64,000 nucleotides of DNA, taken from assembly GCA_963737065.1 (NCBI GenBank), contig CAVTRC010000001.1:2016001-2080000 (forward strand). The letters run 5' to 3'. A model generated the notes under the pieces. That model searched no databases and was not told the origin of the DNA. It saw only the letters and a list, made by a program, of their open reading frames with translations. This stretch comes from Candidatus Eremiobacteria bacterium (GTDB taxonomy: Bacteria; Vulcanimicrobiota; Vulcanimicrobiia; Vulcanimicrobiales; Vulcanimicrobiaceae). This document shows, one piece after another, positions 1 to 64,000 of this stretch; positions within the stretch are counted from its first letter, which is position 1, and the number at the start of each line of letters is the position of its first letter. Both the position numbers and the translations under genes were made by a program.

Positions 1-3000
1 TCGCGCGGGATGTTGAAGAATATCCGCCGGATCGTCAACGGTCTGTCGTGCCACGCAATGCGAAGCGTGCAAGATGCGCCGTTTGCGGGAACGGACAGTC
101 CTTCGCCGACGTTTTGCAAAACGCGCAACGCATTCTGCTTAGTACCGCAACGCATCGCTGCCTGGGCGTATCCGTCGCCGTCCACGCCGAGGAATCCGGC
201 AACGACCGCGGATGAATATCGCACGGCCGGTATCTGTATCGTCAGCACGTTTCCATTGCGTCCGGTGAGGCCGTTGGACGAAAGTGAGTCTTTGGCGAAC
301 GCCGAGAACCCGGATGTCTGCGAAAGCGCTGAAGCTCCGGCGGGGAAGTCGACGTCTCCGGAAACGAGGCCGGTATCGGCGGAGAACAACGCGACGCGCC
401 CGGTTCCCCTCATGGCCGTGATTCGCTGAATTTCTCCGCTGACGCGAACGCCTTGTCCGTTTGGCAGCGTGATGACTTCACCGTGGCGGAGAAATCTCTG
501 TTCCGCGAACCGAACGCTTTTGTGCAGGCGCTCTTGCGGCCGAATTATCTCGCCCACGATCGTAATGGTTCCGCTCGCGCCGTTCCAATGCAACGGTGAA
601 GACGGTGCGCCGCGGTCGAGAAGGACGGTTCGCGCCGCGTATGGCGTTGCGGCGTCGCCGGTGAAGTGGCTGGTACTAAACGTATAAATATCCGATGCGG
701 ACGCAGCGATCGTTTTTCGCTGATCCGACCGGCCCGGCACGATAGCTCCATCGAGCGCAAGGCCGCCCGCGAAGGACAAAACGTTTGCGGGGCGCGTGTC
801 GTCAATTGAGAACGAGAGTTGTGCCGGTCTGCATTTCGGCAACGGTTCCGGTGTACGAACGGTTAGCCAGCGAAATCCGCGGAAAGGCAGAACCCGCACG
901 GTCGACTCGCTGGTGCCGCAGCGTACGCTGAGCGTTACATACGCGTGGGAGGCGAGATGGAGCGCAATGCGCGAGCCGTTCCCGCTCGCCGCCGGCGGCA
1001 ACAAGATCGTTGTACCGTCGTCGATCCGAACTGCAGCGGGTGCAAACAGCGGGCTCTCGCCGTCGATAGAGTTTCGATACCATGCCTGGTTCAGCAGCTC
1101 TCTACCGGGATCGAAGCGATAATCGGCATCACGCACGCTCGGACACGCTCGGCATAGTACGCTTCCGGAGGCGGCCCATTGCGCCGAGCGAAGCGCCGCG
1201 TCGTACGCGTCGCGACCGCTGATGATGTGAAATGCGCAATCGCCGTTCGGCTCGGCAAGATCGACGTTCGCGAGGATGTTCCATGCGAGCAGACGGTCTA
1301 CCAATCCGGGACCGCCGGTAAGACAGGCGATGTGCGTGCCCTTGATCATCGGATTTGCGTTCAGCGCAAACACTCGAACGTTCTCGTGACTTCGAAAGAT
1401 TTCACGCGTCGCCGGCGCGCGATCGAAGAGCGCGCCGAAGTCGGGATATCCGTCCGCATCACTCGCGGCCCACGGCGGCGTTGTAATGACCGTCTTCACC
1501 GAAGCTCTGGGGAGCACGCCGGTAAGTGCAACGCCGTCATCACCATATCGCGCAGCGAGATCAGCGAGCCCGGAGATAATCGCTGTCGGGACGCCGTACG
1601 ACGGATAGTCTCCCGTGGAGCCGCCGTTCAATTCGGTATACGGAGCCGTGCGAGGACCGATGTCGGAGACGATGCGGTTGACTTGTTCGAGCGCCGGCTC
1701 TTCCGCACCGTAATCTTGCTGATTCGTCCAGACCTGCTGGACGACCGCAACATACGACGTCGCAAGAAGAACGATCGCCAGTATTATCGGGGCTATCATG
1801 CGTTGAGATCGGATTTCCATTGAAAAGCGTCGGACGCCATCAACGGACAGTATGACGATCGCGAGAATCGGAAGGGTGACGAAGCGGTCCGGTGTGCGTA
1901 TCGCGTTGATGACGGGAAGCAAACCGAAAGCACGCCAGATCGTTTCGCCACCGGGAAGTAGCGCGCAAACGCTGAGAAATCCCATGATCAAAACGACGCT
2001 GGCGGCGACTGCGGCCGCCGGGCGCTTCAGCGATTGTTTGTTATGCAAGAATCCTATAATCGCAAAGAGCCAAAGGCTGGTGCCCGCGATAACGGCAATC
2101 GGAAGCTGGCCGGTGGCATTATACAGCGACACCGGAGAAAGAAGTGCTTCGCGCAGGATGAGTCCCGCATAGGAGGGGACGTCTTCGCTATACCACTGAA
2201 CGAAGCTCGCGTTTACAAGCGATTCGCGTCTGACCGACGAATCGCTAAAGACGTGGTTGTTCAAGGTCGGTACGACGAAGTACGCACCGAATGCAACCGT
2301 GACCAGGATGCCGGTCAGTGACAATGCAAACCATCGTGCTCGCGGTGTGCGGACGAAGGCGTACGACGCGAGTATCGCGTACGCTGGGAACGAAAGGAAG
2401 AACGCATATTCGACCGCACTGCAGTAGCCGCAGATCGCGCAGATGACGCCGCAGAGCGGCAACGCATTCGCGCCCAGCCTGCGGATGAGAGCCACTCCGG
2501 CCGCTAAACACGCAGGTGCGAGAACCGTGGGCCAGCCGAGATCGAGGTTTCCGCGCGGCATCAGTATCACTGCGGGAACGACCGCATACAAGGTCCCGGT
2601 GGCCAAACTCCAGAGCCGCGACCAACCGAACAAACGAACGAGCCAATACGTCGCAGCGCATGCGATCGCCGTTTGCGCGAGTTCCAGGAACTTGATGCTG
2701 GCCCACGTGCTGTTCACCAGGTCGGCGATGGGAACGATCGCGATATACGACGTGTAGGCGTTGTACATGAAAAACGGCTGATCCCACCACGCGCTCCAGC
2801 CCAGCATATCGATGAAATCGCGTGGAGTGTGGATGGTGTTCCGCATGTATTCAGCGACGATGAAGTTTACGCCGAGGTCTTTTGCGTAGAGTCCCGGCAG
2901 CCCCGGAAACCAATAGAACATCCACGCGCGCACGAAGGCTGCAATGCCGAACGCGGCGAGTACGGCCGCAATGGCAAGGCGTTCGGGCGGCACGCGATGG

Positions 3001-3029
3001 AATATCGAGCCGCGTACGCGTTCTAGCAT
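1..3029 (-). CDS. Large multi-TM membrane protein, GT-C-like (YfhO/AftD-type) glycosyltransferase with a long extracytoplasmic C-terminal region; runs off the left edge (>=1009 aa)
   Basis: Manual translation from ATG 3029 (MLERVRGSIFHRVPPERLAIAAVLAAFG...) found no stop before the window edge, so it is absent from the ORF track. Many hydrophobic helices in the N-terminal half, an IRTPDRF motif, and glycan-cluster context. Confidence 0.7.
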   Translation of the reverse strand, partial: MLERVRGSIFHRVPPERLAIAAVLAAFGIAAFVRAWMFYWFPGLPGLYAKDLGVNFIVAEYMRNTIHTPRDFIDMLGWSAWWDQPFFMYNAYTSYIAIVPIADLVNSTWASIKFLELAQTAIACAATYWLVRLFGWSRLWSLATGTLYAVVPAVILMPRGNLDLGWPTVLAPACLAAGVALIRRLGANALPLCGVICAICGYCSAVEYAFFLSFPAYAILASYAFVRTPRARWFALSLTGILVTVAFGAYFVVPTLNNHVFSDSSVRRESLVNASFVQWYSEDVPSYAGLILREALLSPVSLYNATGQLPIAVIAGTSLWLFAIIGFLHNKQSLKRPAAAVAASVVLIMGFLSVCALLPGGETIWRAFGLLPVINAIRTPDRFVTLPILAIVILSVDGVRRFSMEIRSQRMIAPIILAIVLLATSYVAVVQQVWTNQQDYGAEEPALEQVNRIVSDIGPRTAPYTELNGGSTGDYPSYGVPTAIISGLADLAARYGDDGVALTGVLPRASVKTVITTPPWAASDADGYPDFGALFDRAPATREIFRSHENVRVFALNANPMIKGTHIACLTGGPGLVDRLLAWNILANVDLAEPNGDCAFHIISGRDAYDAALRSAQWAASGSVLCRACPSVRDADYRFDPGRELLNQAWYRNSIDGESPLFAPAAVRIDDGTTILLPPAASGNGSRIALHLASHAYVTLSVRCGTSESTVRVLPFRGFRWLTVRTPEPLPKCRPAQLSFSIDDTRPANVLSFAGGLALDGAIVPGRSDQRKTIAASASDIYTFSTSHFTGDAATPYAARTVLLDRGAPSSPLHWNGASGTITIVGEIIRPQERLHKSVRFAEQRFLRHGEVITLPNGQGVRVSGEIQRITAMRGTGRVALFSADTGLVSGDVDFPAGASALSQTSGFSAFAKDSLSSNGLTGRNGNVLTIQIPAVRYSSAVVAGFLGVDGDGYAQAAMRCGTKQNALRVLQNVGEGLSVPANGASCTLRIAWHDRPLTIRRIFFNIPR

Positions 3030-3034
3030 CAGCG

Positions 3035-3964
3035 TTAGTCGCTTCGCCGTAAAACGAATGCTGCTTGATCGCCTCGAGCCTGTGCGTTGAGACGCCGGGC
3101 GGCAAACTCCGCGGGAATCGATGTAACCATTCGCATCAGCGTGCGGGCCGGTGAGGCGCGAAACGCATGAACGAGAGAATCGCCCTTGGCGTACGCTTCG
3201 CTCACCGAGAACTGCATTGAGGTAGAATCATACTCGACCCGCGTGACACTGAATCCACCGCGTTCAGCGGCGCGATGCATCCCGCGTTCTGTTGGAACAG
3301 CGAGGTGCCGTGGCGCGTCGAGAGCCCACCAGTGCTCGCGATACTTTTCCCATGCATAATTCGCAACCGGAATTCGGACGAGTATCGCGCCGTCCGCTTC
3401 GAGGAGCTTCGCCGCTGTTTGCAATGTTTCGACCGGATCGGCAACGTGCTCCAGCGAGTGATGAAACATGACGATGCCGGCGGAGCCCGCATACTGCGCG
3501 CGCTGCGCTACCCTCTCCAGCCCTTCGCGAAGAACGGTTTCTCCGCGCGTATCGGCCGATGCAGAAAGGTACGGGTCAACGCCGAGAACGTCGCTACATC
3601 CGAGTGCGCGTAATCCGCGCAGTAATTTGCCTGAGCCGCTGCCGACATCTATGATGCGTGTAGCGTTCGTTACCGTCGCGCCGCCGGCGCGAAGGATGGC
3701 GAGATACTTCTTCGCCATGTTTCGAAACGCGGTGCGGTCCATGTACCCGAGAACGCCGCTGCGGTCAGCGGCATACGAATAGTAGGCGTCGCCATAGTAC
3801 GGTGCAAGGTCCAATCCCGCATCCGCAATATACAACGATTTGCACTCCGCGCACACCAAATACTCGAATGCCGTGCCCATTCCAAAGTGATGCTCGCGAA
3901 CGGTGACGCTTTCGAAAACGCGCGACGCACCGCAGAACGGGCATCCGTGACGCGACCCTTCCAC
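3035..3964 (-). CDS. Class I SAM-dependent methyltransferase with N-terminal CxxC...CxxC
   Basis: IIDVGSGSG motif I, HHSLEHV, PRHL motif. Confidence 0.85.
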   Translation of the reverse strand: MEGSRHGCPFCGASRVFESVTVREHHFGMGTAFEYLVCAECKSLYIADAGLDLAPYYGDAYYSYAADRSGVLGYMDRTAFRNMAKKYLAILRAGGATVTNATRIIDVGSGSGKLLRGLRALGCSDVLGVDPYLSASADTRGETVLREGLERVAQRAQYAGSAGIVMFHHSLEHVADPVETLQTAAKLLEADGAILVRIPVANYAWEKYREHWWALDAPRHLAVPTERGMHRAAERGGFSVTRVEYDSTSMQFSVSEAYAKGDSLVHAFRASPARTLMRMVTSIPAEFAARRLNAQARGDQAAFVLRRSD

Positions 3965-4007
3965 GGGCGCTACGTACGACGAACGATTTGCGGCATCCGC
4001 CCGTCCG

Positions 4008-4787
4008 TCACGTGCGCGTAAGCGGGCGTTTTGCGACGCAAACGATCCCGTCGCACCAATCCATCTCGATCATGGGACAAACAATCATGCGCGGAACCAA
4101 AAATGCGAGCCGTTGGAAAGACCATGCGTAAAACGTGCGATGGACCGCCACTTCGCCAAACGTAAGCCGAAGGATCGCATATAGGTCGTACCACGGATAT
4201 GCTTGCACGTGCGTGAAGTCGCGGTGAATTCCGGCGGGTGAAACCGGATTCGGCACGGACATGCACAACGATCCGCCGGCAGTAATGCGCCTCCCAACCG
4301 GTGAGAGGATGTTGCTATACCACTCATCCGCCGTCATATGTTCGGCTACTTCGCTTGCGATCACGACGTCAATCTTCACCGGGATTGCGACGATGGAGTC
4401 GACGCGTTCGTATGGGCCGCTGACGTCAGGATCGCGCTCCAGCCCGAAATACCGGGCGATTCGTTTGCCCAAGACCGTTTGCAGATGGAGCGCCAGCGCA
4501 CCGTTCCCGGGTCCGATTTCCAAGACATTGACGATCCGGGTCGATTCGCGTATCAGTTTTTCCGCGAACCGCCAGATCGGAGGATAGTTCGAGATCGACA
4601 GCGGCCCCAGTCGCATTCGCGCGTTCGGCGACGAACGGGCGGCCACGCGCGGGAACACGATTTTTGCGGGCGGCCCGAAGATGACGCTGAGCTCGTTGGC
4701 CTTATATCGCTGCAGCGCCTCGGCGCGGAAGGCCATTACTTCGTGGTAACGATCTGCAAGCGCACTATCGAATTGCGACGATGACAC
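4008..4787 (-). CDS. Class I SAM-dependent methyltransferase
   Basis: VLEIGPGNG, SEVAEHM, DFTHV motifs; start uncertain (GTG 4787 assumed). Confidence 0.8.
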   Translation of the reverse strand: MSSSQFDSALADRYHEVMAFRAEALQRYKANELSVIFGPPAKIVFPRVAARSSPNARMRLGPLSISNYPPIWRFAEKLIRESTRIVNVLEIGPGNGALALHLQTVLGKRIARYFGLERDPDVSGPYERVDSIVAIPVKIDVVIASEVAEHMTADEWYSNILSPVGRRITAGGSLCMSVPNPVSPAGIHRDFTHVQAYPWYDLYAILRLTFGEVAVHRTFYAWSFQRLAFLVPRMIVCPMIEMDWCDGIVCVAKRPLTRT

Positions 4788-4877
4788 GGCTTGCCGAGGT
4801 TCGGCCGCACAAGGCCGCACCCCTATTCTGGAGGCTTGCAGGACATTCTCAGTGAGGATACGTTAAGCTCGTCCTTG

Positions 4878-6320
4878 ATGATGATGAAGCACCCATTCAT
4901 TGCGGCTGCGCTTTTGTGCACGGTACTGTTCGCCGGATGCGGCGGCGGGTCGTCAGGCGGGAGCACTCTGCCGAACGCCACGATCCCTCCGCGGGATATC
5001 AACGTCCAAGCAATTTGTCCGGAGCCGACTCCATCAACGCCGACCGACGATTGGGTGACGCTGGGTCATGACCCGCTCAAGTCCGGATGCCAGCCGCAAT
5101 ACATGGGATTGAGCACGTCGAACGTTTCAAAGTTGAAGCTTCACTGGAAGTATTCCACCGCCGATCAAATCATCGGCGGCCCGGTGGTCGCGAACGGATC
5201 TCTGTATGTCGCGACGCTCAATAGAGGGACCGTTTTTGCGCTGCAGGCGTTGACCGGCAAGTTTCTGTGGTCGACGCAACTTGGTGGTCCCGGCGTCGAA
5301 GTACGAATGATTCCGGCATACGATCATGGGATGCTTTTCGTCGGAACACACAATTTTGTATACGATACGTATGACGACGATTACGATCCGACCGCCTCGA
5401 ACTTGTACGCACTCAACGCCGCGACCGGCAAAATTCTCTGGTATGCGGGAGTTCCGGGGCCGATTCGCTCCACACCCGCCGTAGTGAACGGCAAAGTATT
5501 CGTCGGCGTCGCAGGCGGCGATACGCCGACGTGTACGCAAGGCGGCGTGCGTGAGTTCGACGAGAAAACCGGAGCGCCCGGATGGGTCTTCAATGTCGAT
5601 CCGGTCGCCCACGATGGCGGGTCCGTTTGGTCTCCGATTTCCTTCGATGGTACGCATCTGGTCTTCGGAACCGGGAACACGTGCATGAATTCGGTGCTCA
5701 CCGCGAATGGTGTGGTCGCGCTCGATCCCGCGTCCGGTCAGATCATTTGGCAGTACAACACCTACAACCCGACGGAAGACTACGATGTGGGTAGCGGCCC
5801 AACGATCCTTCACGGTGAAGCGATTGCGCTCAGTAAGAGTGGTACATTGGTGTACCTGGACCAAACTTCCGGCGGCCTAACGGCATCGCAGAAATTCGGC
5901 ACTTACGCGGCGGGCGCCGGCTATTCCACGGCTGCGACCGATGGTCGATATATATTCGTGCGCGTTGGGAACTATGGCGCGGCGGCGAGCGGCACCTCAT
6001 CGCAGCAGCGCGCGCGCCCGTTCTTCGGACGAGTGACGTCCGCAGGATCATCGGGCGGCGGAGCGTTGGTTGCGCTCGACCTCGCGGGCCGAATCGTATG
6101 GACGCATCCGACGCAAACGATCACGTCCAATTCCGTTGCCATCAATGCGGGCGTCGTCTACGCCAACTTAGATAACGCGCTCGTCGCGCTCGATGCGTCT
6201 AACGGGCAGACGTTGTGGTCGTACTCTTTGTCGGGGGCTGCGACGGCATCTCCGGCGGTCGTGCCGAGCGGGATTTATACGGCCGACCAAAGTGGAACGA
6301 TTTATGCGTTTGGACTTTGA
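4878..6320 (+). CDS. PQQ-like/BamB-like beta-propeller lipoprotein
   Basis: Lipobox LFAGC; repeated YALxAxTGxxLW blade motifs. Confidence 0.85.
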   Translation: MMMKHPFIAAALLCTVLFAGCGGGSSGGSTLPNATIPPRDINVQAICPEPTPSTPTDDWVTLGHDPLKSGCQPQYMGLSTSNVSKLKLHWKYSTADQIIGGPVVANGSLYVATLNRGTVFALQALTGKFLWSTQLGGPGVEVRMIPAYDHGMLFVGTHNFVYDTYDDDYDPTASNLYALNAATGKILWYAGVPGPIRSTPAVVNGKVFVGVAGGDTPTCTQGGVREFDEKTGAPGWVFNVDPVAHDGGSVWSPISFDGTHLVFGTGNTCMNSVLTANGVVALDPASGQIIWQYNTYNPTEDYDVGSGPTILHGEAIALSKSGTLVYLDQTSGGLTASQKFGTYAAGAGYSTAATDGRYIFVRVGNYGAAASGTSSQQRARPFFGRVTSAGSSGGGALVALDLAGRIVWTHPTQTITSNSVAINAGVVYANLDNALVALDASNGQTLWSYSLSGAATASPAVVPSGIYTADQSGTIYAFGL

Positions 6321-7315
6321 TGGTAGACGCTTGTAAAAACTCGTTCTGCCGCGTCGACAACATTTGCGTCACCGGTATAGAGTCCGGAATAATACAAGCC
6401 TAAGATCACTGAGGTGTAGTCGATTGCATATGGTTGTCCGTTGACCATGTGCGTTCCGCCGGTTCGTGTGTTTTGCGACTCGTCCACTCTGCCACTTCGT
6501 CCAATCGCGGCGACCTCGCGATTCGTTGCGGCGGTAAGAGCGGTCCGCACGTTAGCGGCCGGTTGCAGCAGCGCGAAGTATGTGAGATGCAGGACCGATA
6601 CGCCCTGGTAACTCGAGTCGAATCCGTTCTCTTCCAGCAGCGTGCCATCTTCGCGTTGCTTCGCTAAGGCTTGCCGTATAAAATCATTTGCCGGATGCAT
6701 CAATGATGGATCGTGAAGAACGGCTGAAGCGTACGCAAAGGCGCATGCGTCGACAATGAGGCGGTTCACGGCAGGAGCGTCGAACTTCGCCAATCGCGCA
6801 AGACGATCTTGGTTGTTCAACCACGCCACGTTCCGGCGAATCGAAGGAACGACCGAACGAATGCGCTGCGCGTATTGCGATGCGAGCGGGCTTTGTTCCA
6901 GAACGACGACTGCGTGAGTGACGGCTTCGATCCAGAATGCCATCTCCGCCTCGTTCATCGTTCGGCCCGGCGCAGTATCGAAGCTTCCGTCACTTTGCAG
7001 ATGAGACAATGAAAGGTCGATCGCTTTCCAGCCGTTGTCGACCTTTGCACGGTCGCTTTCTGCGGCACCAACCCAAATAAGCGGGATCGCGACCCGCTGA
7101 TACACGATGTCGGTCCAGTGGCCGCGATTGAGTTGCATCGCGCCCTCACTGTCCGGCATAGCATTCGCGGTGAGTCGATCGAGCACGGACGCGGGAATTT
7201 TCCTCAGCAGCTGATACTCGTTCGGCGGATCGCCGGGCGGGTTCGCGCTCGCGGAGAACGGTGTCGAACTCGCAACAGTCGCAACGAAAGTGAGCAGAAA
7301 CAACAACAAACGCAT
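6302..7315 (-). CDS. Secreted hypothetical protein, probably alpha/alpha-toroid fold
   Basis: Signal peptide; QxxDGS/T repeats (LQSDGSF, KQREDGTL); GFDSSYQGV. Confidence 0.65.
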   Translation of the reverse strand: MRLLLFLLTFVATVASSTPFSASANPPGDPPNEYQLLRKIPASVLDRLTANAMPDSEGAMQLNRGHWTDIVYQRVAIPLIWVGAAESDRAKVDNGWKAIDLSLSHLQSDGSFDTAPGRTMNEAEMAFWIEAVTHAVVVLEQSPLASQYAQRIRSVVPSIRRNVAWLNNQDRLARLAKFDAPAVNRLIVDACAFAYASAVLHDPSLMHPANDFIRQALAKQREDGTLLEENGFDSSYQGVSVLHLTYFALLQPAANVRTALTAATNREVAAIGRSGRVDESQNTRTGGTHMVNGQPYAIDYTSVILGLYYSGLYTGDANVVDAAERVFTSVYHQSPNA

Positions 7316-7419
7316 GGTAAGCCTCGATCAGTAGCCGTTTGCAGTTTGCGGGGCCGAAGGGAAAACCCCCGTATGCTGTTAAAACGAGCGCCGATTCGCT
7401 TACGTTCCAGGATAGCTGT

Positions 7420-8259
7420 ATGGCCATCGCGCGTCTCATCATCGTCGATACGAACGACGGCGCATTCATTCGCGCTGCCGTGAATTCCGGGCTTCGCCAA
7501 ACCGTCGACACCGAAGTTGTGGTCGTCGATAATGCCTCAACGGACGGCTCGCCTTCTTGGCTGCGCGCGATTCCGGGCGTCAGCGTAGTAGCGCGTAAGG
7601 AGAACCGCGGCTTCGGCACAGCGGTAAATACCGGAGCCGCCGGGACCGACGCGGCCTTTATCGCTTTACTCAATCCGGACGCCGAAGCGACTCCATCGTG
7701 GATCGAGACGATTACGCGATGGATGGATGAATCGGGCATTGATGTCGCGTGCAGTTACGTAGCCGCCGGGAACGGTTACTATTTCACCGGCGGTCGCTGG
7801 TGGTGGTGGTGCGGCGGATCAACTGATGATCGGACGCCGAAACCGGAACGCAGAACCGACTTCATCAATGGCTGCTCCTTAGTGATCCGTACAGAGTTAT
7901 TCCAAGCATTGGAAGGTTTCGATGAGGGGTTCTTTCTTTACAGCGAGGACGTCGATCTTTCGTTGCGCGCGGTAGCCGCAGGCGGTCGTCTAGGCGTGCT
8001 TCCACAACCGTTAGTGCGGCATGACGCGCATGGAAGCAGTACGAAAGCACTTGGTTCGAAAAAATGGACTCACGCGTTCGCATCGCGCGGACGGATGGTC
8101 GCGAAACATTGTCCGATGCTGGTGCGACCGTTTGCTTTGGTCGTTCAGGCTTTTGTAGTCCCGGTTCGTTTCGCAGGTGGAGTACGCGCCGCATTGCCGC
8201 TGATACGTTCGGTGTTCGAGGGATATCATTCATTTCGACGCGAAGGGGCGGCGCGATGA
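7420..8259 (+). CDS. Glycosyltransferase family 2 (WbbL-like rhamnosyltransferase type)
   Basis: VVVDNASTDGS, NRGFG, LLNPD, GFDEGFFLYSEDVD. Confidence 0.9.
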   Translation: MAIARLIIVDTNDGAFIRAAVNSGLRQTVDTEVVVVDNASTDGSPSWLRAIPGVSVVARKENRGFGTAVNTGAAGTDAAFIALLNPDAEATPSWIETITRWMDESGIDVACSYVAAGNGYYFTGGRWWWWCGGSTDDRTPKPERRTDFINGCSLVIRTELFQALEGFDEGFFLYSEDVDLSLRAVAAGGRLGVLPQPLVRHDAHGSSTKALGSKKWTHAFASRGRMVAKHCPMLVRPFALVVQAFVVPVRFAGGVRAALPLIRSVFEGYHSFRREGAAR

Positions 8260-9299
8260 AGGTGCTAGTTACGGGCGGCGGCGGCTATATCGGCGCCGTT
8301 TTGTGTCGTCAGCTTCGCGAGGCCGGACACGACGTCGTTTCGTTAGACCGCTACTTCTGGGGTCTTGAACCATTGCTGGGTCTCGACGTAGACATCGTTC
8401 ACGGCGACGTTCGCGATTTCTCCGACGAGTGGCTGGAAGACGTCGATGCAGTGTGCCATTTAGCAGGCCTCTCGAACGATCCGACGGCAGAGTACAACCC
8501 AAACGCGAACTGGCAGATGAATGTCGTTGCGACGCAGCGCATGGTGGACGCGTGCAAGCGTGCCGGAATCCGGCGCTTTACTTTTGCGTCGAGTGCGTCG
8601 ATCTACGACACTGAGGAATCGTCACATGTGTTGGATCGATCGCCAATCATGTGCACGGAAGAGACGACCGTTGAGCCGCGCGGTGCGTATTCGACGTCGA
8701 AGCGCGAAGCTGAACGCATCATTCTGGGCGCGACGGATGTACGGTTCTCTCCCGTCGTCTTTCGACAAGGAACCGTGTACGGGTATAGCCCGCGAATGCG
8801 TTTCGATCTTGTCGTTAACACCTTCGTTAAAGATGCGCTGGTGATGAGAGAGCTTTCGCTTCATGGGGGCGGCTGGATGTGGCGACCACTCGTGGATGTG
8901 GAGGACGTTGCGAGAGTGCACGTGCGCGCGCTCGAAGTACCGACCGAAATCCTGAGCGGCCAGATTTTTAACGTGATGGAGGAAAACTATCAAATCCGTC
9001 AGTTGGCGATGCTCGTTGCCGGATCGCTTTCTCTGCTTCCGAAACCCGTCGGCGTTCGTCTTCGCGAAACGCCACTGCCCAAGCTCGTTCGTAATTATCG
9101 GATGAGCAATGAGAAACTCAGTCGAGCCATCGGGTTTACGCCCTCGATTACCGTGCTGGAGTCGATCGAACGGATGTTGCGCGAACTTCCCATCGACCGT
9201 CTCGAAGAGTTCGGCCATCCGAAGTACTACAACATCAGGTGGATGACGATCTTAGAATCCGTGCACGAGTCCCAGCGCGCGTACGCCAGTATTTATTGA
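8256..9299 (+). CDS. NAD-dependent sugar epimerase/dehydratase (SDR)
   Basis: VTGGGGYIG, HLAGLSND, YxxSK, YGYSPRMRFDLVVN. Confidence 0.9.
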   Translation: MKVLVTGGGGYIGAVLCRQLREAGHDVVSLDRYFWGLEPLLGLDVDIVHGDVRDFSDEWLEDVDAVCHLAGLSNDPTAEYNPNANWQMNVVATQRMVDACKRAGIRRFTFASSASIYDTEESSHVLDRSPIMCTEETTVEPRGAYSTSKREAERIILGATDVRFSPVVFRQGTVYGYSPRMRFDLVVNTFVKDALVMRELSLHGGGWMWRPLVDVEDVARVHVRALEVPTEILSGQIFNVMEENYQIRQLAMLVAGSLSLLPKPVGVRLRETPLPKLVRNYRMSNEKLSRAIGFTPSITVLESIERMLRELPIDRLEEFGHPKYYNIRWMTILESVHESQRAYASIY

Positions 9300-9303
9300 T
9301 ATC

Positions 9304-10182
9304 GTGGACGCCATTCTCGAGCGCATCGTCATCCTCGGCGCGGCAGGCCAGCTGGGCACGGACCTGATGCGCGCGTTTGCCGATACGTCGGCAGTCGGTT
9401 TGAATCACAGCCAACTCGACATTGAGGAGCCCTCTTCGGTGCTCCAAGCGATCGGGCGGATTCGGCCGACACTGATCGTCAATACGGCAGCGTACCACAA
9501 TGTAGATCTTTGCGAATCATTTCCGCAGCGTGCATTTGCCGTTAATGCACTCGCGGTCGATATGCTGGCGGCGTCATGCGCGTGCGCCGGCATTCCGTTC
9601 GCCCATGTCAGCACAGACTACGTTTTCGACGGCGCTGCGCAAATGCCGTATACCGAAACTGATACTGCGCGACCGCTTAATGTATACGGAATGTCGAAGC
9701 GCGCGGGGGAGCAGCTGATGGGCCGCCACGCGACGGAACAATTCATCTTTCGAACGAGCGGGTTATTCGGTACCGCGCAGTCTACGGTGAAAGGACCAAA
9801 TTTCGTCGAGCGCATGATACGCGCCGCGGAAGAACGCAAGCCGCTCAAAGTCGTCGACGACATCACGTTCTCGCCGTCATTTACGGCGCATGTTGCACAG
9901 ACGGTCCGGCGCATCGTGGTGTCGGAAAAATGGGGACTGTACCACGTCTCCAATGCCGGCCAGTGCAGCTGGTACGATCTCGCCGCAAAAGCGATCGAGG
10001 AAGCCGGGCTTCACACCGATCTTCAGCGCGTCGCTTCGCCGGAAAAGCAGGTTCCACGGCGGCCGCGCATGTCCGCATTGCGGAGTACCGCTATTCCGGC
10101 CGCGGGAGTTGCGCCGCTCCCGCGCTGGGAGGATGCCGTTCGCGACTACGTCGCCGAGCGTCGTGCTCTAGCCGTCAAGTAG
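9304..10182 (+). CDS. rfbD: dTDP-4-dehydrorhamnose reductase
   Basis: GAAGQLG, STDYVFDG, PLNVYGMSK. Confidence 0.9.
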   Translation: MDAILERIVILGAAGQLGTDLMRAFADTSAVGLNHSQLDIEEPSSVLQAIGRIRPTLIVNTAAYHNVDLCESFPQRAFAVNALAVDMLAASCACAGIPFAHVSTDYVFDGAAQMPYTETDTARPLNVYGMSKRAGEQLMGRHATEQFIFRTSGLFGTAQSTVKGPNFVERMIRAAEERKPLKVVDDITFSPSFTAHVAQTVRRIVVSEKWGLYHVSNAGQCSWYDLAAKAIEEAGLHTDLQRVASPEKQVPRRPRMSALRSTAIPAAGVAPLPRWEDAVRDYVAERRALAVK

Positions 10183-10695
10183 TGCGAACGCCTTGTCCTT
10201 TTGGGAAATGCGCGGCTCGCCGACCAACGGCCACTCGATGCCGATAGCCGGGTCGTTCCAGCGCACGCCGAATTCGCGCTCGGCATTGTGCAGTGCGCCG
10301 TGTTTGTAGGAAAAAATGATGTCGTCGGTTAGCGCGAGGAAGCCATGCACGAAGCCGCGCGGAACATACAGCTGCACGTGATTGTATTCCGAGAGGTAGA
10401 ACGCTTGCCATTGCCGGTAGGTCGACGAATCTTTTCGCATGTCCACGAGGACGTCGAATATTCGGCCGCGCAAACACTGGACGAGCTTGCTCATCTCGGC
10501 GTCGCCATGCAGCCCGCGAATCACATTTTTTGAAGAAAACGATACGCTATCCTGAACGAATTCATCGGTTATTCCGAGCGCCCGGTACTTTGCGGTTGAA
10601 TACGTCTCTTTGAAGAAGCCTCTATCGTCTTCGTACACGTCGGGTTCGATGAGGAACGCATCCGCGAATTTCGTCGGCTTTGAAACTAGACTCAT
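10168..10695 (-). CDS. rfbC: dTDP-4-dehydrorhamnose 3,5-epimerase
   Basis: DDRGFFKE, IRGLH, PRGFVHGF, RWNDPAIGIEWP. Confidence 0.95.
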   Translation of the reverse strand: MSLVSKPTKFADAFLIEPDVYEDDRGFFKETYSTAKYRALGITDEFVQDSVSFSSKNVIRGLHGDAEMSKLVQCLRGRIFDVLVDMRKDSSTYRQWQAFYLSEYNHVQLYVPRGFVHGFLALTDDIIFSYKHGALHNAEREFGVRWNDPAIGIEWPLVGEPRISQKDKAFALLDG

Positions 10696-10757
10696 CGCGC
10701 CCGGTATTGCCCCCACCCGAATCGTTACCCTCTCGATCGTGAAGGACGTATTGCAAC

Positions 10758-11738
10758 GTGGACAACGCTACGTGTGCGCTCTGCAACGGTAGAACAGCGG
10801 AAGTACATAGCGCGTATCCCGGATACCGAGCGCCCGCGACGTTTGCGATTCGCCGGTGTGAGTCGTGCGACGTGTCGTTTTCCGATCCACTCCGGTCGAA
10901 CGGAGACGTGTACGAACTGATCTATGGTCAGGCAGCGCTGATTCCCGGTTATGACCGCTATGACACCTACGTGCGTCGGGTCCTCAAAGAAGACGCTCCG
11001 TTGGATTTTCTTGCAGCCTCTGAAGAACCGTACTGGGCGTTGCGCCACGCGATTGCAGCCTTTCCGCGTGGATCGAAGGTGTTGGACATCGGATCCGGCC
11101 TCGGCTATGTAACGTACGCTCTCGTGCGCGCCGGATACGATGCAATGGGATTGGATATCTCGGAAAATGCGGTACTCCGCGCGCGCGAGCGCTTCGGAGA
11201 CCACTATGTTGCTGCGGACCTGTTTGAATGGTCCCGCAAGCACGCGGAAAGGTACGATGTTGTTGTGATGTTGGAGCTGATCGAGCACGTAGAGAATCCG
11301 CGAGAATGGGTGCGGGCCGCACTTCGCATGGTGAAGCCGGGCGGCATTCTGCTTATGACGACGCCGAATAAGGCGTACTATGTTGAAGGTACGGTTTGGG
11401 AGACTGACGCTCCGCCGGTTCATCTTTGGTGGTTTTCTCCGCGTTCCATCAACCATCTGGTCGGTGATGATGCGACGTTACATTTCATCGACTTTCGTAC
11501 GTGCGAACTTGCGCCTGCGGTTGCATACAGCACATCGGTCATGTCGACTCGTCGTTCGCCGATGTTGAACGCGAATGGCGGCCCGATGTCGCCAATCCGC
11601 GTACTGTTGCATCGAATCGGCCTGCTGCCCTTGGCGAAGCTAATGTACGCGCGGCTTCACGCGCCACGCAAAAAGAACGCGCTGCATCCAGCAGGTCAAA
11701 GGGAAACGCTCGCGGTGCGCGTTAGTCGCAACCGTTGA
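10758..11738 (+). CDS. Class I SAM-dependent methyltransferase
   Basis: VLDIGSGLG, ELIEHV, PPVHL; N-terminal CxxC pairs. Confidence 0.85.
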   Translation: MDNATCALCNGRTAEVHSAYPGYRAPATFAIRRCESCDVSFSDPLRSNGDVYELIYGQAALIPGYDRYDTYVRRVLKEDAPLDFLAASEEPYWALRHAIAAFPRGSKVLDIGSGLGYVTYALVRAGYDAMGLDISENAVLRARERFGDHYVAADLFEWSRKHAERYDVVVMLELIEHVENPREWVRAALRMVKPGGILLMTTPNKAYYVEGTVWETDAPPVHLWWFSPRSINHLVGDDATLHFIDFRTCELAPAVAYSTSVMSTRRSPMLNANGGPMSPIRVLLHRIGLLPLAKLMYARLHAPRKKNALHPAGQRETLAVRVSRNR

Positions 11739-12625
11739 CGACCAAACTTGACGTCCGGGATCTCGTGCACGTCGCCTGCGATCTTTGCGTCGCCGACGAT
11801 ACCCGAACGTTGATGCGGAAGGCCGCTGCCATCTACGACCATCAGTTTGCGATCGTCCGATGCCGCCGATGTTCGCACGTATACGTTAATCCGCGTCTCA
11901 ACGATACGGCGATCGAGAATTTATACGACGAAGCGTATTATAACGGGTTGGGTTTCGATCGCACGGTGCGCTACGCGGAACGTATTGCCGATGAAAACCT
12001 TCTTTCGACGTATCGAGACGAGCTGCAAACGCTGAGCGAAGTACGCGGGGATCTTCGTGGCGCGTCCGCGCTTGACGTTGGTTGCGGATCCGGTGGACTC
12101 GTGCGCGCTCTGAGACGCGCGGGAGCCGATGCGTTTGGGTTCGATGCTTCGCCGTTTTCCAGAACCATCAGCGCCTCCTACGGCACGCCGATTGCCGCCC
12201 AGTCACTCGATGAACTGTATGGCAGCGGTCGCCAGTACGATATCGTAAGCGCGATCGAGGTTATCGAGCACACGGTTTCGCCGACTGAATTTTTGCAGTC
12301 GGTGTCGAGGCTCGTGAAACCTGGCGGCGTGCTTTTCATCGGAACAGGCAATTGGAATCTCGTGCGGCTCGTTCCGGGAACGCCGTACGTGATGCCCGAG
12401 GGTCACATCCACTACTTTACGCCGGCGACGTTGCGTGCGTTTTTTCAAAAAGTCGGCATCAGGGTGGCCGGCGCATCAACCTACACGTGGGCGGGATGGC
12501 GTTATCTCGGGTCGCGACTGCCGCTGGGCGGCCGCGCGCTCACGCGTATTCTTGGCGCTGCGATCGGCATCATCGCCCCGGGATATGGGCCGTTTCCTGT
12601 TGGCCGCGCGCGTTATTTGCGGTAG
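11735..12625 (+). CDS. Class I SAM-dependent methyltransferase
   Basis: LDVGCGSG, EVIEH, PEGHIHYF; N-terminal CxxC pairs. Confidence 0.85.
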   Translation: MTTKLDVRDLVHVACDLCVADDTRTLMRKAAAIYDHQFAIVRCRRCSHVYVNPRLNDTAIENLYDEAYYNGLGFDRTVRYAERIADENLLSTYRDELQTLSEVRGDLRGASALDVGCGSGGLVRALRRAGADAFGFDASPFSRTISASYGTPIAAQSLDELYGSGRQYDIVSAIEVIEHTVSPTEFLQSVSRLVKPGGVLFIGTGNWNLVRLVPGTPYVMPEGHIHYFTPATLRAFFQKVGIRVAGASTYTWAGWRYLGSRLPLGGRALTRILGAAIGIIAPGYGPFPVGRARYLR

Positions 12626-13086
12626 GTTTTTACTTTGCGCACGCCGGCTTGGCGCATCGCGCTTTCCACTGCGCCCGTTTCCGTATCAGAGCACTCATAG
12701 GCGACTACGACGCGGCCTTGCGCAAGCGCATCGTTGTAATTTGCGCGCTCGTCTTGCGGGATCGGAATGACGCCGATTTCCGCTTCCACGTGCGCGCTGT
12801 TGAGAAAATCGAGCCCGCTCCCGCTCCTCGAGATTCCGGGGACGCCGGTTCCTCCGCTGCCCGTCATGATGCCGCTATCATTGCGTAAGAGGCTTCCGAG
12901 ATCGTCCGTTTCGCCTGCTTCAGCCAAATGAATGAAATTCAGAAAGGACGATTCGTGTTGGCTCGTTTCGGCTTCGCGCGTTATGATTGAAAGCTTCGCT
13001 TGGTCCACGTTCGGGACATCGCCGAGGACTTTTTCGAGTTCCGAAACTTCGGTTGTCGGCACAATACCGGTAACGTAGCAGGGCAC
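12613..13086 (-). CDS. Hypothetical protein (general-stress-protein-like)
   Basis: Strong RBS GGAGGAG before GTG; GGTGVPG motif; YNDALAQGRVVV. Confidence 0.7.
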   Translation of the reverse strand: MPCYVTGIVPTTEVSELEKVLGDVPNVDQAKLSIITREAETSQHESSFLNFIHLAEAGETDDLGSLLRNDSGIMTGSGGTGVPGISRSGSGLDFLNSAHVEAEIGVIPIPQDERANYNDALAQGRVVVAYECSDTETGAVESAMRQAGVRKVKTYRK

Positions 13087-13110
13087 GATGTTACTCCTCC
13101 GGCAAGCCTT

Positions 13111-14331
13111 TTATCGTTTGAATTCGCGTACTGCGGCAGCTAGGCGCAGGATGCCTTCTTCAATTTTCTCTTCGGAAGCGTTCGAGAAATTCAAGCGCAT
13201 GCCGTCGTGCACGTCGCGTCCGGGGTAGAAGCTCACGCCCGGAACGAAGACGACCTTTTCCTGTGCGGAGACCCGAAGCAACGCTTCGGTATCAACGCCG
13301 TCCACACTGGCCCAGAGAAACATGCCGCCGTCGGGCCGGTTGAAGTGCACGCCCGGCGGCATCGATGCGGCCAACGCGCTCACCATCACGTCTCGGCGGT
13401 AAGCGTAGGTTTGAACGATCTGGTCCACGTGGGCTTCGAATGCATCGTGTTTGCTTGCATAGCGGTGAAACACGTATTGAGCGAGCGAGCCGGTCTGCAG
13501 ATCCGTGCCTTGCTTTGCAAGCGCGATTTTGTCGCGCACTTCGTGATCGGGAATCGCGAGCCACGCGACGCGCATGCCGGGCGCCATGATTTTACTTCCG
13601 GTCCCGACGTAGATCACGCACCCGGTTTTCGCGAGTGAAATGAGCGACGGAAGGTCGTTGCCTTCGAAGCGCAACTCACCGTACGGGTCGTCCTCGACGA
13701 TCGGCAGATCGAACTCTTCGCAGAGTCGCACGATCGTTTCCCGCCGGTCCGCCGAAAGCGTACGGCCTGTCGGGTTTTGAAAGTTCGGAACGAGATAGAG
13801 AAACTTCGGAAAGGGATCGGCGCGTTCCAGTACTCGCTCCAGTGACGCCGGAATGATGCCGTCTTCATCGGTGTCCACGGTCAAATAGCGCGCCTGATAC
13901 GCATCGAAGGCTTGAATAGCGCCGAGATACGACGGGTTTTCGAGGACGACGTGATCGCCCGGGTCCACGAAGATTTTTCCGATGAGGTCGAGGCCTTGTT
14001 GCGAACCGTTGACGATGAGAATCTCGGCCGGATCGAACAGTTTCGTCAACCGTTTGGAAAGCCGGTCCGCAACCCACGTTCGCATCTCGGGAATGCCTTC
14101 GGTGACGCCGTACTGAAGCGCGGCCGCGCCGTATTCATCCATCACTTCGGCGGTGCATTGCGCGATTGCGGTCGTCGGAAAAAGCTCGGGTGCCGGCAAC
14201 CCGCCGCCGAACGAAATCACATCGGGTTGTTGAGTGACCTTGAGCATCTCGCGGATCGTAGAGGCGCGCAAGCGAGCCGTGCGTTCGGCGAATTTCGCCG
14301 CGCGAGATACCGTCGTCATAGTTTGGACCAC
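13111..14331 (-). CDS. PLP-dependent aminotransferase class I/II (LysN-like)
   Basis: ISFGGGLP, PNFQNPTG, EDDPYGEL, GSKIMAPGMR. Confidence 0.9.
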   Translation of the reverse strand: MVQTMTTVSRAAKFAERTARLRASTIREMLKVTQQPDVISFGGGLPAPELFPTTAIAQCTAEVMDEYGAAALQYGVTEGIPEMRTWVADRLSKRLTKLFDPAEILIVNGSQQGLDLIGKIFVDPGDHVVLENPSYLGAIQAFDAYQARYLTVDTDEDGIIPASLERVLERADPFPKFLYLVPNFQNPTGRTLSADRRETIVRLCEEFDLPIVEDDPYGELRFEGNDLPSLISLAKTGCVIYVGTGSKIMAPGMRVAWLAIPDHEVRDKIALAKQGTDLQTGSLAQYVFHRYASKHDAFEAHVDQIVQTYAYRRDVMVSALAASMPPGVHFNRPDGGMFLWASVDGVDTEALLRVSAQEKVVFVPGVSFYPGRDVHDGMRLNFSNASEEKIEEGILRLAAAVREFKR

Positions 14332-14333
14332 TA

Positions 14334-15200
14334 TTAGCCGACGGGCATCGGCGGTCCGCCTATCGTCGGCCGCGGCGGGACGGGCCCCGCCGGTACCGCG
14401 GGCTCCGGCACGAACGTGAGCAGTACCGCGCCCAACCCAACGAGCGCCGTGAGCAGTGTTACGAGCACGCCGACGATCGGAACCAATTGCGCCGCGGTGA
14501 GGAGCGTCAACCCGAGGACGAGCGCAACCAGCGGCGACGGCGTTGCGTTGGGCGAGAGTAATTCATAGAAGCGCCGGCCGACGAGTAGCGCCAGCGCCGC
14601 CGTCCCGATGAACACCGATCCTGCGAGCAAGACGAACTCGACGAAAATCAATGGGATCAAGACGACCGTAATCGCGAGCAGCACGGCAAGCGGAACGACC
14701 GCGACCCACCCGAAAAGCCCTGCGCCGGTTGCCATCGCCGGATGCTGTTCCAGCCGCCCGACCGCCATGCGCGTGCGCAGCGGGAAGATCAAGAAGAAGA
14801 GCAAGACGACGACATCCCATGCGATGCGCCACCACATGCGATGATGCGGTGCATACGGAGACGACTGCACGACGGCGCTGCTATCCGCCCACGGAACGAT
14901 CGCCTGTGCGACGTCGCCGCCGACGACATGTTCCTGGCCGTTGATTTGGCCGCCCCGCATAATGATGTTGCCGCCGACGACGTTGACGTCGCCGTCGACC
15001 GTCCCGGCCACGGTGAGATCGCCGCCGACGACGTTGATATCGCCTTCGACGACTTGCCCCGGTTCTACAACGTAACTGCCTCCGAAGTACGAACCGCCGT
15101 GGTAGATGCTTCGCAGCGCAGCTTCCGCGCTCGCCGTCGCGAACGTTACTACAAAGAACGCGGCAAGAAGCGAGACGATAAACAGATGCGTTCTTTTCAT
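14334..15200 (-). CDS. Membrane protein with bactofilin-like beta-helix repeats (ECF operon partner)
   Basis: Signal peptide, repeated GDxNVVGG units, then 4-5 TM helices. Confidence 0.75.
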   Translation of the reverse strand: MKRTHLFIVSLLAAFFVVTFATASAEAALRSIYHGGSYFGGSYVVEPGQVVEGDINVVGGDLTVAGTVDGDVNVVGGNIIMRGGQINGQEHVVGGDVAQAIVPWADSSAVVQSSPYAPHHRMWWRIAWDVVVLLFFLIFPLRTRMAVGRLEQHPAMATGAGLFGWVAVVPLAVLLAITVVLIPLIFVEFVLLAGSVFIGTAALALLVGRRFYELLSPNATPSPLVALVLGLTLLTAAQLVPIVGVLVTLLTALVGLGAVLLTFVPEPAVPAGPVPPRPTIGGPPMPVG

Positions 15201-15748
15201 GGGGCCTCCGAAGGTGCGAGCGCCGCGGCCAAGCGCGGGCGTATGGATCGATGGAAGAAGATGAGCGCGCCGGCGAGCAATACGTCGACGAACAAAACGA
15301 AGCTCACGACGCCTACGACGACCGGCGCAGCGGGACCAACACCGTGTGCGATCCCCATCACGGCGGCGAAGAGATCAACCGTGCTCGACGAAGCCGCTGC
15401 AAATACATGTTGAATGAACGAAGCGCGCGGGCCGAGCAATGCGAATGTGCCGCTGAGCGCAATCCATGCGGCGACGAGATAGAACAGGAGTAAGGACCAT
15501 ACCGACAAGCGCCGCTCGATGGCGACCGGCATCGTGCGCACTTCAGCCATCACCGCAAACGCGAAGTTCGCCGGGAGATCGGCGTTCTTCGTCGTTGCCA
15601 TCAACGCGTCGACGACCCGCAATTCATTGACGAGTGCCGCGCACGCAGCACACGTTTTCAGGTGTGCGGAAACCGCCGCCATCTGGCGAGCGGGGAGCGT
15701 CGCTTCGACGTAGCGGTCGAGGAGCATCTCACACAAGGAGCAGCGCAC
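15197..15748 (-). CDS. Zinc-binding (zf-HC2) anti-sigma factor
   Basis: HLKTCAAC motif plus TM helices, downstream of ECF sigma. Confidence 0.85.
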   Translation of the reverse strand: MRCSLCEMLLDRYVEATLPARQMAAVSAHLKTCAACAALVNELRVVDALMATTKNADLPANFAFAVMAEVRTMPVAIERRLSVWSLLLFYLVAAWIALSGTFALLGPRASFIQHVFAAASSSTVDLFAAVMGIAHGVGPAAPVVVGVVSFVLFVDVLLAGALIFFHRSIRPRLAAALAPSEAP

Positions 15749-16361
15749 GATGCCCTCCCCGGTCCTTGAACGTCGCTTGCGCTCGTTCTTCGCGCTCCTG
15801 CATCTTTTTGGCGAGTGCGATTTTACCGCGGTGGATCAAGGTCTTGACATTGCCGAGCGAAAGCCCGAGCGTGCTCGCGATCGTGTGGTATTCCATGTTG
15901 TCGAAGTATCGAAGTGCCAAGACCGTCCTCGTCCGTTCCGGAAGCTCCGCGAGTGCTTCGCGCAGTTCGCGCTCGGCTTCACGGCGTAGGATCCCACCGG
16001 CGGGATCCGATTCTTCAGCGGGATCCGGGAGTGCGTTCTCGAGCGTTTGTTCCTCCGGCAGCTCCTGAGTTTGCGGCCGCCGAAGCGACTTGCCCAGGTG
16101 CGTGCGAACCACGTTGCGCGCGATTTGGTAGATCCAGGTCGAGAATCTACCGAGTTGCGGGTTGAACGTGCCTAAGTGCGCATACGCCCGCAAGAACGTC
16201 TCCTGCGAGAGGTCCGACACATCCGCTGAGCTTCGAACGCTTGCTCCGATGAAGTTTGCGATGCCGCGCTTGTACCGGTCCACCAGCTCGGCGAAGATTT
16301 CCGTTTCGCCGTCGCGGATGCGCCGGACGAGAGCTTCGTCGCTCTGAGCGTCGATGGCCAT
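15729..16361 (-). CDS. ECF RNA polymerase sigma factor (SigW/RpoE-like)
   Basis: DLSQETFLRAY, FSTWIYQIARN, GNVKTLIHRGK. Confidence 0.92.
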   Translation of the reverse strand: MAIDAQSDEALVRRIRDGETEIFAELVDRYKRGIANFIGASVRSSADVSDLSQETFLRAYAHLGTFNPQLGRFSTWIYQIARNVVRTHLGKSLRRPQTQELPEEQTLENALPDPAEESDPAGGILRREAERELREALAELPERTRTVLALRYFDNMEYHTIASTLGLSLGNVKTLIHRGKIALAKKMQEREERAQATFKDRGGHRALLLV

Positions 16362-16525
16362 CCCTCTCGTTTCTCGTGTCCCTCTGGCACGTGGTACTAA
16401 AGGCATCCGGGTTTGTTACAGGCAGCGACGGTCCATGGCGTTCGAGCTCGGACGGCCGTACGGGCAACCGGCACTCGAAAACGTGTAACGGAAGGCGCCG
16501 CGAACGCGTCGTAGAGTGCTTCGCC

Positions 16526-17785
16526 ATGGCAGCGCACGACACCGCGGGTCGCTTCATACCGCGCTCGATCATAAACGCCGGTGCGATCGTATTCGCGGCC
16601 AGTATGCTGCTCAGCGTCGGTGGCTTCGTATTCCATGCGATCGCGAGCCGCCGCTTGAGCGTCGCCGAATACGGCGTGTTGTACGCCTTGATCTCCGTCT
16701 ACAGTTTGGCCGGTATGCCGGTTGCGCCGTTTACGACGGTCATTGCGAAATATGCGGCGGAGTTTCGCGCGCTACATGACGATTCGCACGTCCGTGGCCT
16801 GATCGACTTCATCGTGCGCTTATCGCTACTGTGTGGCGCCGTATACGTAGCTGCCGGCGTTGTTCTTGCGATTCCGCTCGGAGCGTTTCTTCACGTGCCA
16901 GCGTGGCAGCTTCCGCTTGTCGGCATCATGTCGGCAATCGGCGTCTTCGTGGGCGCGATGCGTGCGGTCGGTCAGGGTTTGCAAGACTACACGAACTACG
17001 GCGTCTCGCTCGCGGGCGAAGGGATCACGAAGGTTACCGTCATCGCCATTCTCAGTCTGGCCGGCTTGACCGTGATAGGCGGTATCGGGGCGTTTGTGGT
17101 CGGTATGATGGCCGGAGCGCTCATGATCGCGACGCCGATTGCGCGTCGCTATCGCACCGTCGTCGGCACCTCCGTCAAGCTCGACTGGAAGCGCATTCTC
17201 GCGACGAGCGCCGGCGCCGTGTCGCTGACGATTACAATGACCGTGATCGGCTTCGGCGACGTCGTTCTCGTCAAACATTACTTTCCATCGCACGATGCGG
17301 GCTTGTACTCTATTGCATCACTCTGCGGAAAAGTGCTGTTCTACTTTGTCGGCTTCGTTCCGACCGTCTTGATTCCGCAAGCGACGCATCGTCACGCCCT
17401 CGGCGAGCGAACACGCGGCCAACTCTGGCTCGCGCTCGGATTCGTCGCCGCGGTTGCCGCCATCGGCGTGCTGTTGTATCACGCTGCCGGCAGTGTGCTG
17501 CTCCACGCGCTCGCAGGCCATAACTACGATGCGGCCTTGCCGTTACTTCCGATCTACGCTTCGGCGATGGCGCTCCTTGCTATGACGACCACGATCTGTT
17601 CGTATGGGATCGCGACCCACCGGCTGGGCTTTGCTGCACCATTGTTTGTGGCGACGATCGCGACGCTAGTATTCATCGCGGCGGTTCATCCGTCGATGCA
17701 CGCGGTCGTCTTCGAACTGATGGTTGGCAACGTCGTTATGTTGTTTGCGACGGCGCTGCCCGTTGCGCTCCAAGCTCGTCGTTGA
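16526..17785 (+). CDS. Polysaccharide flippase (Wzx/MOP family)
   Basis: About 12 TM helices; SRRLSVAEYG and AGLYSIA motifs; glycan-cluster context. Confidence 0.8.
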   Translation: MAAHDTAGRFIPRSIINAGAIVFAASMLLSVGGFVFHAIASRRLSVAEYGVLYALISVYSLAGMPVAPFTTVIAKYAAEFRALHDDSHVRGLIDFIVRLSLLCGAVYVAAGVVLAIPLGAFLHVPAWQLPLVGIMSAIGVFVGAMRAVGQGLQDYTNYGVSLAGEGITKVTVIAILSLAGLTVIGGIGAFVVGMMAGALMIATPIARRYRTVVGTSVKLDWKRILATSAGAVSLTITMTVIGFGDVVLVKHYFPSHDAGLYSIASLCGKVLFYFVGFVPTVLIPQATHRHALGERTRGQLWLALGFVAAVAAIGVLLYHAAGSVLLHALAGHNYDAALPLLPIYASAMALLAMTTTICSYGIATHRLGFAAPLFVATIATLVFIAAVHPSMHAVVFELMVGNVVMLFATALPVALQARR

Positions 17786-17792
17786 ACCGCGC

Positions 17793-18671
17793 ATGAAGGT
17801 TTTGCTGATCGGGGGCTCCGGACAACTCGGGTGTGAAATACGCTCTCGTTGGAAATCCGACGTAATCGTCGCGCCGTCGCACGATGAATTGGATGTTGCC
17901 GATGGTGAGGCGGCGCCTCGATGGATCGCAAACGTCGGCGCGGATATCGTCGTTAATTGTGCCGCGTTTCACAATGTCGACCGGTGCGAATCGGAAGTGC
18001 AGGAGGCGTTCGGCATCAACGCGATCGCCGTCGATCGTTGGGCGCGCGCGTGCGCCGGCGCGGGCGCTGCGTTCCTTACGATCAGCACCGATTACGTCTT
18101 CGACGGCGAGAGCGATCAGCCGTACACGGAAGAAGACTGCGACCGTCCGATCTCGGTATACGGCGCATCCAAACGTGCCGGCGAATCGCTCGTGCTGCGA
18201 CGCCGCATGAATGCGTTCATCGTCCGTACGTGCGGGGTCTACGGATTGTCCGCATCGCAATCGAAGGGTACGTTCATCGATCGGATCATCAGTCAAGCGC
18301 GTGCGGGCGACGATATCCGCGTCGTGGATGACGTCGTCGGGTCGCCGACGTACGCCGGGCACCTTGCCGAAGCGCTCCGCGTCCTGGTCGATACGAAGCG
18401 GTATGGGCTCTACCACGCGTGCAACGTCGGCCCGGTATCGTGGTTCGCGTTCGCAACGCGCGCGCTCGAATTTGCCGGAATCGATCGTCCGATCGAGCCG
18501 ATCAGCGGGCGAGATTGGAGGGCGCCGGCGCGCCGGCCGGCGTTTTCCGCGCTCGCGAACACGCGGCTCGAGCGCTTGGGAATTCGAATGCCGAGCTGGG
18601 ATGAAGGCATCGCAGCCTACCTGCGCGACAAGGGCATATTAAGGAAAACCGGCTCACCGCCCGTAAGATAG
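17793..18671 (+). CDS. rfbD: dTDP-4-dehydrorhamnose reductase, second paralog
   Basis: GGSGQLG, STDYVFDG, YGASK, ARRPAFS. Confidence 0.9.
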   Translation: MKVLLIGGSGQLGCEIRSRWKSDVIVAPSHDELDVADGEAAPRWIANVGADIVVNCAAFHNVDRCESEVQEAFGINAIAVDRWARACAGAGAAFLTISTDYVFDGESDQPYTEEDCDRPISVYGASKRAGESLVLRRRMNAFIVRTCGVYGLSASQSKGTFIDRIISQARAGDDIRVVDDVVGSPTYAGHLAEALRVLVDTKRYGLYHACNVGPVSWFAFATRALEFAGIDRPIEPISGRDWRAPARRPAFSALANTRLERLGIRMPSWDEGIAAYLRDKGILRKTGSPPVR

Positions 18672-18677
18672 CGGGCT

Positions 18678-20243
18678 ATGGAACTCCGTCTCGACTCGGC
18701 CATCGTGCACCGGTGCCGCGAACTCGCTGCGTCGATCGCCGATCCCGTCAGCTCGTTTATCGCCGGCCATTCGACCGTCGCCGTCGAACGCTCGGTCCTT
18801 CGTTTGCTCGGCGTCGACGGCGTTGCTGCCGACGAAGTCCCGATTCCGAACGCAATCGTCGACAGCCTTACGGTCGACGAACGAAGCGATGGCGTCGCGA
18901 TCGCGTTCGGTCGCGCATTGGCCGAGACGGGGCTCGATCCGCGAACTCTCGGCGATCGCCTCGCTTCGGGTGCGCTTCGGCTGAGCGAGTTTTCGAACGT
19001 GCCCGGCGGCGCGGCGCGCGGGGCGCTTGGGCCGTATGTCGAGGCCGCACTGCAACGAATCCGCGCCCGGCGCGGCGAGCGGGAAGAACGGATGGCGCGA
19101 TTGCCGCAGCTGCCGCCGCCCTTGCTCTACGTGATCGTCGCGAGCGGCAATATATATGAAGATCGAACGGCGGCCGTCGCCGCGGTCGAAGCCGGCGCGC
19201 AGATCATCGCGGTGATCCGTTCCACCGGGCAGTCGTTGTTGGATTTCGTGCCGTACGGACCGACGACGGAAGGATTCGGCGGCACGTATGCCACGCAGGC
19301 GAACTTTAAGATCATGCGCGAGGCACTCGACGGCATTTCCGAGCGCGAAGGCCGCTACGTCATGCTCACCAACTATGCGAGCGGACTTTGCATGCCGGAG
19401 ATCGCCACGATGGCGGCCGTGGAACGGCTCGACATGCTCCTCAACGATTCGATGTACGGCATTCTTTTCCGCGACATCAACATGAAACGTACCTTCATCG
19501 ATCAGCACTTCAGCCGCATGTTGAACGCGCACTCCGGCATCATCATCAACACCGGTGAAGATAACTATCTGACGACGGCCGATGCGGTGGAACAAGCGCC
19601 CGCGGTCCTTGCGTCCCAGTTCATCAACGAAGAGTTCGCGCACCGCGCCGGCATGCCCGACGAACAAATCGGCCTCGGTGATGCGTACGAGATCAATCCC
19701 GATGTACAAGACGGTTTGCTGTATCAGGTTGCGCAAGCGCAGCTCGCGCGCCAGATCTTCCCAAAGGCTCCCTTGAAATACATGCCGCCGACGAAACATA
19801 TGACCGGCGATATTTTCAAAGGGCATCTGATCGACGCGATGTTCAACCTGACATCCGTGATGACGAAACAGACGATTCACCTGTGCGGGATGCTAACGGA
19901 AGCAATTCACACGCCGTTCATCGGCGACCGTACGCTTTCGATCGAAAATGCGCAGTACATCATGAACACCGCGCGTCACTTCGGCGATGAAATCACGTTC
20001 AAGCCGGACGGCATCATCGAACGTCGCGCGCAAGCCGTGCTCTCCGATTGCGAGTCGCTGCTGCATCGCGTCGCCGATATGGGGTTGATGAACGCGATCC
20101 AGGCAGCCGTGTTCGCGGACGTGTCGCGATCGCCCGACGGCGGCCGCGGGTTCGAAGGCGTATTCGAACGCAGCGAGCGCTATTGGAATCCGTTCGAAGA
20201 CGCCTTGTCGCAGACGCCGGTCCGGGACACGGTGACCGCATGA
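18678..20243 (+). CDS. kamD: D-lysine 5,6-aminomutase alpha subunit
   Basis: YVIVASGNIYED, TTEGFGGTYATQ, NYASGLCMPEIA, INTGEDNYLTTADA. Confidence 0.95.
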   Translation: MELRLDSAIVHRCRELAASIADPVSSFIAGHSTVAVERSVLRLLGVDGVAADEVPIPNAIVDSLTVDERSDGVAIAFGRALAETGLDPRTLGDRLASGALRLSEFSNVPGGAARGALGPYVEAALQRIRARRGEREERMARLPQLPPPLLYVIVASGNIYEDRTAAVAAVEAGAQIIAVIRSTGQSLLDFVPYGPTTEGFGGTYATQANFKIMREALDGISEREGRYVMLTNYASGLCMPEIATMAAVERLDMLLNDSMYGILFRDINMKRTFIDQHFSRMLNAHSGIIINTGEDNYLTTADAVEQAPAVLASQFINEEFAHRAGMPDEQIGLGDAYEINPDVQDGLLYQVAQAQLARQIFPKAPLKYMPPTKHMTGDIFKGHLIDAMFNLTSVMTKQTIHLCGMLTEAIHTPFIGDRTLSIENAQYIMNTARHFGDEITFKPDGIIERRAQAVLSDCESLLHRVADMGLMNAIQAAVFADVSRSPDGGRGFEGVFERSERYWNPFEDALSQTPVRDTVTA

Positions 20244-20986
20244 CCGGCATTGTGAAGCCGTACGGTGACACGATGAACGACGGCAAAGTGCAACTGTCGT
20301 TCACGTTGCCGGTGGAGTGGAATGAAGCGGCGGACGAAGCGGCGCGTCAGCTCGCGACGAAAATGGGATTCGCCGACGCGCAAGTCGTAGAGGGGCGTAA
20401 GATCGCAACCGGCTTCTCGTTCTTCGTCGTGTACGCAAGCACGGCGCAAGGCGTCGACTTCTCGACGATCAAGGCACCGTCGGCCAAGACGCACGAGATG
20501 TCGATGGAAGAGATCGATGCGTTCGTGCACGATCGGATCGGCCGCAAGATTCGCATCGCGGGCGCATGCATCGGAACCGACGCGCACACCGTCGGCATCG
20601 ATGCCATTCTGAACATGAAGGGCTACAAGGGCGACTACGGGCTCGAGCGTTATCATTCGTTCGAAACGTTCAATCTCGGCAGTCAAGTGGCGGTTGAAGA
20701 GTTCGTGAAGTTCGCCAAGGAACACGCCGTCGATGCGCTGCTCGCCTCGCAAGTGGTCACGCAAAAAGGCAGCGACATCAAGAATTTCACGGCGCTCGCG
20801 GAACTGCTCGAAGCGGAGCGATTGCGCGATAAGGTGATACTGATCTGCGGCGGACCGCGCGTCACGAATTTAATGGCGAGCGAACTCGGATACGACGCAG
20901 GCTTCGGACGCGGAACCGTCCCGAGCGAAGTTGCGGCATTCGTGGCGACGACGCTTGCGGGACGGGTGACGGCTGGTAGCCAATAA
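20240..20986 (+). CDS. kamE: D-lysine 5,6-aminomutase beta subunit (B12/PLP)
   Basis: VKPYGDTMNDGKVQLSFTLP; DAHTVGIDAILNMKGY (B12 DxHxxG motif and PLP Lys). Confidence 0.95.
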   Translation: MTGIVKPYGDTMNDGKVQLSFTLPVEWNEAADEAARQLATKMGFADAQVVEGRKIATGFSFFVVYASTAQGVDFSTIKAPSAKTHEMSMEEIDAFVHDRIGRKIRIAGACIGTDAHTVGIDAILNMKGYKGDYGLERYHSFETFNLGSQVAVEEFVKFAKEHAVDALLASQVVTQKGSDIKNFTALAELLEAERLRDKVILICGGPRVTNLMASELGYDAGFGRGTVPSEVAAFVATTLAGRVTAGSQ

Positions 20987-20995
20987 CGTCGCACC

Positions 20996-22658
<1,663 letters not shown>

Positions 22659-22662
22659 CTCG

Positions 22663-23592
22663 GTGCGCGCGCTCGTCACCGGCGCGACGGGCTTTGTCGG
22701 AACGTATCTTACGAACGCGTTGCAGGCGCGAGGCGATGAAGTTTTTGCTTGCGGCGGACCGCATGACGCGGATGTATTTCCGCTCGACGTTGCTGACGCG
22801 TCGACGATTCGGGCGGCGCTCGACCTCGCAAGGCCGGACGTCGTCTTTCACCTTGCGGCGCAGACCTTCGTTCCCGATTCACTCCAGACGCCGCAAGCAA
22901 CGTATGACACGAACGTGATCGGTACGGCGAACGTCGCGCGCGCTATTCGCGACTTCGCAGAGACCGAACGCATGCCGCGCCTCGTCTTCACGAGTTCGGC
23001 GGAGGTCTACGGCAAACAGCCCGAAACAGCGTTTCCGCTGCGTGAGACGACGCCGGCATCCCCCGCAAACCCGTACGCCGCCAGTAAAGCTGCCGCCGAA
23101 ATGGTGCTGCTCGGTGAAGCGTCGTCATTCGGGCTGGATGCGGTGATTGCGCGCGCATTCAACCACATCGGACCAGGACAAAACGAGCGATTCGTCGTGA
23201 GCAATTTCGCGGCGCAGCTCGCGCGAATCGCGCGTGGAGGCGATCCGATCCTCTACGTCGGAAACCTCGACGCCAAACGCGATTTCCTCGACGTCCGCGA
23301 CGTCGTTCGCGCGTACGTCGCGCTGGCGAGCGATGGGCTTGCCGGCGAAGTGTACAACGTCTGCAGCGGTGCCGCATATCCCATCCGCGACGTTTTGCGC
23401 GAACTGATTATTGCGGCGCACGCTCCCGTTGAGGTCCGTGAAGATCCGGCGCGGATGCGGCCGTCGGACATTCCGTTGTTCATCGGCGATAACACGAAGC
23501 TGCGCGCGGCGACGGGCTGGGAACCGGAGATTGCCTTTCGCACGTCGATTCGGGACATCTATGAAGCTGCGTATCGGATCGGCACTGCCTGA
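22663..23592 (+). CDS. rmd: GDP-4-keto-6-deoxy-D-mannose reductase (GDP-D-rhamnose)
   Basis: SDR with NPYAASK, AFNHIGPGQ, RDFLDVRDVVRAY; adjacent to gmd. Confidence 0.85.
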   Translation: MRALVTGATGFVGTYLTNALQARGDEVFACGGPHDADVFPLDVADASTIRAALDLARPDVVFHLAAQTFVPDSLQTPQATYDTNVIGTANVARAIRDFAETERMPRLVFTSSAEVYGKQPETAFPLRETTPASPANPYAASKAAAEMVLLGEASSFGLDAVIARAFNHIGPGQNERFVVSNFAAQLARIARGGDPILYVGNLDAKRDFLDVRDVVRAYVALASDGLAGEVYNVCSGAAYPIRDVLRELIIAAHAPVEVREDPARMRPSDIPLFIGDNTKLRAATGWEPEIAFRTSIRDIYEAAYRIGTA

Positions 23593-23717
23593 TCCTCCGT
23601 TCGAATTCCGCGACGGCTCCGCACATAAATGGAGGTTGACGACGGATGAGCCGTGGCGCCGCGTCTACTTGCGCTTGCAGCGGGAAGCGTTCCGCCGTTC
23701 GTCGCAACCGCAACATC

Positions 23718-24317
23718 ATGATCGACCCACGCAACGAAGAATTTCAAGCACTCGTTTTCAAAAACCGCGGTGCGCTGCTTTCGATTCCCGCGGCGATTCT
23801 TGCGGCATTCGGAAGGCCGAGCGCGACGAGCGTGGCCGTCGGTCTGCCCCTTGCAATCGCGGGTGAAATCGTTCGCTGTTGGGCCGTCGGATATTCAGGC
23901 GTAACGACGCGCGGCGACGTGGTCGAAGCGCCGAAGCTCATTACGGCCGGACCGTACGCGCACGTTCGCAATCCGCTCTACGTCGGAAACTTCATCACGG
24001 CGCTCGGCTTTTCGATTGCTTTTACGGGGAAGAACTCGTTCGCGCAAAAGCTCGCGCTGATCGGCGGTTCGCTCGGCATAATGGCCGGCGTGTATTCGAC
24101 GATCATTCCGCATGAAGAGCAATTCTTGCGTTCGCAATTCGGCGAAGATTTCGACCGGTATTGCGAGCGCGTACCTGCGCTCGTTCCGCAAAGGGAAGCA
24201 GCAAACGATCCGCAAGGTCAATGGGACTCCAACGTGATCAAAGACGCGGAAACGCGCACGTTCGCAACGTTCGGAGCGATGTTTGGCGTGCTGATTTTCA
24301 AGACACTTCGTACGTGA
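23718..24317 (+). CDS. Isoprenylcysteine carboxyl methyltransferase/PEMT family membrane protein
   Basis: LITAGPYAHVRNPLY, EEQFL..FG..F..YC..VP. Confidence 0.85.
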   Translation: MIDPRNEEFQALVFKNRGALLSIPAAILAAFGRPSATSVAVGLPLAIAGEIVRCWAVGYSGVTTRGDVVEAPKLITAGPYAHVRNPLYVGNFITALGFSIAFTGKNSFAQKLALIGGSLGIMAGVYSTIIPHEEQFLRSQFGEDFDRYCERVPALVPQREAANDPQGQWDSNVIKDAETRTFATFGAMFGVLIFKTLRT

Positions 24318-24321
24318 GCGC

Positions 24322-25212
24322 ATGTCGTCGCAGAGCCGGCTCGCTCTCGCTCTAACGCTCGCGACCGGCGTTGCGGCTCTCGAGTTTTGGGGCGGCGCCG
24401 CTTCGCATAGCATTGCGTTGCTCACCGACGCCGTGCACGTCTGCATGGACGTCTTCGCACTTGGGATCGCATTAATGGCGGCGATCGGGGCGACCCGTCC
24501 GGCAAATCGTCGAAAGACGTTTGGGTATGGACGCATCGAAGTGCTCGGAGCACTCTTCAACGGTGCGCTCTTGTTCGGCGCGACGCTCTTCCTCATCTAC
24601 GAAGCGGTCCGGCGGTTTAGTTCACCCGTTGAACCGCACGGTTTGCTGATGACATGGGTAGCGGCAATCGGTTTTGTCGTCAATCTCGGCATCGGGCTGA
24701 CGCTCTCGCACGATCACAGCAAGAATTTGAACGTGCGTGCGGCGCTGTTCCACGTTGTCGGCGATGCGCTTGGGGCGTTCGCGGTCATCGTCGGCGGTGC
24801 GCTCATCATCGCGACGCATGCGGCGTGGATCGATCCGCTACTCTCGCTCTTCGTTGCCTGCATTATCATCGCGGGCGTGATCCGCGTGCTGCGCGACGCG
24901 GCCGACGTGTTGCTCGAAGCCGTGCCCGCCGGCATCGACGCGACGGATGTCGAGCGGCAAATGCTCGGCATCGCCGGTATCGATGCGGTCCACGATTTAC
25001 ACATCTGGACAATTGGAGCAAGCTCGCATGCTTTATCCGCGCACGTGTTGCTCGACGAGCCGCGTCTTCAGCAAGGACCGCAGGTGCTCGAACGGCTGCG
25101 GGTGCTGCTTGAGCAACGGTATGGAATCGGGCACATAACCGTTCAGCTAGAGGCGGAACACTGTGATCCCGGTGGTATCATCATTTGCCGCCCCGACCGC
25201 GCTTCAGACTAA
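24322..25212 (+). CDS. Cation diffusion facilitator (CzcD/ZitB-like)
   Basis: DAVH, TFGYGRIE, NVRAALFHVVGD, VHDLHIW. Confidence 0.92.
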   Translation: MSSQSRLALALTLATGVAALEFWGGAASHSIALLTDAVHVCMDVFALGIALMAAIGATRPANRRKTFGYGRIEVLGALFNGALLFGATLFLIYEAVRRFSSPVEPHGLLMTWVAAIGFVVNLGIGLTLSHDHSKNLNVRAALFHVVGDALGAFAVIVGGALIIATHAAWIDPLLSLFVACIIIAGVIRVLRDAADVLLEAVPAGIDATDVERQMLGIAGIDAVHDLHIWTIGASSHALSAHVLLDEPRLQQGPQVLERLRVLLEQRYGIGHITVQLEAEHCDPGGIIICRPDRASD

Positions 25213-25257
25213 AGTCAGGAAGTAAAGGCTGAACCCGTCCCGAAGCCGAGGCGGGTT

Positions 25258-26602
25258 ATGAGTCCCATGACTTCCAATGCCGTTGTTCTTTCCACCGCCC
25301 GAACGCCATTCGGAAAACTCGGAGGTGCGCTTTCGTCGCTCGAGGCCACGACGCTCGGTGCTCTGGCGCTCATCGGTGCGCTCCGTCGCGCGGGCATCGA
25401 TCCTTCGGAAATCGAGCATCTGATTTTCGGCGAGGTGTTGCAAGCCGGCGTCGGTCAGAATCCGGCGCGGCAGGTGCTCTTCAAGACCGGCCTAGCGAAA
25501 ACGACGACGGCTGAAACGGTCAACAAAGTTTGCGCGTCGGGATTGCTCTCCGTTGCGAATGCGATGCGCTTGATCAACGCGGGCGCGAACTCCGTTGTTG
25601 CAGCCGGCGGCATGGAATCAATGTCCAACGCGCCGTATCTGCTCAAAGACGCGCGCTTCGGCTATCGGTTCGGCGACGGCAAGCTTATCGACGCGATGAT
25701 CAACGACGGGCTCTGGGACGCGTATTTCCCGATGGCGATGTCGACGCAGGGAAGCATCGTCGCAAACGAATTCGGCATGACGCGCGAAGAGCAAGATGCC
25801 TTTGCGTACGAAAGCCATCGTCGCGCGCACGCGACGCACGAAGCCGGCAACTTCGCCGGCGAAATCGTGCCGGTGAAAGTTGCGACGAAAGCGCGCGGTA
25901 AGGCTGTGCTCGACGAGCTTCCGCAACTCGCGAAGGTGCGCGTCCCCGCAATGGCGGGCGGCGGTGCGAGCAACGTATGGGATCACACGCCGTCCGAACA
26001 GTTCACGTTCGAGTACGCGAAGTGGGCGCCGTTCCTGACCGGTGACGCGCCGTACTCCCTCGTCGATCGCGACGAACCGGTTCGCGCCGATGCGAGCCTG
26101 GAAGCGATGGCGAAGCTAAAGCCGCTCGAGCCGGGTGGCACGGTTTCGGCCGCAAACGCGCCCGGAGTGAACGACGGAGCCGCTGCGCTCGATCATGGCC
26201 GACGCGCACTACGCGAAAGAACGCGGCTATGAGGCGATTGCGACGGTGCTCGATCATGCGACCGTCGGCTGGGACTCGCCGTACATTTGTATGACGCCCG
26301 CGATGGCCGCACAGAAACTGCTCGACAAGAACGGCCTCTCTACGAACGACATTCACGTGTGGGAGATCAACGAAGCCTTCTCCGCAGTCGCAATTACGTC
26401 GGCACGGAATCTGGGAATCGGCGAAGAGAATATCAATAAATATGGCGGTGCCGTCGCGATGGGACACCCGATCGGCGCCTCCGGAGCGCGTATCGTCGGC
26501 ACGCTGATCAATCAACTGCGCAAGCGCGGCGGCGGTTACGGCATTGCATCGATCTGCTCCGGTGGCGGACAAGGCGATGCGCTATTAGTGAAAGCCGGCT
26601 AA
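25258..26602 (+). CDS. Acetyl-CoA C-acetyltransferase (thiolase); apparent frameshift near 26190
   Basis: NKVCASG and GGMESMS in the first frame; WEINEAF, GHPIGASGAR, ICSGGG in the second. Confidence 0.9.
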
Positions 26603-26617
26603 GGTGTCGTCTCGCGT

Positions 26618-27457
26618 ATGAAGATCGCCGTGATCGGTGCCGGACAGATGGGGTCCGGCATCGCACAGGTTGCCGCGCAGAGCGGTCACGACGTTCTTCT
26701 CAACGACCGCGCTCCCGAATATATCGAGCGCGGTCTCGCCGTTATCGCGAAGAATCTAAACCGGTCGGTCGAGAAAGGCAAACTCGATGCCGGCGAACGC
26801 GACTCGATGCTCGCGCGCATTCATCCGCACCCGGCGCTCGAACCGCTCGACGTCGACATAGCGATCGAAGCGGCCACGGAACATCTCGAAACCAAGCTCG
26901 AGCTGTTTCGCATGCTGGATGCCGCAACGCCGCACAAGACGATTCTCGCAAGCAATACCTCGTCGATTTCGATCACGCTTCTCGGCGGTGCGACAACGCG
27001 CGGCGAGCGCGTTATCGGAATGCACTTCATGAATCCGGTGCCGGTGATGCAGCTCGTCGAAATCATCCGCGGCATTGCAACGTCGCAAGAGGCGTACGAC
27101 TTCACGGAGTCACTTGCAAAACAGATGGGGAAAACGCCCGTCGAAGTTCGTGATTTTCCCGGATTCGTTTCGAACCGCGTGCTGATGCCGATGATCAACG
27201 AAGCGATCTATGCGCTCTATGAAGGCGTCGGCTCCATTGAGGCGATCGATACGGTCATGAAACTCGGCATGAACCATCCGATGGGCCCGCTGACGCTTGC
27301 AGATTTCATCGGGCTCGATACGTGCCTCGCAATCATGGACGTTCTCCACGACGGATTCGCCGACTCGAAGTATCGTCCGTGCCCGCTCCTCAAGCAATAC
27401 GTCGCCGCGGGCTGGCTCGGGCGCAAGAGCGGACGAGGTTTTTATACGTACGCATGA
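26618..27457 (+). CDS. hbd: 3-hydroxybutyryl-CoA dehydrogenase
   Basis: IGAGQMGSGIA, SNTSSIS, GMHFMNPVP, GMNHPMGPL. Confidence 0.93.
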   Translation: MKIAVIGAGQMGSGIAQVAAQSGHDVLLNDRAPEYIERGLAVIAKNLNRSVEKGKLDAGERDSMLARIHPHPALEPLDVDIAIEAATEHLETKLELFRMLDAATPHKTILASNTSSISITLLGGATTRGERVIGMHFMNPVPVMQLVEIIRGIATSQEAYDFTESLAKQMGKTPVEVRDFPGFVSNRVLMPMINEAIYALYEGVGSIEAIDTVMKLGMNHPMGPLTLADFIGLDTCLAIMDVLHDGFADSKYRPCPLLKQYVAAGWLGRKSGRGFYTYA

Positions 27458-28617
27458 TTGATTCAACGACGCGCGCGCAATTCGACCTGACCGACGAGCA
27501 GCGGCAGATCGGCGCGCTCGCGGGTGAAATCGCCGAGCGAGAAATCGCTCCGAACATCGCCGTATGGGACCGCGACCACACGTTCCCGCGCGAGCTGTAC
27601 ACAAAACTCAATGACGCCGGCATCATGGGCATCATCGTGCCCGACGCGTACGGCGGTGTCGGCGCGGATTACGTCTCCTACGCGCTTACGATCGAAGAGC
27701 TCGCACGAATTGACGCCGGTACGGCGGTTACCGTTTCCGTGCACTCGATGATTTGCTCGGCGATCGTGAAGCTCGGCAGTGCTTCTCAGAAGCAGTATTG
27801 GCTTCCGCGTTTGGCATCGGGCGATAAGATCGGCGCCTTTGCATTGACGGAGCCGGATGCCGGATCCGATGCCGCCGCGCTGCGCGCCACGGCAAAAAAG
27901 ATCGACGGCGGCTACGTACTCAACGGACGCAAGCAATGGTGCACGAACGGCGGCTACGCCGGTGTTACGATGGCAATGTTCCGGACGGGAGCCGGCGGCG
28001 CTAAAGGTGTCAGCGCGTTTCTCATTCCGGAGACCGCAAAAGGCGTAACGGTCGAGAAAGTAACGGAGAAGCTCGGTATCCACACGAGCAACACCGTCGA
28101 TCTGGCGTTCGACGACGTGCACGTGAGCGACGAAGCGTTACTCGGTAAAGAAGGCGACGGATTCGGCAATGCATTGACGGCGCTCACGAGCGGCCGCATC
28201 GGTATCGCCGCTCAAGCGACGGGCATTCTCGCCGGCTGTCTCGCTGAATCGGTTGCGTTTGCCAAAGATCGCGTGGCCTTCGGCCGCGCGATCGCTGCGT
28301 TCGAGGGCGTATCGTTTAAAATCGCGCAGATGGCGACCGATCTAGATGCGGCGCGTCTGCTCGTTTACCGCGCGGCGGCGCTTGCAGACGCGGGCAAGCC
28401 GTTCGTAACCGAAGCGAGCAAAGCAAAACTTTTCGCCTCGACCGCGGCACGCAGACATGCAGCCGAAGCGCTGCAAATTCACGGCGGCTACGGATATACC
28501 ACCGAGTTCGCGGTGGAGCGATTCTACCGCGACGTAAAGATCACCGAGATCTACGAAGGCACATCGGAGATCCAACAGATGATCATCGCGAGGTCATTAC
28601 TGGGCAAGCTGGATTAA
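27454..28617 (+). CDS. Acyl-CoA dehydrogenase (butyryl-CoA dehydrogenase-like)
   Basis: FALTEPDAGSD, QIHGGYGY, EIYEGTSEIQ. Confidence 0.93.
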   Translation: MIDSTTRAQFDLTDEQRQIGALAGEIAEREIAPNIAVWDRDHTFPRELYTKLNDAGIMGIIVPDAYGGVGADYVSYALTIEELARIDAGTAVTVSVHSMICSAIVKLGSASQKQYWLPRLASGDKIGAFALTEPDAGSDAAALRATAKKIDGGYVLNGRKQWCTNGGYAGVTMAMFRTGAGGAKGVSAFLIPETAKGVTVEKVTEKLGIHTSNTVDLAFDDVHVSDEALLGKEGDGFGNALTALTSGRIGIAAQATGILAGCLAESVAFAKDRVAFGRAIAAFEGVSFKIAQMATDLDAARLLVYRAAALADAGKPFVTEASKAKLFASTAARRHAAEALQIHGGYGYTTEFAVERFYRDVKITEIYEGTSEIQQMIIARSLLGKLD

Positions 28618-28726
28618 AAATACGAACCGAACCGTCCTTTCGAACGGCCCGGCTGATGTCGCGACGGACTTTCAACCCAAGCACGATTCATATCACTCGC
28701 CACGAGTCCTCGCGGATGGAGCGTGC

Positions 28727-28812
28727 GGGTGGTTCGACAGGCTCACCATGACAATGTCGCATATGTCATCCTGAGCTTGATATGTCATCCTGAGCTTGTC
28801 GAAGGACGACCC
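28727..28812. repeat. REP-like inverted pair with a 19-bp tandem duplication
   Basis: GGTTCGACAGGCTCACCATGACA is inverted to TGTCATCCTGAGCTTGTCGAAGG; ATATGTCATCCTGAGCTTG occurs twice (28761, 28780). Confidence 0.75.
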
Positions 28813-28861
28813 ATTGTGGCCCATATAACGCTGTGAATAGGAGAAGAGCAAGACAAACGCC

Positions 28862-30031
28862 ATGAATCTCATGGAGTATCAGGGGAAGGAACTGTTTCGC
28901 CGGTGCGGCATTCCGGTGCCGCGTTCGCAGCATTGCAATACGCCCGATGACGTGGCCGCGTTCATTGAAAAGAACCCGGGCAAGTGGGTTGTGAAGGCAC
29001 AAGTCTTGATGGGCGGCCGCGGCAAAGCGGGCAAAATCAAATTCGCGTCGACGCCCGAAGAAGGGCGTAACGTCGCGCAAGAGATCATGGCGACGCCGAT
29101 GCCGCCGAACCGTCAGAACCCAAAGGGCGAACCGATTCATTCGGTGCTCGTCGAAGAAACGCTCGACGTCGCGCTGGAAGCGTACACGGCGATCAGCGTC
29201 GATCGGACGACGAGAAAACCAGCCGTGATCGCGACGAAATTCGGCGGAATGGACGTCGAAGAAGTGCACGAGCAGCATCCCGAATCGTTCGCGACGTTCT
29301 ACGTCGACACGGCGATCGGGTACTCGCCCTTCATTGGGCGCGAACTCGCATTCAAGACCGAGCTCGATCCCGGCTATCGCAAACAGTATCCGGCGATCGT
29401 GGCCGGCATGTACGATCTCTTCTTCAGATACGGTGCGAAGCTGGTGGAGATCAATCCGCTCGTCCTCACGAAGGACGGCCGCGTGATTGCGGCCGATGCG
29501 AAAGTCGAAATCGACGATGACGCGCTGTTCCGTCAGCCGGAGTTCAAAGAATGGCAGCAAGTATTGCCGCTCGATGAAGATGAAACGCTCGCGACGGAAG
29601 CCGGCCTCGGTATTCGCAACTTCCGCCGCTTCGGTGGAACGGTCGGCACGATGGCGAACGGCGCGGGCCTTGCGATGGGCACGATGGACGCCGTAAAGAA
29701 CGCGGGCGGTGAGATCGCGAACTTTCTCGACGTCGGCGGCGGTGCAAACGCCGAACGCGTGCGCAGATGCTACGAGCTCGTCGTCAATCACACCGGCGCG
29801 AACGTATTCTTCATCAACATTTTCGGCGGCATTACGCGCGGTGATGAAGTTGCCAAGGGCATCGTCGAAGCGATGAACACGACGCAATCGCGCAAAATTC
29901 CGCTCGTGATTCGCTTGACGGGAACGAATGAAGAAGAAGGCCGCCGGATTTTAGCGGAAGCCGGCATGACGCCGGTTGAAACGATGGACGAAGGCGCAAA
30001 ATGCGCCGTCGAACTGGCCCTGTCATCCTGA
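28862..30031 (+). CDS. sucC: Succinyl-CoA synthetase beta subunit
   Basis: MNLMEYQGK, GGRGKAG, EINPL, NGAGLAM, NFLDVGGG. Confidence 0.96.
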   Translation: MNLMEYQGKELFRRCGIPVPRSQHCNTPDDVAAFIEKNPGKWVVKAQVLMGGRGKAGKIKFASTPEEGRNVAQEIMATPMPPNRQNPKGEPIHSVLVEETLDVALEAYTAISVDRTTRKPAVIATKFGGMDVEEVHEQHPESFATFYVDTAIGYSPFIGRELAFKTELDPGYRKQYPAIVAGMYDLFFRYGAKLVEINPLVLTKDGRVIAADAKVEIDDDALFRQPEFKEWQQVLPLDEDETLATEAGLGIRNFRRFGGTVGTMANGAGLAMGTMDAVKNAGGEIANFLDVGGGANAERVRRCYELVVNHTGANVFFINIFGGITRGDEVAKGIVEAMNTTQSRKIPLVIRLTGTNEEEGRRILAEAGMTPVETMDEGAKCAVELALSS

Positions 30032-30045
30032 GCTTGTCGAAGGAC
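30021..30045 (+). repeat. REP-like copy overlapping the sucC stop codon
   Basis: TGTCATCCTGAGCTTGTCGAAGGAC, identical to 28783-28807. Confidence 0.75.
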
Positions 30046-30052
30046 CATATCA

Positions 30053-30936
30053 ATGTCAATCTTCTTAGATAAAAACAGTAAGGTCTTCGTGCAGGGCATC
30101 ACCGGTGCCGAAGGTTCGTATCACACGGGACGCATGCTCGCGTACGGAACGAACATTGTCGGCGGCGTGACGCCCGGCAAAGGCGGACAAAAAACGCAAC
30201 ACGGGCTGCCCGTGTTCAACACCATCGACGAATGTGTCGCCGCGACCGGTGCGACGCATCAATGCATTTTCGTTCCGCCTGCCGGTGCAGCGGATGCGTT
30301 GTTCGAAGCGTACGAAGCCGGTGTTCGTTTTTCGATCTGCATTACGGAAGGCGTTCCGGTGCACGACATGCTGCGCGTCGTCGGATCGACGCCAGGCATG
30401 CGCATCATCGGTCCGAACTGCCCCGGATTGATTTCACCCGGCAAGTCGTCGGTCGGGATCATGCCGGGACACGTCTTCAAAGAAGGTAACGTCGGATTGA
30501 TTTCGCGCTCCGGAACGTTGACGTACGAAGTCGTCGACGGCTTGACGCGCGCGGGATTCGGACAGTCGACGTGCGTCGGGATCGGCGGCGACCCGATCAT
30601 CGGAACGACCTTCGTCGATTGTCTGCGTGAATTCAAAAACGATCCGCAGACGAAGGCGATCGTTATCTGCGGTGAAATCGGCGGTTCGGACGAAGAAGAC
30701 GCCGCCGCCTTCATCAAAGAGCCATCTTGCGAGCGTGCCGGTCGTTGCGTTTGTCGGTGGTCGCAATGCGCCGCCCGGGAAATCGCTCGGGCATGCCGGC
30801 GCAATCATATCCGGCGGCTTCGGAACGCCGGAGAGCAAGATCCGCGCGTTCCGCGATGCGGGTGTTCCCGTCGCAGACCGGCCGTCCGAGCATTCCGAAA
30901 CTCCTCGAAGAGCGGATGGCCGCCGTTCCGGCATAA
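30053..30936 (+). CDS. sucD: Succinyl-CoA synthetase alpha subunit; two apparent frameshifts (about 30720 and 30890)
   Basis: [26 protein letters not shown] in the second frame; IPKLLEERM..* in the third. Confidence 0.93.
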
Positions 30937-31001
30937 AAAACTTATCAATTGGAACCGCTTCATTGAACGAACCGGAACGAAGCGTGCGCAAAAAGGAAGC
31001 G

Positions 31002-31030
31002 GCCGCTTAGTCTAAGCGGCTTGATTTTTT
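31002..31030 (+). terminator. Rho-independent terminator after sucD
   Basis: GCCGCTTAG-TC-TAAGCGGC followed by TTGATTTTTT. Confidence 0.65.
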
Positions 31031-31141
31031 AAGCAACGATAAAGGAGCAGACCTTTGTCGCGAGAATTCGCTGCAATACGTCACATGAGAAGTTGCTGAG
31101 AGACGCACGTCGCGGCCCTCGGCACTTTCGCGTGTGGATGT

Positions 31142-34100
31142 ATGTCACTCAATTCAACTGAGGGCTATCGATTGAATACAAAGCCAACCCTACGTCGGGT
31201 GGCTGTGGCTCTGATGCTTCTCGTAGCGTTCTTGTTCCAGGGAACATGGGCACTGGCAGGTACGACGGGCGGCATTTCGGGTCAAGTCACGGACGAGGCT
31301 GGTGCTCCGGTACCGGGGGCTTCCGTTAGGGCAGTCTCCGCATCGCAGTCCGCTTCGGCCACTACCGACGCTTCAGGTCGATTCAATTTCCTCTCGCTCG
31401 CACCGGACACGTATACGGTGTCGATCGAGAAAGACGGCTTCAACCCGCTCTCGTACGCGGGCATCACCGTCTTCGCGGACAACAACCTGACGCTGTCCTT
31501 TAAGATGCAAAAGGCGCTCAAGACCATCGCGAAAGTGTCGGCAACGTCTGCCGGCAATCTCGTGAAGTCGGGCGTTGGTTCCGACATCTACAGCGTCAAC
31601 TCGCAAGCCATCACGACGGCGAGCTCGCTCGGCGGCGGCGGCAATCTCAACAGTGCGTACTCCGCCATCTCGTCGGTCCCCGGCGTGACGGTCCCCTCCG
31701 GCGGAATGGGCTGGAACCAAGCAACGTACGTTCGCGGTTCGCAGTCGTTCTTCACCGGCTTCGAGTACGACGGTATTCCGGTCAACCGCGCCTTCGACAA
31801 CTACAACTCGTCGACCGAGTCAAACCTTGGCTTGCAAGAGCTGCAGGTGTACACCGGCGGCGGACCGGCGTCGTCGTCATCGGCGGGTACGTCGGGCTTC
31901 ATCAACCAGGTCTTCAAGACCGGCACCTATCCGGGATACATGGACCTTTCCGGCGGGATCGGCACGCCGACGTTCTACCACCAAGCGAAAGTGGAAGCGG
32001 GCGGCGCAACGCCGGACCGGCGTTTCAGCTACTATGTCGGCATCAGCGGATACAACCAAGGGTTCCGCGTTCTCGACAACAGCAACGGCGCTTCGCTGAA
32101 CACCACGCCGACGGGCATCTACGCGGGTCAATCGTTGGCTGGTTCGCCGTTCATCCTCAATTCGATTCCTGCGATGCAAGCAGAATGCTCGCCAGGGACC
32201 GCAAACGATCCGAATCCGCTGCTTTCGATGCCGGCGAGCTACTATGCCGCGGACGTCGGCGCGCTTGGCGGCACGGGAAGCTGTTACATTCCGTACAGCG
32301 GGCTCTACGGCAACATTGCACAGATCGCGGATCGTGAAAACGTCGCGAACTTCCACTTCCGCATTCCGCAGAAGAACGGAACGTCCGACGACATTCAGCT
32401 GCTCGGCAGTACTTCGATGATGAATTCGCAGTTCTATACGAGCGCGAACGATGCGGGCGGCCTGCCGGTCTACTCGCTCGGAATTTTCGGTACGCCGTAC
32501 TGCAATCCGCAGACGAGCCTAACGCCGAGCGGTGCCGGCTGCACGCCGACCCCGAACGGAAACTATCCCGCGTACGTGGACGCTACCGTCTTCAACGCGC
32601 CATTCGGTACCCCGGTGGCCGGACTCAAGGCGACGTCCTACTACCAGCCGAGCAGCCCGACGGACCGTGCGTTCAATGCACCGCTGCCTGCGGATCTCCG
32701 CGACGGCATCATGAACGACGCGGGCATCGTGAAGCTGCAATACACGCACCAATTCTCGAGCAACGCCTTCGCGCGCGTGTTCGGCTACACGTTCTTCTCT
32801 GACTGGACGCAAGCCGGCGCAAACTCCGCGCTCGATTGCTATGTGACGGGCATCGGCCCGTGCTTCTCGGGCGTCGCCGCGAACTACGACTTGATCACCC
32901 ACACTGGCGGCGGTCAGCTTGAACTCGTCGATCAGCTCACAAGCCAGCACCTCGTGCAGCTAACGGCGAACTACACGACGGCAAACGTCGTGCGCTTCAA
33001 CAACACCGGCTTCACGGGCGGCGCTTCTCCCGTCGGCCTGATCTCGCAGAGCAACGGAATATTCACGTGCTACGATACAACGGGCGCGCCGGTTCCGTGC
33101 TCAAAGGCGACGCAATCGAATGCCGCGGATATCGCTGCGAATGGCGTCCCACCGATCCCGGCGGGCAGCGCTGCGGCCGGAGCCGGAGCACAATGGGTGA
33201 CGTTGTGGCAAGGTAACTCGCGCGGCACGTACAACACGGTGAAGCCGCAGTTCTCGTTCATCTCGTTGAGCGATCAGTGGCGTCCGAGCGATCGTTTGCT
33301 CTTCGACGCGCAAGTCCGCTACGAGAACTACAAGTATGGTCTCGTGTCGAATCCGGGCGAAGCGACGGACTTCTACGCGCAGATCGTGTCAAACGACGTG
33401 TGCCAGAACTCGTCGGGAACTGTTCTCACCAAACCGCTTCCGCCGGGCGTTCCGCCTCCCGCGCCGGTCATCTATACGCCGACGTGTCCGGCTGGATACG
33501 CTCACCCCGCGTTCTCGGCGAACTCACCTGGATCGTACGTCATCCAGGATCTCTCGCCGCGATTCTCGATGACGTACACGGAGTCGCCGGACACTGTGTG
33601 GCGTGCCTCGATCGGGCGCTTCACCGAGCCGCCGATCTCGGCATCGGTGCAGTATCTGAACAACTCGGGTAATTCACTCTCAACCTGGAACGCGACGCTG
33701 CCCTTGGGCTTCTACTCGCCGTTCCACCCGATCCCAGCCATGAGTGCTACCCAAGCGGATCTTTCGCTGGAGCACCATATCCACGGAACGGACATGAGCT
33801 TTAAGCTCTCGCCGTTCTTCAACTTCACGACGGGATATCAAGAGCAGTCCTTTATCGGACCGAACTTCGTCACGCAAGCGCCGGTCGGAAACTTCCGGTC
33901 CCAGGGTGCGGAATTTGCGTTCACAAAGGGCGATTTCGCAAAGGATGGTCTGTCGACGCAAGTTTCGCTGACGTACACGAACGCAAGGGTGCAATACACC
34001 AACTGGTTCGGTGTTAATCAGATGGCGACCGTCAACAGCGCCGTCCAGCAGTACAACCTTCTCACGAAGGGCGGCGGCGGCTCGCCGTATTACTGCGCCG

Positions 34101-34984
34101 GTGGCGCGGATGCCGCGGGCAATGCGAGCCCGGGAACGACGACGCCCGCGTCGTGCGCGGCGCTTGCGACGCCCGGCACGCCGATCACGAATCCGTATTA
34201 CAACTCGCCCACGCAGGGTTTGTTCAACACGAGCGCTTGGTATGCACCGGGCGATGCCGGTCTTTCGCCGACGAACAACACCGCAACGACGTACTATGAC
34301 TCTCCGTGGAACCTGACCTGGCTGTTGAACTATCGTAAGCAAAAGCTTGCCGCGACGCTGTCGCTGCAGGCCGTCGAAGGTTCGTCATACGGCGGTCCGT
34401 TAGACACGTACGGATTCGATCCGCGCACCTGCGGTGCAAACTCGAGTTCCGCGACGCGTATCGATCCGGCGACCGGTAATCCGGTTGCCGTAACGCCCAT
34501 CACAGCGGTGTCGCCGAACACCGATCCGTTCAAGTGCGACGTTCTCACCTCGGTGGGCACGTTCTCCACGGCGGCGGGTCAACTGTTCATCCCGAATCCG
34601 CAAACGGGCTCCTTCGCGGCTCCCGGGCAATACCGGAATCCGTGGATTATGGTGGGAAATCTAGCACTTACCTACGACGTCTCGCCACGAATCTCAGCGA
34701 ACGTGACGTTCGCGAACCTGTTCCATACCTGCTTCGGTGGGTCGAGTGAGCCATGGACGACGGCCAATCCGCCGGGACGATATGTCTGCGGCTATGAAGC
34801 CAACGGTCCTACCGGGTTCTATAACTCCAACTTCTACAACGGTACAAGCCCGAACGACATCGCAGCGAACGGCGTAGCCGTACCGTCGTGGCAGCAGAAC
34901 TCGTATTCACCTCGCTCGTTCTCGGATGCCGGAGCGATTCCGAATCCGTTGAACGTGTACTTCCAGGTCACGGTGAAGATCTAA
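31142..34984 (+). CDS. TonB-dependent-receptor-like outer-membrane protein with carboxypeptidase-regulatory-like N-terminal domain
   Basis: Signal peptide ...WALAGTTG; plug-like YDGIPVN and GFINQV; C-terminal beta-signal-like VYFQVTVKI; start may be TTG about 31172. Confidence 0.85.
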   Translation: MSLNSTEGYRLNTKPTLRRVAVALMLLVAFLFQGTWALAGTTGGISGQVTDEAGAPVPGASVRAVSASQSASATTDASGRFNFLSLAPDTYTVSIEKDGFNPLSYAGITVFADNNLTLSFKMQKALKTIAKVSATSAGNLVKSGVGSDIYSVNSQAITTASSLGGGGNLNSAYSAISSVPGVTVPSGGMGWNQATYVRGSQSFFTGFEYDGIPVNRAFDNYNSSTESNLGLQELQVYTGGGPASSSSAGTSGFINQVFKTGTYPGYMDLSGGIGTPTFYHQAKVEAGGATPDRRFSYYVGISGYNQGFRVLDNSNGASLNTTPTGIYAGQSLAGSPFILNSIPAMQAECSPGTANDPNPLLSMPASYYAADVGALGGTGSCYIPYSGLYGNIAQIADRENVANFHFRIPQKNGTSDDIQLLGSTSMMNSQFYTSANDAGGLPVYSLGIFGTPYCNPQTSLTPSGAGCTPTPNGNYPAYVDATVFNAPFGTPVAGLKATSYYQPSSPTDRAFNAPLPADLRDGIMNDAGIVKLQYTHQFSSNAFARVFGYTFFSDWTQAGANSALDCYVTGIGPCFSGVAANYDLITHTGGGQLELVDQLTSQHLVQLTANYTTANVVRFNNTGFTGGASPVGLISQSNGIFTCYDTTGAPVPCSKATQSNAADIAANGVPPIPAGSAAAGAGAQWVTLWQGNSRGTYNTVKPQFSFISLSDQWRPSDRLLFDAQVRYENYKYGLVSNPGEATDFYAQIVSNDVCQNSSGTVLTKPLPPGVPPPAPVIYTPTCPAGYAHPAFSANSPGSYVIQDLSPRFSMTYTESPDTVWRASIGRFTEPPISASVQYLNNSGNSLSTWNATLPLGFYSPFHPIPAMSATQADLSLEHHIHGTDMSFKLSPFFNFTTGYQEQSFIGPNFVTQAPVGNFRSQGAEFAFTKGDFAKDGLSTQVSLTYTNARVQYTNWFGVNQMATVNSAVQQYNLLTKGGGGSPYYCAGGADAAGNASPGTTTPASCAALATPGTPITNPYYNSPTQGLFNTSAWYAPGDAGLSPTNNTATTYYDSPWNLTWLLNYRKQKLAATLSLQAVEGSSYGGPLDTYGFDPRTCGANSSSATRIDPATGNPVAVTPITAVSPNTDPFKCDVLTSVGTFSTAAGQLFIPNPQTGSFAAPGQYRNPWIMVGNLALTYDVSPRISANVTFANLFHTCFGGSSEPWTTANPPGRYVCGYEANGPTGFYNSNFYNGTSPNDIAANGVAVPSWQQNSYSPRSFSDAGAIPNPLNVYFQVTVKI

Positions 34985-35027
34985 TCGATCTTCACGCGTA
35001 GCCACCGAGGCTGCGTAAAACCGAACC

Positions 35028-35085
35028 GAGCCCCGTATGGCTTTGCGCGAAAGCGCAAACCCTGCGGGGCTCACTCTTTTTCTTT
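35028..35085 (+). terminator. Long hairpin terminator after the TonB receptor
   Basis: GAGCCCCG...TTTGCGC-GAAA-GCGCAAA...CGGGGCTC followed by a T-rich tract. Confidence 0.65.
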
Positions 35086-35099
35086 CGAATACGCGCGCG

Positions 35100-35309
35100 A
35101 TGCAACACGGCTACAAGTGCGAGGATTGTGAAGTCGCGATCTTTCCGACGACGACACACAGCGAACTCGCATGGCTGCGAGATCGCGTGCACGTGGCACG
35201 CGAAGTTGCAAAGCACTCGAGCGGCGGGCTCGATACGTGGATGAACGAAGGGCTAGAGTTTCTGAACGACCACCAAGGCCATTCAATCGTGCTCGTCAGT
35301 CGCCGCTAA
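35100..35309 (+). CDS. Small hypothetical protein, possible Zn-binding (CxxC...HxxH)
   Basis: MQHGYKCEDC...NDHQGH; a decayed copy at 37151-37257 conserves the C-terminal peptide, supporting coding status. Confidence 0.75.
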   Translation: MQHGYKCEDCEVAIFPTTTHSELAWLRDRVHVAREVAKHSSGGLDTWMNEGLEFLNDHQGHSIVLVSRR

Positions 35310-35390
35310 CAACGCGCTCGTATTCGTTTCGCCTCGCGCCGTCAGATGAGGAGTGGAACTCTGCTCCCGCTACGAAGCGTATATTCACCA

Positions 35391-36453
35391 ATGGTGCGAT
35401 CACTGTGGAAAGCGGTTCTATCATCCGTCGCGGTGCTCTTCGGGACACTCGTTCTTATCGGCGCCATGCCAAACTTTTCGGGTGGCGCGGCGTGGCTCAA
35501 TTCGCCGCCTCTCACGCCGGCTGCACTCCGCGGCAAAGTCGTACTCGTCGATTTCTGGGAGTACACGTGTATCAATTGTTTACGCACCCTGCCGTATCTG
35601 CGTGAGTGGTATCGCCGGTATCACGACGACGGCTTGGTGATCATCGGCGTGCATACGCCCGAATTCGCGTTCTCAGGAGACGATCGTAACGTTACGGATG
35701 CCGTGAAGCGGCTTGGCATTGCATGGCCCGTCGTGCTCGACGACGGGTACGCCGTTTGGAACCGCTATCACAACAACATCTGGCCGCACGAGTTCTTGTT
35801 CGATCAAAATGGAAATCTGGTGGAAAGCCAAGAAGGCGAGGGCAACTACCAGCAGACCGAACAAAAGATACAAGCGCTTCTGCATGCCGAAAATCCGCAG
35901 CTGCGCTTGCCCGCGGTGATGGCACTGCTTCCGCAAGACAGTTACAACAAGCCCGGAGCGGTCTGTTACCCGAAGACACCGGAAACGTACGTTGGACCGT
36001 GGCACGGTCAGCACGTCGCCAATCGGCCGCAGCTTTTCGATCCCACGCAATACATCGATCGCGGCGGTGATCGCGAAGACGGCAAAGTGTACTTGCAAGG
36101 GTCCTGGACGATCTCACCGCAGGGGCAAGCGATGATCTCCGCGGCGAACGACGGCTATGCGGCGCTGCCCTATCACGCGATCCAAGTCGTCGCGGTCATG
36201 CGTCCGCAGCAAGGCACGCCGGTACGCGTTGTGGTGACGCAAGACGGCAAGCCCGTACCACATTCGGATGCCGGTAAAGACCTCGCATACGACGCGCTCC
36301 GGGACATCGTATGTCACGGTCGATGCCGCACGCGCGTATGACTTGGTAATGAATGCGCGCTTCGGCTCGCACGAATTGCGGCTGTCGCCCGATCGTGCCG
36401 GCTTGGGCTTATACAGTTTCGACTTTGAATCGTGCGAGGTTCCTAAGACGTGA
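35391..36453 (+). CDS. Exported redoxin/thioredoxin-like protein (DipZ C-terminal type); frameshift near 36300
   Basis: VDFWEYTCINC, GVHTPEF, TPETY; C-terminal YSFDF in the shifted frame. Confidence 0.85.
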
Positions 36454-36458
36454 TCACC

Positions 36459-37086
36459 ATGCGATACGTCCGCGCGTGCTGCGCTGCGATCGTGTTTCTC
36501 TTTGCGCGCCTACGCAATTGCGCCCGCCGACGAAGGGCCGACGGTCACAGGCCCTCCCTCATTGTCTGAGCAGCAATTCGTGCAGTCCGTGCAGTCCGAT
36601 TTGCTTCGTCGCTTTCCACACGTAGCGGATGCGTTACATGCGGGCTACGTACGATACACTGCGCCGGACGAGTCCGGTGCAATCAGCTATGCAAACCAAC
36701 AATGGTCGTCGGATCAAACTCATCCGAGCCAACTGTGGTACGACAAAAGCGGCAATTTGCTTGGCGCCGATTTTTCGGTTCTCCGCCCGAACAACGAGCC
36801 GCGGCCGCAGCTCTGGGGCGTCGATCCCGGACGCTGGGTTGAACTAAACGGCCACGTGCACTACGTCACCAAAGACTCCAGCGGCGCGCTCAAATACGAT
36901 CAGTGGGTGTGGAATCAGCAGTGGGTTGCGGCGGGCGGTTCGCTGACCTCGCCGTCGGCCGACACGTTGGTGAAGCTGGGAAAAGTTAAATCAGCAAGTG
37001 ACGTGGTTACCGTCTTCGAGTTCCCAACAATTTGGGACTTGACCGTGTGGGTCGTGCCGCACGCGAACCCCTTCTCCTGGGATTAA
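36459..37086 (+). CDS. Secreted hypothetical protein (probable frameshift in the signal peptide)
   Basis: 194-aa ORF from 36502; upstream ATG 36459 gives a signal-like N-terminus in another frame. Confidence 0.65.
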
Positions 37087-37100
37087 TAAAAGACGCAACA

Positions 37101-37130
37101 AAAGACGCCGCATCCCGCGGCGTCTTTTTT
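37101..37130 (+). terminator. Rho-independent terminator
   Basis: AAAGACGCCGC-ATCCC-GCGGCGTCTTTTTT. Confidence 0.75.
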
Positions 37131-37150
37131 CCAGACGGTGAACGTCCCTC

Positions 37151-37257
37151 GTCGAGCGTTGCGAAGTCCGTCTTCCCGGCGACCAGGCGCAGCGAACTGG
37201 TTGGAGTTTCTGAACGACCATCAAGGTCACTCGATCGTCCTTGTAAGTCGACGCTAG
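37151..37257 (+). pseudogene. Decayed, internally deleted copy of the 35100-35309 gene
   Basis: 37201-37257 encodes LEFLNDHQGHSIVLVSRR*, identical to the 35100 C-terminus with synonymous changes; upstream CEV..FPATRRSEL matches CEVAIFPTTTHSEL. Confidence 0.8.
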
Positions 37258-37271
37258 CCACGTGATAGACT

Positions 37272-37814
37272 ATGCGTGACATGCCGGTCGAGTATCGCAC
37301 GGAGCCCGAATACTGGGAGTATCTTGACGGCGAGGTTCATCCAAAGGTGAGCCCGCGTCAACGGCACGCAATCGTGCAAACGCGCCTTGCCTCCATGATG
37401 CTTAAGGCGGCTGCAGGGCGAGGGCAGGTAGGAACGGAGTGGGACATTTGGCTTCCGGACCACGAGAAGTTAACGAAATTTATCCCGGACGTTTCATTCT
37501 TCTCTTTCGATCGCTTGCGTGAGATGGGTGAACGCGATGCAGAATTTCCGCCATGCGCGCCCGATATAGCATGCGAAGTGTGGTCGCCGGGTGACCGTCG
37601 CGCGTACCTCGAAAAGAAAATTAGCCTTTATTTAACGCATGGTTCACTCGTCGTGCTCGATGTCAATTTTCTTGCGCGTACCATCGACGTTCACGACAAG
37701 ACTAGCGTTCGGACATTACGCGCACTCGATACATTTGCGCACGTGCTGGTTCCGTGGCTCGTATTTCACGTCGCTGAGGTCTTTCGGGATCTCGATATTC
37801 CGCCCACAAAATAG
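37272..37814 (+). CDS. Uma2 family (DUF820) putative endonuclease
   Basis: EYLDGEV, SP..RH, IPDV, APDIACEVWSPGD, EKKISLYL. Confidence 0.88.
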   Translation: MRDMPVEYRTEPEYWEYLDGEVHPKVSPRQRHAIVQTRLASMMLKAAAGRGQVGTEWDIWLPDHEKLTKFIPDVSFFSFDRLREMGERDAEFPPCAPDIACEVWSPGDRRAYLEKKISLYLTHGSLVVLDVNFLARTIDVHDKTSVRTLRALDTFAHVLVPWLVFHVAEVFRDLDIPPTK

Positions 37815-37843
37815 AAGACGCCGCTATCATACGGCGTCTTTTT
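37815..37843. terminator. Terminator between convergent Uma2 and LysM genes
   Basis: AAGACGCCG-CTATCATA-CGGCGTCTTTTT. Confidence 0.65.
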
Positions 37844-37864
37844 CATTTCACGGAGATAGAACCG

Positions 37865-38146
37865 TTATTGCGGGACGCGCAACCGTTGCCCCGGCTCGAG
37901 GCTCGTCGCGTGCAAACGGTTTGCGTCGGAGATGCGATCGATCGTTTCTTGCACGTCGCCGTCGTTTGACGTGTTTGATGCGGCGATCGACCACAATGTG
38001 TCGCCCGGCCGCACCGTGATCGTTGTATAGTGTTGCGCCGTGGCCGCGTAAAGATGGATGCCCGAGAGCGTCGGTAGCGCGACGATGAGACCAAGCGCAG
38101 CGAGCGTGATCGCCGGCATCAGAGTGAATTTCTTGCGCTTACCCAC
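37865..38146 (-). CDS. LysM-domain membrane protein, YneA-like SOS cell-division inhibitor candidate
   Basis: N-terminal TM helix; TVRPGDTLWSIA...LEPGQRLRVP; divergent from lexA. Confidence 0.8.
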   Translation of the reverse strand: MGKRKKFTLMPAITLAALGLIVALPTLSGIHLYAATAQHYTTITVRPGDTLWSIAASNTSNDGDVQETIDRISDANRLHATSLEPGQRLRVPQ

Positions 38147-38175
38147 CGTTTTTGCAGCCTTTCGACATCTTGTGC

Positions 38176-38290
38176 CAAACGAGCGTTCGAGCACTATTTC
38201 GGTCCATATGTTGGGCCAAACACCTGTTTGTCCCCAAGATTTTACCACAGCGCTTCGAAGAGCTGTCAAGGTTTCTCGAACGTATGTTTG
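38176..38290. promoter_or_regulatory. Three Gram-positive-type LexA (SOS) boxes
   Basis: CAAACGAGCGTTCG (38176), CAAACACCTGTTTG (38217), CGAACGTATGTTTG (38277) fit GAAC-N4-GTTY or its single-mismatch variant. Confidence 0.75.
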
Positions 38291-38368
38291 CCTTTTCCTG
38301 ACTCCTATGGTAGGGTTGTACAGCAAGCCCATGCCAGACGCATGGCATTTTGTAGCTGAAAGAGACGA

Positions 38369-38541
38369 GGGGGCCCCGCTGTAGCGGGGGGCGCGCAGCC
38401 GAAGGCGGAGTGCCTTTCAAACCTACGGGGTCCCCAAAACGCGAAGCGTCACGATGGGGACCCGCTGTAGCGGGGGCGCGCAGCCGAAGGCGGAGTGCCT
38501 TTCAAACTACGGGGTCCCCAAAGTGCGAAGCAGTTTGGGGG
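38369..38541 (+). repeat. Two tandem copies of a ~88-bp three-hairpin palindromic element upstream of lexA
   Basis: GGGG(C/A)CCCGCTGTAGCGGGGGCGCGCAGCCGAAGGCGGAGTGCCTTTCAAAC..TACGGGGTCCCCAAA occurs twice. Confidence 0.9.
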
Positions 38542-38545
38542 TATT

Positions 38546-39160
38546 TTGGACAAGCCAGCGACAGAGCGACAGCAGCGGATTCTCGAAGTGATTCGCGCCT
38601 TTACCGCAGAGCACGGTTATCCGCCGTCCGTTCGCGAGATCGGCGAGCGCGTCGGCTTATCGTCGTCGTCGACGATTCACGCGCATCTGAAGGCGCTGGA
38701 ACGGCGCGGTCTGATCTCGCGCGATCCGACGAAGCCGCGCGCGCTGCGCTCCGATTTGAACGTCCCGCGTACCCGTCAGCCCGACACCGTCGTCATGCCG
38801 ATCGTCGGCAAAGTGGCCGCCGGCGTTCCGATTACCGCCGAAGAGAATCTCGAGGGCGAGTTCGTTCTGCCGACGTCATTCGTGCCGCGTTCGTCCGATG
38901 CGTTCATGCTGCGCGTGCAGGGTGACTCGATGGTTGAAGCCGCGATCCTCGATGGCGATCTCATTCTGGTGCGTCCGCAAAAAACCGCGAGCAACGGTGA
39001 AATCGTTGTCGCGATGCTCGATGGTGAAGCGACGGTCAAGCGCTTCTATCGCGAGAACGGGCAAGTCCGTTTGCAGCCGGAGAATTCCGCGATGGCGCCA
39101 ATCTACGCGAGCGATGTCGACATCATCGGCCGCGTGGAGGCTGTCGTCCGCCGCCTTTAG
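38546..39160 (+). CDS. lexA: SOS repressor LexA
   Basis: GYPPSVREIG, VAAG cleavage site, GDSM catalytic Ser, ATVKR Lys; TTG start assumed. Confidence 0.96.
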   Translation: MDKPATERQQRILEVIRAFTAEHGYPPSVREIGERVGLSSSSTIHAHLKALERRGLISRDPTKPRALRSDLNVPRTRQPDTVVMPIVGKVAAGVPITAEENLEGEFVLPTSFVPRSSDAFMLRVQGDSMVEAAILDGDLILVRPQKTASNGEIVVAMLDGEATVKRFYRENGQVRLQPENSAMAPIYASDVDIIGRVEAVVRRL

Positions 39161-40304
39161 TGCGGTCACCGGCGCGGCGGCTCGATTTAAAGCCGTAGCC
39201 GACCTTCCGTTTATAGCTGCAACGCGCGACGCGCTGCCTTGGAGTTTCGTCGCGTTGCTGGCGGCTTTCGTTGTTCTTTTGCCGCTCGTCCCCGCGCCCG
39301 GGCCGGTATTCGGGCCGGGTCTCGGATTGCGCGTCTCGTCGGCATTGTTACCGGCATTCGGGATTATGGGGGCCGCACTTGCGCCCGCACTCGGATGGCA
39401 CTATGCGAAGCGGACGGCACTCCCGTTCGCGCCCGCGATCGCCGGGACGTTGTTGGCCTACCTGGTCGCGTTGCCGCCGCTCCATGGATCGGCCCTCGAT
39501 TATCTACGGCTCGTCGGTCCGAGCGGGTTGTTTCTCGCACTCGGTATCGCGGGCGCGTTCGCGCTCTGCGCGCGACTGTTGCGAAATGCGTGGGCCGCTG
39601 CGGCCACCGTCGTCGTACTCTGCTGCATCCTTCATTTCGAACACGTCTCATTGACCGCCGCAGTGCAAGCCGTTCTCAAACCGCTCGGAACGCTCGGCGA
39701 CACATATTTTGCGTTCGTCTTCATCGTGTTCATCGAAACGCTCTTGTGGACGTTCGGCATGCATGGACCGGCGCTGCTGGCGGCCGTCGTCACGCCGGTC
39801 TATCTGACGTTGCAGATGCAAAATACGACCGCGTTCCAATCGCATGCGGCGCTGCCGCACATCGTCGTCGTGTCATTGTTTCTCTTTGTATTTCCCGGCG
39901 GGTCGGGCGGAACGCTTCCCCTGGCCGCACTGCTTGCCGTTTCGCGAGTCCGTAAGCTGCATAGGATCGGCCGCGCGACGATGCTTCCCGCGCTCTTCAA
40001 CATCAACGAGCCGCTGATCTTCGGCGCGCCGATCGTGTTCAATCCGTATCTCGTTCCGCCGTTTCTCATCGTCCCGTTGGTTCTCGCGACGACGACGTAT
40101 TTTTCGATGCAGTGGGGCTGGGTGGGACGTCCGGCGTTTTACGTGCCGTCGTCGGTTCCGACGGTTATCTCTACGTATGTCGCTACGCTCGATCCGCGCG
40201 CCGTTTTACTGGCGATCGTCAACATCGCGATCGCAGCCGTCGTGTACTTCCCGTTCGTGCGCGCATACGAAGCGCATTACGCCGAACCAGACCGCGCACG
40301 GTGA
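39160..40304 (+). CDS. PTS EIIC component, lactose/cellobiose family
   Basis: LLWTFGMHG, GGSGGTLPL, PALFNINEPLIFGAPIVFNP; start unclear. Confidence 0.85.
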
Positions 40305-41548
40305 TCGAGCTTCTCTGCGAACGGTTCGGAATCGGCGGCCGCGTTCGTGAAGCGGCCCTGCGTGCGCACGAACGGGTGCGCGATGTGCGCTATCCCGCAC
40401 AAGAGACGGTGAAGGCAAACGTATTACGCGCGTTTCTCGATGAGGGCATTGCGGAGAGCGATCTTGGCGGTTCGACCGGATATGGCTATGACGACGCTGC
40501 GCGCGAACGGTACGAGTCGTTGCTCGCGCGCGTGTTCGGGGCGGAACGTTGTCTCGCGCGATTGTCGATCGTCAGCGGAACGCATGCGATCGTGATCGCG
40601 CTTGCCGCGTGCGTTCCTCCCGGAAAACGGTTGATCTCGGTGGCGGGTCGTCCGTATGACACGTTACGCAATGCGATCTGCACGGCACCCGATTCACTGG
40701 TCGCGCAAGGTGTCGCGTACGACGAAATCGCCCTTTGCGCGAGTGACGATCTCGATCTCGATACGATCGCGCGAAGCGTTCGACGCAACGACGTGGCAGC
40801 AATTTTCGTGCAGCGTTCGCGCGGCTACGCGGCGCGACGTTCGCTCGATATTGCGCGAATCGAAACGTTGACGTCGCGCGTACGCGAGGCTGCGCCGCAC
40901 GTCCTCATTCTCGTCGACAACTGCTATGGCGAACTCGTCGAGCCACGAGAACCCACTCACGCCGGCGTGGACCTCGTGATGGGCTCGCTGATTAAGAACT
41001 TGGGCGGGTCCCTCGCGCCCGCGGGCGGCTACGTAGCCGGGCGGGAAACCGCCGTCGCTCGCGTTGCTGCGCGGCTCTATGCGCCGGGACTCGGCGGAGC
41101 GCTCGGGCCGACGCTCGGCTTCGGGCGCGCCTTCATTCAAGGCCTCTTTCTCGCACCGCTCGTCGTCGAACAGACCCTGCGCGGCTTGGATTTCGCTGCC
41201 GCACTCTTCGCGGAGTTAGGGTTTCGCGTCGATCCGCTGCCCGGCGCAGCGCGGACGGACATCGTGCAGGCAATCCGTCTGGAAAACACCGAGCGCCTCT
41301 TACGCTTCGCCCGTGGACTCCAGCAAGCGATGCCCGTCAATGCAAAATTTGCGCCGGAACCGGCCCCGGTGCCGGGTTACGTGGATCCCGTCGTTATGTC
41401 GAGCGGCGCGTTCGTTGCGGGTGCGACCATCGAACTTTCGTGCGATGCGCCCTTACGCGAGCCGTACGAGGTGTACTTACAAGGTGGGCTCATAACCGAG
41501 CATACGATGCTCGGTGCACTTTTCGCGGCGCGGGCGGTTCTTGAATAA
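40301..41548 (+). CDS. Methionine gamma-lyase family protein (YnbB-like)
   Basis: STGYGYDD, SGTHAI, QRSRGY, VDNCYGE, GSLIKNLGG. Confidence 0.9.
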   Translation: MIELLCERFGIGGRVREAALRAHERVRDVRYPAQETVKANVLRAFLDEGIAESDLGGSTGYGYDDAARERYESLLARVFGAERCLARLSIVSGTHAIVIALAACVPPGKRLISVAGRPYDTLRNAICTAPDSLVAQGVAYDEIALCASDDLDLDTIARSVRRNDVAAIFVQRSRGYAARRSLDIARIETLTSRVREAAPHVLILVDNCYGELVEPREPTHAGVDLVMGSLIKNLGGSLAPAGGYVAGRETAVARVAARLYAPGLGGALGPTLGFGRAFIQGLFLAPLVVEQTLRGLDFAAALFAELGFRVDPLPGAARTDIVQAIRLENTERLLRFARGLQQAMPVNAKFAPEPAPVPGYVDPVVMSSGAFVAGATIELSCDAPLREPYEVYLQGGLITEHTMLGALFAARAVLE

Positions 41549-41585
41549 AGGCGGCTTACCCGGCGCAGAGAATCAGCTTCCACCA

Positions 41586-41951
41586 GTGAGTACGCAAGAA
41601 GACCGCTCTCACGAGCGCCGGTTTTTCCGAGCATCAGTTGACTTTCCCGTGACGGTTATCGTTCCGGGTCACGAGCTCGTTCTTTCGGGCAGGGCGCTCG
41701 ATCTGAGTCGCGGCGGTATGCGCGTCTCGACGAATACCGATCTTCCGGCGGGACAACCGATCATGTTGCGGTTCGTACTTCCGAACAGCGAGCGCGAACT
41801 ACTCGTCCGCGCGAAAATCGTGCTGTCGTTTTTTGATAATTCGTCACAAATGTACGCGCACGGCATTGCATTCACGCAATACACCACGCACGATCACGAC
41901 CAGATCGCGAATTTCGTCACCAACGTGGAAAGCCGTCCGCAGGGTAGTTAG
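41586..41951 (+). CDS. Single-domain PilZ protein
   Basis: RRFFR and DLSRGG motifs. Confidence 0.85.
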   Translation: MSTQEDRSHERRFFRASVDFPVTVIVPGHELVLSGRALDLSRGGMRVSTNTDLPAGQPIMLRFVLPNSERELLVRAKIVLSFFDNSSQMYAHGIAFTQYTTHDHDQIANFVTNVESRPQGS

Positions 41952-41953
41952 AA

Positions 41954-42175
41954 CTACGGGCGTTGTTCGCCCGACTCACCCATGAAACCGTAGAAAAAGT
42001 AACGGTTCCCGTCGGACGTCGTAATGACGATCCGAGTATCTTGAATTTCAGCTGCTTTGATCGTCTTGCCGATCAATGTCTCAAGAATAGACTGCGCTTG
42101 CATGAATTCGGCCTCGCGCAGTGCATCCGGCTCTACCTCTATGAGCTCGAGAAGCTCGTCGATCCGGTCGTTCAT
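41954..42175 (-). CDS. Small hypothetical protein
   Basis: MNDRIDELLELIE... fills an intergenic gap; AAGGTG RBS-like sequence. Confidence 0.6.
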   Translation of the reverse strand: MNDRIDELLELIEVEPDALREAEFMQAQSILETLIGKTIKAAEIQDTRIVITTSDGNRYFFYGFMGESGEQRP

Positions 42176-42295
42176 CGTCACCTTTTGAATAATCGTCCGC
42201 CCCGGCGGTTTTGTTAGCGTATCGTAAGCATCAACTCGCCTGGACGCCGTTCCTACCAGGAGCCGGGCGGCTTCATCAGCGAAGGCCACGCCGCC

Positions 42296-42589
42296 ATGTA
42301 CCTACTCGAGGTCCTCAGCGGACCATTAGATGGAAAAACCTGGACGTTCGAGAGCGAAATTACGATTGGGCGCGACGATTCGGTCGCAGAAGCGTGCATC
42401 CCCCTTGACCGCTATGTTTCCCGCAAACACGCGCACCTACGCGTCGAGGGCCGGACGCTGCATGTCACCGACTTGGAAAGCCGTAACGGCACGAAAGTAA
42501 ACGGGGAAGTCGTCAACGGCAAGGCGACGCTCGATATCGGTGCGCCTTTTATCGTGGGGCGGACCGTGCTGCGTGTAACGCGCGCGTAA
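42296..42589 (+). CDS. FHA domain protein
   Basis: IGR, VSRKHA, DLESRNGTKVNG. Confidence 0.9.
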   Translation: MYLLEVLSGPLDGKTWTFESEITIGRDDSVAEACIPLDRYVSRKHAHLRVEGRTLHVTDLESRNGTKVNGEVVNGKATLDIGAPFIVGRTVLRVTRA

Positions 42590-42601
42590 GCAAGCGCAGG
42601 A

Positions 42602-43426
42602 ATGCAAGTCGTTACAGCGGTCCTGCAGGCGCGCGCCTTGTTCGAAGTGATGCCACGTCCGCTTGGTTTCGTCCCCACAATGGGTGCGTTGCATGAAGGT
42701 CATTTGGCGCTGGCGCGGCGCGCGCGCGAAGCATCCGCCGGTGTTGCGGCTTCGATTTTCGTCAATCCGTTGCAGTTCGGCGCAAACGAAGATCTTCAAA
42801 CGTATCCGCGCGATCTCGAGAGCGACCGCGCGAAGTTCGCGGCTGCGGGTGTCGACGTACTGTTTCTTCCGGATCAAGCCTCGATGTATCCGCCTGATTT
42901 TTCGACAAGCGTCGATGTGGGCGAGATCGGCACGCGCTTCGAAGGCGCCGCCCGGCCAACGCATTTTCGCGGGGTGACGACGGTCGTGTCGAAGCTGCTC
43001 AATATCGTTCGTCCAGATACGCTCTACTTAGGACAAAAAGACGCTCAGCAAACTGCCGTGCTACGCCGGATGATTCGCGACCTCGCCATTCCGGCCACCG
43101 TCGTCATCGTGCCGACCGAGCGCGAGATCGACGGGCTCGCGCTCTCGAGCCGTAATCGCTACTTAGCGCCCGAAGAACGGCAAGCCGCACCGTCGCTACA
43201 CCATGCGCTCGAAGCGCTGCGCACGGCGATGCAGAACGGCAAGTCGAAGGCGGATGCTATCGCGGTTGCGCGAACGCGGCTCGATCCGCTCGCACGGGTC
43301 GACTATCTCGACGTCGTCGACGCGAATACGTTTGCGCCGATCGACGTGCTTGCACCGCCCGCATTCGTGATCGGAGCCGCGCGATTCGGCTCCACGCGGC
43401 TGCTGGACAATCTATGGATCGAATAG
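42602..43426 (+). CDS. panC: Pantoate-beta-alanine ligase
   Basis: PTMGALHEGH, FVNPLQF, GQKDAQQ, LSSRN. Confidence 0.96.
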   Translation: MQVVTAVLQARALFEVMPRPLGFVPTMGALHEGHLALARRAREASAGVAASIFVNPLQFGANEDLQTYPRDLESDRAKFAAAGVDVLFLPDQASMYPPDFSTSVDVGEIGTRFEGAARPTHFRGVTTVVSKLLNIVRPDTLYLGQKDAQQTAVLRRMIRDLAIPATVVIVPTEREIDGLALSSRNRYLAPEERQAAPSLHHALEALRTAMQNGKSKADAIAVARTRLDPLARVDYLDVVDANTFAPIDVLAPPAFVIGAARFGSTRLLDNLWIE

Positions 43427-44619
43427 ATCCGTTGCCCGGCGCCCGCGTCCTGCTCGGCGTCTGCGGCGGAATCGCGGCGTATAAGATTGCTTCGCTGACA
43501 AGCGCACTTGTTCAGCGCGGCGCCATCGTCGACGTCATGATGACGGCGGAAGCCGAGCACTTCATCGGATCGCTCACGTTCTCGTCGCTGACCGCGCGTC
43601 CGGTCTACACTTCGTTGTGGGATGCGCCCGAACACATTCCGCATATCCGTCTCGTGCGCGAAGCGGACGTTGCGGTCGTCGCACCGGCGACCGCCAACGT
43701 CATTGCGAAACTGGCGCACGGCATCGCCGACGATCTGCTGACCACGGCGCTGCTCGCGGCGCGCATTCCGGTACTCGTAGCGCCCGCGATGAACAGCGCT
43801 ATGTACGACGATGCGGCGACGCAGGCGAACCTGGACACGCTGCGCGCGCGCGGATATTGCTTCATCGACCCAGAGCGCGGCTTTCTCGCCGAGCGCGAGC
43901 CGGGTGTCGGACGTCTCGCCTCTGAAGAGCGATTGCTCGATGCGATTACGGACGTGCTGCACCGCAAAAAGTCGCTTGCGGGAAAGCGCGTTGCGATTAC
44001 CGCCGGTCCAACACGCGAAGCGTTCGATCCGATTCGCTTCATCAGCAATGCGTCGACCGGGTCGACCGGCATTGAACTTGCGCGCGAAGCATCGTTGCGC
44101 GGTGCGGACGTGACCTTGCTTCTTGGGCCGACCCTCCTCGAACCGCCGGCCGGTGTGCGCGTTGTCCGTTTCACGTCGGCGCAAGAACTCTACGAAGCGG
44201 CATTGCATGAAGCAACCGGCGCCGATCTAACGATTGCAACGGCAGCCGTTGCCGATTGGCGCCCCGCCGAGCGCGCCGAGTTGAAATTGAAGAAGACCGC
44301 CGACGATCTTACCGCACGGATGGTTCGCAATCCGGACGTCCTCGCGGCGCTCGGCGAGCGAAAAGCGCAGACGTTTCTCGTCGGCTTCGCCGCGGAAACC
44401 GACCTGCACGAAACGCACGCGCGCGAGAAGCTGACGCGAAAACATCTTGATGCCATCGTCGTGAACGACGTGCGCGGCGAACGCGGATTCGGGCGTGTCG
44501 AAAACACGTTGACGCTATTGTGGGGAGAGGACGGGCGCAAGAACCTCGGTACGGCGGCAAAAGCGCAACTCGCCGTGCGCCTCTTCGATGCGATTGAAGA
44601 GTTGATGCGATGTTCTTAG
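43414..44619 (+). CDS. coaBC: Bifunctional PPC decarboxylase/synthetase
   Basis: GGIAAYK, APATAN, PAMN, TAGPTRE, VGFAAET. Confidence 0.96.
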   Translation: MDRIDPLPGARVLLGVCGGIAAYKIASLTSALVQRGAIVDVMMTAEAEHFIGSLTFSSLTARPVYTSLWDAPEHIPHIRLVREADVAVVAPATANVIAKLAHGIADDLLTTALLAARIPVLVAPAMNSAMYDDAATQANLDTLRARGYCFIDPERGFLAEREPGVGRLASEERLLDAITDVLHRKKSLAGKRVAITAGPTREAFDPIRFISNASTGSTGIELAREASLRGADVTLLLGPTLLEPPAGVRVVRFTSAQELYEAALHEATGADLTIATAAVADWRPAERAELKLKKTADDLTARMVRNPDVLAALGERKAQTFLVGFAAETDLHETHAREKLTRKHLDAIVVNDVRGERGFGRVENTLTLLWGEDGRKNLGTAAKAQLAVRLFDAIEELMRCS

Positions 44620-45392
44620 CGATCGACGTCGGCAATACGGAAACGAAGCTCGGCATCTTCGAGGACGCCGCCGACGAGCTCGTGCATCATTGGCGCATCA
44701 ATACCGATGCACGCCGTACGGCGGACGAATACGGGGTGTTCTTCACGCAGCTTTTTGCGACCGCATCGTTGCCCGTGAACGCGATCGATGCGGTTGCGAT
44801 CGCAAGCGTCGTTCCGCGGCTCGACAACACGCTCGCCGGCGTCTGCGAGAAGTTCTTCAACGTGCGCGCGCACTTTCTCGAACCGCAGCGGCAGGACCTG
44901 ATCGAGATCCGCACCGAGCGTCCGGCGGAAGTCGGCGCGGATCTGGTCGCGGCGGCGATCGGCGGCCGGCAGCGCTACGGAGCGCCCTTGATTGTCGTAA
45001 GTTACGGTACGGCGACCGTCTTTACGGCGATTTCGCCGCAAGGCGAGTATCTCGGCGTTGCGATTGCGCCGGGCATCAATGTCTCGATCGACGCATTGGT
45101 CGGGCGAACCGCCAAACTTCCGCAAGTCGCACTCGAAGCGCCGGATCGCGCGATCGGCCGCAACACGATCGAAGCACTCCAAGCGGGATTCATGTACGGG
45201 TTCGTCGGCCAAAGCGAAGCGATCATCACGCGCATGCGGGCCGAGATGCAATACGATGCGCGCGTCGTAGCGACCGGCGGTCTTGCCGACGCCGTAGCGC
45301 GGCACAGTTCGCTCATCGAACGTGTCGATCCGAACTTGAGCCTTATCGGGCTGCAGTTGTTCTATACAAAGCTGCACGACGCCGGCACGTGA
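44610..45392 (+). CDS. coaX: Type III pantothenate kinase
   Basis: IDVGNT, VGAD, GTAT, ATGG. Confidence 0.93.
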   Translation: MFLAIDVGNTETKLGIFEDAADELVHHWRINTDARRTADEYGVFFTQLFATASLPVNAIDAVAIASVVPRLDNTLAGVCEKFFNVRAHFLEPQRQDLIEIRTERPAEVGADLVAAAIGGRQRYGAPLIVVSYGTATVFTAISPQGEYLGVAIAPGINVSIDALVGRTAKLPQVALEAPDRAIGRNTIEALQAGFMYGFVGQSEAIITRMRAEMQYDARVVATGGLADAVARHSSLIERVDPNLSLIGLQLFYTKLHDAGT

Positions 45393-45438
45393 ATCTGCGA
45401 CCCGTCCAAAGACGAGTCATGGTATACTGCGGGTTGCC

Positions 45439-46446
45439 ATGACCCCCGTCGTAGCGCCGCTCGCCGTCGGCGAGCACACCATTTGGCCTCCGCTCATTCT
45501 GGCGCCGATGTCCGGCGTAACGAACCGGACCATGCGTGCGCTCTATAAGCCCTTTGGGCTTGGTCTTACGGTGACCGAGTTCGTTTCGTCCAACGCGCTG
45601 CAGTACGGCAGCAAGCGGACGATGGAGATGATCGACCAGCACGGAATCGAGAAGCCGGTTTCGACGCAGCTCTGGGGCGACGACCCGAAGGTGATGGCGA
45701 GCGCGGCGAAGGTCGTGCGCGAATGCGGCGCGGACATCGTCGACATCAATTTCGGCTGTCCCGCCCCGAAGGTGACGAAGACGAACGGTGGCTCGGCATG
45801 TCTGCGCGACCTCGATCGCTGCGAAGCGATCATGGCGGACGTTGTCGAGGCCGTCGATTGTCCGGTGACGATGAAGATGCGTCTCGGCTGGAGCGAGGAT
45901 AAACTCGTGTACGTCGATGTCGCGAGGCGCGCCGAACGCGTGGGCATCAAAGCGGTGACGCTGCACGCGCGTACCGCGCGGCAGTTCTACAAAGGCACTG
46001 CCGACTGGGATCACATCAAACGGTTGAAAGCCTCCGTCGGCATTCCGGTTATCGGTAACGGCGATCTCGACGATCCGCACGTCGCGATGCAACGCATGCG
46101 CGATACGGGCGTGGATGCAATCATGCTGGGCCGTGCGACGTTGGGTAACCCGTGGTTGATTTCGCAGATTCGCGAATTGATGGAGGGCCGCGAAGCCCAG
46201 CCGGCGCCATCGGATGCGGACCGCTTGCGGTTCTGCATCGTGCACTACAAGCGCATGGTGGACGAATTGGGCGAAGCGCGAGCGGTTCCGCAAATGCGCA
46301 AACACGTCGCATTGTATCTGAAAGGCATTCCGCGCGCCGCGATTCTGCGCGAGCGAATCATGCGCATTCCAACCGCGCATGAGGCTGTCGGCGTCATCGA
46401 AGAGACGATCGAACGTCTGGAACGCGAGTGCTACGTTGCCGCATAA
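45439..46446 (+). CDS. dusB: tRNA-dihydrouridine synthase
   Basis: LAPMSGVT, DINFGCP, LHART, VIGNGD. Confidence 0.93.
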   Translation: MTPVVAPLAVGEHTIWPPLILAPMSGVTNRTMRALYKPFGLGLTVTEFVSSNALQYGSKRTMEMIDQHGIEKPVSTQLWGDDPKVMASAAKVVRECGADIVDINFGCPAPKVTKTNGGSACLRDLDRCEAIMADVVEAVDCPVTMKMRLGWSEDKLVYVDVARRAERVGIKAVTLHARTARQFYKGTADWDHIKRLKASVGIPVIGNGDLDDPHVAMQRMRDTGVDAIMLGRATLGNPWLISQIRELMEGREAQPAPSDADRLRFCIVHYKRMVDELGEARAVPQMRKHVALYLKGIPRAAILRERIMRIPTAHEAVGVIEETIERLERECYVAA

Positions 46447-46478
46447 AAAACGAGGAGACCGCATTGCGACCTCCTCGT
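46445..46478 (-). terminator. Terminator for a minus-strand (tRNA-like) transcript
   Basis: Minus strand reads ACGAGGAGGTCGC-AAT-GCGGTCTCCTCGT then TTTTT. Confidence 0.7.
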
Positions 46479-46517
46479 CTCGTAGCTCAATTGGATTGAG
46501 CACGGCCCCGACTAAGC
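46479..46517 (+). repeat. Inverted copy of the 5' half of the adjacent tRNA-like gene
   Basis: 34/39 identical to the reverse complement of 46605-46643. Confidence 0.9.
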
Positions 46518-46572
46518 ACCCTGACTTTAGCGCGGCCGACCAAACCGCGTCAAGGTGCTTGAGTCCTTGGGT

Positions 46573-46646
46573 CGCGCTCGGCGGGACTCGAACCCGCATC
46601 TCCGGCTTAGTCGGAACCGTGCTTTATCCAATTAAGCTACGAGCGC
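46573..46646 (-). tRNA. tRNA-like gene: Arg-type body, non-canonical anticodon loop CCGACUA (GAC at 34-36), no encoded CCA
   Basis: GCGCTCG TA GCTT AATTGGATA AAGC A CGGTT CCGACTA AGCCG GAGAT GCGGG TTCGAGT CCCGC CGAGCGC G gives a complete 74-nt cloverleaf. Confidence 0.8.
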
Positions 46647-46647
46647 T

Positions 46648-47934
46648 GTGATGCAATCACGCGATGGACAGTCGTTGACAACCGAGACCGCGCACGATCT
46701 TGCCGGCGAAGCGTTCGAGAATTACAAGCAGTACATTAATCCGCCGTTGGCGCGCGTGATGAAGCTCTCAGGCTCGCCGGTTGAAGTCCGCGCTTCGGGC
46801 ACGACGATTTGGGATCAGAACGGTAAGGCGTATCTCGATTTCGCCGGCGGCTACGGCGTCTTCACGCTCGGACACTCGCATCCGCGTGTGATTGCCGCGG
46901 TCCGCGAGCAGATGGAGTCGATGTCGCTTTCGGGCAAGACGATGTTCAACGTTATGCTCGGACGAGCGGCGAAACGTCTCGCGCAACTCGCGCCCGGAGA
47001 TCTCCAGTATTCATTTTGGTGCAATAGCGGAACCGAAGCGGTAGAAGGCGCGATCAAGCTCGCGCGTGCCGCAACGGGACGGATAAAGATCGTTGCAACG
47101 CGCGATGCATATCACGGAAAAACGATCGGCGCCCTGTCGATTAGCGGTCGCGAAGCTTTTCAAACGCCGTTTCGTCCGCTTCTGGCTGACGTGGCGCACG
47201 TCGATTTTGGAGACGCATCCGTGCTCGATGACGCGCTGCGCGATGCGGCCGCATTCATCGTGGAACCCGTGCAAGGCGAAGGCGGCGTAAACGTCCCGCG
47301 CGACGGCTATCTGCGCGCCGTTCGCGATGCGTGCGATCGCACCGGCGCGGTCTTTATCGCCGACGAAGTGCAAACGGGTCTCGGCCGCTGCGGTTACCGG
47401 TTCGGTTGCGATCGCGACGGCGTCGTTCCCGACGTCATGACGCTCGCGAAGGGACTCTCCGGCGGCGTCATTCCGGTCGGGGCGTTCATCGCACGCCCCG
47501 ACCTGTGGAATCGCGCGTACGCGAAGCAGCCGCTCGTACACACGTCGACATTCGGCGGAAGCGAAATCGCATGCGCCGCCGCGCTCGCCGCGATGGACGT
47601 TCTCGAGGACGAGGACCTCATCGCAAACGCGCGCGATCGCGGTGCACAATTGCTCGACGGATGCCGTGCGCTTGCAACGCAATTTCCTCACGTGATTCGT
47701 GAAGCGCGCGGCGTCGGGTTGCTCGTCGGCGTTGAACTCACGAACGAGGGCTACGGCGGCTGGATCATTCCGGAAATGTTGAAAGCCGGCGTGACGGCCG
47801 CGTGGACGCTGAATCAGCAGCGCGTTATTCGCTTGGAGCCGCCGTTGGTGGTCACCGGCGACGAAGTACAGTACGCGCTCGCGGCATTGCGGGCAGGGGT
47901 AACAACCGCCGGTGAGAAGCTAGGGCGCTTGTAA
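46648..47934 (+). CDS. Class III PLP aminotransferase (putrescine/acetylornithine aminotransferase-like)
   Basis: YLDFAGGYG, IADEVQTGLGRCG, LAKGLSGG, HTSTFGG; true start may be TTG 46675. Confidence 0.9.
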   Translation: MMQSRDGQSLTTETAHDLAGEAFENYKQYINPPLARVMKLSGSPVEVRASGTTIWDQNGKAYLDFAGGYGVFTLGHSHPRVIAAVREQMESMSLSGKTMFNVMLGRAAKRLAQLAPGDLQYSFWCNSGTEAVEGAIKLARAATGRIKIVATRDAYHGKTIGALSISGREAFQTPFRPLLADVAHVDFGDASVLDDALRDAAAFIVEPVQGEGGVNVPRDGYLRAVRDACDRTGAVFIADEVQTGLGRCGYRFGCDRDGVVPDVMTLAKGLSGGVIPVGAFIARPDLWNRAYAKQPLVHTSTFGGSEIACAAALAAMDVLEDEDLIANARDRGAQLLDGCRALATQFPHVIREARGVGLLVGVELTNEGYGGWIIPEMLKAGVTAAWTLNQQRVIRLEPPLVVTGDEVQYALAALRAGVTTAGEKLGRL

Positions 47935-47941
47935 ATCGATC

Positions 47942-48376
47942 ATGCCCTACGTCGAAACCACGATTGCGATCGCGGCGCCTGCGCGCGCGGTTTACGAGCT
48001 CGCGAAAGATCAGGAGCGGTTCCCGCAATTCATGCCGGACGTCGAAACCGTGTCGGTTCTCGAACGCCATGCGGATCATTGGATCACACGCTGGAAGACG
48101 CTTGTGGAAGAAGCGCCGATCGAGTGGACGGAAGAAGATCGTTTCGATGACGACGCATTGCGCATCGATTACAAACTGCTCGAGGGCGATCTCGATAAGT
48201 TCGAAGGCGCGTGGACATTCGAAGAACGTGACGGCATAACGCACGTGCTGCTCGGCGTCGACTACGATTTCGGCGTGCCGACGCTCGCGCAGTTGATCGG
48301 CCCGACCCTAGAGAAAAAGGTCAAGGAAAACAGCGAGATGATGCTCGCAGCGCTCAAACGCGAGGCTGAAAAGTGA
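47942..48376 (+). CDS. SRPBCC/START (polyketide cyclase/Coq10-like) lipid-binding protein
   Basis: APARAVYELAKDQERFPQFMP, EGDLDKFEGAW. Confidence 0.88.
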   Translation: MPYVETTIAIAAPARAVYELAKDQERFPQFMPDVETVSVLERHADHWITRWKTLVEEAPIEWTEEDRFDDDALRIDYKLLEGDLDKFEGAWTFEERDGITHVLLGVDYDFGVPTLAQLIGPTLEKKVKENSEMMLAALKREAEK

Positions 48377-48674
48377 TGGGGGCCCCAAAGGCCTTTGGGG
48401 GGGCGCGCAGCCGCAGGCGGAGTGCCTGTCAAACAGAGGGGTCCCCGAAGTGCGGAGCACTTTGGGGATGAAGGAAAACAGCGAGATGATGCTCGCAGCG
48501 CTCAAACGCGAGGCTGAAAAGTGATGGGGCCCCAAAGGCGTTTGGGGGGCGCGCAGCCGCAGGCGGAGTGCCTGTTAAACAGAGGGGTCCCCGAAGTGCG
48601 GAGCACTTTGGGGATGAAGGAAAACAGCGAGATGATGCTCGCAGCGCTTAAACGCGAGGCTGAAAAGTGATGGG
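48323..48674 (+). repeat. A-B-A-B-A array: three copies of the 58-bp SRPBCC gene end separated by two palindromic elements
   Basis: A starts at 48323, 48471, 48617; B at about 48378-48467 and 48526-48613 is homologous to the lexA-upstream element. Confidence 0.92.
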
Positions 48675-49794
48675 CACCCAAAGCGCTCGGCCGAAATTCT
48701 GCTTCGTCATTCACCCGCTTTCGCTGCTGGACGTTGCCCGTTATGAGCCGGGCGCGGCGGGCAAGGGAGAGCCGATCATTCGCAAGATTCTCGAGTGGAT
48801 GCCGTCGTACGCTGCGGTGCATGTGACCGGCGTGCGCACGCCGGACGGTCGCGAAACGGAAGGGTGGTTCGTGGCCGCGCCGCTGCTGCCCGAGCAGATC
48901 ATGGAGTTGCCGCGCGAAGAGGTGTACAAGCGAATCGTGCGCGCGATCGAGATCGGTGCGGAACTCGGCGCAAATGTTGCGGGACTCGGGGCGTTCACCG
49001 GCGTCGTCGGTGACGGCGGCATCACGATTGCGCAACGGTCGCCGATCCCGGTGACGACGGGAAACTCGCTCACGATTGCCGCCGGAATCCAAAGTCTATT
49101 CCGCGCCGCGCGCGAAATGGAGATCGATCCGTCGACGTCAACCGCCGTCGTCGTCGGTGCAACGGGTTCGATCGGAAGCGCATGCGTGAAGCTCATTGCG
49201 TCGCGCGTCAAAGACGTGATTCTCGTCGCGCGCAACGCCACGCGTTTAGCGAAGTTTCACGAAGAGGTGCGCGACGAGCTTCCGTGCGACTCGACGTACA
49301 CGACCGATATTCCGGACGCCGTGCGCCGTTCGCAATTGATTCTTACCGCGACATCGTCGACGCAAGATATCATCGAGCCCGAAGATTTGCAAACCGGCGC
49401 GGTCGTCTGCGAACTATCCCTTCCGCACGACGTCAGCCGGCGTGTTGCGTTGGAGCGTCCCGACGTCCTCGTCACCGAAGGCGGCAACATGTGCGTGCCG
49501 GGTGCGCCTCGATTCGAACGCGTCCGTGAACCCGGAACGGATTTCGATTTGAATCTCCCTCCGCGCACCGCACTCGCCTGCATGAGCGAAACCATGGTGC
49601 TCGCACTCGAACGCCGCTTCGAGTCGTATACACTCGGCCGCGGCATCGATGTAGCGAAGGTCGTCGAGATCGAAGAGATGGCCGGACGCTGTGGGTTCAC
49701 GCTCGCCGGCATGCGTGCATTCGACGCAGCGATTACGCGCGAAAAAGTAACGGCGACCCGAGAAGCCGCCGCCGCACGGCGCGTCGCTGTATGA
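48670..49794 (+). CDS. Acyl-ACP reductase-like protein (fatty-aldehyde-forming AAR family; often annotated shikimate dehydrogenase-like)
   Basis: FVIHP, GLGAFT, TTGNSLT, VVGATGSIG, ALACMSETMVLAL resemble cyanobacterial AAR motifs including the catalytic-Cys region. Confidence 0.75.
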   Translation: MGTQSARPKFCFVIHPLSLLDVARYEPGAAGKGEPIIRKILEWMPSYAAVHVTGVRTPDGRETEGWFVAAPLLPEQIMELPREEVYKRIVRAIEIGAELGANVAGLGAFTGVVGDGGITIAQRSPIPVTTGNSLTIAAGIQSLFRAAREMEIDPSTSTAVVVGATGSIGSACVKLIASRVKDVILVARNATRLAKFHEEVRDELPCDSTYTTDIPDAVRRSQLILTATSSTQDIIEPEDLQTGAVVCELSLPHDVSRRVALERPDVLVTEGGNMCVPGAPRFERVREPGTDFDLNLPPRTALACMSETMVLALERRFESYTLGRGIDVAKVVEIEEMAGRCGFTLAGMRAFDAAITREKVTATREAAAARRVAV

Positions 49795-49835
49795 AGCCTG
49801 GTACGGCGCCGCCGCATCGCGGTTCAGCCGTTGCT

Positions 49836-49986
49836 CGACGAGGTCCCGCTGCATGATCGCTCGCGCCGCCATGTTCTTTAGGCGCGCCCTAGGGGCGTTT
49901 CAAGCGCACCGAGTTCTGTCGCGCGCCATGCACGGGGGGCCCCACAACGTGGGGGGCGCGGAGGCTCGGCCGGAGCGCCGTTCAAA
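49836..49986 (+). repeat. Extended (~150 bp) palindromic element, copy Q
   Basis: Aligns with a single 1-nt gap to 52717-52862; its 3' part matches the lexA/SRPBCC element core. Confidence 0.85.
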
Positions 49987-50892
49987 ATGAAAAAAATCGT
50001 GTCGGTGTCGCTTGGCTCGTCGACACGCGATCATCGCGCCGTCATCGATCTCATGGGCGAGGACTTCGATATTTCACGCGAAGGTGTCGACGGCAAATTG
50101 GACGTGGCGATCAAACGGGTCGAGGAGCTCGACGGGAAGGTCGATGCGATCGGGCTCGGCGGGATCGACGTCTACCTGTATGCAGGATCGAAGCGGTATG
50201 CGTTGCGCGACGGCTTACGTTTGCTCAATGCGGCGAAAACTACGCCGGTCGTTGACGGAAGCGGTCTCAAGAACACACTCGAACGCGAAGCGGTCCGATA
50301 TATGCAAGACGACCTGCACATCGATCTTCGCGGGAAAAAAGTGCTGATGGTGAGCGCGCTCGACCGCTTCGGTATGGCGCAGGCGCTCGTCGACGCCGGT
50401 GCGGATGTGCTCTTCGGTGACTTCATCTTCGCGCTCGACAAAGACATGGCGGTGCGCGATCTCAAGACATTCGAAGAGATGGCGGAAAAATATCTCCCGG
50501 ACGCCTGCAAACTGCCGTTTCAATTTTTTTATCCCACAGGGAAGAAACAAGAGAAGCCGCCCGAGCCGAAGTATCCGCAGTACTACGACGAAGCCGACAT
50601 CATTGCGGGCGACTTCCATTTCATGCGCCAGTTCATGCCGCGTCGCCTCGACGGAAAGATCGTGTTGACCAACACCGTTACGCAAGCGAATATCGACGAA
50701 CTGCGCGATCGCGGCGTTACGATGTTAATCACCACGACGCCCGACTTCGAAGGCCGTTCGTTCGGAACGAACGTCATCGAAGCGGCATTGCTCGCGTTCC
50801 TCGGCAAGCGCTGGGAAGATGTGACGCCCGCGGACTACGAGCGCGTGTTGCGGGAATTGCGTCTGCGTCCGCGGGTCATCTCGCTGAATTGA
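49987..50892 (+). CDS. Conserved hypothetical protein (commonly annotated 'quinate 5-dehydrogenase')
   Basis: VSVSLGSS.RDH, DAIGLGG, PVVDGSGLKNTLE, GRSFGTNV. Confidence 0.8.
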   Translation: MKKIVSVSLGSSTRDHRAVIDLMGEDFDISREGVDGKLDVAIKRVEELDGKVDAIGLGGIDVYLYAGSKRYALRDGLRLLNAAKTTPVVDGSGLKNTLEREAVRYMQDDLHIDLRGKKVLMVSALDRFGMAQALVDAGADVLFGDFIFALDKDMAVRDLKTFEEMAEKYLPDACKLPFQFFYPTGKKQEKPPEPKYPQYYDEADIIAGDFHFMRQFMPRRLDGKIVLTNTVTQANIDELRDRGVTMLITTTPDFEGRSFGTNVIEAALLAFLGKRWEDVTPADYERVLRELRLRPRVISLN

Positions 50893-51398
50893 TCGTCGGC
50901 GTCGTTTCCGACACGCACCTTCCGCGCTTCGGTTGCGAGTTGCCGCCGGCGCTCGTGCGCGGCTTGCGAACGGCGAACGTCGACGTCATCGCGCATTGCG
51001 GCGATTTGACGGAACTGATGGCGATCGACCTACTCCGGGAGATCGCGCCCGTCGTTGCGGTCGCCGGCAATAACGACGCGAAGCAGCTGCATAAAGAGCT
51101 GGGCGAGCGCAAAATCATCGAAGCGGGCGACGCGCGCATCGGCGTCGTGCATGGCCACGCCGGGAAGGGACGCTCAACCGCCGACCGCGCGTTCAATGCG
51201 TTCACCGATGAGGCGGTCGACGTAATTCTGTTCGGTCATTCGCACATTCCATATCGTGCGCGGCGCGACGGCGTACTGCTGTTCAATCCGGGTTCGCCTA
51301 CCGACAAACGGCTAAATCCCGCATATTCGTATGGGATCGTGCGCGTCGACGGCAAGCGCGTGCGCGCCTCACATCGCTTCTATCTCTCGAAGAAGTAA
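50889..51398 (+). CDS. YfcE/MJ0936-family metallophosphoesterase
   Basis: SDTH, HCGD, GNND, HGH, FGHSH, NPGS. Confidence 0.9.
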   Translation: MIVGVVSDTHLPRFGCELPPALVRGLRTANVDVIAHCGDLTELMAIDLLREIAPVVAVAGNNDAKQLHKELGERKIIEAGDARIGVVHGHAGKGRSTADRAFNAFTDEAVDVILFGHSHIPYRARRDGVLLFNPGSPTDKRLNPAYSYGIVRVDGKRVRASHRFYLSKK

Positions 51399-51404
51399 GG
51401 CCGA

Positions 51405-52013
51405 GATGGCGAGCATATTGCGATGCGTGCTCGCGTACATACCTCGGTACGCCGAGCGGCTTTGCGGAGAACCAAACGGACACGCTCCCCTACGTCGGCA
51501 CGTTGCTGGGCGGGATGGTGGCGCAGTGCGATTGTGGTGACCGCGCTCGTATCCACGCTGACGACGCTCTGGACGACGATTTTGTACCTGTCGCGGTCGG
51601 CATTTGCGATGGGCCGCGACCGGCTGTTGCCCCGCGCGCTCGGCGAACTCGACCGGCGCGACGAACCGCTGTGGTCGCTCGCGGTCGTGGCCGTCCTCGT
51701 GACGGTATGCGAACTGGTTACCGGCTTTTCAAAGACGGCGACCGATCAACTTCAGCTCGTGCTCAATGCCAGCTCGGTTTTCCTCGGCCTGCTATTCGTG
51801 TTATCCGCCTTCGCAGCCGTGCGGCGGTTCAGGCACGACCGTAGCGCATCGTTGAGCAGCGTTATCATTCCTTCGGTCGGCGGCATCGCGTTGCTCGGCG
51901 TTCTCGCAGCAACGATCGCGGTCGAAGACCCCACCCTCCGCTGGTATGCGTGGTCGGGCATCGTCTTGGGTATACCGTTCGCACTCTGGCGCGGTCGGGT
52001 TCTGCGAGGGTAG
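51405..52013 (+). pseudogene. C-terminal half of an APC-family amino-acid permease (5'-truncated, frameshifted)
   Basis: SRSAFAMGRDRLLP motif and 5-6 TM helices; no room for the N-terminal half after the upstream gene. Confidence 0.65.
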
Positions 52014-52163
52014 AACCACGGTTTGCCTTCATGGTGCAGGGGAACGCTCGGAGTCCCCCAAACAAACCGCGCCAGCGTTCTCACCCGGACGCAAAATTTG
52101 TTTACACGGGGTCCGTAGCGGGGCTTCAGCGCCTCGCCGTCGATCCTTCGTGAGGGTCTGTAC

Positions 52164-52688
52164 TTGAACGAAAAAGAGATTATACTCACCGCCGAAGGCC
52201 TGGCGAAACTCCAGAACGAGCTCGATGAGCTCAAAACCGTCCATCGCAAAGAGGTCAACGACCGGATACGCCAGGCGAAAGAGTACGGTGACCTGAGCGA
52301 AAACGCCGAGTACGAGGATGCCAAGCAAGAGCAGGCGTTCATCGAAGGCCGTATCCTCAAACTCGAAGCGATGATTCGTAACTCGCGCATCATCGATGAA
52401 TCCGAATACGCAGCCGACGAAGTTCACTTGGGTGCGACCGTCAAGGTCAAAGACCTCAAGAACAACGACAGCTACGAGTTTCACATCGTCGGATCAGCGG
52501 AAGCGGACCCAACCGCGAAGCGCATCTCGAACGAATCGCCCCTCGGCCGCGCGCTCATCGGTCACAAGAAGGGCGAGACGGTCGACGTTTCCACGCCGCG
52601 CGGCGTCGTGAAATACAAGATCGAAGCGATCAAGAACGGCAACGGCGCAGTCGCGCCCGCAAAGAAGGCTGCAAAAAAAGCGTCTTAG
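52164..52688 (+). CDS. greA: Transcription elongation factor GreA
   Basis: YGDLSENAEY, ISNESPLGRALIG. Confidence 0.97.
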   Translation: MNEKEIILTAEGLAKLQNELDELKTVHRKEVNDRIRQAKEYGDLSENAEYEDAKQEQAFIEGRILKLEAMIRNSRIIDESEYAADEVHLGATVKVKDLKNNDSYEFHIVGSAEADPTAKRISNESPLGRALIGHKKGETVDVSTPRGVVKYKIEAIKNGNGAVAPAKKAAKKAS

Positions 52689-52716
52689 CCCGACGAGGTT
52701 CCCGGTTGTCATAGCG

Positions 52717-52862
52717 CGACGAGGTCCCGATCTATGAACCTTCGCGACGTACCGTCTTTTAGGCGCGCCCTAGGGGAGAGCTTCGTGTTCCTCACTTCTG
52801 TCGCGCGTCATGGTTAGGGGGCCCCACGAAGTGGGCGGCGCCGAGTCCGGGGCGGAGCGCCT
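52717..52862 (+). repeat. Extended palindromic element, copy K, overlapping the lysS 5' end
   Basis: Homologous to 49836-49986; partial extra CGACGAGGTTCCCG at 52691. Confidence 0.85.
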
Positions 52863-54357
52863 TACGACCGGGAAAAGTGAAGCTGCGCTTGTAGCGGCCA
52901 GACGCCAAAATCTGGCCGCTTTGCGTTCGCGCGGTTGCGACCCGTTTGAAGCGCGCCGCTTCACCGTCGATACGACCGCGGAGCAGTTGTTGCGCCAGTA
53001 TGAAGTGCTTGACGTCGGTCAGCATGCCGAGTCCGAGAACTGGAACATCGCCGGACGATTGATGTCGATCCGCACCGCCGGCAAAACACTTTTCGCCGAT
53101 CTGCACGACCGCACCGGCCGCCTGCAACTCTACGTTCGCAAAGATGAACTCGGCGACGAGCGGTTCGCGCAGTGGAACGATTTGGACCGCGGCGACATCA
53201 TCGGCGCGACGGGTTTCATGTTTCGTTCGAAAAAGGGCGACTTGACGCTGCACGTTCGTTCGTTCGAAATACTTGCAAAAGGATTGATGCCGCTGCCTGA
53301 TAAGTGGCATGGGCTGCAAGACGTCGAAAAGCGCTATCGGCAGCGGTACGTCGATCTCATCGTCAATTCTGAGGTTCGCGACACGATGATGATGCGCAGC
53401 CGCATCTTCGCCGAGGCGCGCCGCTTCATCGACGGCCATGGTTTCTACGAATGCGAAACGCCCACGCTGCTTCACGTGGCCGGGGGCGCAGCCGCGCGGC
53501 CGTTCCTAACGCACGTCAACGCGCTTTCGGGTGAGGAGATGCAACTTCGCATTGCGACCGAGTTGAATCTCAAGCGATTGATCGTCGGTGGAATGGAGCG
53601 CGTCTACGAGATCGGGCGAATTTTCCGCAACGAGGGCATCGACACGACGCACAATCCTGAGTTTACGATGCTCGAACTGTATGCGGCGTACTGGGACGTT
53701 CACGACATGATGGAGTTCAATGAAGCTTTGATCGCGCATCTCGTGAACGTGGTGAGCGGCGGCGACGATAAGCTGACCGTCGGCGAGCGCACGATCTCAT
53801 TTGCGCGTCCGTTCAAGCGCATCTCGTACCTGGACGGCATCGCGCAACATTCCGGTGGCCGATTCACCCGCGAACGTCTGCTCGATGCGACCGCGGCGGA
53901 CGAAATTCTAAAAGAACTCGAGTTGCCGAAGTCGCCGACGCACGGACACGCCCTCGATAAAATCTTCGAACGGGTGTTGGAGCCGCATTTGATCGAGCCG
54001 ACGTTCGTCATGGACTATCCCGTCATCATTTCGCCGCTTTCGAAGCGGAAGGCCGGTGACGCCGACCTGGTCGATCGCTACGAACTGTTCTGCAACAACA
54101 TGGAGATTTCGAACGCATTCACCGAGCTGAACGATCCGGACGATCAGCGCGCGCGCTTCGAAGCACAAGTCCGCGAACGCGCCCAAGGAGACGAAGAGAT
54201 TCCCCATCCGGATTGGGATTTCGTGCGGGCGCTCGAGTACGGTATGCCGCCGACGGCCGGCATCGGGATCGGCATGGATCGCCTCGTCATGCTCCTGACG
54301 AACAACACCTCGATCCGCGACGTCCTGCTCTTCCCGCTCCAGCGGCAGCACGGATAA
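52810..54357 (+). CDS. lysS: Lysyl-tRNA synthetase (class II)
   Basis: RYRQRYVDL, GGAAARPF, FRNEGID..HNPEF, YGMPPTAGIGIGMDRL. Confidence 0.97.
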   Translation: MVRGPHEVGGAESGAERLTTGKSEAALVAARRQNLAALRSRGCDPFEARRFTVDTTAEQLLRQYEVLDVGQHAESENWNIAGRLMSIRTAGKTLFADLHDRTGRLQLYVRKDELGDERFAQWNDLDRGDIIGATGFMFRSKKGDLTLHVRSFEILAKGLMPLPDKWHGLQDVEKRYRQRYVDLIVNSEVRDTMMMRSRIFAEARRFIDGHGFYECETPTLLHVAGGAAARPFLTHVNALSGEEMQLRIATELNLKRLIVGGMERVYEIGRIFRNEGIDTTHNPEFTMLELYAAYWDVHDMMEFNEALIAHLVNVVSGGDDKLTVGERTISFARPFKRISYLDGIAQHSGGRFTRERLLDATAADEILKELELPKSPTHGHALDKIFERVLEPHLIEPTFVMDYPVIISPLSKRKAGDADLVDRYELFCNNMEISNAFTELNDPDDQRARFEAQVRERAQGDEEIPHPDWDFVRALEYGMPPTAGIGIGMDRLVMLLTNNTSIRDVLLFPLQRQHG

Positions 54358-54418
54358 AAAGCAAACGCCGCGAGGCCCCTCCGGCGTCGTGCATGAATCA
54401 ATCAATCTCGCTTTCGTT

Positions 54419-55547
54419 ATGAAGGGGCGTCGCATGTCGTTTGGTCGTGCGTTTGCGGTTTTCGGTGTTGCTGCGATGCTCGCGGGCTGCGCAGGCGGAG
54501 GGACGAGCGGTGGTGGCAATGGGAACGTGAGCCCGCCGGCCGCCCCATCGAGCGCGAACATGACGAAGAAGAGCGTTCAGCGCGCTGACGTGCAAAGTTC
54601 GCTTGCCGGCGTGCAGGCGATGCGCGAAGCCGTTGGCCCGGGCACGAGCGCTTTCGTCCGTCAACGCAACGCTTTGAAAGCCGCGGTAGCGAAAGCGCGG
54701 CGCGCGGGAATGTTCGGCATACTGCACCCGATGGCGACGGCAACGAGTGACCCGAATTGCAACGGAAGCGGTTCGTCGGAATCAACAGCGCCCGGGTCGA
54801 ACGGCTCGGTCGTCATTACGGTGTCGACGTATTATGATTCCGCGTGCACCGATATCGAGAGCGTCATCGTATGGACCGCGACACAAAGCGGAAGCACCGT
54901 GAACGGGCCCGCGACCGTTACGCTGTACTCGAAGAACGGGACCGTGACCGAAACAGCCTCGGCGCAAGTGCAGTTCATCTACAGCGACTCCACGCTCTCC
55001 GTGGTGACCGGGATCTCGATCCTGATGACGAGCATTGTGGATAACGGGAAAAATCAGGGCGAACTCGGTGTCGGCTGTAACATTGCGTCCGCGACGACGA
55101 TTTCGTGCGGAGTGGCAGTCGCTGCCGACGTGTACGCGGCGCAGATCGAAGAGGGCGCGAACGTCAGCTTCACGGCGACGCATGACGTCGAGCGGCGCAT
55201 CGATGTCGATGCAGGCGAGCGCATATCAAAGTTCGCTCGACGCGTTATCGATCGCTCCGGCGCAGTTCCCGGACTGGACGATTTCGCCCGCGTCCACGCA
55301 AACCGGATCCGTAGCGATCAGCGGCTCGGAAATCGGTTTGAGCGTTTCGCTGACCGTTGCGGATACGACGAATGCGGGTTCGGTCGCTATTAGCGGTACG
55401 GTGAGCGGCACGGTGAAGGGAACGCTGCGGCGCAACGACACCAATGCGACCGTCGGCGGCTTCACAATCGACGAATTCGGCAACGGCACGTTGACATACG
55501 GCGACGGCACGCAGGTGCAAATCGTGAACTACGCAGTACAGGGGTAG
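54419..55547 (+). CDS. Hypothetical Ser/Thr-rich lipoprotein; frameshift near 55180
   Basis: Lipobox MLAGC; composition continues in the 55035-55547 frame. Confidence 0.7.
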
Positions 55548-55610
55548 AGTGGACGGGGAAAAGTGCGCTCACGAGCAGTGCACGTGTTACGTCGATCTCG
55601 GTGAGACGTA

Positions 55611-56498
55611 TTGTGCTCGGCACTGCCGCGAAGCGGAGGAACAAGATCCCGATGCGGCGCCCGCGAGCCGGTGCGGCTGCCGCCATGTCGAGTGCGCGAA
55701 CGGCAGTTAACGACGACGATTCGCGCGGCGGTGGAATATGACGGCTCGCGATTCTTCGGCTTTCAATTTCAACCCGCCGCACGAACCGTTGCGGGCGAAT
55801 TAGAGCGTGCGCTTTCGTCACTGCTGCAAGAGCCGGTAAAGATTTCGGGAGCCGGGCGAACCGACACCGGCGTCCACGCGAGCGGGCAAGTCATTTCGTT
55901 TAGCACTGTTCGCTCTTTTCCATTCGAGCGTCTTGCGGTCGCGTGCAATAGCAGACTTCCCGACGACGTCTCCGTCCGCGATGTCGCAATCGTCGACGCA
56001 CCGTTCTCGGCGCGTTTCTCCGCTCGTTCACGCACCTACGTCTATGCTATTCTTCGTCGCAAGGACCGCTCTGCGTTGCTTGCACGCCGCGCGTACCACG
56101 TGTACGGCACGCTCGACGTGGACGCTATGCGCGAAGGCGCGAAGCATCTAATCGGCGAGCACGACTTCCGTTCGTTTTGTGGAATGCTGCCGGAGGGCGG
56201 CGTGACGATTCGCACTGTGCGCGCGCTCGACATCGGCGAATCCGGCGAGTACCTGCGCGTGCAGATTTCCGCCGACGGCTTTTTACACCGCATGGTCCGC
56301 ACGATCGTCGGAACGCTTGTCGAGTGCGGGCTGGAGCGCCGCGATCCCACGACGATCCCGGATGTGTTGGACGCAAAGGCGCGCGCCGCCGCCGGATTAA
56401 CCGCGCCCGCACACGGGTTGTATTTGGCGGGTGTCCGTTATGAGGACGGGTACGATTCGTACGCGGAGCCGCCCGTATTCGTATGGAGCGCATCATGA
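55611..56498 (+). CDS. truA: tRNA pseudouridine(38-40) synthase
   Basis: EYDGSRFFGFQ, GRTDTGVHA, GEHDF, FLHRMVR; true start probably near 55700. Confidence 0.95.
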   Translation: MCSALPRSGGTRSRCGAREPVRLPPCRVRERQLTTTIRAAVEYDGSRFFGFQFQPAARTVAGELERALSSLLQEPVKISGAGRTDTGVHASGQVISFSTVRSFPFERLAVACNSRLPDDVSVRDVAIVDAPFSARFSARSRTYVYAILRRKDRSALLARRAYHVYGTLDVDAMREGAKHLIGEHDFRSFCGMLPEGGVTIRTVRALDIGESGEYLRVQISADGFLHRMVRTIVGTLVECGLERRDPTTIPDVLDAKARAAAGLTAPAHGLYLAGVRYEDGYDSYAEPPVFVWSAS

Positions 56499-56515
56499 CC
56501 GAGAAGCGCGTTGCG

Positions 56516-56920
56516 CTATCGGCCAATCTCTTCCAGCAGCCGCTGCAGCTGTTTCGTTTGGCCGATGCTGAGCCGACGTAAAAGCTTCGCCCCGCGTTCG
56601 CCGGCTGCGGTTGCCGCCTCATCGACCAGCGCACGTCCGCCGCCGTAAGGAAAACATGCGAGGCGCGGCCGTCGCCCGGGGTCGCGTTTGCGCTCGACGA
56701 TTCCGCGTTTCTCGAGCGGCAGAAGCGCGCGCGTAACGCCCGAAGGAGTGAGATGAAGGTCGTGTGCGAGTTCGGTCGGGCGGCGGCCGCTTTCCGCACC
56801 TCGTAGCGCGAGGAGCAGGCGCAGTTCGGCGAAGCTCAAGCCGGCGACTTCGAGCGACCGCGTCGCGACGGCGTGTGCGGACGCGAGCGCCAAGAGCGTT
56901 TCCATTGCATCGGTGGACAT
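56516..56920 (-). CDS. MarR-family transcriptional regulator
   Basis: ELAHDLHLTPSGVTRALLPLEKRG; the DGRASHVFLT wing motif lies in an adjacent frame (compensating indels). Confidence 0.85.
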   Translation of the reverse strand: MSTDAMETLLALASAHAVATRSLEVAGLSFAELRLLLALRGAESGRRPTELAHDLHLTPSGVTRALLPLEKRGIVERKRDPGRRPRLACFPYGGGRALVDEAATAAGERGAKLLRRLSIGQTKQLQRLLEEIGR

Positions 56921-56931
56921 AGCTGGACGTA

Positions 56932-56949
56932 TATTTGATATGTCAAATA
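56932..56949. promoter_or_regulatory. Palindromic operator, likely MarR autoregulatory site
   Basis: TATTTGA-TATG-TCAAATA, 12 bp upstream of the MarR start. Confidence 0.55.
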
Positions 56950-57071
56950 CTTGTCAAATGGTTTTCGCTCGTAAAAATCGCTTGACGGCCGCCCCGGGAC
57001 AACCGCTAAGATGCGTAAGTTCGCCGCGCCCGACGGCGCGACGGATCTACTTTCTGGTCAGGATACTTTCG

Positions 57072-57496
57072 ATGCGAACGACGCTACAAAAAACCGCCGA
57101 GACGAAGGCCGATTGGTACGTCGTCGACGCGGCCGGGCAACGTCTCGGTACGCTCGCCGTGCGCATTGCGCGCGCGCTCTCCGGTAAACACAAACCTACG
57201 TGGACCCCGCATATCGACAACGGCGATTACGTCATTGTGATCAACGCCGAGAGAATCGAGCTCGGCGGAAAGAAGTGGGACGAGAAAGTCTACCACGATC
57301 ACAGCGGCTTCCCGGGCGGGCTCAAGACGAAGACCGCGCGTGAGATTCACGAGAAGCATCCACGCGCCTCATCGAAAAAGCCGTGCGCGGCATGCTTCCG
57401 ACGAATCGGATGCGCGACGTTCAACTGGGCCGGTTGAAAGTCTACACCGGGCCGTCGCATGCACACGACGCGCAGAAGCCGCAACCGCTGTTCTAG
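57072..57496 (+). CDS. rplM: 50S ribosomal protein L13; apparent frameshift near 57365
   Basis: [36 protein letters not shown]...LKVY in the shifted frame. Confidence 0.95.
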
Positions 57497-57504
57497 GAGT
57501 ATTC

Positions 57505-57897
57505 TTGGACACCAATCAGATTCAAGCCACCGGACGACGCAAGCGCGCAATCGCGCGAGTGAAGCTCGTCCTCGGCCAAGGCATCATCACCGTCAATAAA
57601 AAGCCGATCGAAGAGTACTTCCCGCGTCCACAACTCCAACAGATCGTTCGTCAGCCGCTCGAAGCAACGCAGAGCGGCGGTCGCTTTGACGTCGTCGTCA
57701 AAGCGGAAGGCGGCGGCGTGACCGGACAAGCCGGTGCCGTACGTCACGGTATCGCGCGGGCGCTGGTGGAGATGGACGCTTCGTTCAAAGAGATTTTGCG
57801 TAAGAACGGTTTTCTCACCCGCGATCCGCGCGAAAAAGAATCGAAGAAGTACGGTCGCAAGCGCGCTCGTAAACGCTTCCAGTTCTCGAAGCGCTAA
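57505..57897 (+). CDS. rpsI: 30S ribosomal protein S9
   Basis: [32 protein letters not shown]. Confidence 0.97.
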
Positions 57898-57920
57898 TTT
57901 CGAGCGAATTGCGTATCAAC

Positions 57921-59005
57921 ATGAGAAATGGGAGCCGCCCTTTGGGCGGCTCCTTTGCTTTATCGCTTGTTCCCGCCATCGGCATTGCGCTCGGCGTGCT
58001 GACATTGCTCGTTCCCTCCAACGCACAGTGGGTCGAAAGCGTCTTTGCCAACGGCGTCTATCCGCAGTGGGAGCGCGCCGATCTTTCCGGTCACGAACGC
58101 GATGCCATGGTCGCTGGGCGACGTTGCGGTTGCACTCGGCATCGTCTTACTCGTCTGGCGCGTTCCGATTTGGTTTCGGAACCGCACGAAGATCGCGCGA
58201 TGGCGACGTATTGCGCTGACGGTCGTCGAACTGCTGGGCATCGCCGGCCTCTATTACTTCTGGTTCGAAGCGAGCTGGGGATGGAACTACAATCGCGCGC
58301 CGATCGAATCACGCGTGTTGTACCGTGCGTCCGCTGTAACGCCGCACGCGGTCGACGACCTTCGTCGGCGCGCGATAACGCAGCTCAATCGCCTCGCGCC
58401 GCTGGCTCACGCGAGACCGAACGGTCAGTTTGACCTGTCGCACATTGTACGTCGCATGGCTTCCTGTCGTGCAAGCCGGCGGCGATACGTGGACGCCGCT
58501 CACCGGTGCGCCGAAGCCGACGCTGTTCGACCCGTTCATGGATGCGACCGGAACCAGCGGTTTCATCAACCCGCTCACGTTGAACGTTCATCTCGCGAGC
58601 GACTTGCTCTGGTTCGAGCGTCCTTTTTCGCTCGCGCACGAGTGGAGTCACGTCGCCGCGTACGCTCGCGAAGATGAAGCAAATTACATCGCCATCGTCA
58701 CGTGCACGCGCTCGCCCGATCCGGTGCTCGCGTACTCCGGCTGGTTGGAGCTCTTCCTCTATCTGCCGCCGCTGGCGAAATATTCAAACACGACGTTCGT
58801 GCCGGACGTATGGCGCGATTTCGCGGCGCTGAGAAAGCGCAATGCGCAGCGCATCAACGCGCGCCTCGCGTCCGTATCTTGGCATACGTACAACTCGTAT
58901 CTACAAAGCAACCACATCCCCAGCGGCGTCGCAAACTACAACGAGGTGACGCGGCTCTATCTCGGTGTGACGCTCAGCGCAAGCGGCATTCCGGTCTCTC
59001 GGTAG
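57921..59005 (+). CDS. DUF3810-like membrane-anchored HExxH protein; two apparent frameshifts
   Basis: WVESVFANGVYP / PWSLGD...WGWNYNR / GFINP..AHEWSH..REDEANY across three frames. Confidence 0.75.
57931..57961 (+). terminator. Terminator after rpsI
   Basis: GGAGCCGCCC-TTT-GGGCGGCTCC followed by TTTGCTTT. Confidence 0.65.
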
Positions 59006-59056
59006 TTCTGTTTCTGCTCATTCTCAGGGTAAACCGGCACAGTGTCCCGTGGAAAG

Positions 59057-60301
59057 ATGAGAGATCCTGCGCGACTTGCCGGTGCCGGCGCGTTAGCCGC
59101 CGTTTTGTTGTTTACCGTTCCGCTCGCGGCGTGCGCGAGACACGAACGAGCGCCCCGGCAGCAGACGCCGTACGTCACGACGGCGGTCGCCAACGTCGGC
59201 GACATCGTGCCATCTTCTTCGATGTCCGGTCTCATCGCGCCGTTCGAAGAGGTTGCCATCCAGAGCTCGCTCGCCGAACCCGCCGATGCGGTGTACGTGC
59301 AGGAAGGCGATCACGTGACGAAGGGCGAGCTTCTTGCGCGGTTGGACACCGCTGATTTGCAAGCGGAAGTTCAATCGGACCTGGCAACCGCGCAGAGCAA
59401 TCAGGCGAACACGCAACATAACATCTACTCCGGCAGCGCGACGATTACGCAAGGCAATCAGCAACTCTCCGGTGCGCGCGCCACGCTCGTGCGCGATCAG
59501 GGCGTGCTCGCACGCGATCAGCAGTTGTACCGCCAAGGGTATGTCTCGCTCCAGCAAGTTCAGTCGGACGAAGCGACCGTGAGGAACGACGAAGCTAACG
59601 TTCGCGCTGCGCAAGCTACGGTTTCGGCAAACGGCCCCAGCATCAACGCGCCGGGCGCGCAGTCCGCGACCGTCGCGCAGTCGCGCGCGCAAGTTGCCGT
59701 CGCACTGGCGCAAGCGCAGCAGATTCGAGTCCAAATTTCAAAAGCGACGATCGTTTCTCCGATCGACGGCGTCGTCGTCAATCGCAATTTGAATCCCGGA
59801 GAATATCCCGGGAACCGTCAGATTTTCACGCTACAGCAAGTGAAACCGGCGTATGCAATTCTGCGCGGATCAGCAGCCCAAGTCGAGGGCATAACGAGCG
59901 GCACCGTTGCGTCGATTTCAGTCGCCGGCGCACGCAGCTCAAACTTACGCGGCAACGTCGTCGGCGTGCTCAACGAGATTCAGCCCGGTTCGACCGAATT
60001 CCAAGTCAAGGTGCTGCTGCCCAACGAAGATGAATCGCTGCGACCCGGTATGGCGGTTGAGGGCAAGCTGCGTCTGCCTGCCGTGCGCGGCGTACGAATT
60101 CCGCAGACGGCGTTCACCGACGACAACCATGATGCCTTACAGATCGTGCAGCCGGACAGCACCGTTAGGACCGTGAAAGTTTCCGAGCGCGCAAACGATG
60201 GGACGACGTCGGTCGTGACGGGCATCGCCTCCGGAACTCGCATCGTCGCAAACGGTCAAACGAGCATCGGCGACGGCGAGAAGATTTCGTACCGGCCATG
60301 A
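59057..60301 (+). CDS. RND efflux periplasmic adaptor
   Basis: Lipobox LAAC, VQEGDHVTKGELLA, ISKATIVSPIDGVV, LRPGM. Confidence 0.92.
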   Translation: MRDPARLAGAGALAAVLLFTVPLAACARHERAPRQQTPYVTTAVANVGDIVPSSSMSGLIAPFEEVAIQSSLAEPADAVYVQEGDHVTKGELLARLDTADLQAEVQSDLATAQSNQANTQHNIYSGSATITQGNQQLSGARATLVRDQGVLARDQQLYRQGYVSLQQVQSDEATVRNDEANVRAAQATVSANGPSINAPGAQSATVAQSRAQVAVALAQAQQIRVQISKATIVSPIDGVVVNRNLNPGEYPGNRQIFTLQQVKPAYAILRGSAAQVEGITSGTVASISVAGARSSNLRGNVVGVLNEIQPGSTEFQVKVLLPNEDESLRPGMAVEGKLRLPAVRGVRIPQTAFTDDNHDALQIVQPDSTVRTVKVSERANDGTTSVVTGIASGTRIVANGQTSIGDGEKISYRP

Positions 60302-63300
60302 ACGGCTTCAGCTTAACCCGCCTCTTCGTCCACCGGCCCACGCTCGTTTTCGTCATCGTCGCGCTGATGATGTTCGCCGGTATTCTCTCGATGATGTTGA
60401 TCCCAAAGGAACTGTTTCCGAACGTTAGTCAACCGACCATTACGATTTCCGTCGGGTATAGCGGCGCGTCCGTTACGGAAATGCGCGATGAGATTGTCAA
60501 ACCGATCGAAGAAAACTTGGCCGGTACGCCCGATTTGCAGACGATCAATAGCGTCGTGCAGCAAGGGCAAGCGACGATCTCTGCGACGTTCGACATTCAG
60601 TCCGATACGGCGACCGATCTCGCGCTGACGAATAAAGCCGTACAGGCGTCGCAACGTCTCTTGCCGGCGAACATTCAACAGCCGACGGTCAATCTGCGCG
60701 ATCCCGCCGAATCGGTGGTGGTGACGCTCGCGCTGCATTCCGCGAAGCTCAGCCTCTCAGAATTGTCGCAGCTCGCGCAAAACGAAGTGGTTCCGCAGGT
60801 GGAGCAAGTTCCGGGCATTTCATTTGCGAACGTCGGTGGCGTCGTGACGCCGGCGTACGAGATCGAAGTCGATCCGGTCAAGTTGGCGGCCGCGAACCTG
60901 ACGCTGAACGACGTCATCAATACCGTCTCGAGCGATAACCAGCGCGTTCCCGGAGGTTTCGCGTATGAGCCCAACCGGCAGACCGCCGTCGAAGTGCGTG
61001 GCGACATCACGTCGCTCGATACGGTTCGCAACCTTCCGATTCTGACCGGATCGGGCGCCGCAGGATCAACGCCGAACGGTGCGCAGGTCGAAAATATCAA
61101 CGGCGGCGTGAACGCGCTGGCCGGCAGCGTCAATCCCTGGACGGCGAGCAACAGCGTCGTTCGTATCGCTGACGTCGCCACCGTAACGGCCGGCAACGAA
61201 CCGCGCCTGCAGTTCGCACAAGTCAGCGGCAAACCCGGCCTGTTCTTGCAGATCCAAAAGATGTCGCAAGCGAGCGAAATCGATTCGGCAAACGCGCTCC
61301 TGAAGTCGCTGCCCGAGCTCGAGCGGCAATTCCCGATGATTCAGTTCCAAATCATCAACGTGCAATCGAAATTCACCGAGCAGCAGATCTCTCTCGTCGC
61401 GCGCACGCTCGCGGAAGCGGTTCTGCTGACCGGTATCGCGATGATTTTCTTCCTGCGTTCCTGGCGAAGCGCCATTGTCGTCTGCGTCGCCATTCCGACC
61501 TCGCTTGCGATCGCGATCACCGCCATGAAGTTGATGAACATGACGATCGATACGGTCTCGCTGCTCGGGATGTCGCTCGTCATTGGTATTCTCGTCGATG
61601 ACTCGACGGTCGTCTTGGAAAACATCGAGCGGCATTTCACGGAACTGAAGGAGCCGCCCGAAGAAGCCGCGGTCCACGGCCGCGAAGAGATCGGTGCGGC
61701 GGCAGTGGTGATCACCTTGGTCGACGTCGTTGTATTCTTCCCGATTGCGTTCATTCAAGGTCAAGTGGGCCGCAATCTCTCGGAATTCGCCATCGTCGTT
61801 GTGATCTCGACTCTGACGTCCCTCTTCGTCTCGTTTACGATCACGCCGACGCTTGCGGGTTTGTGGGCGCTGCGTTCCCACTGGAAGCCGTGGCGTCCGG
61901 TTGAGTGGTTCGGAGAAAAATTCGACGACGTTCGCGACTGGTACACCAAACGCGCCCTGCCGTGGGGCATCGAACACGGCGCACTCGTCGCGGCCTTCTG
62001 CGCGATCACGTTCGGTATTGCAATCGGCATGGTCGGATTTGGTATCGTCGGTGAAGAGTTCATTCCGGGAACCGATCGGGGTGAAATCTACATCCAGCTG
62101 ACGTATCCGATCGGAACGCCGGTCAGCACGGTCTCAAAAGGGACGTTCGCGTTAGAGAAAGCGATCGACGCAAACCGAGCCGATATTCAACACGATACTG
62201 CGGTAGCGGGCGCATATTCCGCATCGTTCGGCGGATTCGTTACGCAGAGCAACGTCGGTCAAGTTCACATCTTCCTCAACGACGACCGCAAGCACCCGAC
62301 GAATTATTGGGTCGAGCAATTCAGGGCGCTGACGCGCAAACACTTGCCGGCCGATGTTCAGGCCACGGTCGTTCCGTCGACCGGTTCGCATGGAGGCAAC
62401 GCTCAGCCCATCGATCTGCTGGTTACCGACATCACGGGTGGCGATCCGACGCTCTACGCCCAGACGGTGCTCAATGCCGTGCGTCAAGTGAAGGGCGCGA
62501 CATCGGTCAACAGCAGCGGAACGGACTTGGCACCCGAAGTGTCTGTAATTTTCGATCGCCAAAAAATGCAAGCGCTCAATGTCGACATCGGAACGGCGGC
62601 GCAAGCCGTGGGCGCAGCGTTCGGCGGTAACGTTGCGACCCAGTTCGAAACGACCTCGGGACTCGAACAGGTTCAAGTCATTTATCCGCCTGCGTATCAG
62701 ACGAGTATCGCGACGCTAAAGAACGTTCCGATTCGCGCGCAGAACGGCTCCATCGTGTATTTGGGCGATTTTGCGACGCTCGAATCCACGCCCACGGCGC
62801 CCCTGATGACACGGGTCAATCGGAATACCGTCATTCATATCAACGCGAACATTGGTCCGGGCGCATCGCTCTCGTCGGTGGAAGACGCAATCATGCGGAA
62901 GATTCCGTCGCTGCACCTGCCGCCGAACATCGTCGTGCGGCCCGCGCCGCTCGGCCAGCAAGACTTCATGCATCAGACGCTCGTAGGCATCGGCACGTCG
63001 ATGATCGTGTCGGTGTTGCTCGTGTACTTGCTGATGGTCGCGCTCTACAATAGCTATCTCTCGCCGTTTATCATTATCTTCTCGGTGCCGGTCGCCGCAA
63101 TCGGCGCGCTAACGGCACTTTTCGTCACCGGCAAAACGCTCAATCTGTTCTCATTGATCGGTACGATTTTGCTCATCGGTATTGCAACAAAGAACGGAAT
63201 TCTGCTCGTTGACTACGCCAATACACTGCGCGAGCGCGGGTACGACAAGTTTCACGCGATCATGGAGAGCGCGCACGTGCGATTCCGTCCGATCATCATG

Positions 63301-63549
63301 ACGAGTTTCTCGGTCGTTGCCGGTAATTTACCGCTCGCGCTCGCACTCGATCCGGGAGCGGAGTCGCGCTCCAGTCTCGGCATCGTCATCATCGGCGGCG
63401 TGTTGAGCTCGCTCGTTCTAACGCTGCTGCTGATTCCGAACGTGTACCTGTGGGTGGCGCCCTCCGACGCGCGGTTCCACGCCGGCACGAACGGCAGAGC
63501 GAAACAGCCGTCCGATAAATCTAAGGAGCTCGCACCGAACCCGAGTTGA
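60298..63549 (+). CDS. RND efflux permease (AcrB/MdtB family)
   Basis: GILVDDS.VVLEN, KNGILLVD, RFRPIIMT. Confidence 0.95.
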   Translation: MNGFSLTRLFVHRPTLVFVIVALMMFAGILSMMLIPKELFPNVSQPTITISVGYSGASVTEMRDEIVKPIEENLAGTPDLQTINSVVQQGQATISATFDIQSDTATDLALTNKAVQASQRLLPANIQQPTVNLRDPAESVVVTLALHSAKLSLSELSQLAQNEVVPQVEQVPGISFANVGGVVTPAYEIEVDPVKLAAANLTLNDVINTVSSDNQRVPGGFAYEPNRQTAVEVRGDITSLDTVRNLPILTGSGAAGSTPNGAQVENINGGVNALAGSVNPWTASNSVVRIADVATVTAGNEPRLQFAQVSGKPGLFLQIQKMSQASEIDSANALLKSLPELERQFPMIQFQIINVQSKFTEQQISLVARTLAEAVLLTGIAMIFFLRSWRSAIVVCVAIPTSLAIAITAMKLMNMTIDTVSLLGMSLVIGILVDDSTVVLENIERHFTELKEPPEEAAVHGREEIGAAAVVITLVDVVVFFPIAFIQGQVGRNLSEFAIVVVISTLTSLFVSFTITPTLAGLWALRSHWKPWRPVEWFGEKFDDVRDWYTKRALPWGIEHGALVAAFCAITFGIAIGMVGFGIVGEEFIPGTDRGEIYIQLTYPIGTPVSTVSKGTFALEKAIDANRADIQHDTAVAGAYSASFGGFVTQSNVGQVHIFLNDDRKHPTNYWVEQFRALTRKHLPADVQATVVPSTGSHGGNAQPIDLLVTDITGGDPTLYAQTVLNAVRQVKGATSVNSSGTDLAPEVSVIFDRQKMQALNVDIGTAAQAVGAAFGGNVATQFETTSGLEQVQVIYPPAYQTSIATLKNVPIRAQNGSIVYLGDFATLESTPTAPLMTRVNRNTVIHINANIGPGASLSSVEDAIMRKIPSLHLPPNIVVRPAPLGQQDFMHQTLVGIGTSMIVSVLLVYLLMVALYNSYLSPFIIIFSVPVAAIGALTALFVTGKTLNLFSLIGTILLIGIATKNGILLVDYANTLRERGYDKFHAIMESAHVRFRPIIMTSFSVVAGNLPLALALDPGAESRSSLGIVIIGGVLSSLVLTLLLIPNVYLWVAPSDARFHAGTNGRAKQPSDKSKELAPNPS

Positions 63550-63739
63550 GCGCCCAGGACAGCCACGTATCCATGCCCCAGCCGAGGATCAAGCCGAATG
63601 CAACACAGGTAATCGTGGCAACGATCAGGACTTTGCGCGTCCACACGCCGTAGTCGTGCTCGCGCACCCAAGCACCGGCAATCGCAACGCCGAGCGCGAT
63701 CGAAAGCGCCATGGAAAACGCGTAGTAAAAGAGCGTCAT
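63521..63739 (-). CDS. Small two-TM hypothetical protein
   Basis: Hydrophobic 72-aa ORF coupled by ATGA overlap to the upstream gene. Confidence 0.55.
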   Translation of the reverse strand: MTLFYYAFSMALSIALGVAIAGAWVREHDYGVWTRKVLIVATITCVAFGLILGWGMDTWLSWALNSGSVRAP

Positions 63740-64000
63740 GATGTTTCCAAGTCGCGATCGACGCCGTGCGGAATCAAGTAGTACAACGTAACGAAAATGT
63801 ATGCCGCGAAGCTTACAATCGGTGCGAGCAGCGCAACGAGCATCGCCGCGACGTAGATCGTCCAGCCGACCTTATATGCGTTCACGGTGCCGCGAAGCGT
63901 TTCGGGCGAGATTTCTCTTCGGAAAGCCGTGCTCGCCATGAGATGCTTGAGCATGACGTTGTAGATGGTCGCGCAGTACGTCAGCACGATGCCGTACAGA
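63736..64000 (-). CDS. TMEM175/DUF1211-like membrane protein, C-terminal part (runs off the right edge)
   Basis: YGIVL...IYVAAMLVALLAPIVSFAAYIFVTLYYLIP pattern. Confidence 0.6.
   Translation of the reverse strand, partial: LYGIVLTYCATIYNVMLKHLMASTAFRREISPETLRGTVNAYKVGWTIYVAAMLVALLAPIVSFAAYIFVTLYYLIPHGVDRDLETS

What the first reader, a model, noticed from the sequence alone, without database searches (positions are those of the whole stretch)
38369..52862. Undescribed multi-hairpin repeat family that sits on gene starts (6 copies)
Seen: the core GGGG-CCCC[hairpin]GGGG-GGCGC-nnA-[3-bp stem, 3-nt loop]-GGA-GYGCC occurs at about 38369, 38456, 48378, 48526, 49934 and 52817. Four copies add a third CCCC...GGGG hairpin. 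Stems covary (CCCCGC/GCGGGG, CCCCAAAG/CTTTGGGG, CCCAC/GTGGG; GCC/GGC versus GGC/GCC). Many loops are C-GNA-G triloops (GAA, GCA, GGA). All copies are co-oriented with transcription and abut or overlap a start codon. Established: C-GNA-G triloops are exceptionally stable in single-stranded DNA. Inference: a non-autonomous element moved through ssDNA (REP/MITE-like, mobiliser not in this window) or a cis-regulatory RNA, analogous to Rickettsia palindromic elements.
Basis: partly seen in the sequence, partly recalled or inferred. Interest (0 to 1): 0.8.

Follow-up and report, generated by a model that had tools for sequence, protein, structure and literature searches.

The report
Mobile hairpin repeat at gene starts
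A small, hairpin-rich DNA repeat found in only one family of the uncultured phylum Eremiobacterota has repeatedly landed on the ribosome-binding sites and start codons of unrelated genes, and it brings a replacement ribosome-binding site, much like the MIRU repeats of mycobacteria.

Summary
All six copies sit at the stated places, all on the + strand, and a truncated seventh lies at 48670-48690. A covariance model finds about 25-30 copies in this genome. In the phylum it hits only one GTDB family of Eremiobacterota (37 of 61 genomes; 0 of 79 in 20 other families). Rfam has no match. Three helices covary strongly.

There are two forms. Type B (core plus a third hairpin) sits in or beside the Shine-Dalgarno G-run, and its 3' G-run takes the SD's place. 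Type A (an extra upstream helix plus core) ends in GGAG-YGCC-UUUNAAA directly before the start codon.

The element comes and goes between species of one genus. The lexA, clpP, lysS and fabZ|lpxA copies are in this genome only. Clean empty sites show 3-7 nt direct repeats (GTGA, TGA, TGAT, AATG). Many copies carry a read-through mini-ORF ending in ATGA. Two window genes (lysS and the 48670 gene) now take their start codon from the element.

No Y1/RAYT transposase was found, and neither reverse transcriptase nor IS110 presence tracks the element.

Best reading: a MIRU-like non-autonomous repeat tolerated because it rebuilds the translation start. The mobiliser is unknown and a regulatory role is not excluded.

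The parts
38369..38455 (+). Type B copy 1. Layout: G-run, H1 (38374-38389), H2 (38390-38414), UUUCAAAC, then a degenerate third hairpin. It is the upstream member of a tandem pair.
   Evidence: R1 53.0 bits. Absent from 5 of 5 congeners.
38456..38541 (+). Type B copy 2. Its 3' G-run (38537-38541) lies 4 nt before the lexA TTG start at 38546, in the position of the native GGGGAG Shine-Dalgarno.
   Evidence: the empty alleles read ...ctgaaaGGGGAGttcttcgGTG. LexA domains.
48323..48683 (+). A 146-nt tandem duplication, 2.5 units. Each unit is the 54-nt tail of the SRPBCC gene plus one type B element.
   Evidence: 96% matches. G003 shares it; G001, G002, G005 and G006 lack it.
48376..48471 (+). Type B copy 3, read as a 31-codon mini-ORF. 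Its ATG overlaps the upstream TGA (TGATG), and its TGA overlaps the next ATG (ATGA).
   Evidence: R1 43.0 bits. Fold z = -2.78.
48524..48617 (+). Type B copy 4, with the same stop/start overlaps at both ends.
   Evidence: R1 42.8 bits.
48670..48690 (+). Truncated third copy (ATGGGCACCCAAAGCGCTCGG). It supplies the start codon and first codons of the dehydrogenase-like gene 48670-49794.
   Evidence: Congeners start GTGAAGACGCCGAAATTC; G000 reads ATGGGCACCCAAAGCGCTCGGCCGAAATTC.
49836..49986 (+). Long type A copy. Parts: box CGACGAGGTCCCG (49836-49848), left ATG (49871), helix P_a (49881-49887 with 49921-49927), and core H1+H2 (49934-49986). The tail GTTCAAA abuts the ATG at 49987.
   Evidence: (75.4 bits). 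Filled in G000, G001 and G003; empty in G002, G005 and G006.
52717..52868 (+). Long type A copy fused in frame to lysS. Parts: box (52717-52729), P_a (52762-52768 with 52803-52809), ATG at 52810, core (52816-52868). The native lysS start codon is gone.
   Evidence: ORF 52810-54357; 70.4 bits. No R1 match upstream of lysS in 24 other genera.

Best explanation
This is a lineage-specific, non-autonomous interspersed repeat of one Eremiobacterota family. In behaviour it resembles mycobacterial MIRUs.

Shown:
- It is gained and lost between sister species.
- It lies almost always in the sense orientation at translation-initiation regions.
- Type B lies in or beside the Shine-Dalgarno G-run, and its own 3' G-run ends up where the SD was.
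- Type A lies at the stop/start junction or on the start codon. It is flanked by short direct repeats of the junction and ends in GGAG-YGCC-UUUNAAA directly before the start codon.
- Its three helices keep pairing through compensatory changes.

Inferred:
- It is co-transcribed with the host gene and tolerated, even inside essential operons, because it rebuilds a working translation start. That start is an SD-like G-run or GGAG, an A/U-rich spacer and often the ATG itself.
- In many copies a read-through mini-ORF ends in ATGA, which would hand terminating ribosomes on to the gene.
- The hairpins are needed on the sense strand, as RNA or as single-stranded DNA, for propagation.

The enzyme that moves it is unknown.
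For: Copy number and range:
- 30 R1 matches at E<=1 in this genome; 24 at E<=0.01.
- Matches in 20 of 24 genomes of the own family and 0 of 16 in two sister families.
- Matches in 37 of 61 own-family genomes against 0 of 79 in 20 other families of the phylum.

Filled versus empty sites within the genus:
- lexA: only G000 is filled.
- clpP: only G000.
- fabZ|lpxA: only G000, 6 of 6 congeners empty.
- greA|lysS: only G000.
- rpoZ: G000 and G003.
- rpsJ: G000 and G002.
- infB|rbfA: G000.
- adk|map: G002 filled, G000 empty.

Junctions:
- GTGA lies on both sides at rbfA.
- TGA at the 49934 site.
- ATGA/GTGAT at lpxA.
- AATG at map.

Position:
- A long ORF starts within -4..+5 nt of the element's 3' end in 69 of 111 copies (59 ATG), against 18 of 111 in an antisense control.
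- At all 4 type B sites with empty alleles, the element replaces or abuts the native SD.

Mini-ORF:
- 26 of 39 type A copies with an adjacent start have a frame open for at least 100 nt that stops within -3..+12 of the start. 22 of these stops are at +1. Shuffles give 35%.
- The frame through the core differs between copies, so no peptide is conserved.
- The one antisense copy in G000 (fabZ|lpxA) is also bridged by TAA-ATG...GTGA.

Structure:
- Searches support all helices.
- 32 G-U cells against 8 other non-pairs place the fold on the sense strand.

Literature:
- MIRUs 'insert themselves at start codons' with a coupled ORF at -4 nt spacing (PMC12548453, passage).
- MIRUs have tetranucleotide direct repeats at filled sites (PMC3184786, passage).
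Against: - No mobiliser was found. PF01797 gave 0 of 6 genomes.
- Reverse transcriptase is only a broken fragment here. It occurs in 1 of 6 element-rich and 2 of 6 element-free genomes.
- IS110 transposase occurs in 1 of 6 element-rich and 1 of 6 element-free genomes.
- The flanking direct repeats vary from 3 to about 7 nt, unlike a fixed staggered cut. At type B sites they cannot be delimited.
- Precise placement could come from selection on random insertions rather than from targeting.
- There are no expression data.
- Thermodynamic folding of the two type A copies is no better than shuffles (z = 0.10 and 0.57). Type B gives -1.97 and -2.78.
- 13 of 39 type A copies lack a coupled mini-ORF.
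- Some copies persist across species (smpB in 4 of 6 genomes compared) or across genera.
- The orthologous smpB copies of G000 and G005 share a compensatory GGUGC/GCACC change. This hints at constraint after insertion, and so at a host function.
- Not all copies are at starts. A 4.5-unit array at C2:506091-506533 lies at the 3' end of an opposite-strand gene.
Confidence: 0.6

Rival explanations
1. It is a host cis-regulatory RNA, for example a leader bound by a global RNA-binding protein or a structure that gates the ribosome-binding site. It would place many housekeeping genes under common translational control, and its mobility would only be the way the regulon was assembled.
For: - Strong sense-strand covariation.
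- Conserved GGA/GGAG in the internal loop next to the start codon.
- Downstream genes are rich in translation and housekeeping functions: rpsJ, rpsP, rbfA, smpB, lysS, trmH-like, rpoZ, clpP, lexA.
- The shared compensatory change in the orthologous smpB copies of G000 and G005.
Against: - The gene set is not conserved. 4 of the 10 sites compared within the genus are filled in G000 alone.
- lysS carries the element in 1 of 25 genera sampled.
- Copy number runs from 0 to about 42 per genome.
- Copies decay by internal deletion (atpA copy).
- One copy is antisense and one is inverted in a sister species.
- No Rfam family matches.
Confidence: 0.15
2. It is a REP/RAYT- or IS200/IS605-type element moved as single-stranded DNA by a Y1 HUH transposase acting in trans.
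For: - Many C-GNA-G triloops. By recalled knowledge these are unusually stable in DNA.
- The structure is read on one strand.
- In 24 of 26 G000 copies that strand is the G-rich strand, i.e. the lagging-strand template.
- No terminal inverted repeats.
Against: - PF01797 was not found in G000 (95% complete) or in 5 element-rich relatives, while the control genomes ring.
- Junction repeats are present, and IS200/IS605 elements make none (recalled).
- The two copies on the other replication strand follow their gene, not the replication direction.
Confidence: 0.07
3. It spreads through an RNA copy: reverse transcription primed at the target, as for SINE-like elements. This would explain the sense orientation and the variable target duplications.
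For: - Direct repeats vary from 3 to about 7 nt.
- Microhomology between the element's 3' end (..AAA-ATG-A) and the target.
- Near-constant sense orientation in transcribed regions.
Against: - Only one broken RVT_1 fragment in G000.
- RVT_1 is present in 1 of 6 element-rich genomes and 2 of 6 element-free genomes.
- Antisense and inverted copies exist.
Confidence: 0.08
4. There is no dedicated mobility. Copies arise by host recombination, replication slippage or template switching between G-runs and start-codon microhomologies, and by local tandem duplication.
For: - No mobiliser was found.
- Tandem arrays are common: 146 nt x 2.5, 100 nt x 4.5, and pairs at lexA and ribF.
- The lysS copy is chimeric with native sequence (GGCGCCGAG).
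- The long type A 5' box resembles the native rnr 3' end at the smpB site.
Against: - There are dozens of dispersed copies at unrelated loci with sharp boundaries and short direct repeats.
- Helices are maintained by compensatory change across genera.
- Copy number reaches about 40 in some genomes.
Confidence: 0.1

Closest known systems
MIRU (mycobacterial interspersed repetitive units; Supply et al. 1997). Known to me only through a passage of PMC12548453 and passages of PMC3184786; the 1997 paper itself was not seen.
   Same: - A short repeat inside operons, present in tens of copies.
- Lands on start codons.
- Has an internal ORF coupled to the gene by a 4-nt overlap.
- Short direct repeats at filled sites, with empty sites in relatives.
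- Forms tandem arrays.
- No known transposase.
   Different: - No sequence relation was tested, and the phylum is different.
- Here three helices covary strongly.
- There are two architectures, one of which goes into the Shine-Dalgarno G-run rather than the start codon.
- The element carries an SD-like motif.
- The mini-ORF is missing in a third of copies.
Neisseria REP2 and Borrelia plasmid inverted-repeat sequences (PMC3184786, passage)
   Same: They lie immediately upstream of genes and carry a ribosome-binding site, an ATG and two internal stem-loops.
   Different: Those repeats are said to carry a promoter. No sigma-70-like site falls in the window copies (0 of 3 sites), and many copies here lie inside operons.
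REP/BIME elements with RAYT transposases (REPINs); properties recalled, plus a passage of PMC3184786
   Same: - GC-rich extragenic hairpins that are transcribed within operons.
- They serve as targets for IS elements. An island with an IS110-family transposase fragment sits in a type A cluster here.
   Different: - No RAYT gene.
- The element is much longer and has several hairpins.
- It is anchored at gene starts, not gene ends.
Rickettsia palindromic elements (recalled; PMC3184786 cites Ogata 2000 for in-frame repeat insertions)
   Same: Repeat sequence is translated as part of host proteins. This applies to the lysS N-terminus and the first codons of the 48670 gene.
   Different: Here the fusions are exceptions at 5' ends. 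Most copies are intergenic.

Membership tests
MIRU-like start-codon repeats (a behavioural class, not a homology family) | Inserted at start codons, with an internal ORF overlapping the gene start by 4 nt (ATGA) | tested here: met
   69 of 111 copies have a start within -4..+5 nt. 22 of 39 type A copies have a coupled stop at +1. 13 of 39 have no coupled ORF.
MIRU-like start-codon repeats (a behavioural class, not a homology family) | Filled and empty sites in relatives, with short (tetranucleotide) direct repeats | tested here: met
   GTGA at rbfA, TGA at the 49934 site, TGA(T) at lpxA, AATG at map. Elsewhere the lengths vary from 3 to about 7 nt.
MIRU-like start-codon repeats (a behavioural class, not a homology family) | Sequence similarity to mycobacterial MIRUs | not tested
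   No MIRU sequence was at hand, so membership by descent is not claimed.
REP/RAYT (REPIN) | A Y1 HUH transposase (RAYT, PF01797) encoded in the genome | tested here: not met
   0 matches in G000 and 0 of 5 element-rich relatives. Controls ring in 6 of 14 genomes.
MITE | Terminal inverted repeats, a fixed-length target duplication, and a parent IS with the same ends | tested here: not met
   By inspection of the ends there are no terminal inverted repeats (5' GGGGGCCCC or CGACGAGGTCCCG against 3' CTTTGGGG or GCGCCTTTCAAA). Duplication length is not fixed. No repeat-finding run was made on the ends.
IS200/IS605-derived palindrome-associated elements | Subterminal hairpins, insertion 3' of one fixed tetra- or pentanucleotide without duplication, and a TnpA (Y1) in the genome | tested here: not met
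   Hairpins are present, but junction repeats are seen and no Y1 gene was found.
Any Rfam cis-regulatory RNA family | A match to a curated covariance model | tested here: not met
   The whole window at gathering score gave only a tRNA. 49780-50000 gave 0 matches at E<=10. 38300-38560 gave only chance-level matches far below cut-off.
Neisseria REP2-like upstream repeats | Carries a promoter as well as a ribosome-binding site and ATG | tested here: inconclusive
   SD-like motif and ATG are present. No sigma-70-type consensus site lies in the window copies, but the promoter type of this phylum is unknown.

The most novel reading that the evidence does not exclude
The family is a true ribosome-binding-site homing element. 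Its sense-strand hairpins with GGGG-N-CCCC junctions would direct insertion specifically into Shine-Dalgarno G-runs and NTGA stop/start overlaps. It would do so through an enzyme class, or a host pathway, not yet linked to transposition, since Y1/HUH, reverse transcriptase and IS110 do not track it. In this way it would rewrite translation starts and N-termini of essential genes such as lysS.
Probability: 0.25. Interest if true: 0.8.

Novelty: new variant of a known kind. Interest (0 to 1): 0.5.

Why it matters
The element shows how a selfish repeat can live inside the most constrained part of bacterial operons: it carries a portable translation start. It gives a second, structurally well-defined system beside MIRUs, with more than 100 diverse copies, covarying helices and many filled/empty site pairs. 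That makes it usable for finding the still unknown way such repeats move.

It also matters for annotating Eremiobacterota MAGs. Start codons and N-termini next to these repeats (lysS, the 48670 gene) will be miscalled. Notes from this scan (unchecked) suggest similar repeats exist in several other uncultured phyla, so the phenomenon may be general.

Tried and rejected
- Rfam: at gathering score and at E<=10 there was nothing relevant.
- RAYT/IS200 mobiliser (PF01797): not found in 6 of 6 genomes searched.
- Reverse transcriptase: one broken fragment in G000. Across 6 element-rich and 6 element-free genomes there is no link with the element.
- IS110 transposase: 9 matches in G000, of which only one, a truncated copy, lies in an element cluster. 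No link across the same 12 genomes.
- Public sequencing runs: none was listed for window 47900-54400. No RNA holder was listed.
- Crude strand test by open frames: uninformative at 60% GC, because 81 of 110 flanks are open on both strands.
- Thermodynamic folding: the MFE of the type A copies does not reproduce H1 or P_a and is not better than shuffles. I rely on covariation instead.
- Promoter and terminator consensus scan: nothing in the elements.
- Earlier notes of this scan by place and by sequence: nothing.
- Paper search for 'Eremiobacterota' plus 'repeat': 71 papers, 15 listed. By title and abstract start, none of the 15 concerns such an element. One search gave nothing closer. I found no description of this family in those searches.
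- A conserved leader peptide: rejected, because the reading frame through the core differs between copies.
- An integron attC-like reading: considered from memory only. The 3' tails do not fit GTTRRRY consistently. Not tested further.

Full report
**What is there.** Searches show the reported motif at all six places. An alignment of 15 copies from this genome (A1) gives the core GGGGG-CCCC[H1]GGGG-GGCGC-G(C/G)A-[3-5 bp stem, triloop]-GGA-G(Y)GCC-UUYNAAA, with 22 invariant columns. A covariance model (R1) was built from six equal-length copies (A2). It finds 30 matches at E<=1 in the 3.08-Mb genome and 24 at E<=0.01. One further type A copy (C1:183573, minus strand) was seen only through its upstream box, so the census is a lower bound. 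Rfam has nothing at gathering score or at E<=10.

**Two architectures.** Type B covers window copies 38369, 38456, 48378 and 48526. It is the core followed by UUUCAAAC, a few bases, and a third hairpin: GGGG-U-CCCC-stem-GNA-stem-GGGG. The stems of that hairpin differ between copies but stay complementary. Examples are AAAGUGC/GCACUUU, GAAGUCGU/ACGACUUU and AUUUGAAC/GUUCAAAU (read by eye).

Type A covers window copies 49934 and 52816. It has no third hairpin. Instead it has about 100 conserved bases upstream: a box CGACGA(A/G)GUCCCG, a spacer, often an ATG followed by UUYUUU, and then a 7-bp helix P_a. That helix encloses an invariant CC-NN-GGGG-A(G/A).

**Structure.** I used 111 copies (106 distinct) from 100 sources. 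These were 70 of the 118 pattern-scan loci, 27 loci of relatives, the window and 2 own-genome loci. I left out 10 loci whose titles name other phyla, 38 loci (L147-L184) for the 100-source limit, and L057 because it comes from an unpublished genome.
- 99.5% of cells pair.
- 7 of 14 pairs change on both sides, in 82 cells.
- 0 of 500 shuffles reach this, and slid partners pair in only 30-65% of cells.

Caveats: this alignment is fitted to the model, and the 70 pattern loci were selected with part of H2 fixed.

An unfitted MAFFT alignment of 53 type A copies (A4) supports P_a. Six of its 7 pairs change on both sides and 83% of cells pair. The whole structure pairs in 94.2% of cells, with 0 of 500 shuffles as good.

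G-U pairs (32 cells) outnumber all other non-pairs (8 cells), so the fold is read on the sense strand.

Energy alone is weak evidence. Type B copies fold better than shuffles (z = -1.97 and -2.78). The two type A copies do not (z = 0.10 and 0.57), and their minimum-energy folds do not show H1 or P_a.

**Who has it.** Record titles of exact-pattern hits name Eremiobacterota (WPS-2, Vulcanimicrobiota; Vulcanimicrobiaceae, Baltobacteraceae and related).
- Among 40 relatives the model hits 20 of 24 genomes of the own family, 0 of 5 in a second family and 0 of 11 in a third. The 20 include the one match of the unpublished genome G014.
- Across the phylum it hits 37 of 61 own-family genomes and 0 of 79 genomes in 20 other families.
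- Copies per genome run from 0 to about 42.

**It comes and goes.** I compared G000 with congeners G001, G002, G003, G005 and G006, and with G004 in two searches.

| Site | Filled | Empty or other |
|---|---|---|
| lexA (two tandem type B copies) | G000 only | 5 of 5 empty |
| SRPBCC \| dehydrogenase (48378, 48526) | G000, G003 | G001, G002, G005, G006 empty |
| 49934 | G000, G001, G003 | G005, G006 empty; G002 has 73 nt of other sequence |
| greA \| lysS | G000 only | short allele seen in G001, G002, G005; inferred from coordinates in G003, G006 |
| clpP | G000 only | 4 seen empty; G006 shorter by coordinates |
| rpoZ | G000, G003 | G001, G002, G005, G006 empty |
| rpsJ | G000, G002 | G001, G003, G005, G006 seen empty; G004 shorter by coordinates |
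| infB \| rbfA | G000 | G001, G003, G005 empty; G002 and G006 hold other sequence |
| rnr \| smpB | G000, G001, G003, G005 | G006 short; G002 holds another repeat |
| fabZ \| lpxA | G000 only | 6 of 6 empty |

For lysS, R1 also finds no copy upstream in 24 genomes of other genera, apart from a 21-nt H2-like remnant in G022. That count includes the unpublished genomes G014, G041 and G043.

The reverse also occurs. G002 has a copy at adk|map and G006 one before gatB where G000 is empty. G003 has one at atpH|atpA where G000 keeps a derivative with a 42-nt internal deletion.

**Where exactly it sits.** Across 111 copies a long ORF starts within -4..+5 nt of the model's 3' end in 69. The start codons are ATG in 59, TTG in 6 and GTG in 4. 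A mirror-image control gives 18 of 111. For copies without the third hairpin the figure is 68 of 98.

Type B copies sit further from the start, because the third hairpin and the native spacer follow the core. At all four type B sites with an empty allele, the element lies in or against the native Shine-Dalgarno, and its own 3' G-run takes that place:
- lexA: native ctgaaaGGGGAGttcttcgGTG becomes ...GGGGG[CCCC...TTT]GGGGGtattTTG.
- clpP: native ttaGGGAGaattaaGTG becomes ...GCGGGA[CCCC...ATTT]GGGGAGagatttGTG.
- rpoZ: native acaAGGAAtatgATG becomes ...TTTGGGGG[CCCC...CTTT]GGGGAatgaATG.
- rpsJ is similar.

Type A copies sit at stop/start junctions with the junction repeated on both sides:
- rbfA: the native GTGA overlap becomes GTGA[TGAAGTCCCGG...GCGCCTTCAAA]GTGA.
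- The 49934 site: native gcagttTGAaaaaaa becomes gcagttTGA[GCGAG...GCAAAA]TGAag.
- adk|map: native TAATG becomes TGAAATG[TTTTTT...CTTTAAA]ATG.
- lpxA: native TAAATGATtcac becomes TAAATGA[...]GTGATcc.

At smpB, cheA and the ABC-transporter gene the repeated stretch is ATGGC(TA), ATG(T) and ATGATG. The repeats are therefore short but not of one length.

**Consequences for the genes in the window.**
- The lexA start (TTG 38546) now lies 4 nt after the element's G-run.
- The gene at 49987 has ATG where two empty congeners have TTG.
- LysS has lost its native start. The only in-frame starts upstream of the conserved KSEAALVAARR are the element's ATG at 52810 and a GTG inside H1, so about 20 residues of its N-terminus are element-encoded.
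- The H2 5' strand of that copy (GGCGCCGAG) is shared with the native congener sequence, so this copy is chimeric.
- The dehydrogenase-like gene at 48670 begins with a truncated element copy: MGTQSARPKF against native VKTPKF.
- The two copies at 48378 and 48526 are part of a 146-nt tandem duplication that also repeats the last 54 nt of the upstream gene. Every unit is joined by TGATG or ATGA overlaps.

**Ribosome relay.** Of the 39 type A copies with an adjacent start, 26 have a frame open for at least 100 nt that stops within -3..+12 of the start. In 22 of these the stop is at +1 (ATGA). Mononucleotide shuffles of the element give 35%. The frame through the core differs between copies, even for equal core length, so no peptide is conserved. 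Thirteen of the 39 have no such frame. This fits the MIRU description in PMC12548453 (passage), which cites Supply et al. 1997 (that paper was not seen).

**Orientation.** I count 20 element loci in G000.
- 18 have a co-oriented downstream gene, identified by Pfam or by N-terminal similarity read by eye. These are lexA, the dehydrogenase-like gene, the 49987 gene (no Pfam), lysS, cheA, an ABC transporter, ribF, gcvPA, smpB, rbfA, clpP, rpsJ, rpoZ, a DAHP synthase, a SpoU methylase, rpsP, fliH and atpI.
- One copy is antisense, between fabZ and lpxA.
- One 4.5-unit array lies at the 3' end of an opposite-strand gene.
- In G002 the ABC-transporter copy is inverted relative to G000 and G006.
- GC skew puts the origin near C1:1.6 Mb. 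24 of 26 copies have their sense strand on the G-rich strand, but the two exceptions follow their gene, so transcription and replication cannot be separated here.

**Mobiliser.**
- No Y1 HUH transposase was found in G000 or in five element-rich relatives.
- Reverse transcriptase is only a broken fragment in G000. It occurs in 1 of 6 element-rich and 2 of 6 element-free genomes.
- IS110-family transposase has 9 matches in G000 but occurs in 1 of 6 element-rich and 1 of 6 element-free genomes.
- The one IS110 fragment near elements lies in a 4.2-kb island inserted into a tandem type A cluster between truB and ribF. This fits repeats acting as IS targets (PMC3184786, passage) and not the IS moving them.

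**Reading.** The best-supported account is a MIRU-like selfish repeat that survives at translation starts because it rebuilds them. Whether it is aimed at those sites, or lands widely and survives only there, is open. The duplication of an NTGA overlap by itself keeps both the upstream stop and the downstream start, which would favour survival. The maintained hairpins argue for a single-stranded intermediate or an RNA-level role.

A host regulatory function cannot be excluded. Some copies are old, and the smpB copies of G000 and G005 share a compensatory pair.

Unchecked notes of this scan describe comparable repeats in Omnitrophota, Nitrospirota, Acidimicrobiales, Clostridia and Treponema. 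They are leads only. They lower the novelty of this single case and raise the interest of the class.

Noticed in passing
window 28788 (-) and 30026 (-); G000 C1:2414826, C1:946768, C2:211833: A second repeat family with the motif CCTTCGAC-N(3-14)-CTCAGGR has 37 instances in the genome. Three of them are nested inside helix H2 of the main element. A related 119-nt palindromic unit fills the rnr|smpB gap of G002.
   Followed up: partly
L220 3980-8150 (G000 C1:2417480-2421650): A 4.2-kb island lies inside a tandem cluster of type A copies between truB and ribF. It carries an rve-type integrase gene and a truncated IS110-family transposase.
   Followed up: partly
window 38329-38345: The palindrome CCATGCCAGACGCATGG followed by CATTTT lies just upstream of the lexA elements. 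It is conserved in 4 of 5 congeners and diverged in G006. It could be an operator or a terminator of the divergent gene.
   Followed up: no
L059 (G002:C1:509123, minus strand): The copy before the ABC-transporter gene is inverted in G002 relative to G000 and G006, at the same intergenic site. This is either an in-place inversion or an independent insertion.
   Followed up: partly
L022 1151-1593 (G000 C2:506091-506533): A tandem array of 4.5 type B units of 100 nt ends at the stop of an opposite-strand ABC ATPase gene that lies next to an MlaE permease gene. No ORF of 110 aa or more lies in the 1.2 kb before it.
   Followed up: partly
L252 (G006 rnr|smpB junction) and G000 C1:2360939: The type A upstream box (GAAGTCCCG-N-TAG) is the native 3' end of the rnr gene at the smpB site, even in the short G006 allele. 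The long type A form may have picked up its 5' part from that junction.
   Followed up: no
L073, L109, L132, L133: Contigs of MAGs labelled Limnocylindria and Binatia carry copies that score as high as Eremiobacterota copies. Mislabelled or mixed bins seem likelier than transfer.
   Followed up: no
G000 C2:389128-389245 (infA|rpmJ gap): G004 has a type A copy at this junction. G000 instead holds 117 nt of other hairpins, including GGCCCCAATCGTGGGG. This may be another related repeat.
   Followed up: no
window 46573-46646 (-): A tRNA gene, the only Rfam match in the window.
   Followed up: no

What the first reader, a model, noticed from the sequence alone, without database searches (positions are those of the whole stretch)
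46445..46646. Non-canonical tRNA followed by its own antisense copy in one transcription unit
Seen: minus strand 46646-46573 folds into an exact 74-nt cloverleaf (7-bp acceptor, GG D-loop, TTCGA T-loop, A15-U48 Levitt pair). The anticodon loop is C32 C33 G34 A35 C36 U37 A38. Established: elongator tRNAs have U33 and a purine at 37. A20 and G73 fit tRNA-Arg, ArgRS needs C35, and GAC would read Val while ValRS favours A73, so identity and anticodon conflict. Seen: downstream on the same strand come a long hairpin (46510-46565), then 39 nt complementary to the tRNA D and anticodon arms (46479-46517), then a U-tailed terminator. Three of the five differences are G-U pairs on this strand, and the odd loop is the same in both copies, so it is unlikely to be a read error. 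Inference: a non-decoding tRNA-derived RNA with an alternative fold (switch, processing/editing guide, decoy) or a tRNA-derived inverted-repeat element. It sits next to dusB with almost no room for its own promoter.
Basis: partly seen in the sequence, partly recalled or inferred. Interest (0 to 1): 0.85.

Follow-up and report, generated by a model that had tools for sequence, protein, structure and literature searches.

The report
tRNA-like gene with cognate antisense sRNA
A soil bacterium carries an odd tRNA-shaped RNA gene followed by a small RNA gene with its own promoter, and the small RNA's first bases are the exact antisense of the tRNA's anticodon loop; the pair recurs and co-varies across related species, so it is a real and so far undescribed RNA module rather than a sequencing error.

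Summary
A 74-nt cloverleaf with loop CCGACUA lies at 46573-46646(-). A 39-nt inverted copy (34 of 39) lies at 46479-46517, followed by a hairpin and U6.

The window is from Eremiobacterota. The same cassette sits beside dus in 19 of 80 related loci.

The cloverleaf covaries, including the tertiary 19:56 pair. GAC is kept in 19 of 21 aligned copies and U37 in 17 of 21, so the odd loop is a family trait.

Its T, A and T of TAnnnT are invariant in 21 of 21 rows. The antisense segment is therefore the 5' end of a separate ~73-nt sRNA.

The loop and this seed co-vary: 15 of 17 pairs change on both sides and 89% of cells pair, against 30-43% when slid.

Ten times the tRNA-like part is deleted or truncated while the sRNA survives. 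The reverse is never seen.

Best reading: a cognate sRNA masks a non-canonical tRNA-like RNA. Expression and function are untested. It is a new variant of sRNA/target gene pairs, and a toxin-antitoxin-like logic is not excluded.

The parts
46654..46681 (-). Upstream promoter-like motif P1: TTGTCA (46681-46676), 16-nt spacer, TGATTG (46659-46654), then 7 nt to the tRNA-like +1. It overlaps the first codons of the aminotransferase ORF on the other strand.
   Evidence: Alignment of 22 copies. TTG is present in 19-20 of 22. In GCGTGATnG, G72, G76 and A77 are in 22 of 22 and G74, T78 and G80 in 21 of 22, while C73 and T75 are in 19 of 22. The spacer is 16 nt in all rows. It is not a sigma70 consensus match: the scan did not call it. 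Its promoter function is inferred.
46573..46646 (-). tRNA-like RNA gene, 74 nt, with an Arg-type body and anticodon loop CCGACUA (C33, GAC, U37), discriminator G, no encoded CCA.
   Evidence: ARAGORN and Rfam RF00005 at 55.3 bits. The cloverleaf covaries across 21 rows, and the tertiary 19:56 pair is GC 13, AU 5, GU 2. The nearest annotated matches are tRNA-Arg, in 4 of 6 phage-collection hits at 77-79% identity.
46605..46622 (-). Anticodon arm of the tRNA-like RNA, the target of the sRNA seed. It is part of IR arm 46605-46643.
   Evidence: The contiguous pairing block is 17 bp in the window. Cognate duplex energy is -32.0 kcal/mol.
46510..46565 (-). Covarying hairpin in the 3' trailer of the tRNA-like RNA. 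It encloses promoter P2.
   Evidence: IR I4, RNAalifold outer stem, and helices 6-7 paired in 85.7-89.6% of cells. In the outer stem G.U is 43 against A.C 7, so it is an RNA structure of the minus strand.
46524..46553 (-). Promoter P2 of the sRNA: TTGACG (46553-46548), 18-nt spacer, TAAAGT (46529-46524).
   Evidence: It is the only promoter-like site in 46200-47000; shuffles give a mean of 0.2. The T and G of TTGAC and the T, A, T of TAnnnT are invariant columns in 21 of 21 rows, while the middle of the -10 varies.
46445..46517 (-). Predicted ~73-nt sRNA. It consists of a 5' seed GCUUAGUCGGGGCCGUG (46517-46501), a small hairpin (46501-46485), GCUACGAG, and the terminator. The 5' end is inferred from the P2 geometry.
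   Evidence: The 7th base after the -10 is alignment column 142, where the complementarity starts. Fold. No Rfam family matches: the best is mir-485 at E = 1.8.
46479..46517 (-).
   Evidence: 34 of 39; 3 U.G, 1 A.C, 1 A.A.
46445..46478 (-). Intrinsic terminator: the stem lies within 46451-46478 and the U6 at 46450-46445. The U-run overlaps the dus stop codon (46444-46446).
   Evidence: IR I2 and folds. The stem covaries, with G.U 35 against A.C 4. The simple scan did not call it.
45439..46446 (+). dus (dihydrouridine synthase), convergent with the cassette.
   Evidence: Pfam PF01207, E = 3.3e-87.
46648..47934 (+). Class-III aminotransferase gene, divergent from the tRNA-like gene. In relatives without the cassette it follows dus directly.
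   Evidence: Pfam PF00202, E = 3.4e-97. dus-aminotransferase synteny holds in all 80 loci.

Best explanation
Window 46445-46681 (minus strand) is a conserved RNA cassette of about 240 bp. In Eremiobacterota it lies between dus and a class-III aminotransferase gene, and it carries two RNA genes.

(1) A tRNA-like RNA of arginine-tRNA ancestry. It keeps the L-shape but has a non-canonical anticodon arm: a 4-5-bp stem, a 7-9-nt loop, a near-invariant G34 A35 C36 U37 A38, a pyrimidine at 33 and a variable discriminator. It is probably not an ordinary decoding tRNA.

(2) An sRNA of about 73 nt. It has its own sigma70-type promoter, embedded in the 3' trailer of the tRNA-like gene, and its own terminator. 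Its first 10-17 nt (39 nt in this genome) are antisense to the anticodon loop and stem.

Most likely mechanism: the single-stranded 5' end of the sRNA nucleates on the open loop, then invades the short stem. This forms a duplex of about 15 bp that masks the anticodon arm. Masking would switch off whatever reads GAC, whether valyl-tRNA synthetase, the ribosome or another partner.

A read-through transcript from the upstream motif would carry both partners in cis, kept apart by the covarying hairpin.

Shown: the sequence elements, their conservation, the covariation, the promoter and terminator signatures, and the order of decay. Inferred: transcription, pairing in the cell, and its consequence.
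For: - Recurrence: the cassette is present in the window and in 19 of 80 dus loci of Eremiobacterota, 22 copies in all.
- Cloverleaf under selection: 92.9% of cells pair, 27 of 47 pairs change on both sides, and 0 of 500 shuffles reach this; slid controls give 36-49%.
- L-shape kept: the tertiary G19:C56 pair switches to A19:U56 in 5 rows.
- Loop census over 21 rows: GAC 19, AAC 1, UCG 1; U37 17; U33 14 and C33 7; 31:39 unpaired in 12.
- P2 is a promoter: it is the only hit in the scan. T, A, T of TAnnnT and T, G of TTGAC are invariant in 21 of 21 rows, while the middle of the -10 varies.
- Loop-seed helix: 17 pairs, 89.0% paired against 71.6% in shuffles and 30-43% when slid. 15 of 17 pairs change on both sides, including the loop columns that have no partner inside the tRNA.
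- Pairing strength: contiguous blocks are 10-17 bp. Cognate duplexes are -24 to -34 kcal/mol. The cognate sRNA ranks first for 14 of 21 arms and within the top 6 for all.
- Orthogonality: the three tandem units of L071 each prefer their own partner.
- Selective retention: the D-arm part of the old inverted duplication has diverged with indels, while the loop part stays complementary.
- Strand specificity of the structures, G.U against A.C: cloverleaf 26:4, trailer hairpin 43:7, terminator 35:4.
Against: - No expression data of any kind. The transcription start sites and both RNAs are predictions.
- In the loop-seed helix G.U against A.C is only 18:11. Selection at RNA level is therefore not separated from DNA-level identity of an inverted repeat, for example by gene conversion.
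- The shuffle control ignores relatedness.
- P1 is not a recognisable sigma70 promoter, so how the tRNA-like RNA is made is open.
- In 7 loci the sRNA is intact with no anticodon arm left beside it (L019, L024, L029, L046, L061, L069, L080). Either it has another target, or these are transient states.
- Only dus-linked loci were seen. No whole genome could be inventoried, so I cannot exclude that this is the only tRNA-Val(GAC) of these genomes.
- 49 of 80 loci give no HMM hit, so the cassette is dispensable.
Confidence: 0.5

Rival explanations
1. RNA-only addiction (toxin-antitoxin-like) pair. The tRNA-like RNA is harmful when free, for example as a mis-decoding, frameshifting or ribosome-blocking tRNA mimic. 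The strongly promoted sRNA is its cognate antidote.
For: - Order of decay: 9 loci plus unit L071c keep an intact P2-sRNA-terminator with a deleted or truncated tRNA-like part. The deletion end points differ. None of the 28 loci (or the window) with an intact sRNA shows the reverse state.
- sRNA-only loci are scattered singletons on the Dus tree (9 rows, 8 changes), as expected of a transient state on the way to loss (quick tree only).
- Three tandem units with orthogonal pairing occur in one genome.
- P2 is near consensus and P1 is weak.
- The distribution is patchy among close relatives.
Against: - Toxicity is pure inference, and no mechanism is shown.
- GAC with A35 and C36 would be expected to attract valine, which is harmless (recalled identity rules).
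- The deletion bias could have other causes, for example the terminator being needed by dus.
- The numbers are small, and the tree is a quick search with weak support.
Confidence: 0.17
2. The sRNA is the effector, with other targets in trans. The tRNA-like RNA is a stable decoy or sponge that titrates it.
For: - The seed core UAGUC is kept in 8 of 9 sRNA-only loci. G34-A38 is near-invariant while flanking positions drift with compensation. This points to a constraint beyond mutual pairing.
- The sRNA has the classic build of a trans-acting sRNA: 5' seed, hairpin, terminator.
- A tRNA-precursor spacer acting as an sRNA sponge is known in E. coli (recalled).
Against: - No candidate target was found. 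The arm pattern has only its two own exact matches in the window.
- No clade keeps the sRNA alone for long.
- The seed differs strongly in L031, L043 and L008, which is hard to reconcile with a conserved trans target.
Confidence: 0.15
3. One transcript with alternative folds. The RNA runs from P1 to the terminator and toggles between cloverleaf and a long-range duplex. The promoter-like motif in the hairpin is incidental.
For: - The trailer hairpin covaries and is minus-strand specific (G.U 43 against A.C 7), so transcription does run through it.
- The minimum-free-energy fold of the 211-nt transcript pairs the tRNA 5' half with the antisense stretch (-118.6 kcal/mol).
Against: - The TAnnnT and TTGAC invariance, with a variable middle and a fixed 18-nt spacing, holds even where the hairpin register differs (L053, L062).
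- The complementarity begins exactly at the predicted start.
- P2, sRNA and terminator persist after P1 and the tRNA-like part are cleanly deleted in L046, L061 and L080.
Confidence: 0.08
4. Invertible promoter switch. The two anticodon-arm copies are recombination sites, and flipping 46518-46604 would turn P2 towards the aminotransferase gene.
For: - The inverted repeats flank a promoter.
- The core of the repeat is perfectly identical, as at crossover sites.
- The tRNA 5' end always abuts the start of a plus-strand gene.
Against: - All 22 copies are in one orientation.
- P2, sRNA and terminator are retained after loss of the other arm.
- No recombinase family was found in the 15 neighbouring ORFs scanned (38.9-54.4 kb).
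- It does not explain selection on the T-arm, the acceptor stem and the 19:56 pair.
Confidence: 0.04
5. A functionless relic: a decaying tRNA pseudogene plus a fragment left by duplication or by integration of a mobile element.
For: - The cassette is dispensable and often degraded: 49 of 80 loci give no hit and remnants occur in L003, L011, L025 and L072.
- tRNA fragments are common by-products of element integration (PMC9897764, passages read).
Against: - Compensatory change occurs in every helix and in the tertiary pair, and the promoter invariants are kept.
- Integration leaves direct repeats at the two ends of a kb-sized element (PMC9897764). Here the repeat is an inverted 5' half only 87 nt away, and no integrase is present.
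Confidence: 0.04
6. An ordinary, if unusual, tRNA-Val(GAC) used in translation. The neighbouring complementarity has no consequence.
For: - ARAGORN calls Val(gac) in 19 of 22 copies, counting the window's own.
- A35 and C36, the main valine determinants (recalled), are kept in 20 of 21 rows.
Against: - U37 is present in 17 of 21 rows, the discriminator varies (A in only 4 of 21), and the anticodon stem is 4 bp in 12 of 21.
- The body is Arg-like.
- The gene is absent or degraded in most relatives at this site.
- The loop-seed covariation would be unexplained.
Confidence: 0.02

Closest known systems
Type I toxin-antitoxin loci whose antitoxin sRNA is encoded beside, not opposite, its target (tisB/istR-1, zorO/orzO, shoB/ohsC; recalled, not checked by a call)
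   Same: Two adjacent, separately promoted genes share about 15-20 nt of complementarity that has to be kept by co-evolution. Copies can be tandem with cognate specificity. The distribution is patchy.
   Different: The target here is a tRNA-shaped non-coding RNA, not an mRNA for a small toxic peptide. No toxin ORF is present. Both genes are on the same strand. Toxicity is untested.
sRNA sponges cut from tRNA precursors (3'ETS of glyW-cysT-leuZ titrating RyhB/RybB in E. coli; recalled)
   Same: An RNA made from a tRNA transcription unit base-pairs with an sRNA seed.
   Different: Here the pairing site is the anticodon loop of the tRNA-like body itself. The sRNA is encoded inside the same cassette and co-varies with it.
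Non-canonical or non-decoding bacterial tRNA-like RNAs (tRNA-Other of Bacillus cereus, allo-tRNAs and natural mistranslating tRNAs: recalled; review PMC11415595 seen only in a search listing)
   Same: A full cloverleaf whose body and anticodon disagree, occurring outside the standard tRNA set.
   Different: As far as I recall, none of these comes with a dedicated antisense sRNA. The loop here has U37 and often 9 nt.
Bacterial Y RNA / YrlA tRNA-like modules (PMC4201824, seen only in a search listing; Rfam RF02553)
   Same: A tRNA-like domain in a non-coding RNA.
   Different: The Rfam YrlA score is 13.8 bits in the window and 20.5 bits in L008, against a gathering score of 69. Here the cloverleaf is complete with its own anticodon arm. 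No Ro/Rsr family was found in the 15 neighbouring ORFs scanned.
T-box leader Specifier-anticodon pairing and loop-loop antisense control of plasmid copy number (recalled)
   Same: An RNA recognises an anticodon or hairpin loop by base pairing.
   Different: A T-box pairs with 3-4 nt of a real tRNA, in cis to a regulated gene. Here pairing is 10-17 nt with a dedicated tRNA-like partner. Rfam found no T-box and no ctRNA above threshold.
tRNA gene fragments left by integrating elements (PMC9897764, passages read)
   Same: A partial second copy of a tRNA gene lies near a full one.
   Different: Those are direct repeats, usually of the 3' part, at the two ends of a kb-sized element with an integrase. 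Here the copy is an inverted 5' half 87 nt away, with a promoter and terminator, conserved across species.

Membership tests
Canonical elongator tRNA (Val, GAC) | Cloverleaf recognised by tRNA models | tested here: met
   ARAGORN. Rfam RF00005 scores 55.3 bits against 29.
Canonical elongator tRNA (Val, GAC) | U33 and a purine at 37 in a 7-nt loop closed by a 5-bp stem (established rule, recalled) | tested here: not met
   The window has C33 and U37. Across the family U37 is in 17 of 21, C33 in 7 of 21, and 31:39 is unpaired in 12 of 21.
Canonical elongator tRNA (Val, GAC) | Discriminator A73 (valine identity, recalled) and a conserved discriminator within the family | tested here: not met
   G in the window. 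Across 21 copies: G 11, C 6, A 4.
Canonical elongator tRNA (Val, GAC) | Being the genome's required isoacceptor (present in all relatives) | tested here: inconclusive
   It is absent or degraded at this site in 61 of 80 loci. Whole genomes could not be scanned.
tRNA-Arg | A20 and C35 (ArgRS identity, recalled) | tested here: not met
   A20 is present but position 35 is A. The body resembles annotated tRNA-Arg at 77-79%.
Sigma70-type promoter (P2) | -35 and -10 hexamers at 17 +/- 1 nt, with T1, A2 and T6 of the -10 conserved | tested here: met
   TTGACG-18-TAAAGT matches 9 of 12 positions and is the only site in 800 nt. T, A, T are invariant in 21 of 21 rows. Activity was not tested.
Intrinsic terminator | GC-rich hairpin followed by a U-run | tested here: met
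   A 13-15-bp stem plus U6. It covaries. The simple scan missed it.
Base-pairing sRNA with a cognate partner | Complementarity kept by compensatory change | tested here: met
   15 of 17 pairs change on both sides. 89% of cells pair against 30-43% when slid. The cognate partner is preferred.
Base-pairing sRNA with a cognate partner | The RNA is made and pairs in the cell | not testable with these tools
   No transcript data are available.
Toxin-antitoxin (type I-like or RNA-RNA) | A toxic product neutralised by the adjacent antisense RNA | not testable with these tools
   Only indirect evidence: 10 cases of tRNA-like loss with the sRNA kept, 0 of the reverse.
Toxin-antitoxin (type I) | A small toxin ORF in the target RNA | tested here: not met
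   The target is a tRNA-shaped RNA. The only ORFs across it are long spurious overlaps.
Invertible promoter (inverton) | Inverted repeats flanking a promoter | tested here: met
Invertible promoter (inverton) | Both orientations occur, and a site-specific recombinase is present | tested here: not met
   22 of 22 copies have one orientation. No recombinase family was found in the 15 neighbouring ORFs scanned (38.9-54.4 kb). Reads were not available.
Integration-derived tRNA fragment | A direct repeat of part of the tRNA at the far end of an element that carries an integrase | tested here: not met
   The repeat is inverted, covers the 5' half and lies 87 nt away. No integrase was found.
Any Rfam 15 family other than tRNA | Score at or above the gathering threshold | tested here: not met
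   Only RF00005 passes. In E-value mode nothing over the sRNA is better than E = 1.8.

The most novel reading that the evidence does not exclude
The cassette is an all-RNA addiction module. A tRNA mimic of arginine-tRNA ancestry carries a valine-type anticodon in an enlarged loop, and it harms translation when free. A cognate antisense sRNA caps its anticodon loop and neutralises it. The three tandem, mutually orthogonal pairs in L071 would then be like paralogous toxin-antitoxin copies. The rule that the tRNA-like part dies first would be the footprint of addiction.
Probability: 0.17. Interest if true: 0.9.

Novelty: new variant of a known kind. Interest (0 to 1): 0.7.

Why it matters
If the two RNAs pair in the cell, this would be the first case I know of in which a bacterium encodes a dedicated antisense RNA against the anticodon loop of a tRNA-shaped RNA.

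- It would add a new kind of partner to bacterial sRNA biology.
- It would give a natural example of switching a tRNA-like molecule on and off by masking its anticodon.
- If the tRNA-like RNA is harmful on its own, it would be an RNA-only toxin-antitoxin logic.
- It is a conserved non-coding element in Eremiobacterota, a soil phylum that is almost uncultured and for which no such RNA is in Rfam.
- The three orthogonal pairs in one genome are also of interest as natural, mutually insulated RNA-RNA recognition codes.

Tried and rejected
- **Read error or one-off pseudogene:** rejected. The arrangement recurs with compensatory change.
- **Known RNA family for the downstream part:** none. The Rfam gathering search gives only tRNA. 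The E-value search gives only chance-level hits: YrlA 13.8 bits, mir-485 and mir-648 with E > 1.
- **Plasmid, phage and E. coli collections:** only the tRNA part matches, at 77-80%. There were 7 plasmid-collection records and 6 phage-collection records, 4 of the latter annotated tRNA-Arg and 2 tRNA-Trp. E. coli gave no match.
- **G.U against A.C as a strand test for the loop-seed helix:** 18:11, not decisive. The same test is decisive for the cloverleaf, trailer hairpin and terminator.
- **Target-site or terminal-repeat signature of a mobile element:** I compared filled and empty sites (L010/L011, L073/L028, L056/L045). L011 turned out to hold a deletion remnant. L028 and L045 are clean, with the dus stop overlapping or closely followed by the aminotransferase start. 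A resemblance between the GCGTGAT motif and the dus stop region in L073 is not general: it is absent in the window and in the units lying 5' of dus. I dropped it.
- **P1 as a sigma54 or extended -10 promoter:** by eye the conserved bases do not fit either. It is left as 'promoter-like, sigma unknown'.
- **Tree:** the careful treekit search did not finish in 288 s. The quick tree was used, and many forks are weak.
- **Literature:** four full-text searches found nothing describing such a cassette. This is not proof of absence.
- **Not checked:**
  - The full tRNA sets of these genomes were not inventoried.
  - Sequencing reads for inversion, and any transcript data, were not available.
Full report
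**What is in the window**

On the minus strand, ARAGORN finds a single tRNA in the whole 64 kb, at 46573-46646, called Val(gac). Rfam's tRNA model scores it 55.3 bits against a gathering score of 29.

Read, it is a 74-nt cloverleaf. It has a 7-bp acceptor stem, G18G19 and A20 in the D-loop, a TTCGAGT T-loop and discriminator G. The anticodon loop is C32 C33 G34 A35 C36 U37 A38.

It also gives the trailer hairpin (46514-46525 with 46549-46560) and the terminator arms (46450-46463 with 46465-46478). The terminator stem is followed by six U, although the simple terminator scan did not call it.

**Gene context**

The flanking genes are all on the plus strand:
- panC, coaBC, coaX and dus (45439-46446) lie upstream.
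- A class-III aminotransferase (46648-47934) and an SRPBCC protein lie downstream.

dus is thus convergent with the 3' end of the RNA unit. The gene that abuts the tRNA 5' end is the aminotransferase, not dus.

No recombinase or integrase family was found in the 15 neighbouring ORFs scanned, which lie between 38.9 and 54.4 kb.

**Relatives**

I spent the single genome-collection scan on the Dus protein. This gave 80 loci, most of them titled Eremiobacterota or Vulcanimicrobiota (Baltobacteraceae, Cybelea, Aquilonibacter and others). Dus identity is 78-91%. The window's own species is apparently not among them, since the best match is 91% (L001).

dus is followed by the same aminotransferase gene in all 80 loci.

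ARAGORN finds a minus-strand tRNA-like gene in 19 of the 80 loci, 21 genes in all, three of them tandem in L071. An HMM of the whole unit finds the following:
- the same 19 loci in full;
- 9 more with only the 3' part (L017, L019, L024, L029, L046, L061, L069, L079, L080);
- 3 with remnants (L003, L025, L072);
- no hit in 49.

Of those 49, L011 holds a deletion remnant visible only by pairwise alignment. L008 holds a divergent analogue, described below.

In 14 loci and the window the unit lies between dus and the aminotransferase gene. In 5 loci (L031, L043, L049, L053, L062) it lies just 5' of dus. In loci without it, the dus stop and the aminotransferase start overlap or are a few bases apart.

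**The tRNA-like RNA is real and under selection, but it is not canonical**

The analysis uses a 21-row alignment: the window plus 20 copies. L016 was left out because its module is identical to that of L012. Row L071c has lost its 5' half.

On this alignment the cloverleaf, trailer hairpin, small hairpin and terminator together are paired in 92.9% of cells. 27 of 47 pairs change on both sides. None of 500 shuffles reaches this, and sliding the partners drops pairing to 36-49%. RNAalifold finds the same cloverleaf on its own.

The tertiary G19:C56 pair switches to A19:U56 in 5 rows, with G.U in 2. The L-shape is therefore kept.

The anticodon arm is odd throughout the family:

| Feature | Count over 21 rows |
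|---|---|
| Anticodon GAC | 19 |
| Anticodon AAC | 1 (L031) |
| Anticodon UCG | 1 (L043) |
| Position 37 = U / G / C | 17 / 3 / 1 |
| Position 33 = U / C | 14 / 7 (the window has C) |
| 31:39 not a pair (4-bp stem, 9-nt loop) | 12 |
| Discriminator G / C / A | 11 / 6 / 4 |

The nearest annotated sequences in the phage and plasmid collections are tRNA-Arg at 77-80% identity. E. coli has no match.

By the recalled identity rules, ArgRS needs C35 and ValRS prefers A73. The variable discriminator argues against a fixed synthetase relationship.

**The 'long hairpin' holds a promoter**

The only sigma70-like site in 46200-47000 is TTGACG, 18 nt, TAAAGT at 46553-46524 on the minus strand. Across the 21 rows the T and G of TTGAC and the T, A and last T of the -10 are invariant. 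The middle of the -10 varies: TAAAGT, TAGAGT, TACAGT, TAGAAT, TAAGAT, TATACT and others. This is the signature of a -10 hexamer, not of a helix.

The seventh base after the -10 is alignment column 142 (46517). That is exactly where the complementarity to the tRNA-like RNA begins. From there to the U-run is 73 nt. Folded alone, this RNA has a largely open 5' end, a small covarying hairpin and a 15-bp terminator.

The hairpin around the promoter is also real as RNA. Its outer stem has 43 G.U against 7 A.C cells. The cloverleaf has 26 against 4 and the terminator 35 against 4. Transcription from upstream must therefore run through it.

Upstream of the tRNA-like gene there is a second conserved bipartite motif: TTG(T/C)CA, exactly 16 nt, then (GCG)TGATnG, 7-9 nt before +1. 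TTG is present in 19-20 of 22 copies and the GAT core in 21-22 of 22. This motif does not match the sigma70 consensus, and its sigma factor is unknown.

My reading is two nested units. P1 gives the tRNA-like RNA, with read-through to the shared terminator. P2 gives the sRNA.

**Loop and seed co-vary**

I tested the helix between tRNA-like columns 28-44 and sRNA columns 142-158:
- 89.0% of cells pair, against 71.6% in shuffles and 30-43% when slid.
- 15 of 17 pairs change on both sides, and 0 of 500 shuffles reach this.
- The loop columns, which have no partner inside the tRNA, also change on both sides. Column 34 is CG 7, UG 7, AU 4, UA 2. Column 35 is CG 13, AU 4, UA 2. Column 36 is UA 14, CG 6.

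Two rows are off register in the MAFFT alignment (L043 by 2, L053 by 1) and count against the helix there. After correcting them, the uninterrupted block is 10-17 bp in all 21 rows.

Duplex energies of cognate pairs are -24 to -34 kcal/mol, against means of -8 to -22 for non-cognate pairs. The cognate sRNA is the best partner for 14 of 21 arms and among the best six for all.

The divergent loops prove the point:
- GACGAAG pairs with CUUCGUC (L049, L071a).
- GACUACA/G pairs with UGUAGUC/CGUAGUC (L036, L056).
- CUAACGAAG pairs with CUUCGUUAG (L031).
- CCCUCGCAAGG pairs with CCUUGCGAGGG (L043).

The three tandem units of L071 each prefer their own partner.

The sRNA as a whole is the diverged reverse complement of a tRNA 5' half: it ends in GCUAC and has a D-arm-derived hairpin. 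Only the anticodon-arm part has stayed complementary, while the D-arm part has accumulated mismatches and indels. The 39-nt match in the window is the longest in the family.

One caution applies. Within this helix G.U against A.C is only 18:11. RNA-level selection is therefore not cleanly separated from DNA-level homogenisation of the repeat.

**Order of decay**

In nine loci P2, the seed, the small hairpin and the terminator are intact while the tRNA-like gene is damaged in nine different ways:
- 5' strand and D-arm gone (L017);
- D and anticodon arms gone (L019, L029);
- 3' half gone (L079);
- nearly all gone (L024, L069);
- the gene and P1 cleanly gone (L046, L061, L080).

Unit L071c is a tenth case. 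No locus has an intact tRNA-like gene without the sRNA.

On a quick Dus tree the sRNA-only loci are scattered singletons (9 rows, 8 changes). Close relatives often differ in state, for example L056 (full), L061 (sRNA only) and L045, L038 and L052 (none). The careful tree search did not finish, and many forks are weak.

The cassette is therefore old in this family, dispensable, and repeatedly lost, with the tRNA-like part going first.

**Interpretation**

The best-supported reading is a two-RNA cassette in which the sRNA's 5' end masks the anticodon loop of a non-canonical tRNA-like RNA. Everything up to the predicted duplex rests on sequence, conservation and covariation. That the RNAs are made, meet, and matter is inference.

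What the masking achieves is open, and I see three readings:
- **Plain cognate control of the tRNA-like RNA.**
- **Sponge.** The sRNA has other targets and the tRNA-like RNA titrates it. This is favoured by the near-invariance of GACUA/UAGUC beyond what mutual pairing needs. It is disfavoured by the very different seeds of L031, L043 and L008, and by the absence of any clade that keeps the sRNA alone.
- **Toxin-antitoxin-like.** This is favoured by the 10:0 order of decay, the tandem orthogonal copies, the strong P2 against the weak P1, and the patchy distribution. It has no evidence of toxicity.

Three readings fare worse:
It does not explain the promoter signature or the survival of P2-sRNA after clean loss of P1 and the tRNA-like gene.
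- An invertible promoter fits the geometry. However, all 22 copies share one orientation, no recombinase was found in the 15 neighbouring ORFs scanned, and this reading leaves the selected tRNA shape unexplained.
- A relic of element integration does not fit. Such fragments are direct repeats at the ends of kb-sized elements (PMC9897764, passages read).

**Novelty**

Rfam 15 has no family for the sRNA or the cassette. Four full-text searches found no description of a tRNA-like gene with a cognate antisense sRNA.

I file it as a new variant of known kinds: adjacent antisense sRNA/target gene pairs, and non-canonical tRNA-like RNAs. I do not file it as a member of any named family.

**What stayed unchecked**
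- Copies away from dus, or outside this phylum.
- The full tRNA sets of these genomes.
- Sequencing reads for inversion, and any transcript data.
- The metagenome and viral contig collections, which were closed.

Noticed in passing
L071:5970-6784: Three cassette units lie in tandem, with tRNA-like genes at 6117-6191, 6368-6442 and 6638-6716 on the minus strand. Their loops and seeds have diverged, and each sRNA pairs best with its own partner. The third unit has lost the 5' half of its tRNA-like gene.
   Followed up: partly
L008:5985-6215: At the same dus/aminotransferase junction lies a divergent analogue. It has a tRNA-like domain with a long acceptor-like stem and a T-arm; the Rfam tmRNA model gives a local match of 17 bits, below the gathering score of 47. 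Downstream come a TTGTGG-17-TATCGT promoter-like site and an sRNA-like stretch. The first 18 nt of that stretch are antisense to the upstream element, and a terminator follows. The architecture is the same but the sequence is different.
   Followed up: partly
L028:5985-6000, L045, L006, L022 and others: In cassette-free relatives the dus stop codon overlaps the aminotransferase start or sits within a few bases of it (for example GTGA). This suggests an ancestral translationally coupled dus-aminotransferase operon, which the cassette splits in the opposite orientation.
   Followed up: partly
window:46676-46690 and the same columns in L010, L012, L040, L073: The -35-like box of the upstream motif, read on the other strand, is the Shine-Dalgarno-like AAGAGG/AAGGGG in front of the aminotransferase (or dus) start. 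The cassette edge therefore seems to serve both strands. In the window the aminotransferase ORF start (46648/46651) overlaps the motif itself.
   Followed up: no
L010:6010-6780 (also L004, L011, L014, L015, L032, L048, L068): In a subset of loci an extra ORF of about 256 aa, with no Pfam family, lies between dus and the cassette or the aminotransferase gene.
   Followed up: partly
L007, L018, L021, L025, L035, L048, L069 (record titles): These contigs are titled Acidiferrales or Acidoferrum (Acidobacteriota), Verrucomicrobiia or Babeliales. Yet their Dus is 79-82% identical to the window's, and they share the dus-aminotransferase synteny (some also the cassette) with Eremiobacterota. Mis-binning or mislabelling of the MAG records is likely.
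   Followed up: no
L012 and L016, 6673-6959: Two different species-representative MAGs carry identical cassette sequences.
   Followed up: no
window:42602-46446: The coenzyme-A pathway genes panC, coaBC and type III coaX lie directly upstream of dus on the same strand. A class II (Asp/Lys/Asn-type) aminoacyl-tRNA synthetase gene lies at 52810-54357.
   Followed up: no

Follow-up and report, generated by a model that had tools for sequence, protein, structure and literature searches.

What compound is made by a gene cluster that encodes a class III aminotransferase (g1), a START-like protein (g2), an AAR-like reductase (g3) and a protein named 'quinate dehydrogenase' (g4)? The initial annotation proposed conversion of an acyl thioester via an aldehyde to an alkylamine. 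We analyzed these genes within the window, a stretch of 64,000 nucleotides from a soil bacterium of Eremiobacterota, a little-known phylum and not Deinococcus-Thermus. The four genes probably convert a carrier-bound fatty-type acid or acyl thioester to an aldehyde and then to an amine, and we tentatively propose that they form one module in which a hydrophobic substrate yields a primary amine, an alkylamine for a cell-envelope lipid.

Organization of the gene cluster

All four genes were confirmed as co-oriented open reading frames on the plus strand (Table 1), with coordinates exactly as initially annotated. The first three had been described as tightly coupled, but only g1 and g2 are close (7 nt), the g2/g3 and g3/g4 intervals being 290 and 192 nt, respectively. 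The relatives show tight packing of the whole set, overlaps of 4 nt being typical at g2/g3 and g3/g4. The conserved upstream neighbor is dusB: most Eremiobacterota loci have it directly 5' of g1, and many Bacillota loci have it upstream of g4. In loci of both groups, greA is located 3' of the module. The YfcE-family gene is probably outside the module, because its match was confined to the closest relatives (L002, L003 and L033 only, of 80 loci). Just 3' of the module lies a partial gene for a transporter of the basic amino acid/polyamine type (51423-52013). Profile searches of the window detected no PKS, NRPS or pig genes among the neighbors, which are housekeeping genes, and neither ACP, ligase nor lipid-assembly gene was found within the cluster.

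Table 1. Features of the g1-g4 locus and its flanks (positions in the window)
Feature	Position	Strand	Evidence or remark
panC	42602-43426	+	Upstream context; NCBIfam 275.5 bits, curated cut-off 212.75
coaBC	43414-44619	+	Upstream context; NCBIfam 413.8 bits, curated cut-off 219.7
coaX, type III pantothenate kinase	44610-45392	+	Upstream context; NCBIfam 278.2 bits, curated cut-off 233
dusB, tRNA dihydrouridine synthase B	45439-46446	+	TIGR00737 357 bits, cut-off 293
tRNA-Val(GAC)	46573-46646	-	Rfam tRNA 55 bits; ARAGORN
g1, class III (omega-type) aminotransferase, 428 aa	46648-47934	+	PF00202 E 3.4e-97
g2, SRPBCC/START-like small protein, 144 aa	47942-48376	+	PF03364 72.9 bits
146-bp tandem repeat, 2.5 copies	48323-48683		TRF 96% matches, score 671
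g3, predicted AAR/PigE-N-type NAD(P)H-dependent thioester reductase (COG5322 family), 375 aa	48667-49794	+	
Intergenic insertion between g3 and g4, ~190 bp	49795-49986		Alignment with L033, L002, L003
g4, uncharacterized 'quinate 5-dehydrogenase'-named protein, 301 aa	49987-50892	+	
YfcE-family phosphodiesterase	50889-51398	+	TIGR00040 106 bits; overlaps g4 stop by 4 nt
greA	52164-52688	+	Downstream context; NCBIfam 204 bits, cut-off 145
lysS	52810-54357	+	Downstream context; NCBIfam 627.6 bits, cut-off 468

The predicted thioester reductase g3 and aminotransferase g1

The g3 protein matched the N-terminal reductase part (positions 46-355) of the NCBIfam PigE model with E 2.2e-58. The comparison with AAR, suggested at first annotation, gave E 1.9e-23 for the model TIGR04058 (83 bits, far under its 449.7-bit cut-off) and E 1.1e-14 for the structure 6jzq, with the Cys aligned, next to E 5.6e-40 for PigE (4ppm). 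Both the GxTGxIG motif (GATGSIG) and the proposed catalytic Cys (LACMSE) are indeed kept; in the alignment, the latter shares its column with the Cys in FACFAE of the solved AAR and in GCMAE of PigE, and G164, G167, I169, G170 and C305 are invariant in 34 sequences. The prediction of g3 as an AAR/PigE-N-type thioester reductase with Cys305 as the catalytic residue holds. As claimed before, the window lacks an aldehyde-deformylating oxygenase, and PF11266 was unmatched across the whole genome (95% complete), indicating that the aldehyde does not feed alkane synthesis.

For g1, the match to Aminotran_3 agreed with the class III aminotransferase assigned before. Scores against NCBIfam models were 418 bits for putrescine aminotransferase (cut-off 612) and 415 bits for positions 368-730 of PigE, and those against PDB were E 1.1e-103 for YgjG (4uox) and E 1.1e-88 for residues 393-743 of PigE (4ppm). 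At the sequence level, the assignment as a class III aminotransferase of the PigE-C/putrescine-aminotransferase-like type holds.

Together g3 and g1 correspond to the two halves of PigE/TamH/KecF-type enzymes, here on separate genes, and reproduce both domains of PigE, which reportedly reduces a thioester and then transaminates the aldehyde (PMC8341465). The proposed thioester-aldehyde-amine logic was thus supported, and since the chemistry has this precedent, the statement that the gene set is biochemically uncharacterized could not be kept as such: thermophilic TAm-AAR fusions have been characterized (PMC10829540). Fatty amine formation was described for the related TA-reductase enzymes TamH (PMC9594044) and TabE plus TabA (bioRxiv 10.1101/2025.08.11.669332), and fused TA-reductases yield C12 amine or polyketide amines (PMC9594044, PMC6498172, PMC10829540). 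As far as the accessible text of these papers goes, a hydrophobic acyl chain is the substrate of every characterized member named (PMC8341465, PMC9594044, PMC6498172, PMC10829540). Pigment pathways already feature this pairing of enzymes, whereas here it constitutes a phylum-wide core together with two uncharacterized helper proteins, g2 and g4.

The predicted AAR-fold partner g4

Because no Pfam or NCBIfam model matched g4, 'quinate dehydrogenase' is a mere database name. The AF2 model of g4 (pLDDT 95.8, pTM 0.92) is two-lobed, and the best fold match of this predicted structure was AAR, which the initial annotation had named for comparison (6jzq_A, Z 13.7, 244 residues aligned). The invariant residues of g4 include no Cys and no Gly-rich nucleotide motif; such a predicted AAR-like fold without conserved Cys or Gly-rich motif is new. 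Also new is the fusion of g4 to g3-type reductases in many proteins. Four of five long g4 proteins tested were g4-g3 fusions, about 85 of 93 long proteins are 600-755 aa without a domain of any other family, and all 37 aligned carry an invariant GATGxI and a Cys in the second half. These fusions support the proposal that g4 would be a genuine partner of g3. In one close relative (P0392), the gene call for g4 also includes a permease domain.

Some Bacillota have, next after g4, a degenerate remnant of g3 that lacks the nucleotide motif and an alignable Cys region, and therefore g4 has a role that does not require active g3; in some, g4 is directly beside greA. These arrangements could point to g4 as the core of a housekeeping role connected with translation or transcription factors, such as EF-P modification, to which g3, g2 and g1 were added in particular lineages. 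The same is suggested by g4 being the most conserved element and able to stand alone, by its position between dusB and greA-lysS in Bacillota and Eremiobacterota, and by an ORF of 184-199 aa that begins at the g4 stop in 33 Thermus-type loci (EF-P in one locus scanned). In B. subtilis, 5-aminopentanol is built on EF-P by a reductase and a class III aminotransferase paralogue. We nevertheless regard this function as quite unlikely: the dusB, greA, lysS and efp neighbors represent widely conserved synteny that requires no functional link, where g4 is fused, the partner is overwhelmingly a g3-type reductase, and one shared modification chemistry is unlikely since the EF-P tip is of Arg-type in the Thermus locus (KLGRGGA) and of Lys-type in the source genome (KPGKGAA).

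Conservation of the module

Among 81 sampled Eremiobacterota genomes (18 families), g4 was detected in 80 and g2 in all 81, and as read from the coordinates the two lie at most 4 kb apart on one contig in 79. This near-universal presence, as a core and single-copy feature of the sampled phylum, is a new observation. Co-conservation of the four genes was borne out by 33 of 38 Eremiobacterota-type loci with all four; four of the remaining five are cut by contig ends, and one (L032) has the upstream flank without g1 or g2.

The closest characterized relatives, PigE, KecF/PP_2782 and TamH, all belong to secondary-metabolite pathways (PMC8341465, PMC6498172, PMC10829540), and the module might likewise release a polyketide-type chain reductively and aminate it, with cyclization to an alkaloid in the style of prodigiosin, tambjamine or koreenceine. 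This is very improbable, because its presence in 80-81 of 81 genomes and its housekeeping synteny are unlike accessory biosynthetic clusters, and because no PKS, NRPS, ACP or PigD/PigB-type gene lies near it.

Of 42 more distant loci, 7 also have all four genes. Outside the phylum, a g4-g3 pair without aminotransferase or START protein is the commoner arrangement (20 of 42), with hosts including Thermoanaerobacter, Halonatronum, Clostridium thermobutyricum and many Clostridia. We know of no alkylamine lipid from these hosts. Such pairs would fit an aldehyde as the end product of g3/g4, or an alcohol, diol or ether made from it, the adjacent aminotransferase serving a different pathway. It is hardly to be expected, however, given that g1 is of the PigE-C type and is a neighbor in 33 of the 38 loci from the phylum, mostly 0-14 nt from g2, and that independent fusions of an aminotransferase with a g3-type reductase adjoin g4 in L047 and L073. 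On the g4 tree, the four-gene form occupied 37 rows within a clade of 41 (support 97), and by this phylogeny is essentially one clade.

Relation to beta-alanine supply

The genes panC, coaBC and coaX are directly upstream, and beta-alanine chemistry is compatible with a thioester reductase plus an omega-transaminase: g3/g4 might reduce malonyl-CoA or malonyl-ACP, and g1 might transaminate the resulting malonate semialdehyde to beta-alanine for CoA, replacing aspartate decarboxylase where PanD is absent. Of 41 Eremiobacterota genomes sampled, a single one gave a match to PanD (PF02261), and the source genome gave none (control, 8 of 14 known genomes positive). Among g4-g3-only genomes PanD occurred in 4 of 5, compared with 1 of 5 and 0 of 2 in further sets of four-gene genomes. 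As the four-gene form is essentially one clade, this anticorrelation is close to a single event, and PanD and the module occur together in G015, in the genome of L068 and in both genomes with aminotransferase-reductase fusions. Moreover, two group II PLP decarboxylases in the genome with weak similarity to PanP (129 and 127 bits, below cut-off) could make beta-alanine, the coaX-dusB-...-greA-lysS synteny is kept also without the aminotransferase, and the START-like protein and the known substrates of the family favor hydrophobic ligands. Beta-alanine supply is thus an unlikely function.

Substrate and proposed pathway

The START-like assignment of g2 holds: the protein is a member of Polyketide_cyc/SRPBCC (E 3.7e-20), which over residues 1-140 matched T. 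thermophilus TTHA0849 (PDB 2d4r, E 3.8e-21). The cavity of TTHA0849 is reportedly very small, about 18 cubic angstroms (PMC13525633). This could speak for the same chemistry on a polar amino-acyl or short functionalized thioester, giving a diamine, polyamine or other small amine instead of a lipid, as could the putrescine aminotransferases as best matches of g1, the transporter fragment downstream and the permease domain in P0392. Against it, all g1 scores are under the putrescine aminotransferase cut-off, PigE, a hydrophobic-aldehyde enzyme, scores nearly equally, the transporter is a fragment absent in most relatives, and a polar-substrate reductase of the g3 family is not described in the accessible text of the literature cited. 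A small amine therefore appears rather unlikely, and a hydrophobic alkylamine is our tentative choice of product.

In the proposed alkylamine pathway, g3 would load an acyl group from the acyl-ACP or acyl-CoA pool of the cell on Cys305 and reduce it with NAD(P)H to the aldehyde, like AAR and the N-domain of PigE. With the same predicted fold, g4 would be non-catalytic or differently catalytic and complexed with g3, probably for substrate or carrier recognition. The reactive hydrophobic aldehyde would be held or passed on by g2 and transaminated to the amine by g1. The substrate would be a medium- or long-chain hydrophobic acyl group, and the alkylamine might be a building block of a cell-envelope lipid, since the module is core and single-copy in the phylum and not in a secondary-metabolite cluster. 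The pathway is supported by the family and intact motifs of g3, the type of g1, the co-conservation, the 4-nt overlaps, the fusions and the predicted fold of g4; the small TTHA0849 cavity, the top score of g1 for a diamine aminotransferase and the lack of lipid genes in the cluster count against its hydrophobic-lipid part.

In a control search of 14 genomes (E<=1e-10), the AAR model matched in only three, two of them Thermus thermophilus and Deinococcus radiodurans. Both species are producers of N-glyceroyl-alkylamine glycophospholipids (PMC3398001). Thermus also has homologues of g4 and of g2 (TTHA0849). As the organism belongs to Eremiobacterota, these lipids are an analogy only, which lends some support to the alkylamine-lipid idea. 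The analogy loses some weight because g4 stands alone in Thermus-type loci, its stop overlapping efp, with none of g3, g1 and g2 within 8 kb, and because g4-g3 pairs without aminotransferase are common in Clostridia. In favor of the idea, the sole cultured representative of the phylum has 12 polar lipids of unassigned identity, and none of the standard phospholipids was identified in it (PMC9758169). The accessible part of that report mentions no aminolipid for Vulcanimicrobium, which is weak counter-evidence, since an N-acylated amine would not stain.

Sequence elements of the source locus

The tRNA-Val(GAC) gene, on the strand opposite to g1, ends 1 nt ahead of the g1 start codon. The insertion of ~190 bp between g3 and g4 is specific to the source genome among those compared; it is missing in three relatives (L033, L002 and L003), in which the stop of g3 either overlaps the start of g4 or directly adjoins it. 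The g2-g3 gap consists of the 146-bp repeat unit, present 2.5 times and duplicating the 3' end of g2 and the start of g3. Each unit holds an element of ~70-90 nt dispersed in the genome, the inner 91 nt giving 17 matches within the same genome.

Organization of the four-gene region

The region carries four co-oriented genes, here designated g1 to g4 and together the module: g1 for a class III aminotransferase, g2 for an SRPBCC/START-like protein, g3 for a thioester reductase of the AAR/PigE-N type, and g4 for a protein named 'quinate 5-dehydrogenase' in databases. The initial annotation described the first three genes as tightly coupled. This does not hold for the present DNA, in which g1 and g2 are separated by 7 nt but g2 and g3 by 290 nt, with a further 192 nt between g3 and g4. 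Except for this spacing, the observation of the gene group is real. Since related loci usually show a 4-nt overlap at both the g2/g3 and g3/g4 junctions and 0–14 nt between g1 and g2, the ancestral arrangement is a compact four-gene operon, and small repeats have been acquired at the junctions in this genome.

Genes and other features in and around the four-gene region
Feature	Position	Strand	Size or location	Description
g1	46648-47934	+	428 aa	Class III aminotransferase (PF00202)
g2	47942-48376	+	144 aa	SRPBCC/Polyketide_cyc protein
g3	48667-49794	+	375 aa	PigE-N/AAR-type reductase
g4	49987-50892	+	301 aa	Without Pfam/NCBIfam match
Tandem repeat	48323-48683		g2-g3 gap	146-bp unit, 2.5 copies, 96% matches
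~190-bp insertion	49795-49986		g3-g4 gap	Missing in three close relatives, whose g3 stop and g4 start overlap
tRNA-Val(GAC)	46573-46646	-	Between dusB and g1	Terminates 1 nt ahead of the GTG annotated as g1 start codon
Transporter fragment ORF	51423-52013		196 aa	Similar to APC-type arginine/agmatine or basic amino acid/polyamine transporters in their C-terminal third alone (~265-412 of 445)

Each unit of the tandem repeat has a G+C-rich element flanked by copies of the terminal 54 nt of g2 and the opening bases of g3, and its repetition leaves two decoy g2 C-terminal coding ends with stops upstream of g3. The inner 91 nt of the unit (48378–48468) gave 17 matches in the same genome, some of them arrayed, including two in the window at 38386–38540. 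The dispersed G+C-rich element, of about 70–90 nt and with internal palindromes, is sometimes arrayed at spacings of about 97 bp and occurs, among other places, at C2:108252-108519. In appearance it resembles REP/MITE-type repeats. In relatives, dusB runs directly into g1. The transporter ORF downstream of g4 is probably a gene fragment; in one close relative (protein P0392), g4 was called jointly with a permease domain. In three Eremiobacterota loci (L015, L016, and L030), g2 and g3 stand about 1.1 kb apart, with an extra 364-aa gene between them (L016:5750-6844), for which a weak Methyltransf_9 (CmoB-like) match was obtained (E 1.4e-12).

g3 and g1 as a split reductase and aminotransferase pair

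The g3 protein matched the N-terminal positions 46–355 of the NCBI model for PigE (NF053554) with E 2.2e-58 and 198 bits. The match to the model for cyanobacterial acyl-ACP reductase (TIGR04058, positions 45–335) was weaker, with E 1.9e-23 and 83.3 bits, below the cut-off of 449.7 bits, and by that model g3 is not a long-chain acyl-ACP reductase equivalog. The same order was observed for solved structures, with E 5.6e-40 for residues 50–355 of PigE (4ppm) and E 1.1e-14 for AAR (6jzq). The GATGSIG sequence of g3 at residues 164–170 was aligned on GATGDIG of AAR, and G164, G167, I169, and G170 were invariant among the 34 sequences of the g3 alignment. C305, within LACMSE, is aligned with the Cys residues of FACFAE in AAR (6jzq) and GCMAE in PigE (4ppm), and is also invariant in the 34 relatives; in Synechococcus AAR, the catalytic Cys is reported to be C294 (PMC10829540). 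The GxTGxIG and catalytic Cys motifs named in the initial annotation were thus right, as both are aligned in solved structures and invariant in the relatives. As judged from its sequence, g3 is assigned to the AAR/COG5322 acyl-thioester reductase family, the family motifs being kept.

For g1, the class III aminotransferase model PF00202 gave E 3.4e-97 and 326 bits against a gathering score of 30.5. The C-terminal part of PigE was matched by this gene, with 415 bits for positions 368–730 of NF053554 and E 1.1e-88 for residues 393–743 of 4ppm, and the scores stayed below the cut-offs for putrescine aminotransferase (NF008570, 418 bits vs 612; TIGR03372, 367 bits vs 658). Both PigE-type domains are therefore present, but as separate genes with g2 in between (198 bits for g3 and 415 bits for g1; cut-off 850). 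The g2 protein matched Polyketide_cyc with E 3.7e-20 and 72.9 bits against a gathering score of 23.4, and its best solved relative is the START-like protein TTHA0849 of Thermus thermophilus HB8 (2d4r), a full-length homologue (E 3.8e-21, residues 1–140).

Several known systems follow the proposed chemistry, in which g3, with g4, would reduce a thioester to an aldehyde and g1 would convert the aldehyde to an amine. PigE of the Serratia prodigiosin MAP pathway was first taken as a plain transaminase; Couturier et al. showed a thioester to be an intermediate and argued for reduction by the N-terminal domain from its AAR homology, and PigE is reported both to reduce the thioester and to transaminate the aldehyde (PMC8341465). 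Its AAR-like reductase at the N-terminus and class III aminotransferase at the C-terminus correspond to g3 and g1, but PigE is one polypeptide encoded in a pigment cluster, whereas here two genes are split by g2, accompanied by g4, and set in housekeeping synteny. TamH of tambjamine YP1 is described as a transaminase–thioester reductase di-domain that turns an activated fatty acid into an amine (PMC9594044), and KecF of koreenceine as an aminotransferase that carries COG5322 at its C-terminus (PMC6498172). Prout et al. characterized PP_2782 and three fusions of the thermophiles Thermaerobacter and Thermincola for their transaminase activity, mapped AAR C294 onto them, and described transamination of aliphatic aldehydes in vitro by the thermophilic fusions (PMC10829540). 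These TAm-AAR fusions (TamH, KecF/PP_2782, and Tmar_2123/Tfer_2018) share with the module a transaminase paired with a COG5322/AAR-type reductase, but they are fused, in the order of transaminase then reductase; the main text of PMC10829540 makes no mention of a g4 partner or a START protein ('quinate' occurs 0 times). The same TAm-AAR architecture was found in proteins of 875 and 911 aa encoded directly after g4 in two loci from other genomes (L047 and L073).

Stand-alone enzymes acting in the same sequence are described for tambjamine BE-18591 of Streptomyces, in which the acyl-ACP reductase TabE and then the omega-transaminase TabA give a C12 fatty amine (bioRxiv 10.1101/2025.08.11.669332). 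TabE is, however, described as having an aldehyde-dehydrogenase fold, unrelated to g3, and the TabE/TabA pathway as having its own ACP and thioesterase. Cyanobacterial AAR, which works with aldehyde-deformylating oxygenase (ADO), belongs to the same family as g3, with the same nucleotide motif and catalytic Cys, and is the best fold match of g4; it differs in that g3 reaches 83 bits against the cut-off of 449.7, g4 has no conserved Cys, and the genome lacks ADO. The absence of ADO, noted at first for the window, extends to the whole genome, in which no match to PF11266 was found. Altogether, the logic of thioester to aldehyde to amine is well supported by homology, with published precedent in fused form. 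Since PigE, TamH, KecF, PP_2782, and the thermophilic fusions have been described, the original statement that the gene set is not biochemically characterized went too far as regards the enzyme pair. The novelty lies in the split form, found across the phylum and embedded among housekeeping genes, with two uncharacterized partners, g4 and the TTHA0849-type START protein. As natural split enzymes, g3 and g1 would be of use for fatty acid-to-amine biocatalysis.

g4 as a probable AAR-fold partner of g3

The g4 protein gave no match at E ≤ 0.01 to any Pfam or NCBIfam model, including the Shikimate_DH/AroE models. No Gly-rich NAD(P) motif was detected, the consensus of 67 sequences at the expected loop position being SAxDRxGMA. 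The database name of shikimate/quinate 5-dehydrogenase was rejected for the lack of a model match and of a Gly-rich motif, and for a fold similarity of only Z 8.1–9.6, below that to AAR. An AlphaFold model made with 67 sequences was obtained at pLDDT 95.8 and pTM 0.92. The best whole-length fold match of this model was AAR (6jzq_A), with Z 13.7 and rmsd 4.5 for 244 residues over 3–301, and Foldseek gave TM 0.50 for the same structure. Carmabin synthase came second with its AAR-like terminal domain (9e4s, Z 12.2), followed by glutamate, shikimate, and quinate dehydrogenases with Z about 8–10 and periplasmic binding proteins with Z 8–9. The carmabin domain, a putative terminal amidation domain, is described as an NAD-binding domain with an invariant Cys close to the NAD (bioRxiv 10.1101/2024.10.28.620694); it is an NRPS/PKS megasynthase domain that keeps this Cys, whereas g4 is without it. 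In the 67 sequences, no Cys was found among the columns that are invariant or at least 90% conserved.

A comparison with AAR had been suggested at first for both g3 and g4. Likeness to AAR was found for g3 by HMM and by alignment with solved structures; for g4 it stands by fold, and fails by HMM and by the missing Cys. No similarity was detected between the profiles of the g4 and g3 families (hhalign probability 0.2), and g4 can therefore be called a paralogue of g3 by fold only. On the basis of the model, g4 is predicted to be an AAR-fold protein without catalytic apparatus, widespread in Terrabacteria. The conserved polar residues S8, R31, D90, K95, R127, D145, D209, K224, R257, and N262 suggest a ligand site. 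At E ≤ 0.001 the family comprises 907 cluster representatives, a number that falls to 214 at E ≤ 1e-30; a search of plasmids gave no g4 match.

Gene fusion then links g4 with the reductase. In four of the five long g4 proteins checked, a PigE-N/AAR-type domain comes after g4; in the fifth, g4 comes after an alpha-oxoamine synthase of BioF/serine-palmitoyltransferase type. A g4 part was present in 93 proteins of 528–2000 aa, and about 85 of these are 600–755 aa long and carry no foreign domain; many of this size are labelled 'predicted amino acid dehydrogenase', and several, among them proteins of roughly 725 aa, come from Chloroflexota. The GATGxI motif and the Cys were kept in the second half of all 37 long g4 proteins aligned. 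Because g4-g3 fusions exist, the protein sequences support the view that g4 works with g3, as had been proposed for the 'quinate dehydrogenase'-annotated protein.

In one locus, g3 and g4 form a single 680-aa frame (L007:6864-8906), in an order opposite to that of the common g4-g3 fusions; a sequencing error is possible. Another locus considered as a g3-g4 fusion ORF, L032, was discarded, as g3 lies in another frame. A biotin link of g4, considered from fusions with BioF-like and BirA proteins and from accB-accC beside Thermus g4, was also rejected, as these are single proteins each, attributable to neighbour read-through or generic family resemblance.

Distribution of the module and its gene neighbourhood

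The host is not a Deinococcus-Thermus genome, and the closest g3 proteins are named Eremiobacterota/Vulcanimicrobiota (Baltobacteraceae, Vulcanimicrobiaceae). Distribution within the phylum was analysed for 81 Eremiobacterota genomes from 18 families and 41 genera, the present genome included. g2 was detected in all 81 (E ≤ 1e-15) and g4 in 80 (E ≤ 1e-20), the exception being G026. As read from coordinate tables, 79 of the 81 genomes have the two genes within 4 kb of each other on the same contig; this does not apply to G026, nor to G014, in which they are on different contigs.

For wider comparison, 80 loci were drawn through g4, one genome per species, by a pattern made from the 14 of 67 aligned g4 sequences that share GRSFGTNV, so that the draw is biased towards that motif. 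The Eremiobacterota type, with g4 at least 68% identical, accounted for 38 of the 80, and all four genes were present in 33 of these. A contig end truncates four of the remaining five loci, and the fifth, L032, has the upstream flank but lacks g1 and g2. The remaining 42 loci are distant (g4 below 60% identical): seven carry all four genes, 20 only g4 and g3, and 13 only g4 with the queries used, and in two (L047 and L073) g4 is followed by the 875- or 911-aa aminotransferase–reductase fusion. Neighbours of the module here are dusB, yfcE, greA, lysS, panC, and coa genes, and the order coaX-dusB-[module]-greA(-lysS) is common to Eremiobacterota and Bacillota loci. If the reading of g3 and g1 as an amine-forming pair is true, a whole, barely cultured phylum would have, as core and vertically inherited primary metabolism, a module for reductive amination that is otherwise known from pigment and alkaloid pathways alone.

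In nine Bacillota-type loci, greA directly follows g4. In six others (L041, L062, L071, L080, L123, and L153; Bacillota, Caloramator and relatives), g4 is followed by a g3 remnant of 245–347 aa, which matched the g3 profile with E from 6e-9 to 7e-3; where the alignment covers the nucleotide motif, the sequence is IADAENVLG or a similar one, and no alignment was obtained over the Cys region. As g4 stands alone or beside a decayed g3 in some loci, its role is partly independent of an active reductase, that is, it does not always need one as neighbour.

With panC, coaBC, and coaX located just upstream of the module, g3 might instead act on malonyl-CoA/ACP, followed by g1 as omega-transaminase, to supply beta-alanine for CoA. 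The distribution of PanD agrees with this proposal, in that among 41 genomes sampled from the phylum PanD was found in a single one, which is not the present genome, while the same search matched eight of 14 controls; PanD was also present in four of five genomes with g4-g3 only, against one of five and none of two further four-gene genomes. On the g4 tree (FastTree, 106 rows, those with flanks too short to classify being left out), however, the four-gene form falls in one clade with support 97, making up 37 of its 41 rows. The anticorrelation with PanD therefore comes close to one evolutionary event. Moreover, PanD and the module are found together in G015 and in the genome of L068, both genomes with the fused aminotransferase–reductase also have PanD, and two group II PLP decarboxylases that could supply beta-alanine are encoded in the present genome. 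We consider a beta-alanine pathway very improbable. That PanD is generally missing from the phylum, with panC present here, is a separate and testable gap in CoA biosynthesis.

Relation to alkylamine lipids of Deinococcus-Thermus

The initial annotation proposed a long-chain alkylamine lipid as the product of thioester reduction by g3 and amination by g1. In T. thermophilus HB8, an acidic glycophospholipid is reported to contain an iso-heptadecyl alkylamine amide-linked to glyceric acid, as in D. radiodurans (PMC3398001). A full-text literature search found no published gene assignment for the alkylamine of Thermus or Deinococcus glycophospholipids. Among 14 control genomes, a match to the AAR model (E ≤ 1e-10) was obtained in three, namely Synechococcus elongatus (true AAR), T. 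thermophilus, and D. radiodurans. The Thermus match is not g4, which has no match to that model. A g4 homologue is represented by P0288, 'quinate 5-dehydrogenase [Thermus thermophilus]', in a cluster of 251 sequences, and occurs also in T. scotoductus, T. oshimai, and others. With this homologue, the AAR-model match, and TTHA0849, Thermus has relatives of all three distinctive genes, g2, g3, and g4.

The co-occurrence with producers of alkylamine lipids that the initial annotation asked for was seen in Thermus for these three genes, but the g4-g3 pair is also common in Clostridia and Chloroflexota. We know of no alkylamine lipid from Clostridia or Chloroflexota with this pair. A long-chain alkylamine lipid may be the product, with some new circumstantial support. 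In its widest form, the proposal would make the module a gene set for long-chain alkylamines of N-glyceroyl-alkylamine-type glycophospholipids, common to Deinococcus-Thermus and present in all Eremiobacterota; the polar lipids so far unidentified in that phylum would accordingly be based on alkylamines, with g4 as a new non-catalytic AAR-fold subunit family widespread in Terrabacteria. We regard this whole as unlikely. If the reading of g3 and g1 as an amine-forming pair holds, the module gives candidates for the origin of the alkylamine in Thermus and Deinococcus glycophospholipids, a long-open question.

Within 8 kb of Thermus-type g4, none of g1, g2, and g3 was found. In L096, the Thermus-type locus scanned, arginase and alpha/beta hydrolase genes precede g4 and EF-P, which overlap by 4 nt (L096:8001-9454), and accB, accC, nusB, and folD come next. 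The idea of a role in EF-P modification was weakened, as the EF-P loop residues differ between the Thermus locus and the present genome. In 33 Thermus-type metagenome loci, an ORF of 184–199 aa begins at the g4 stop.
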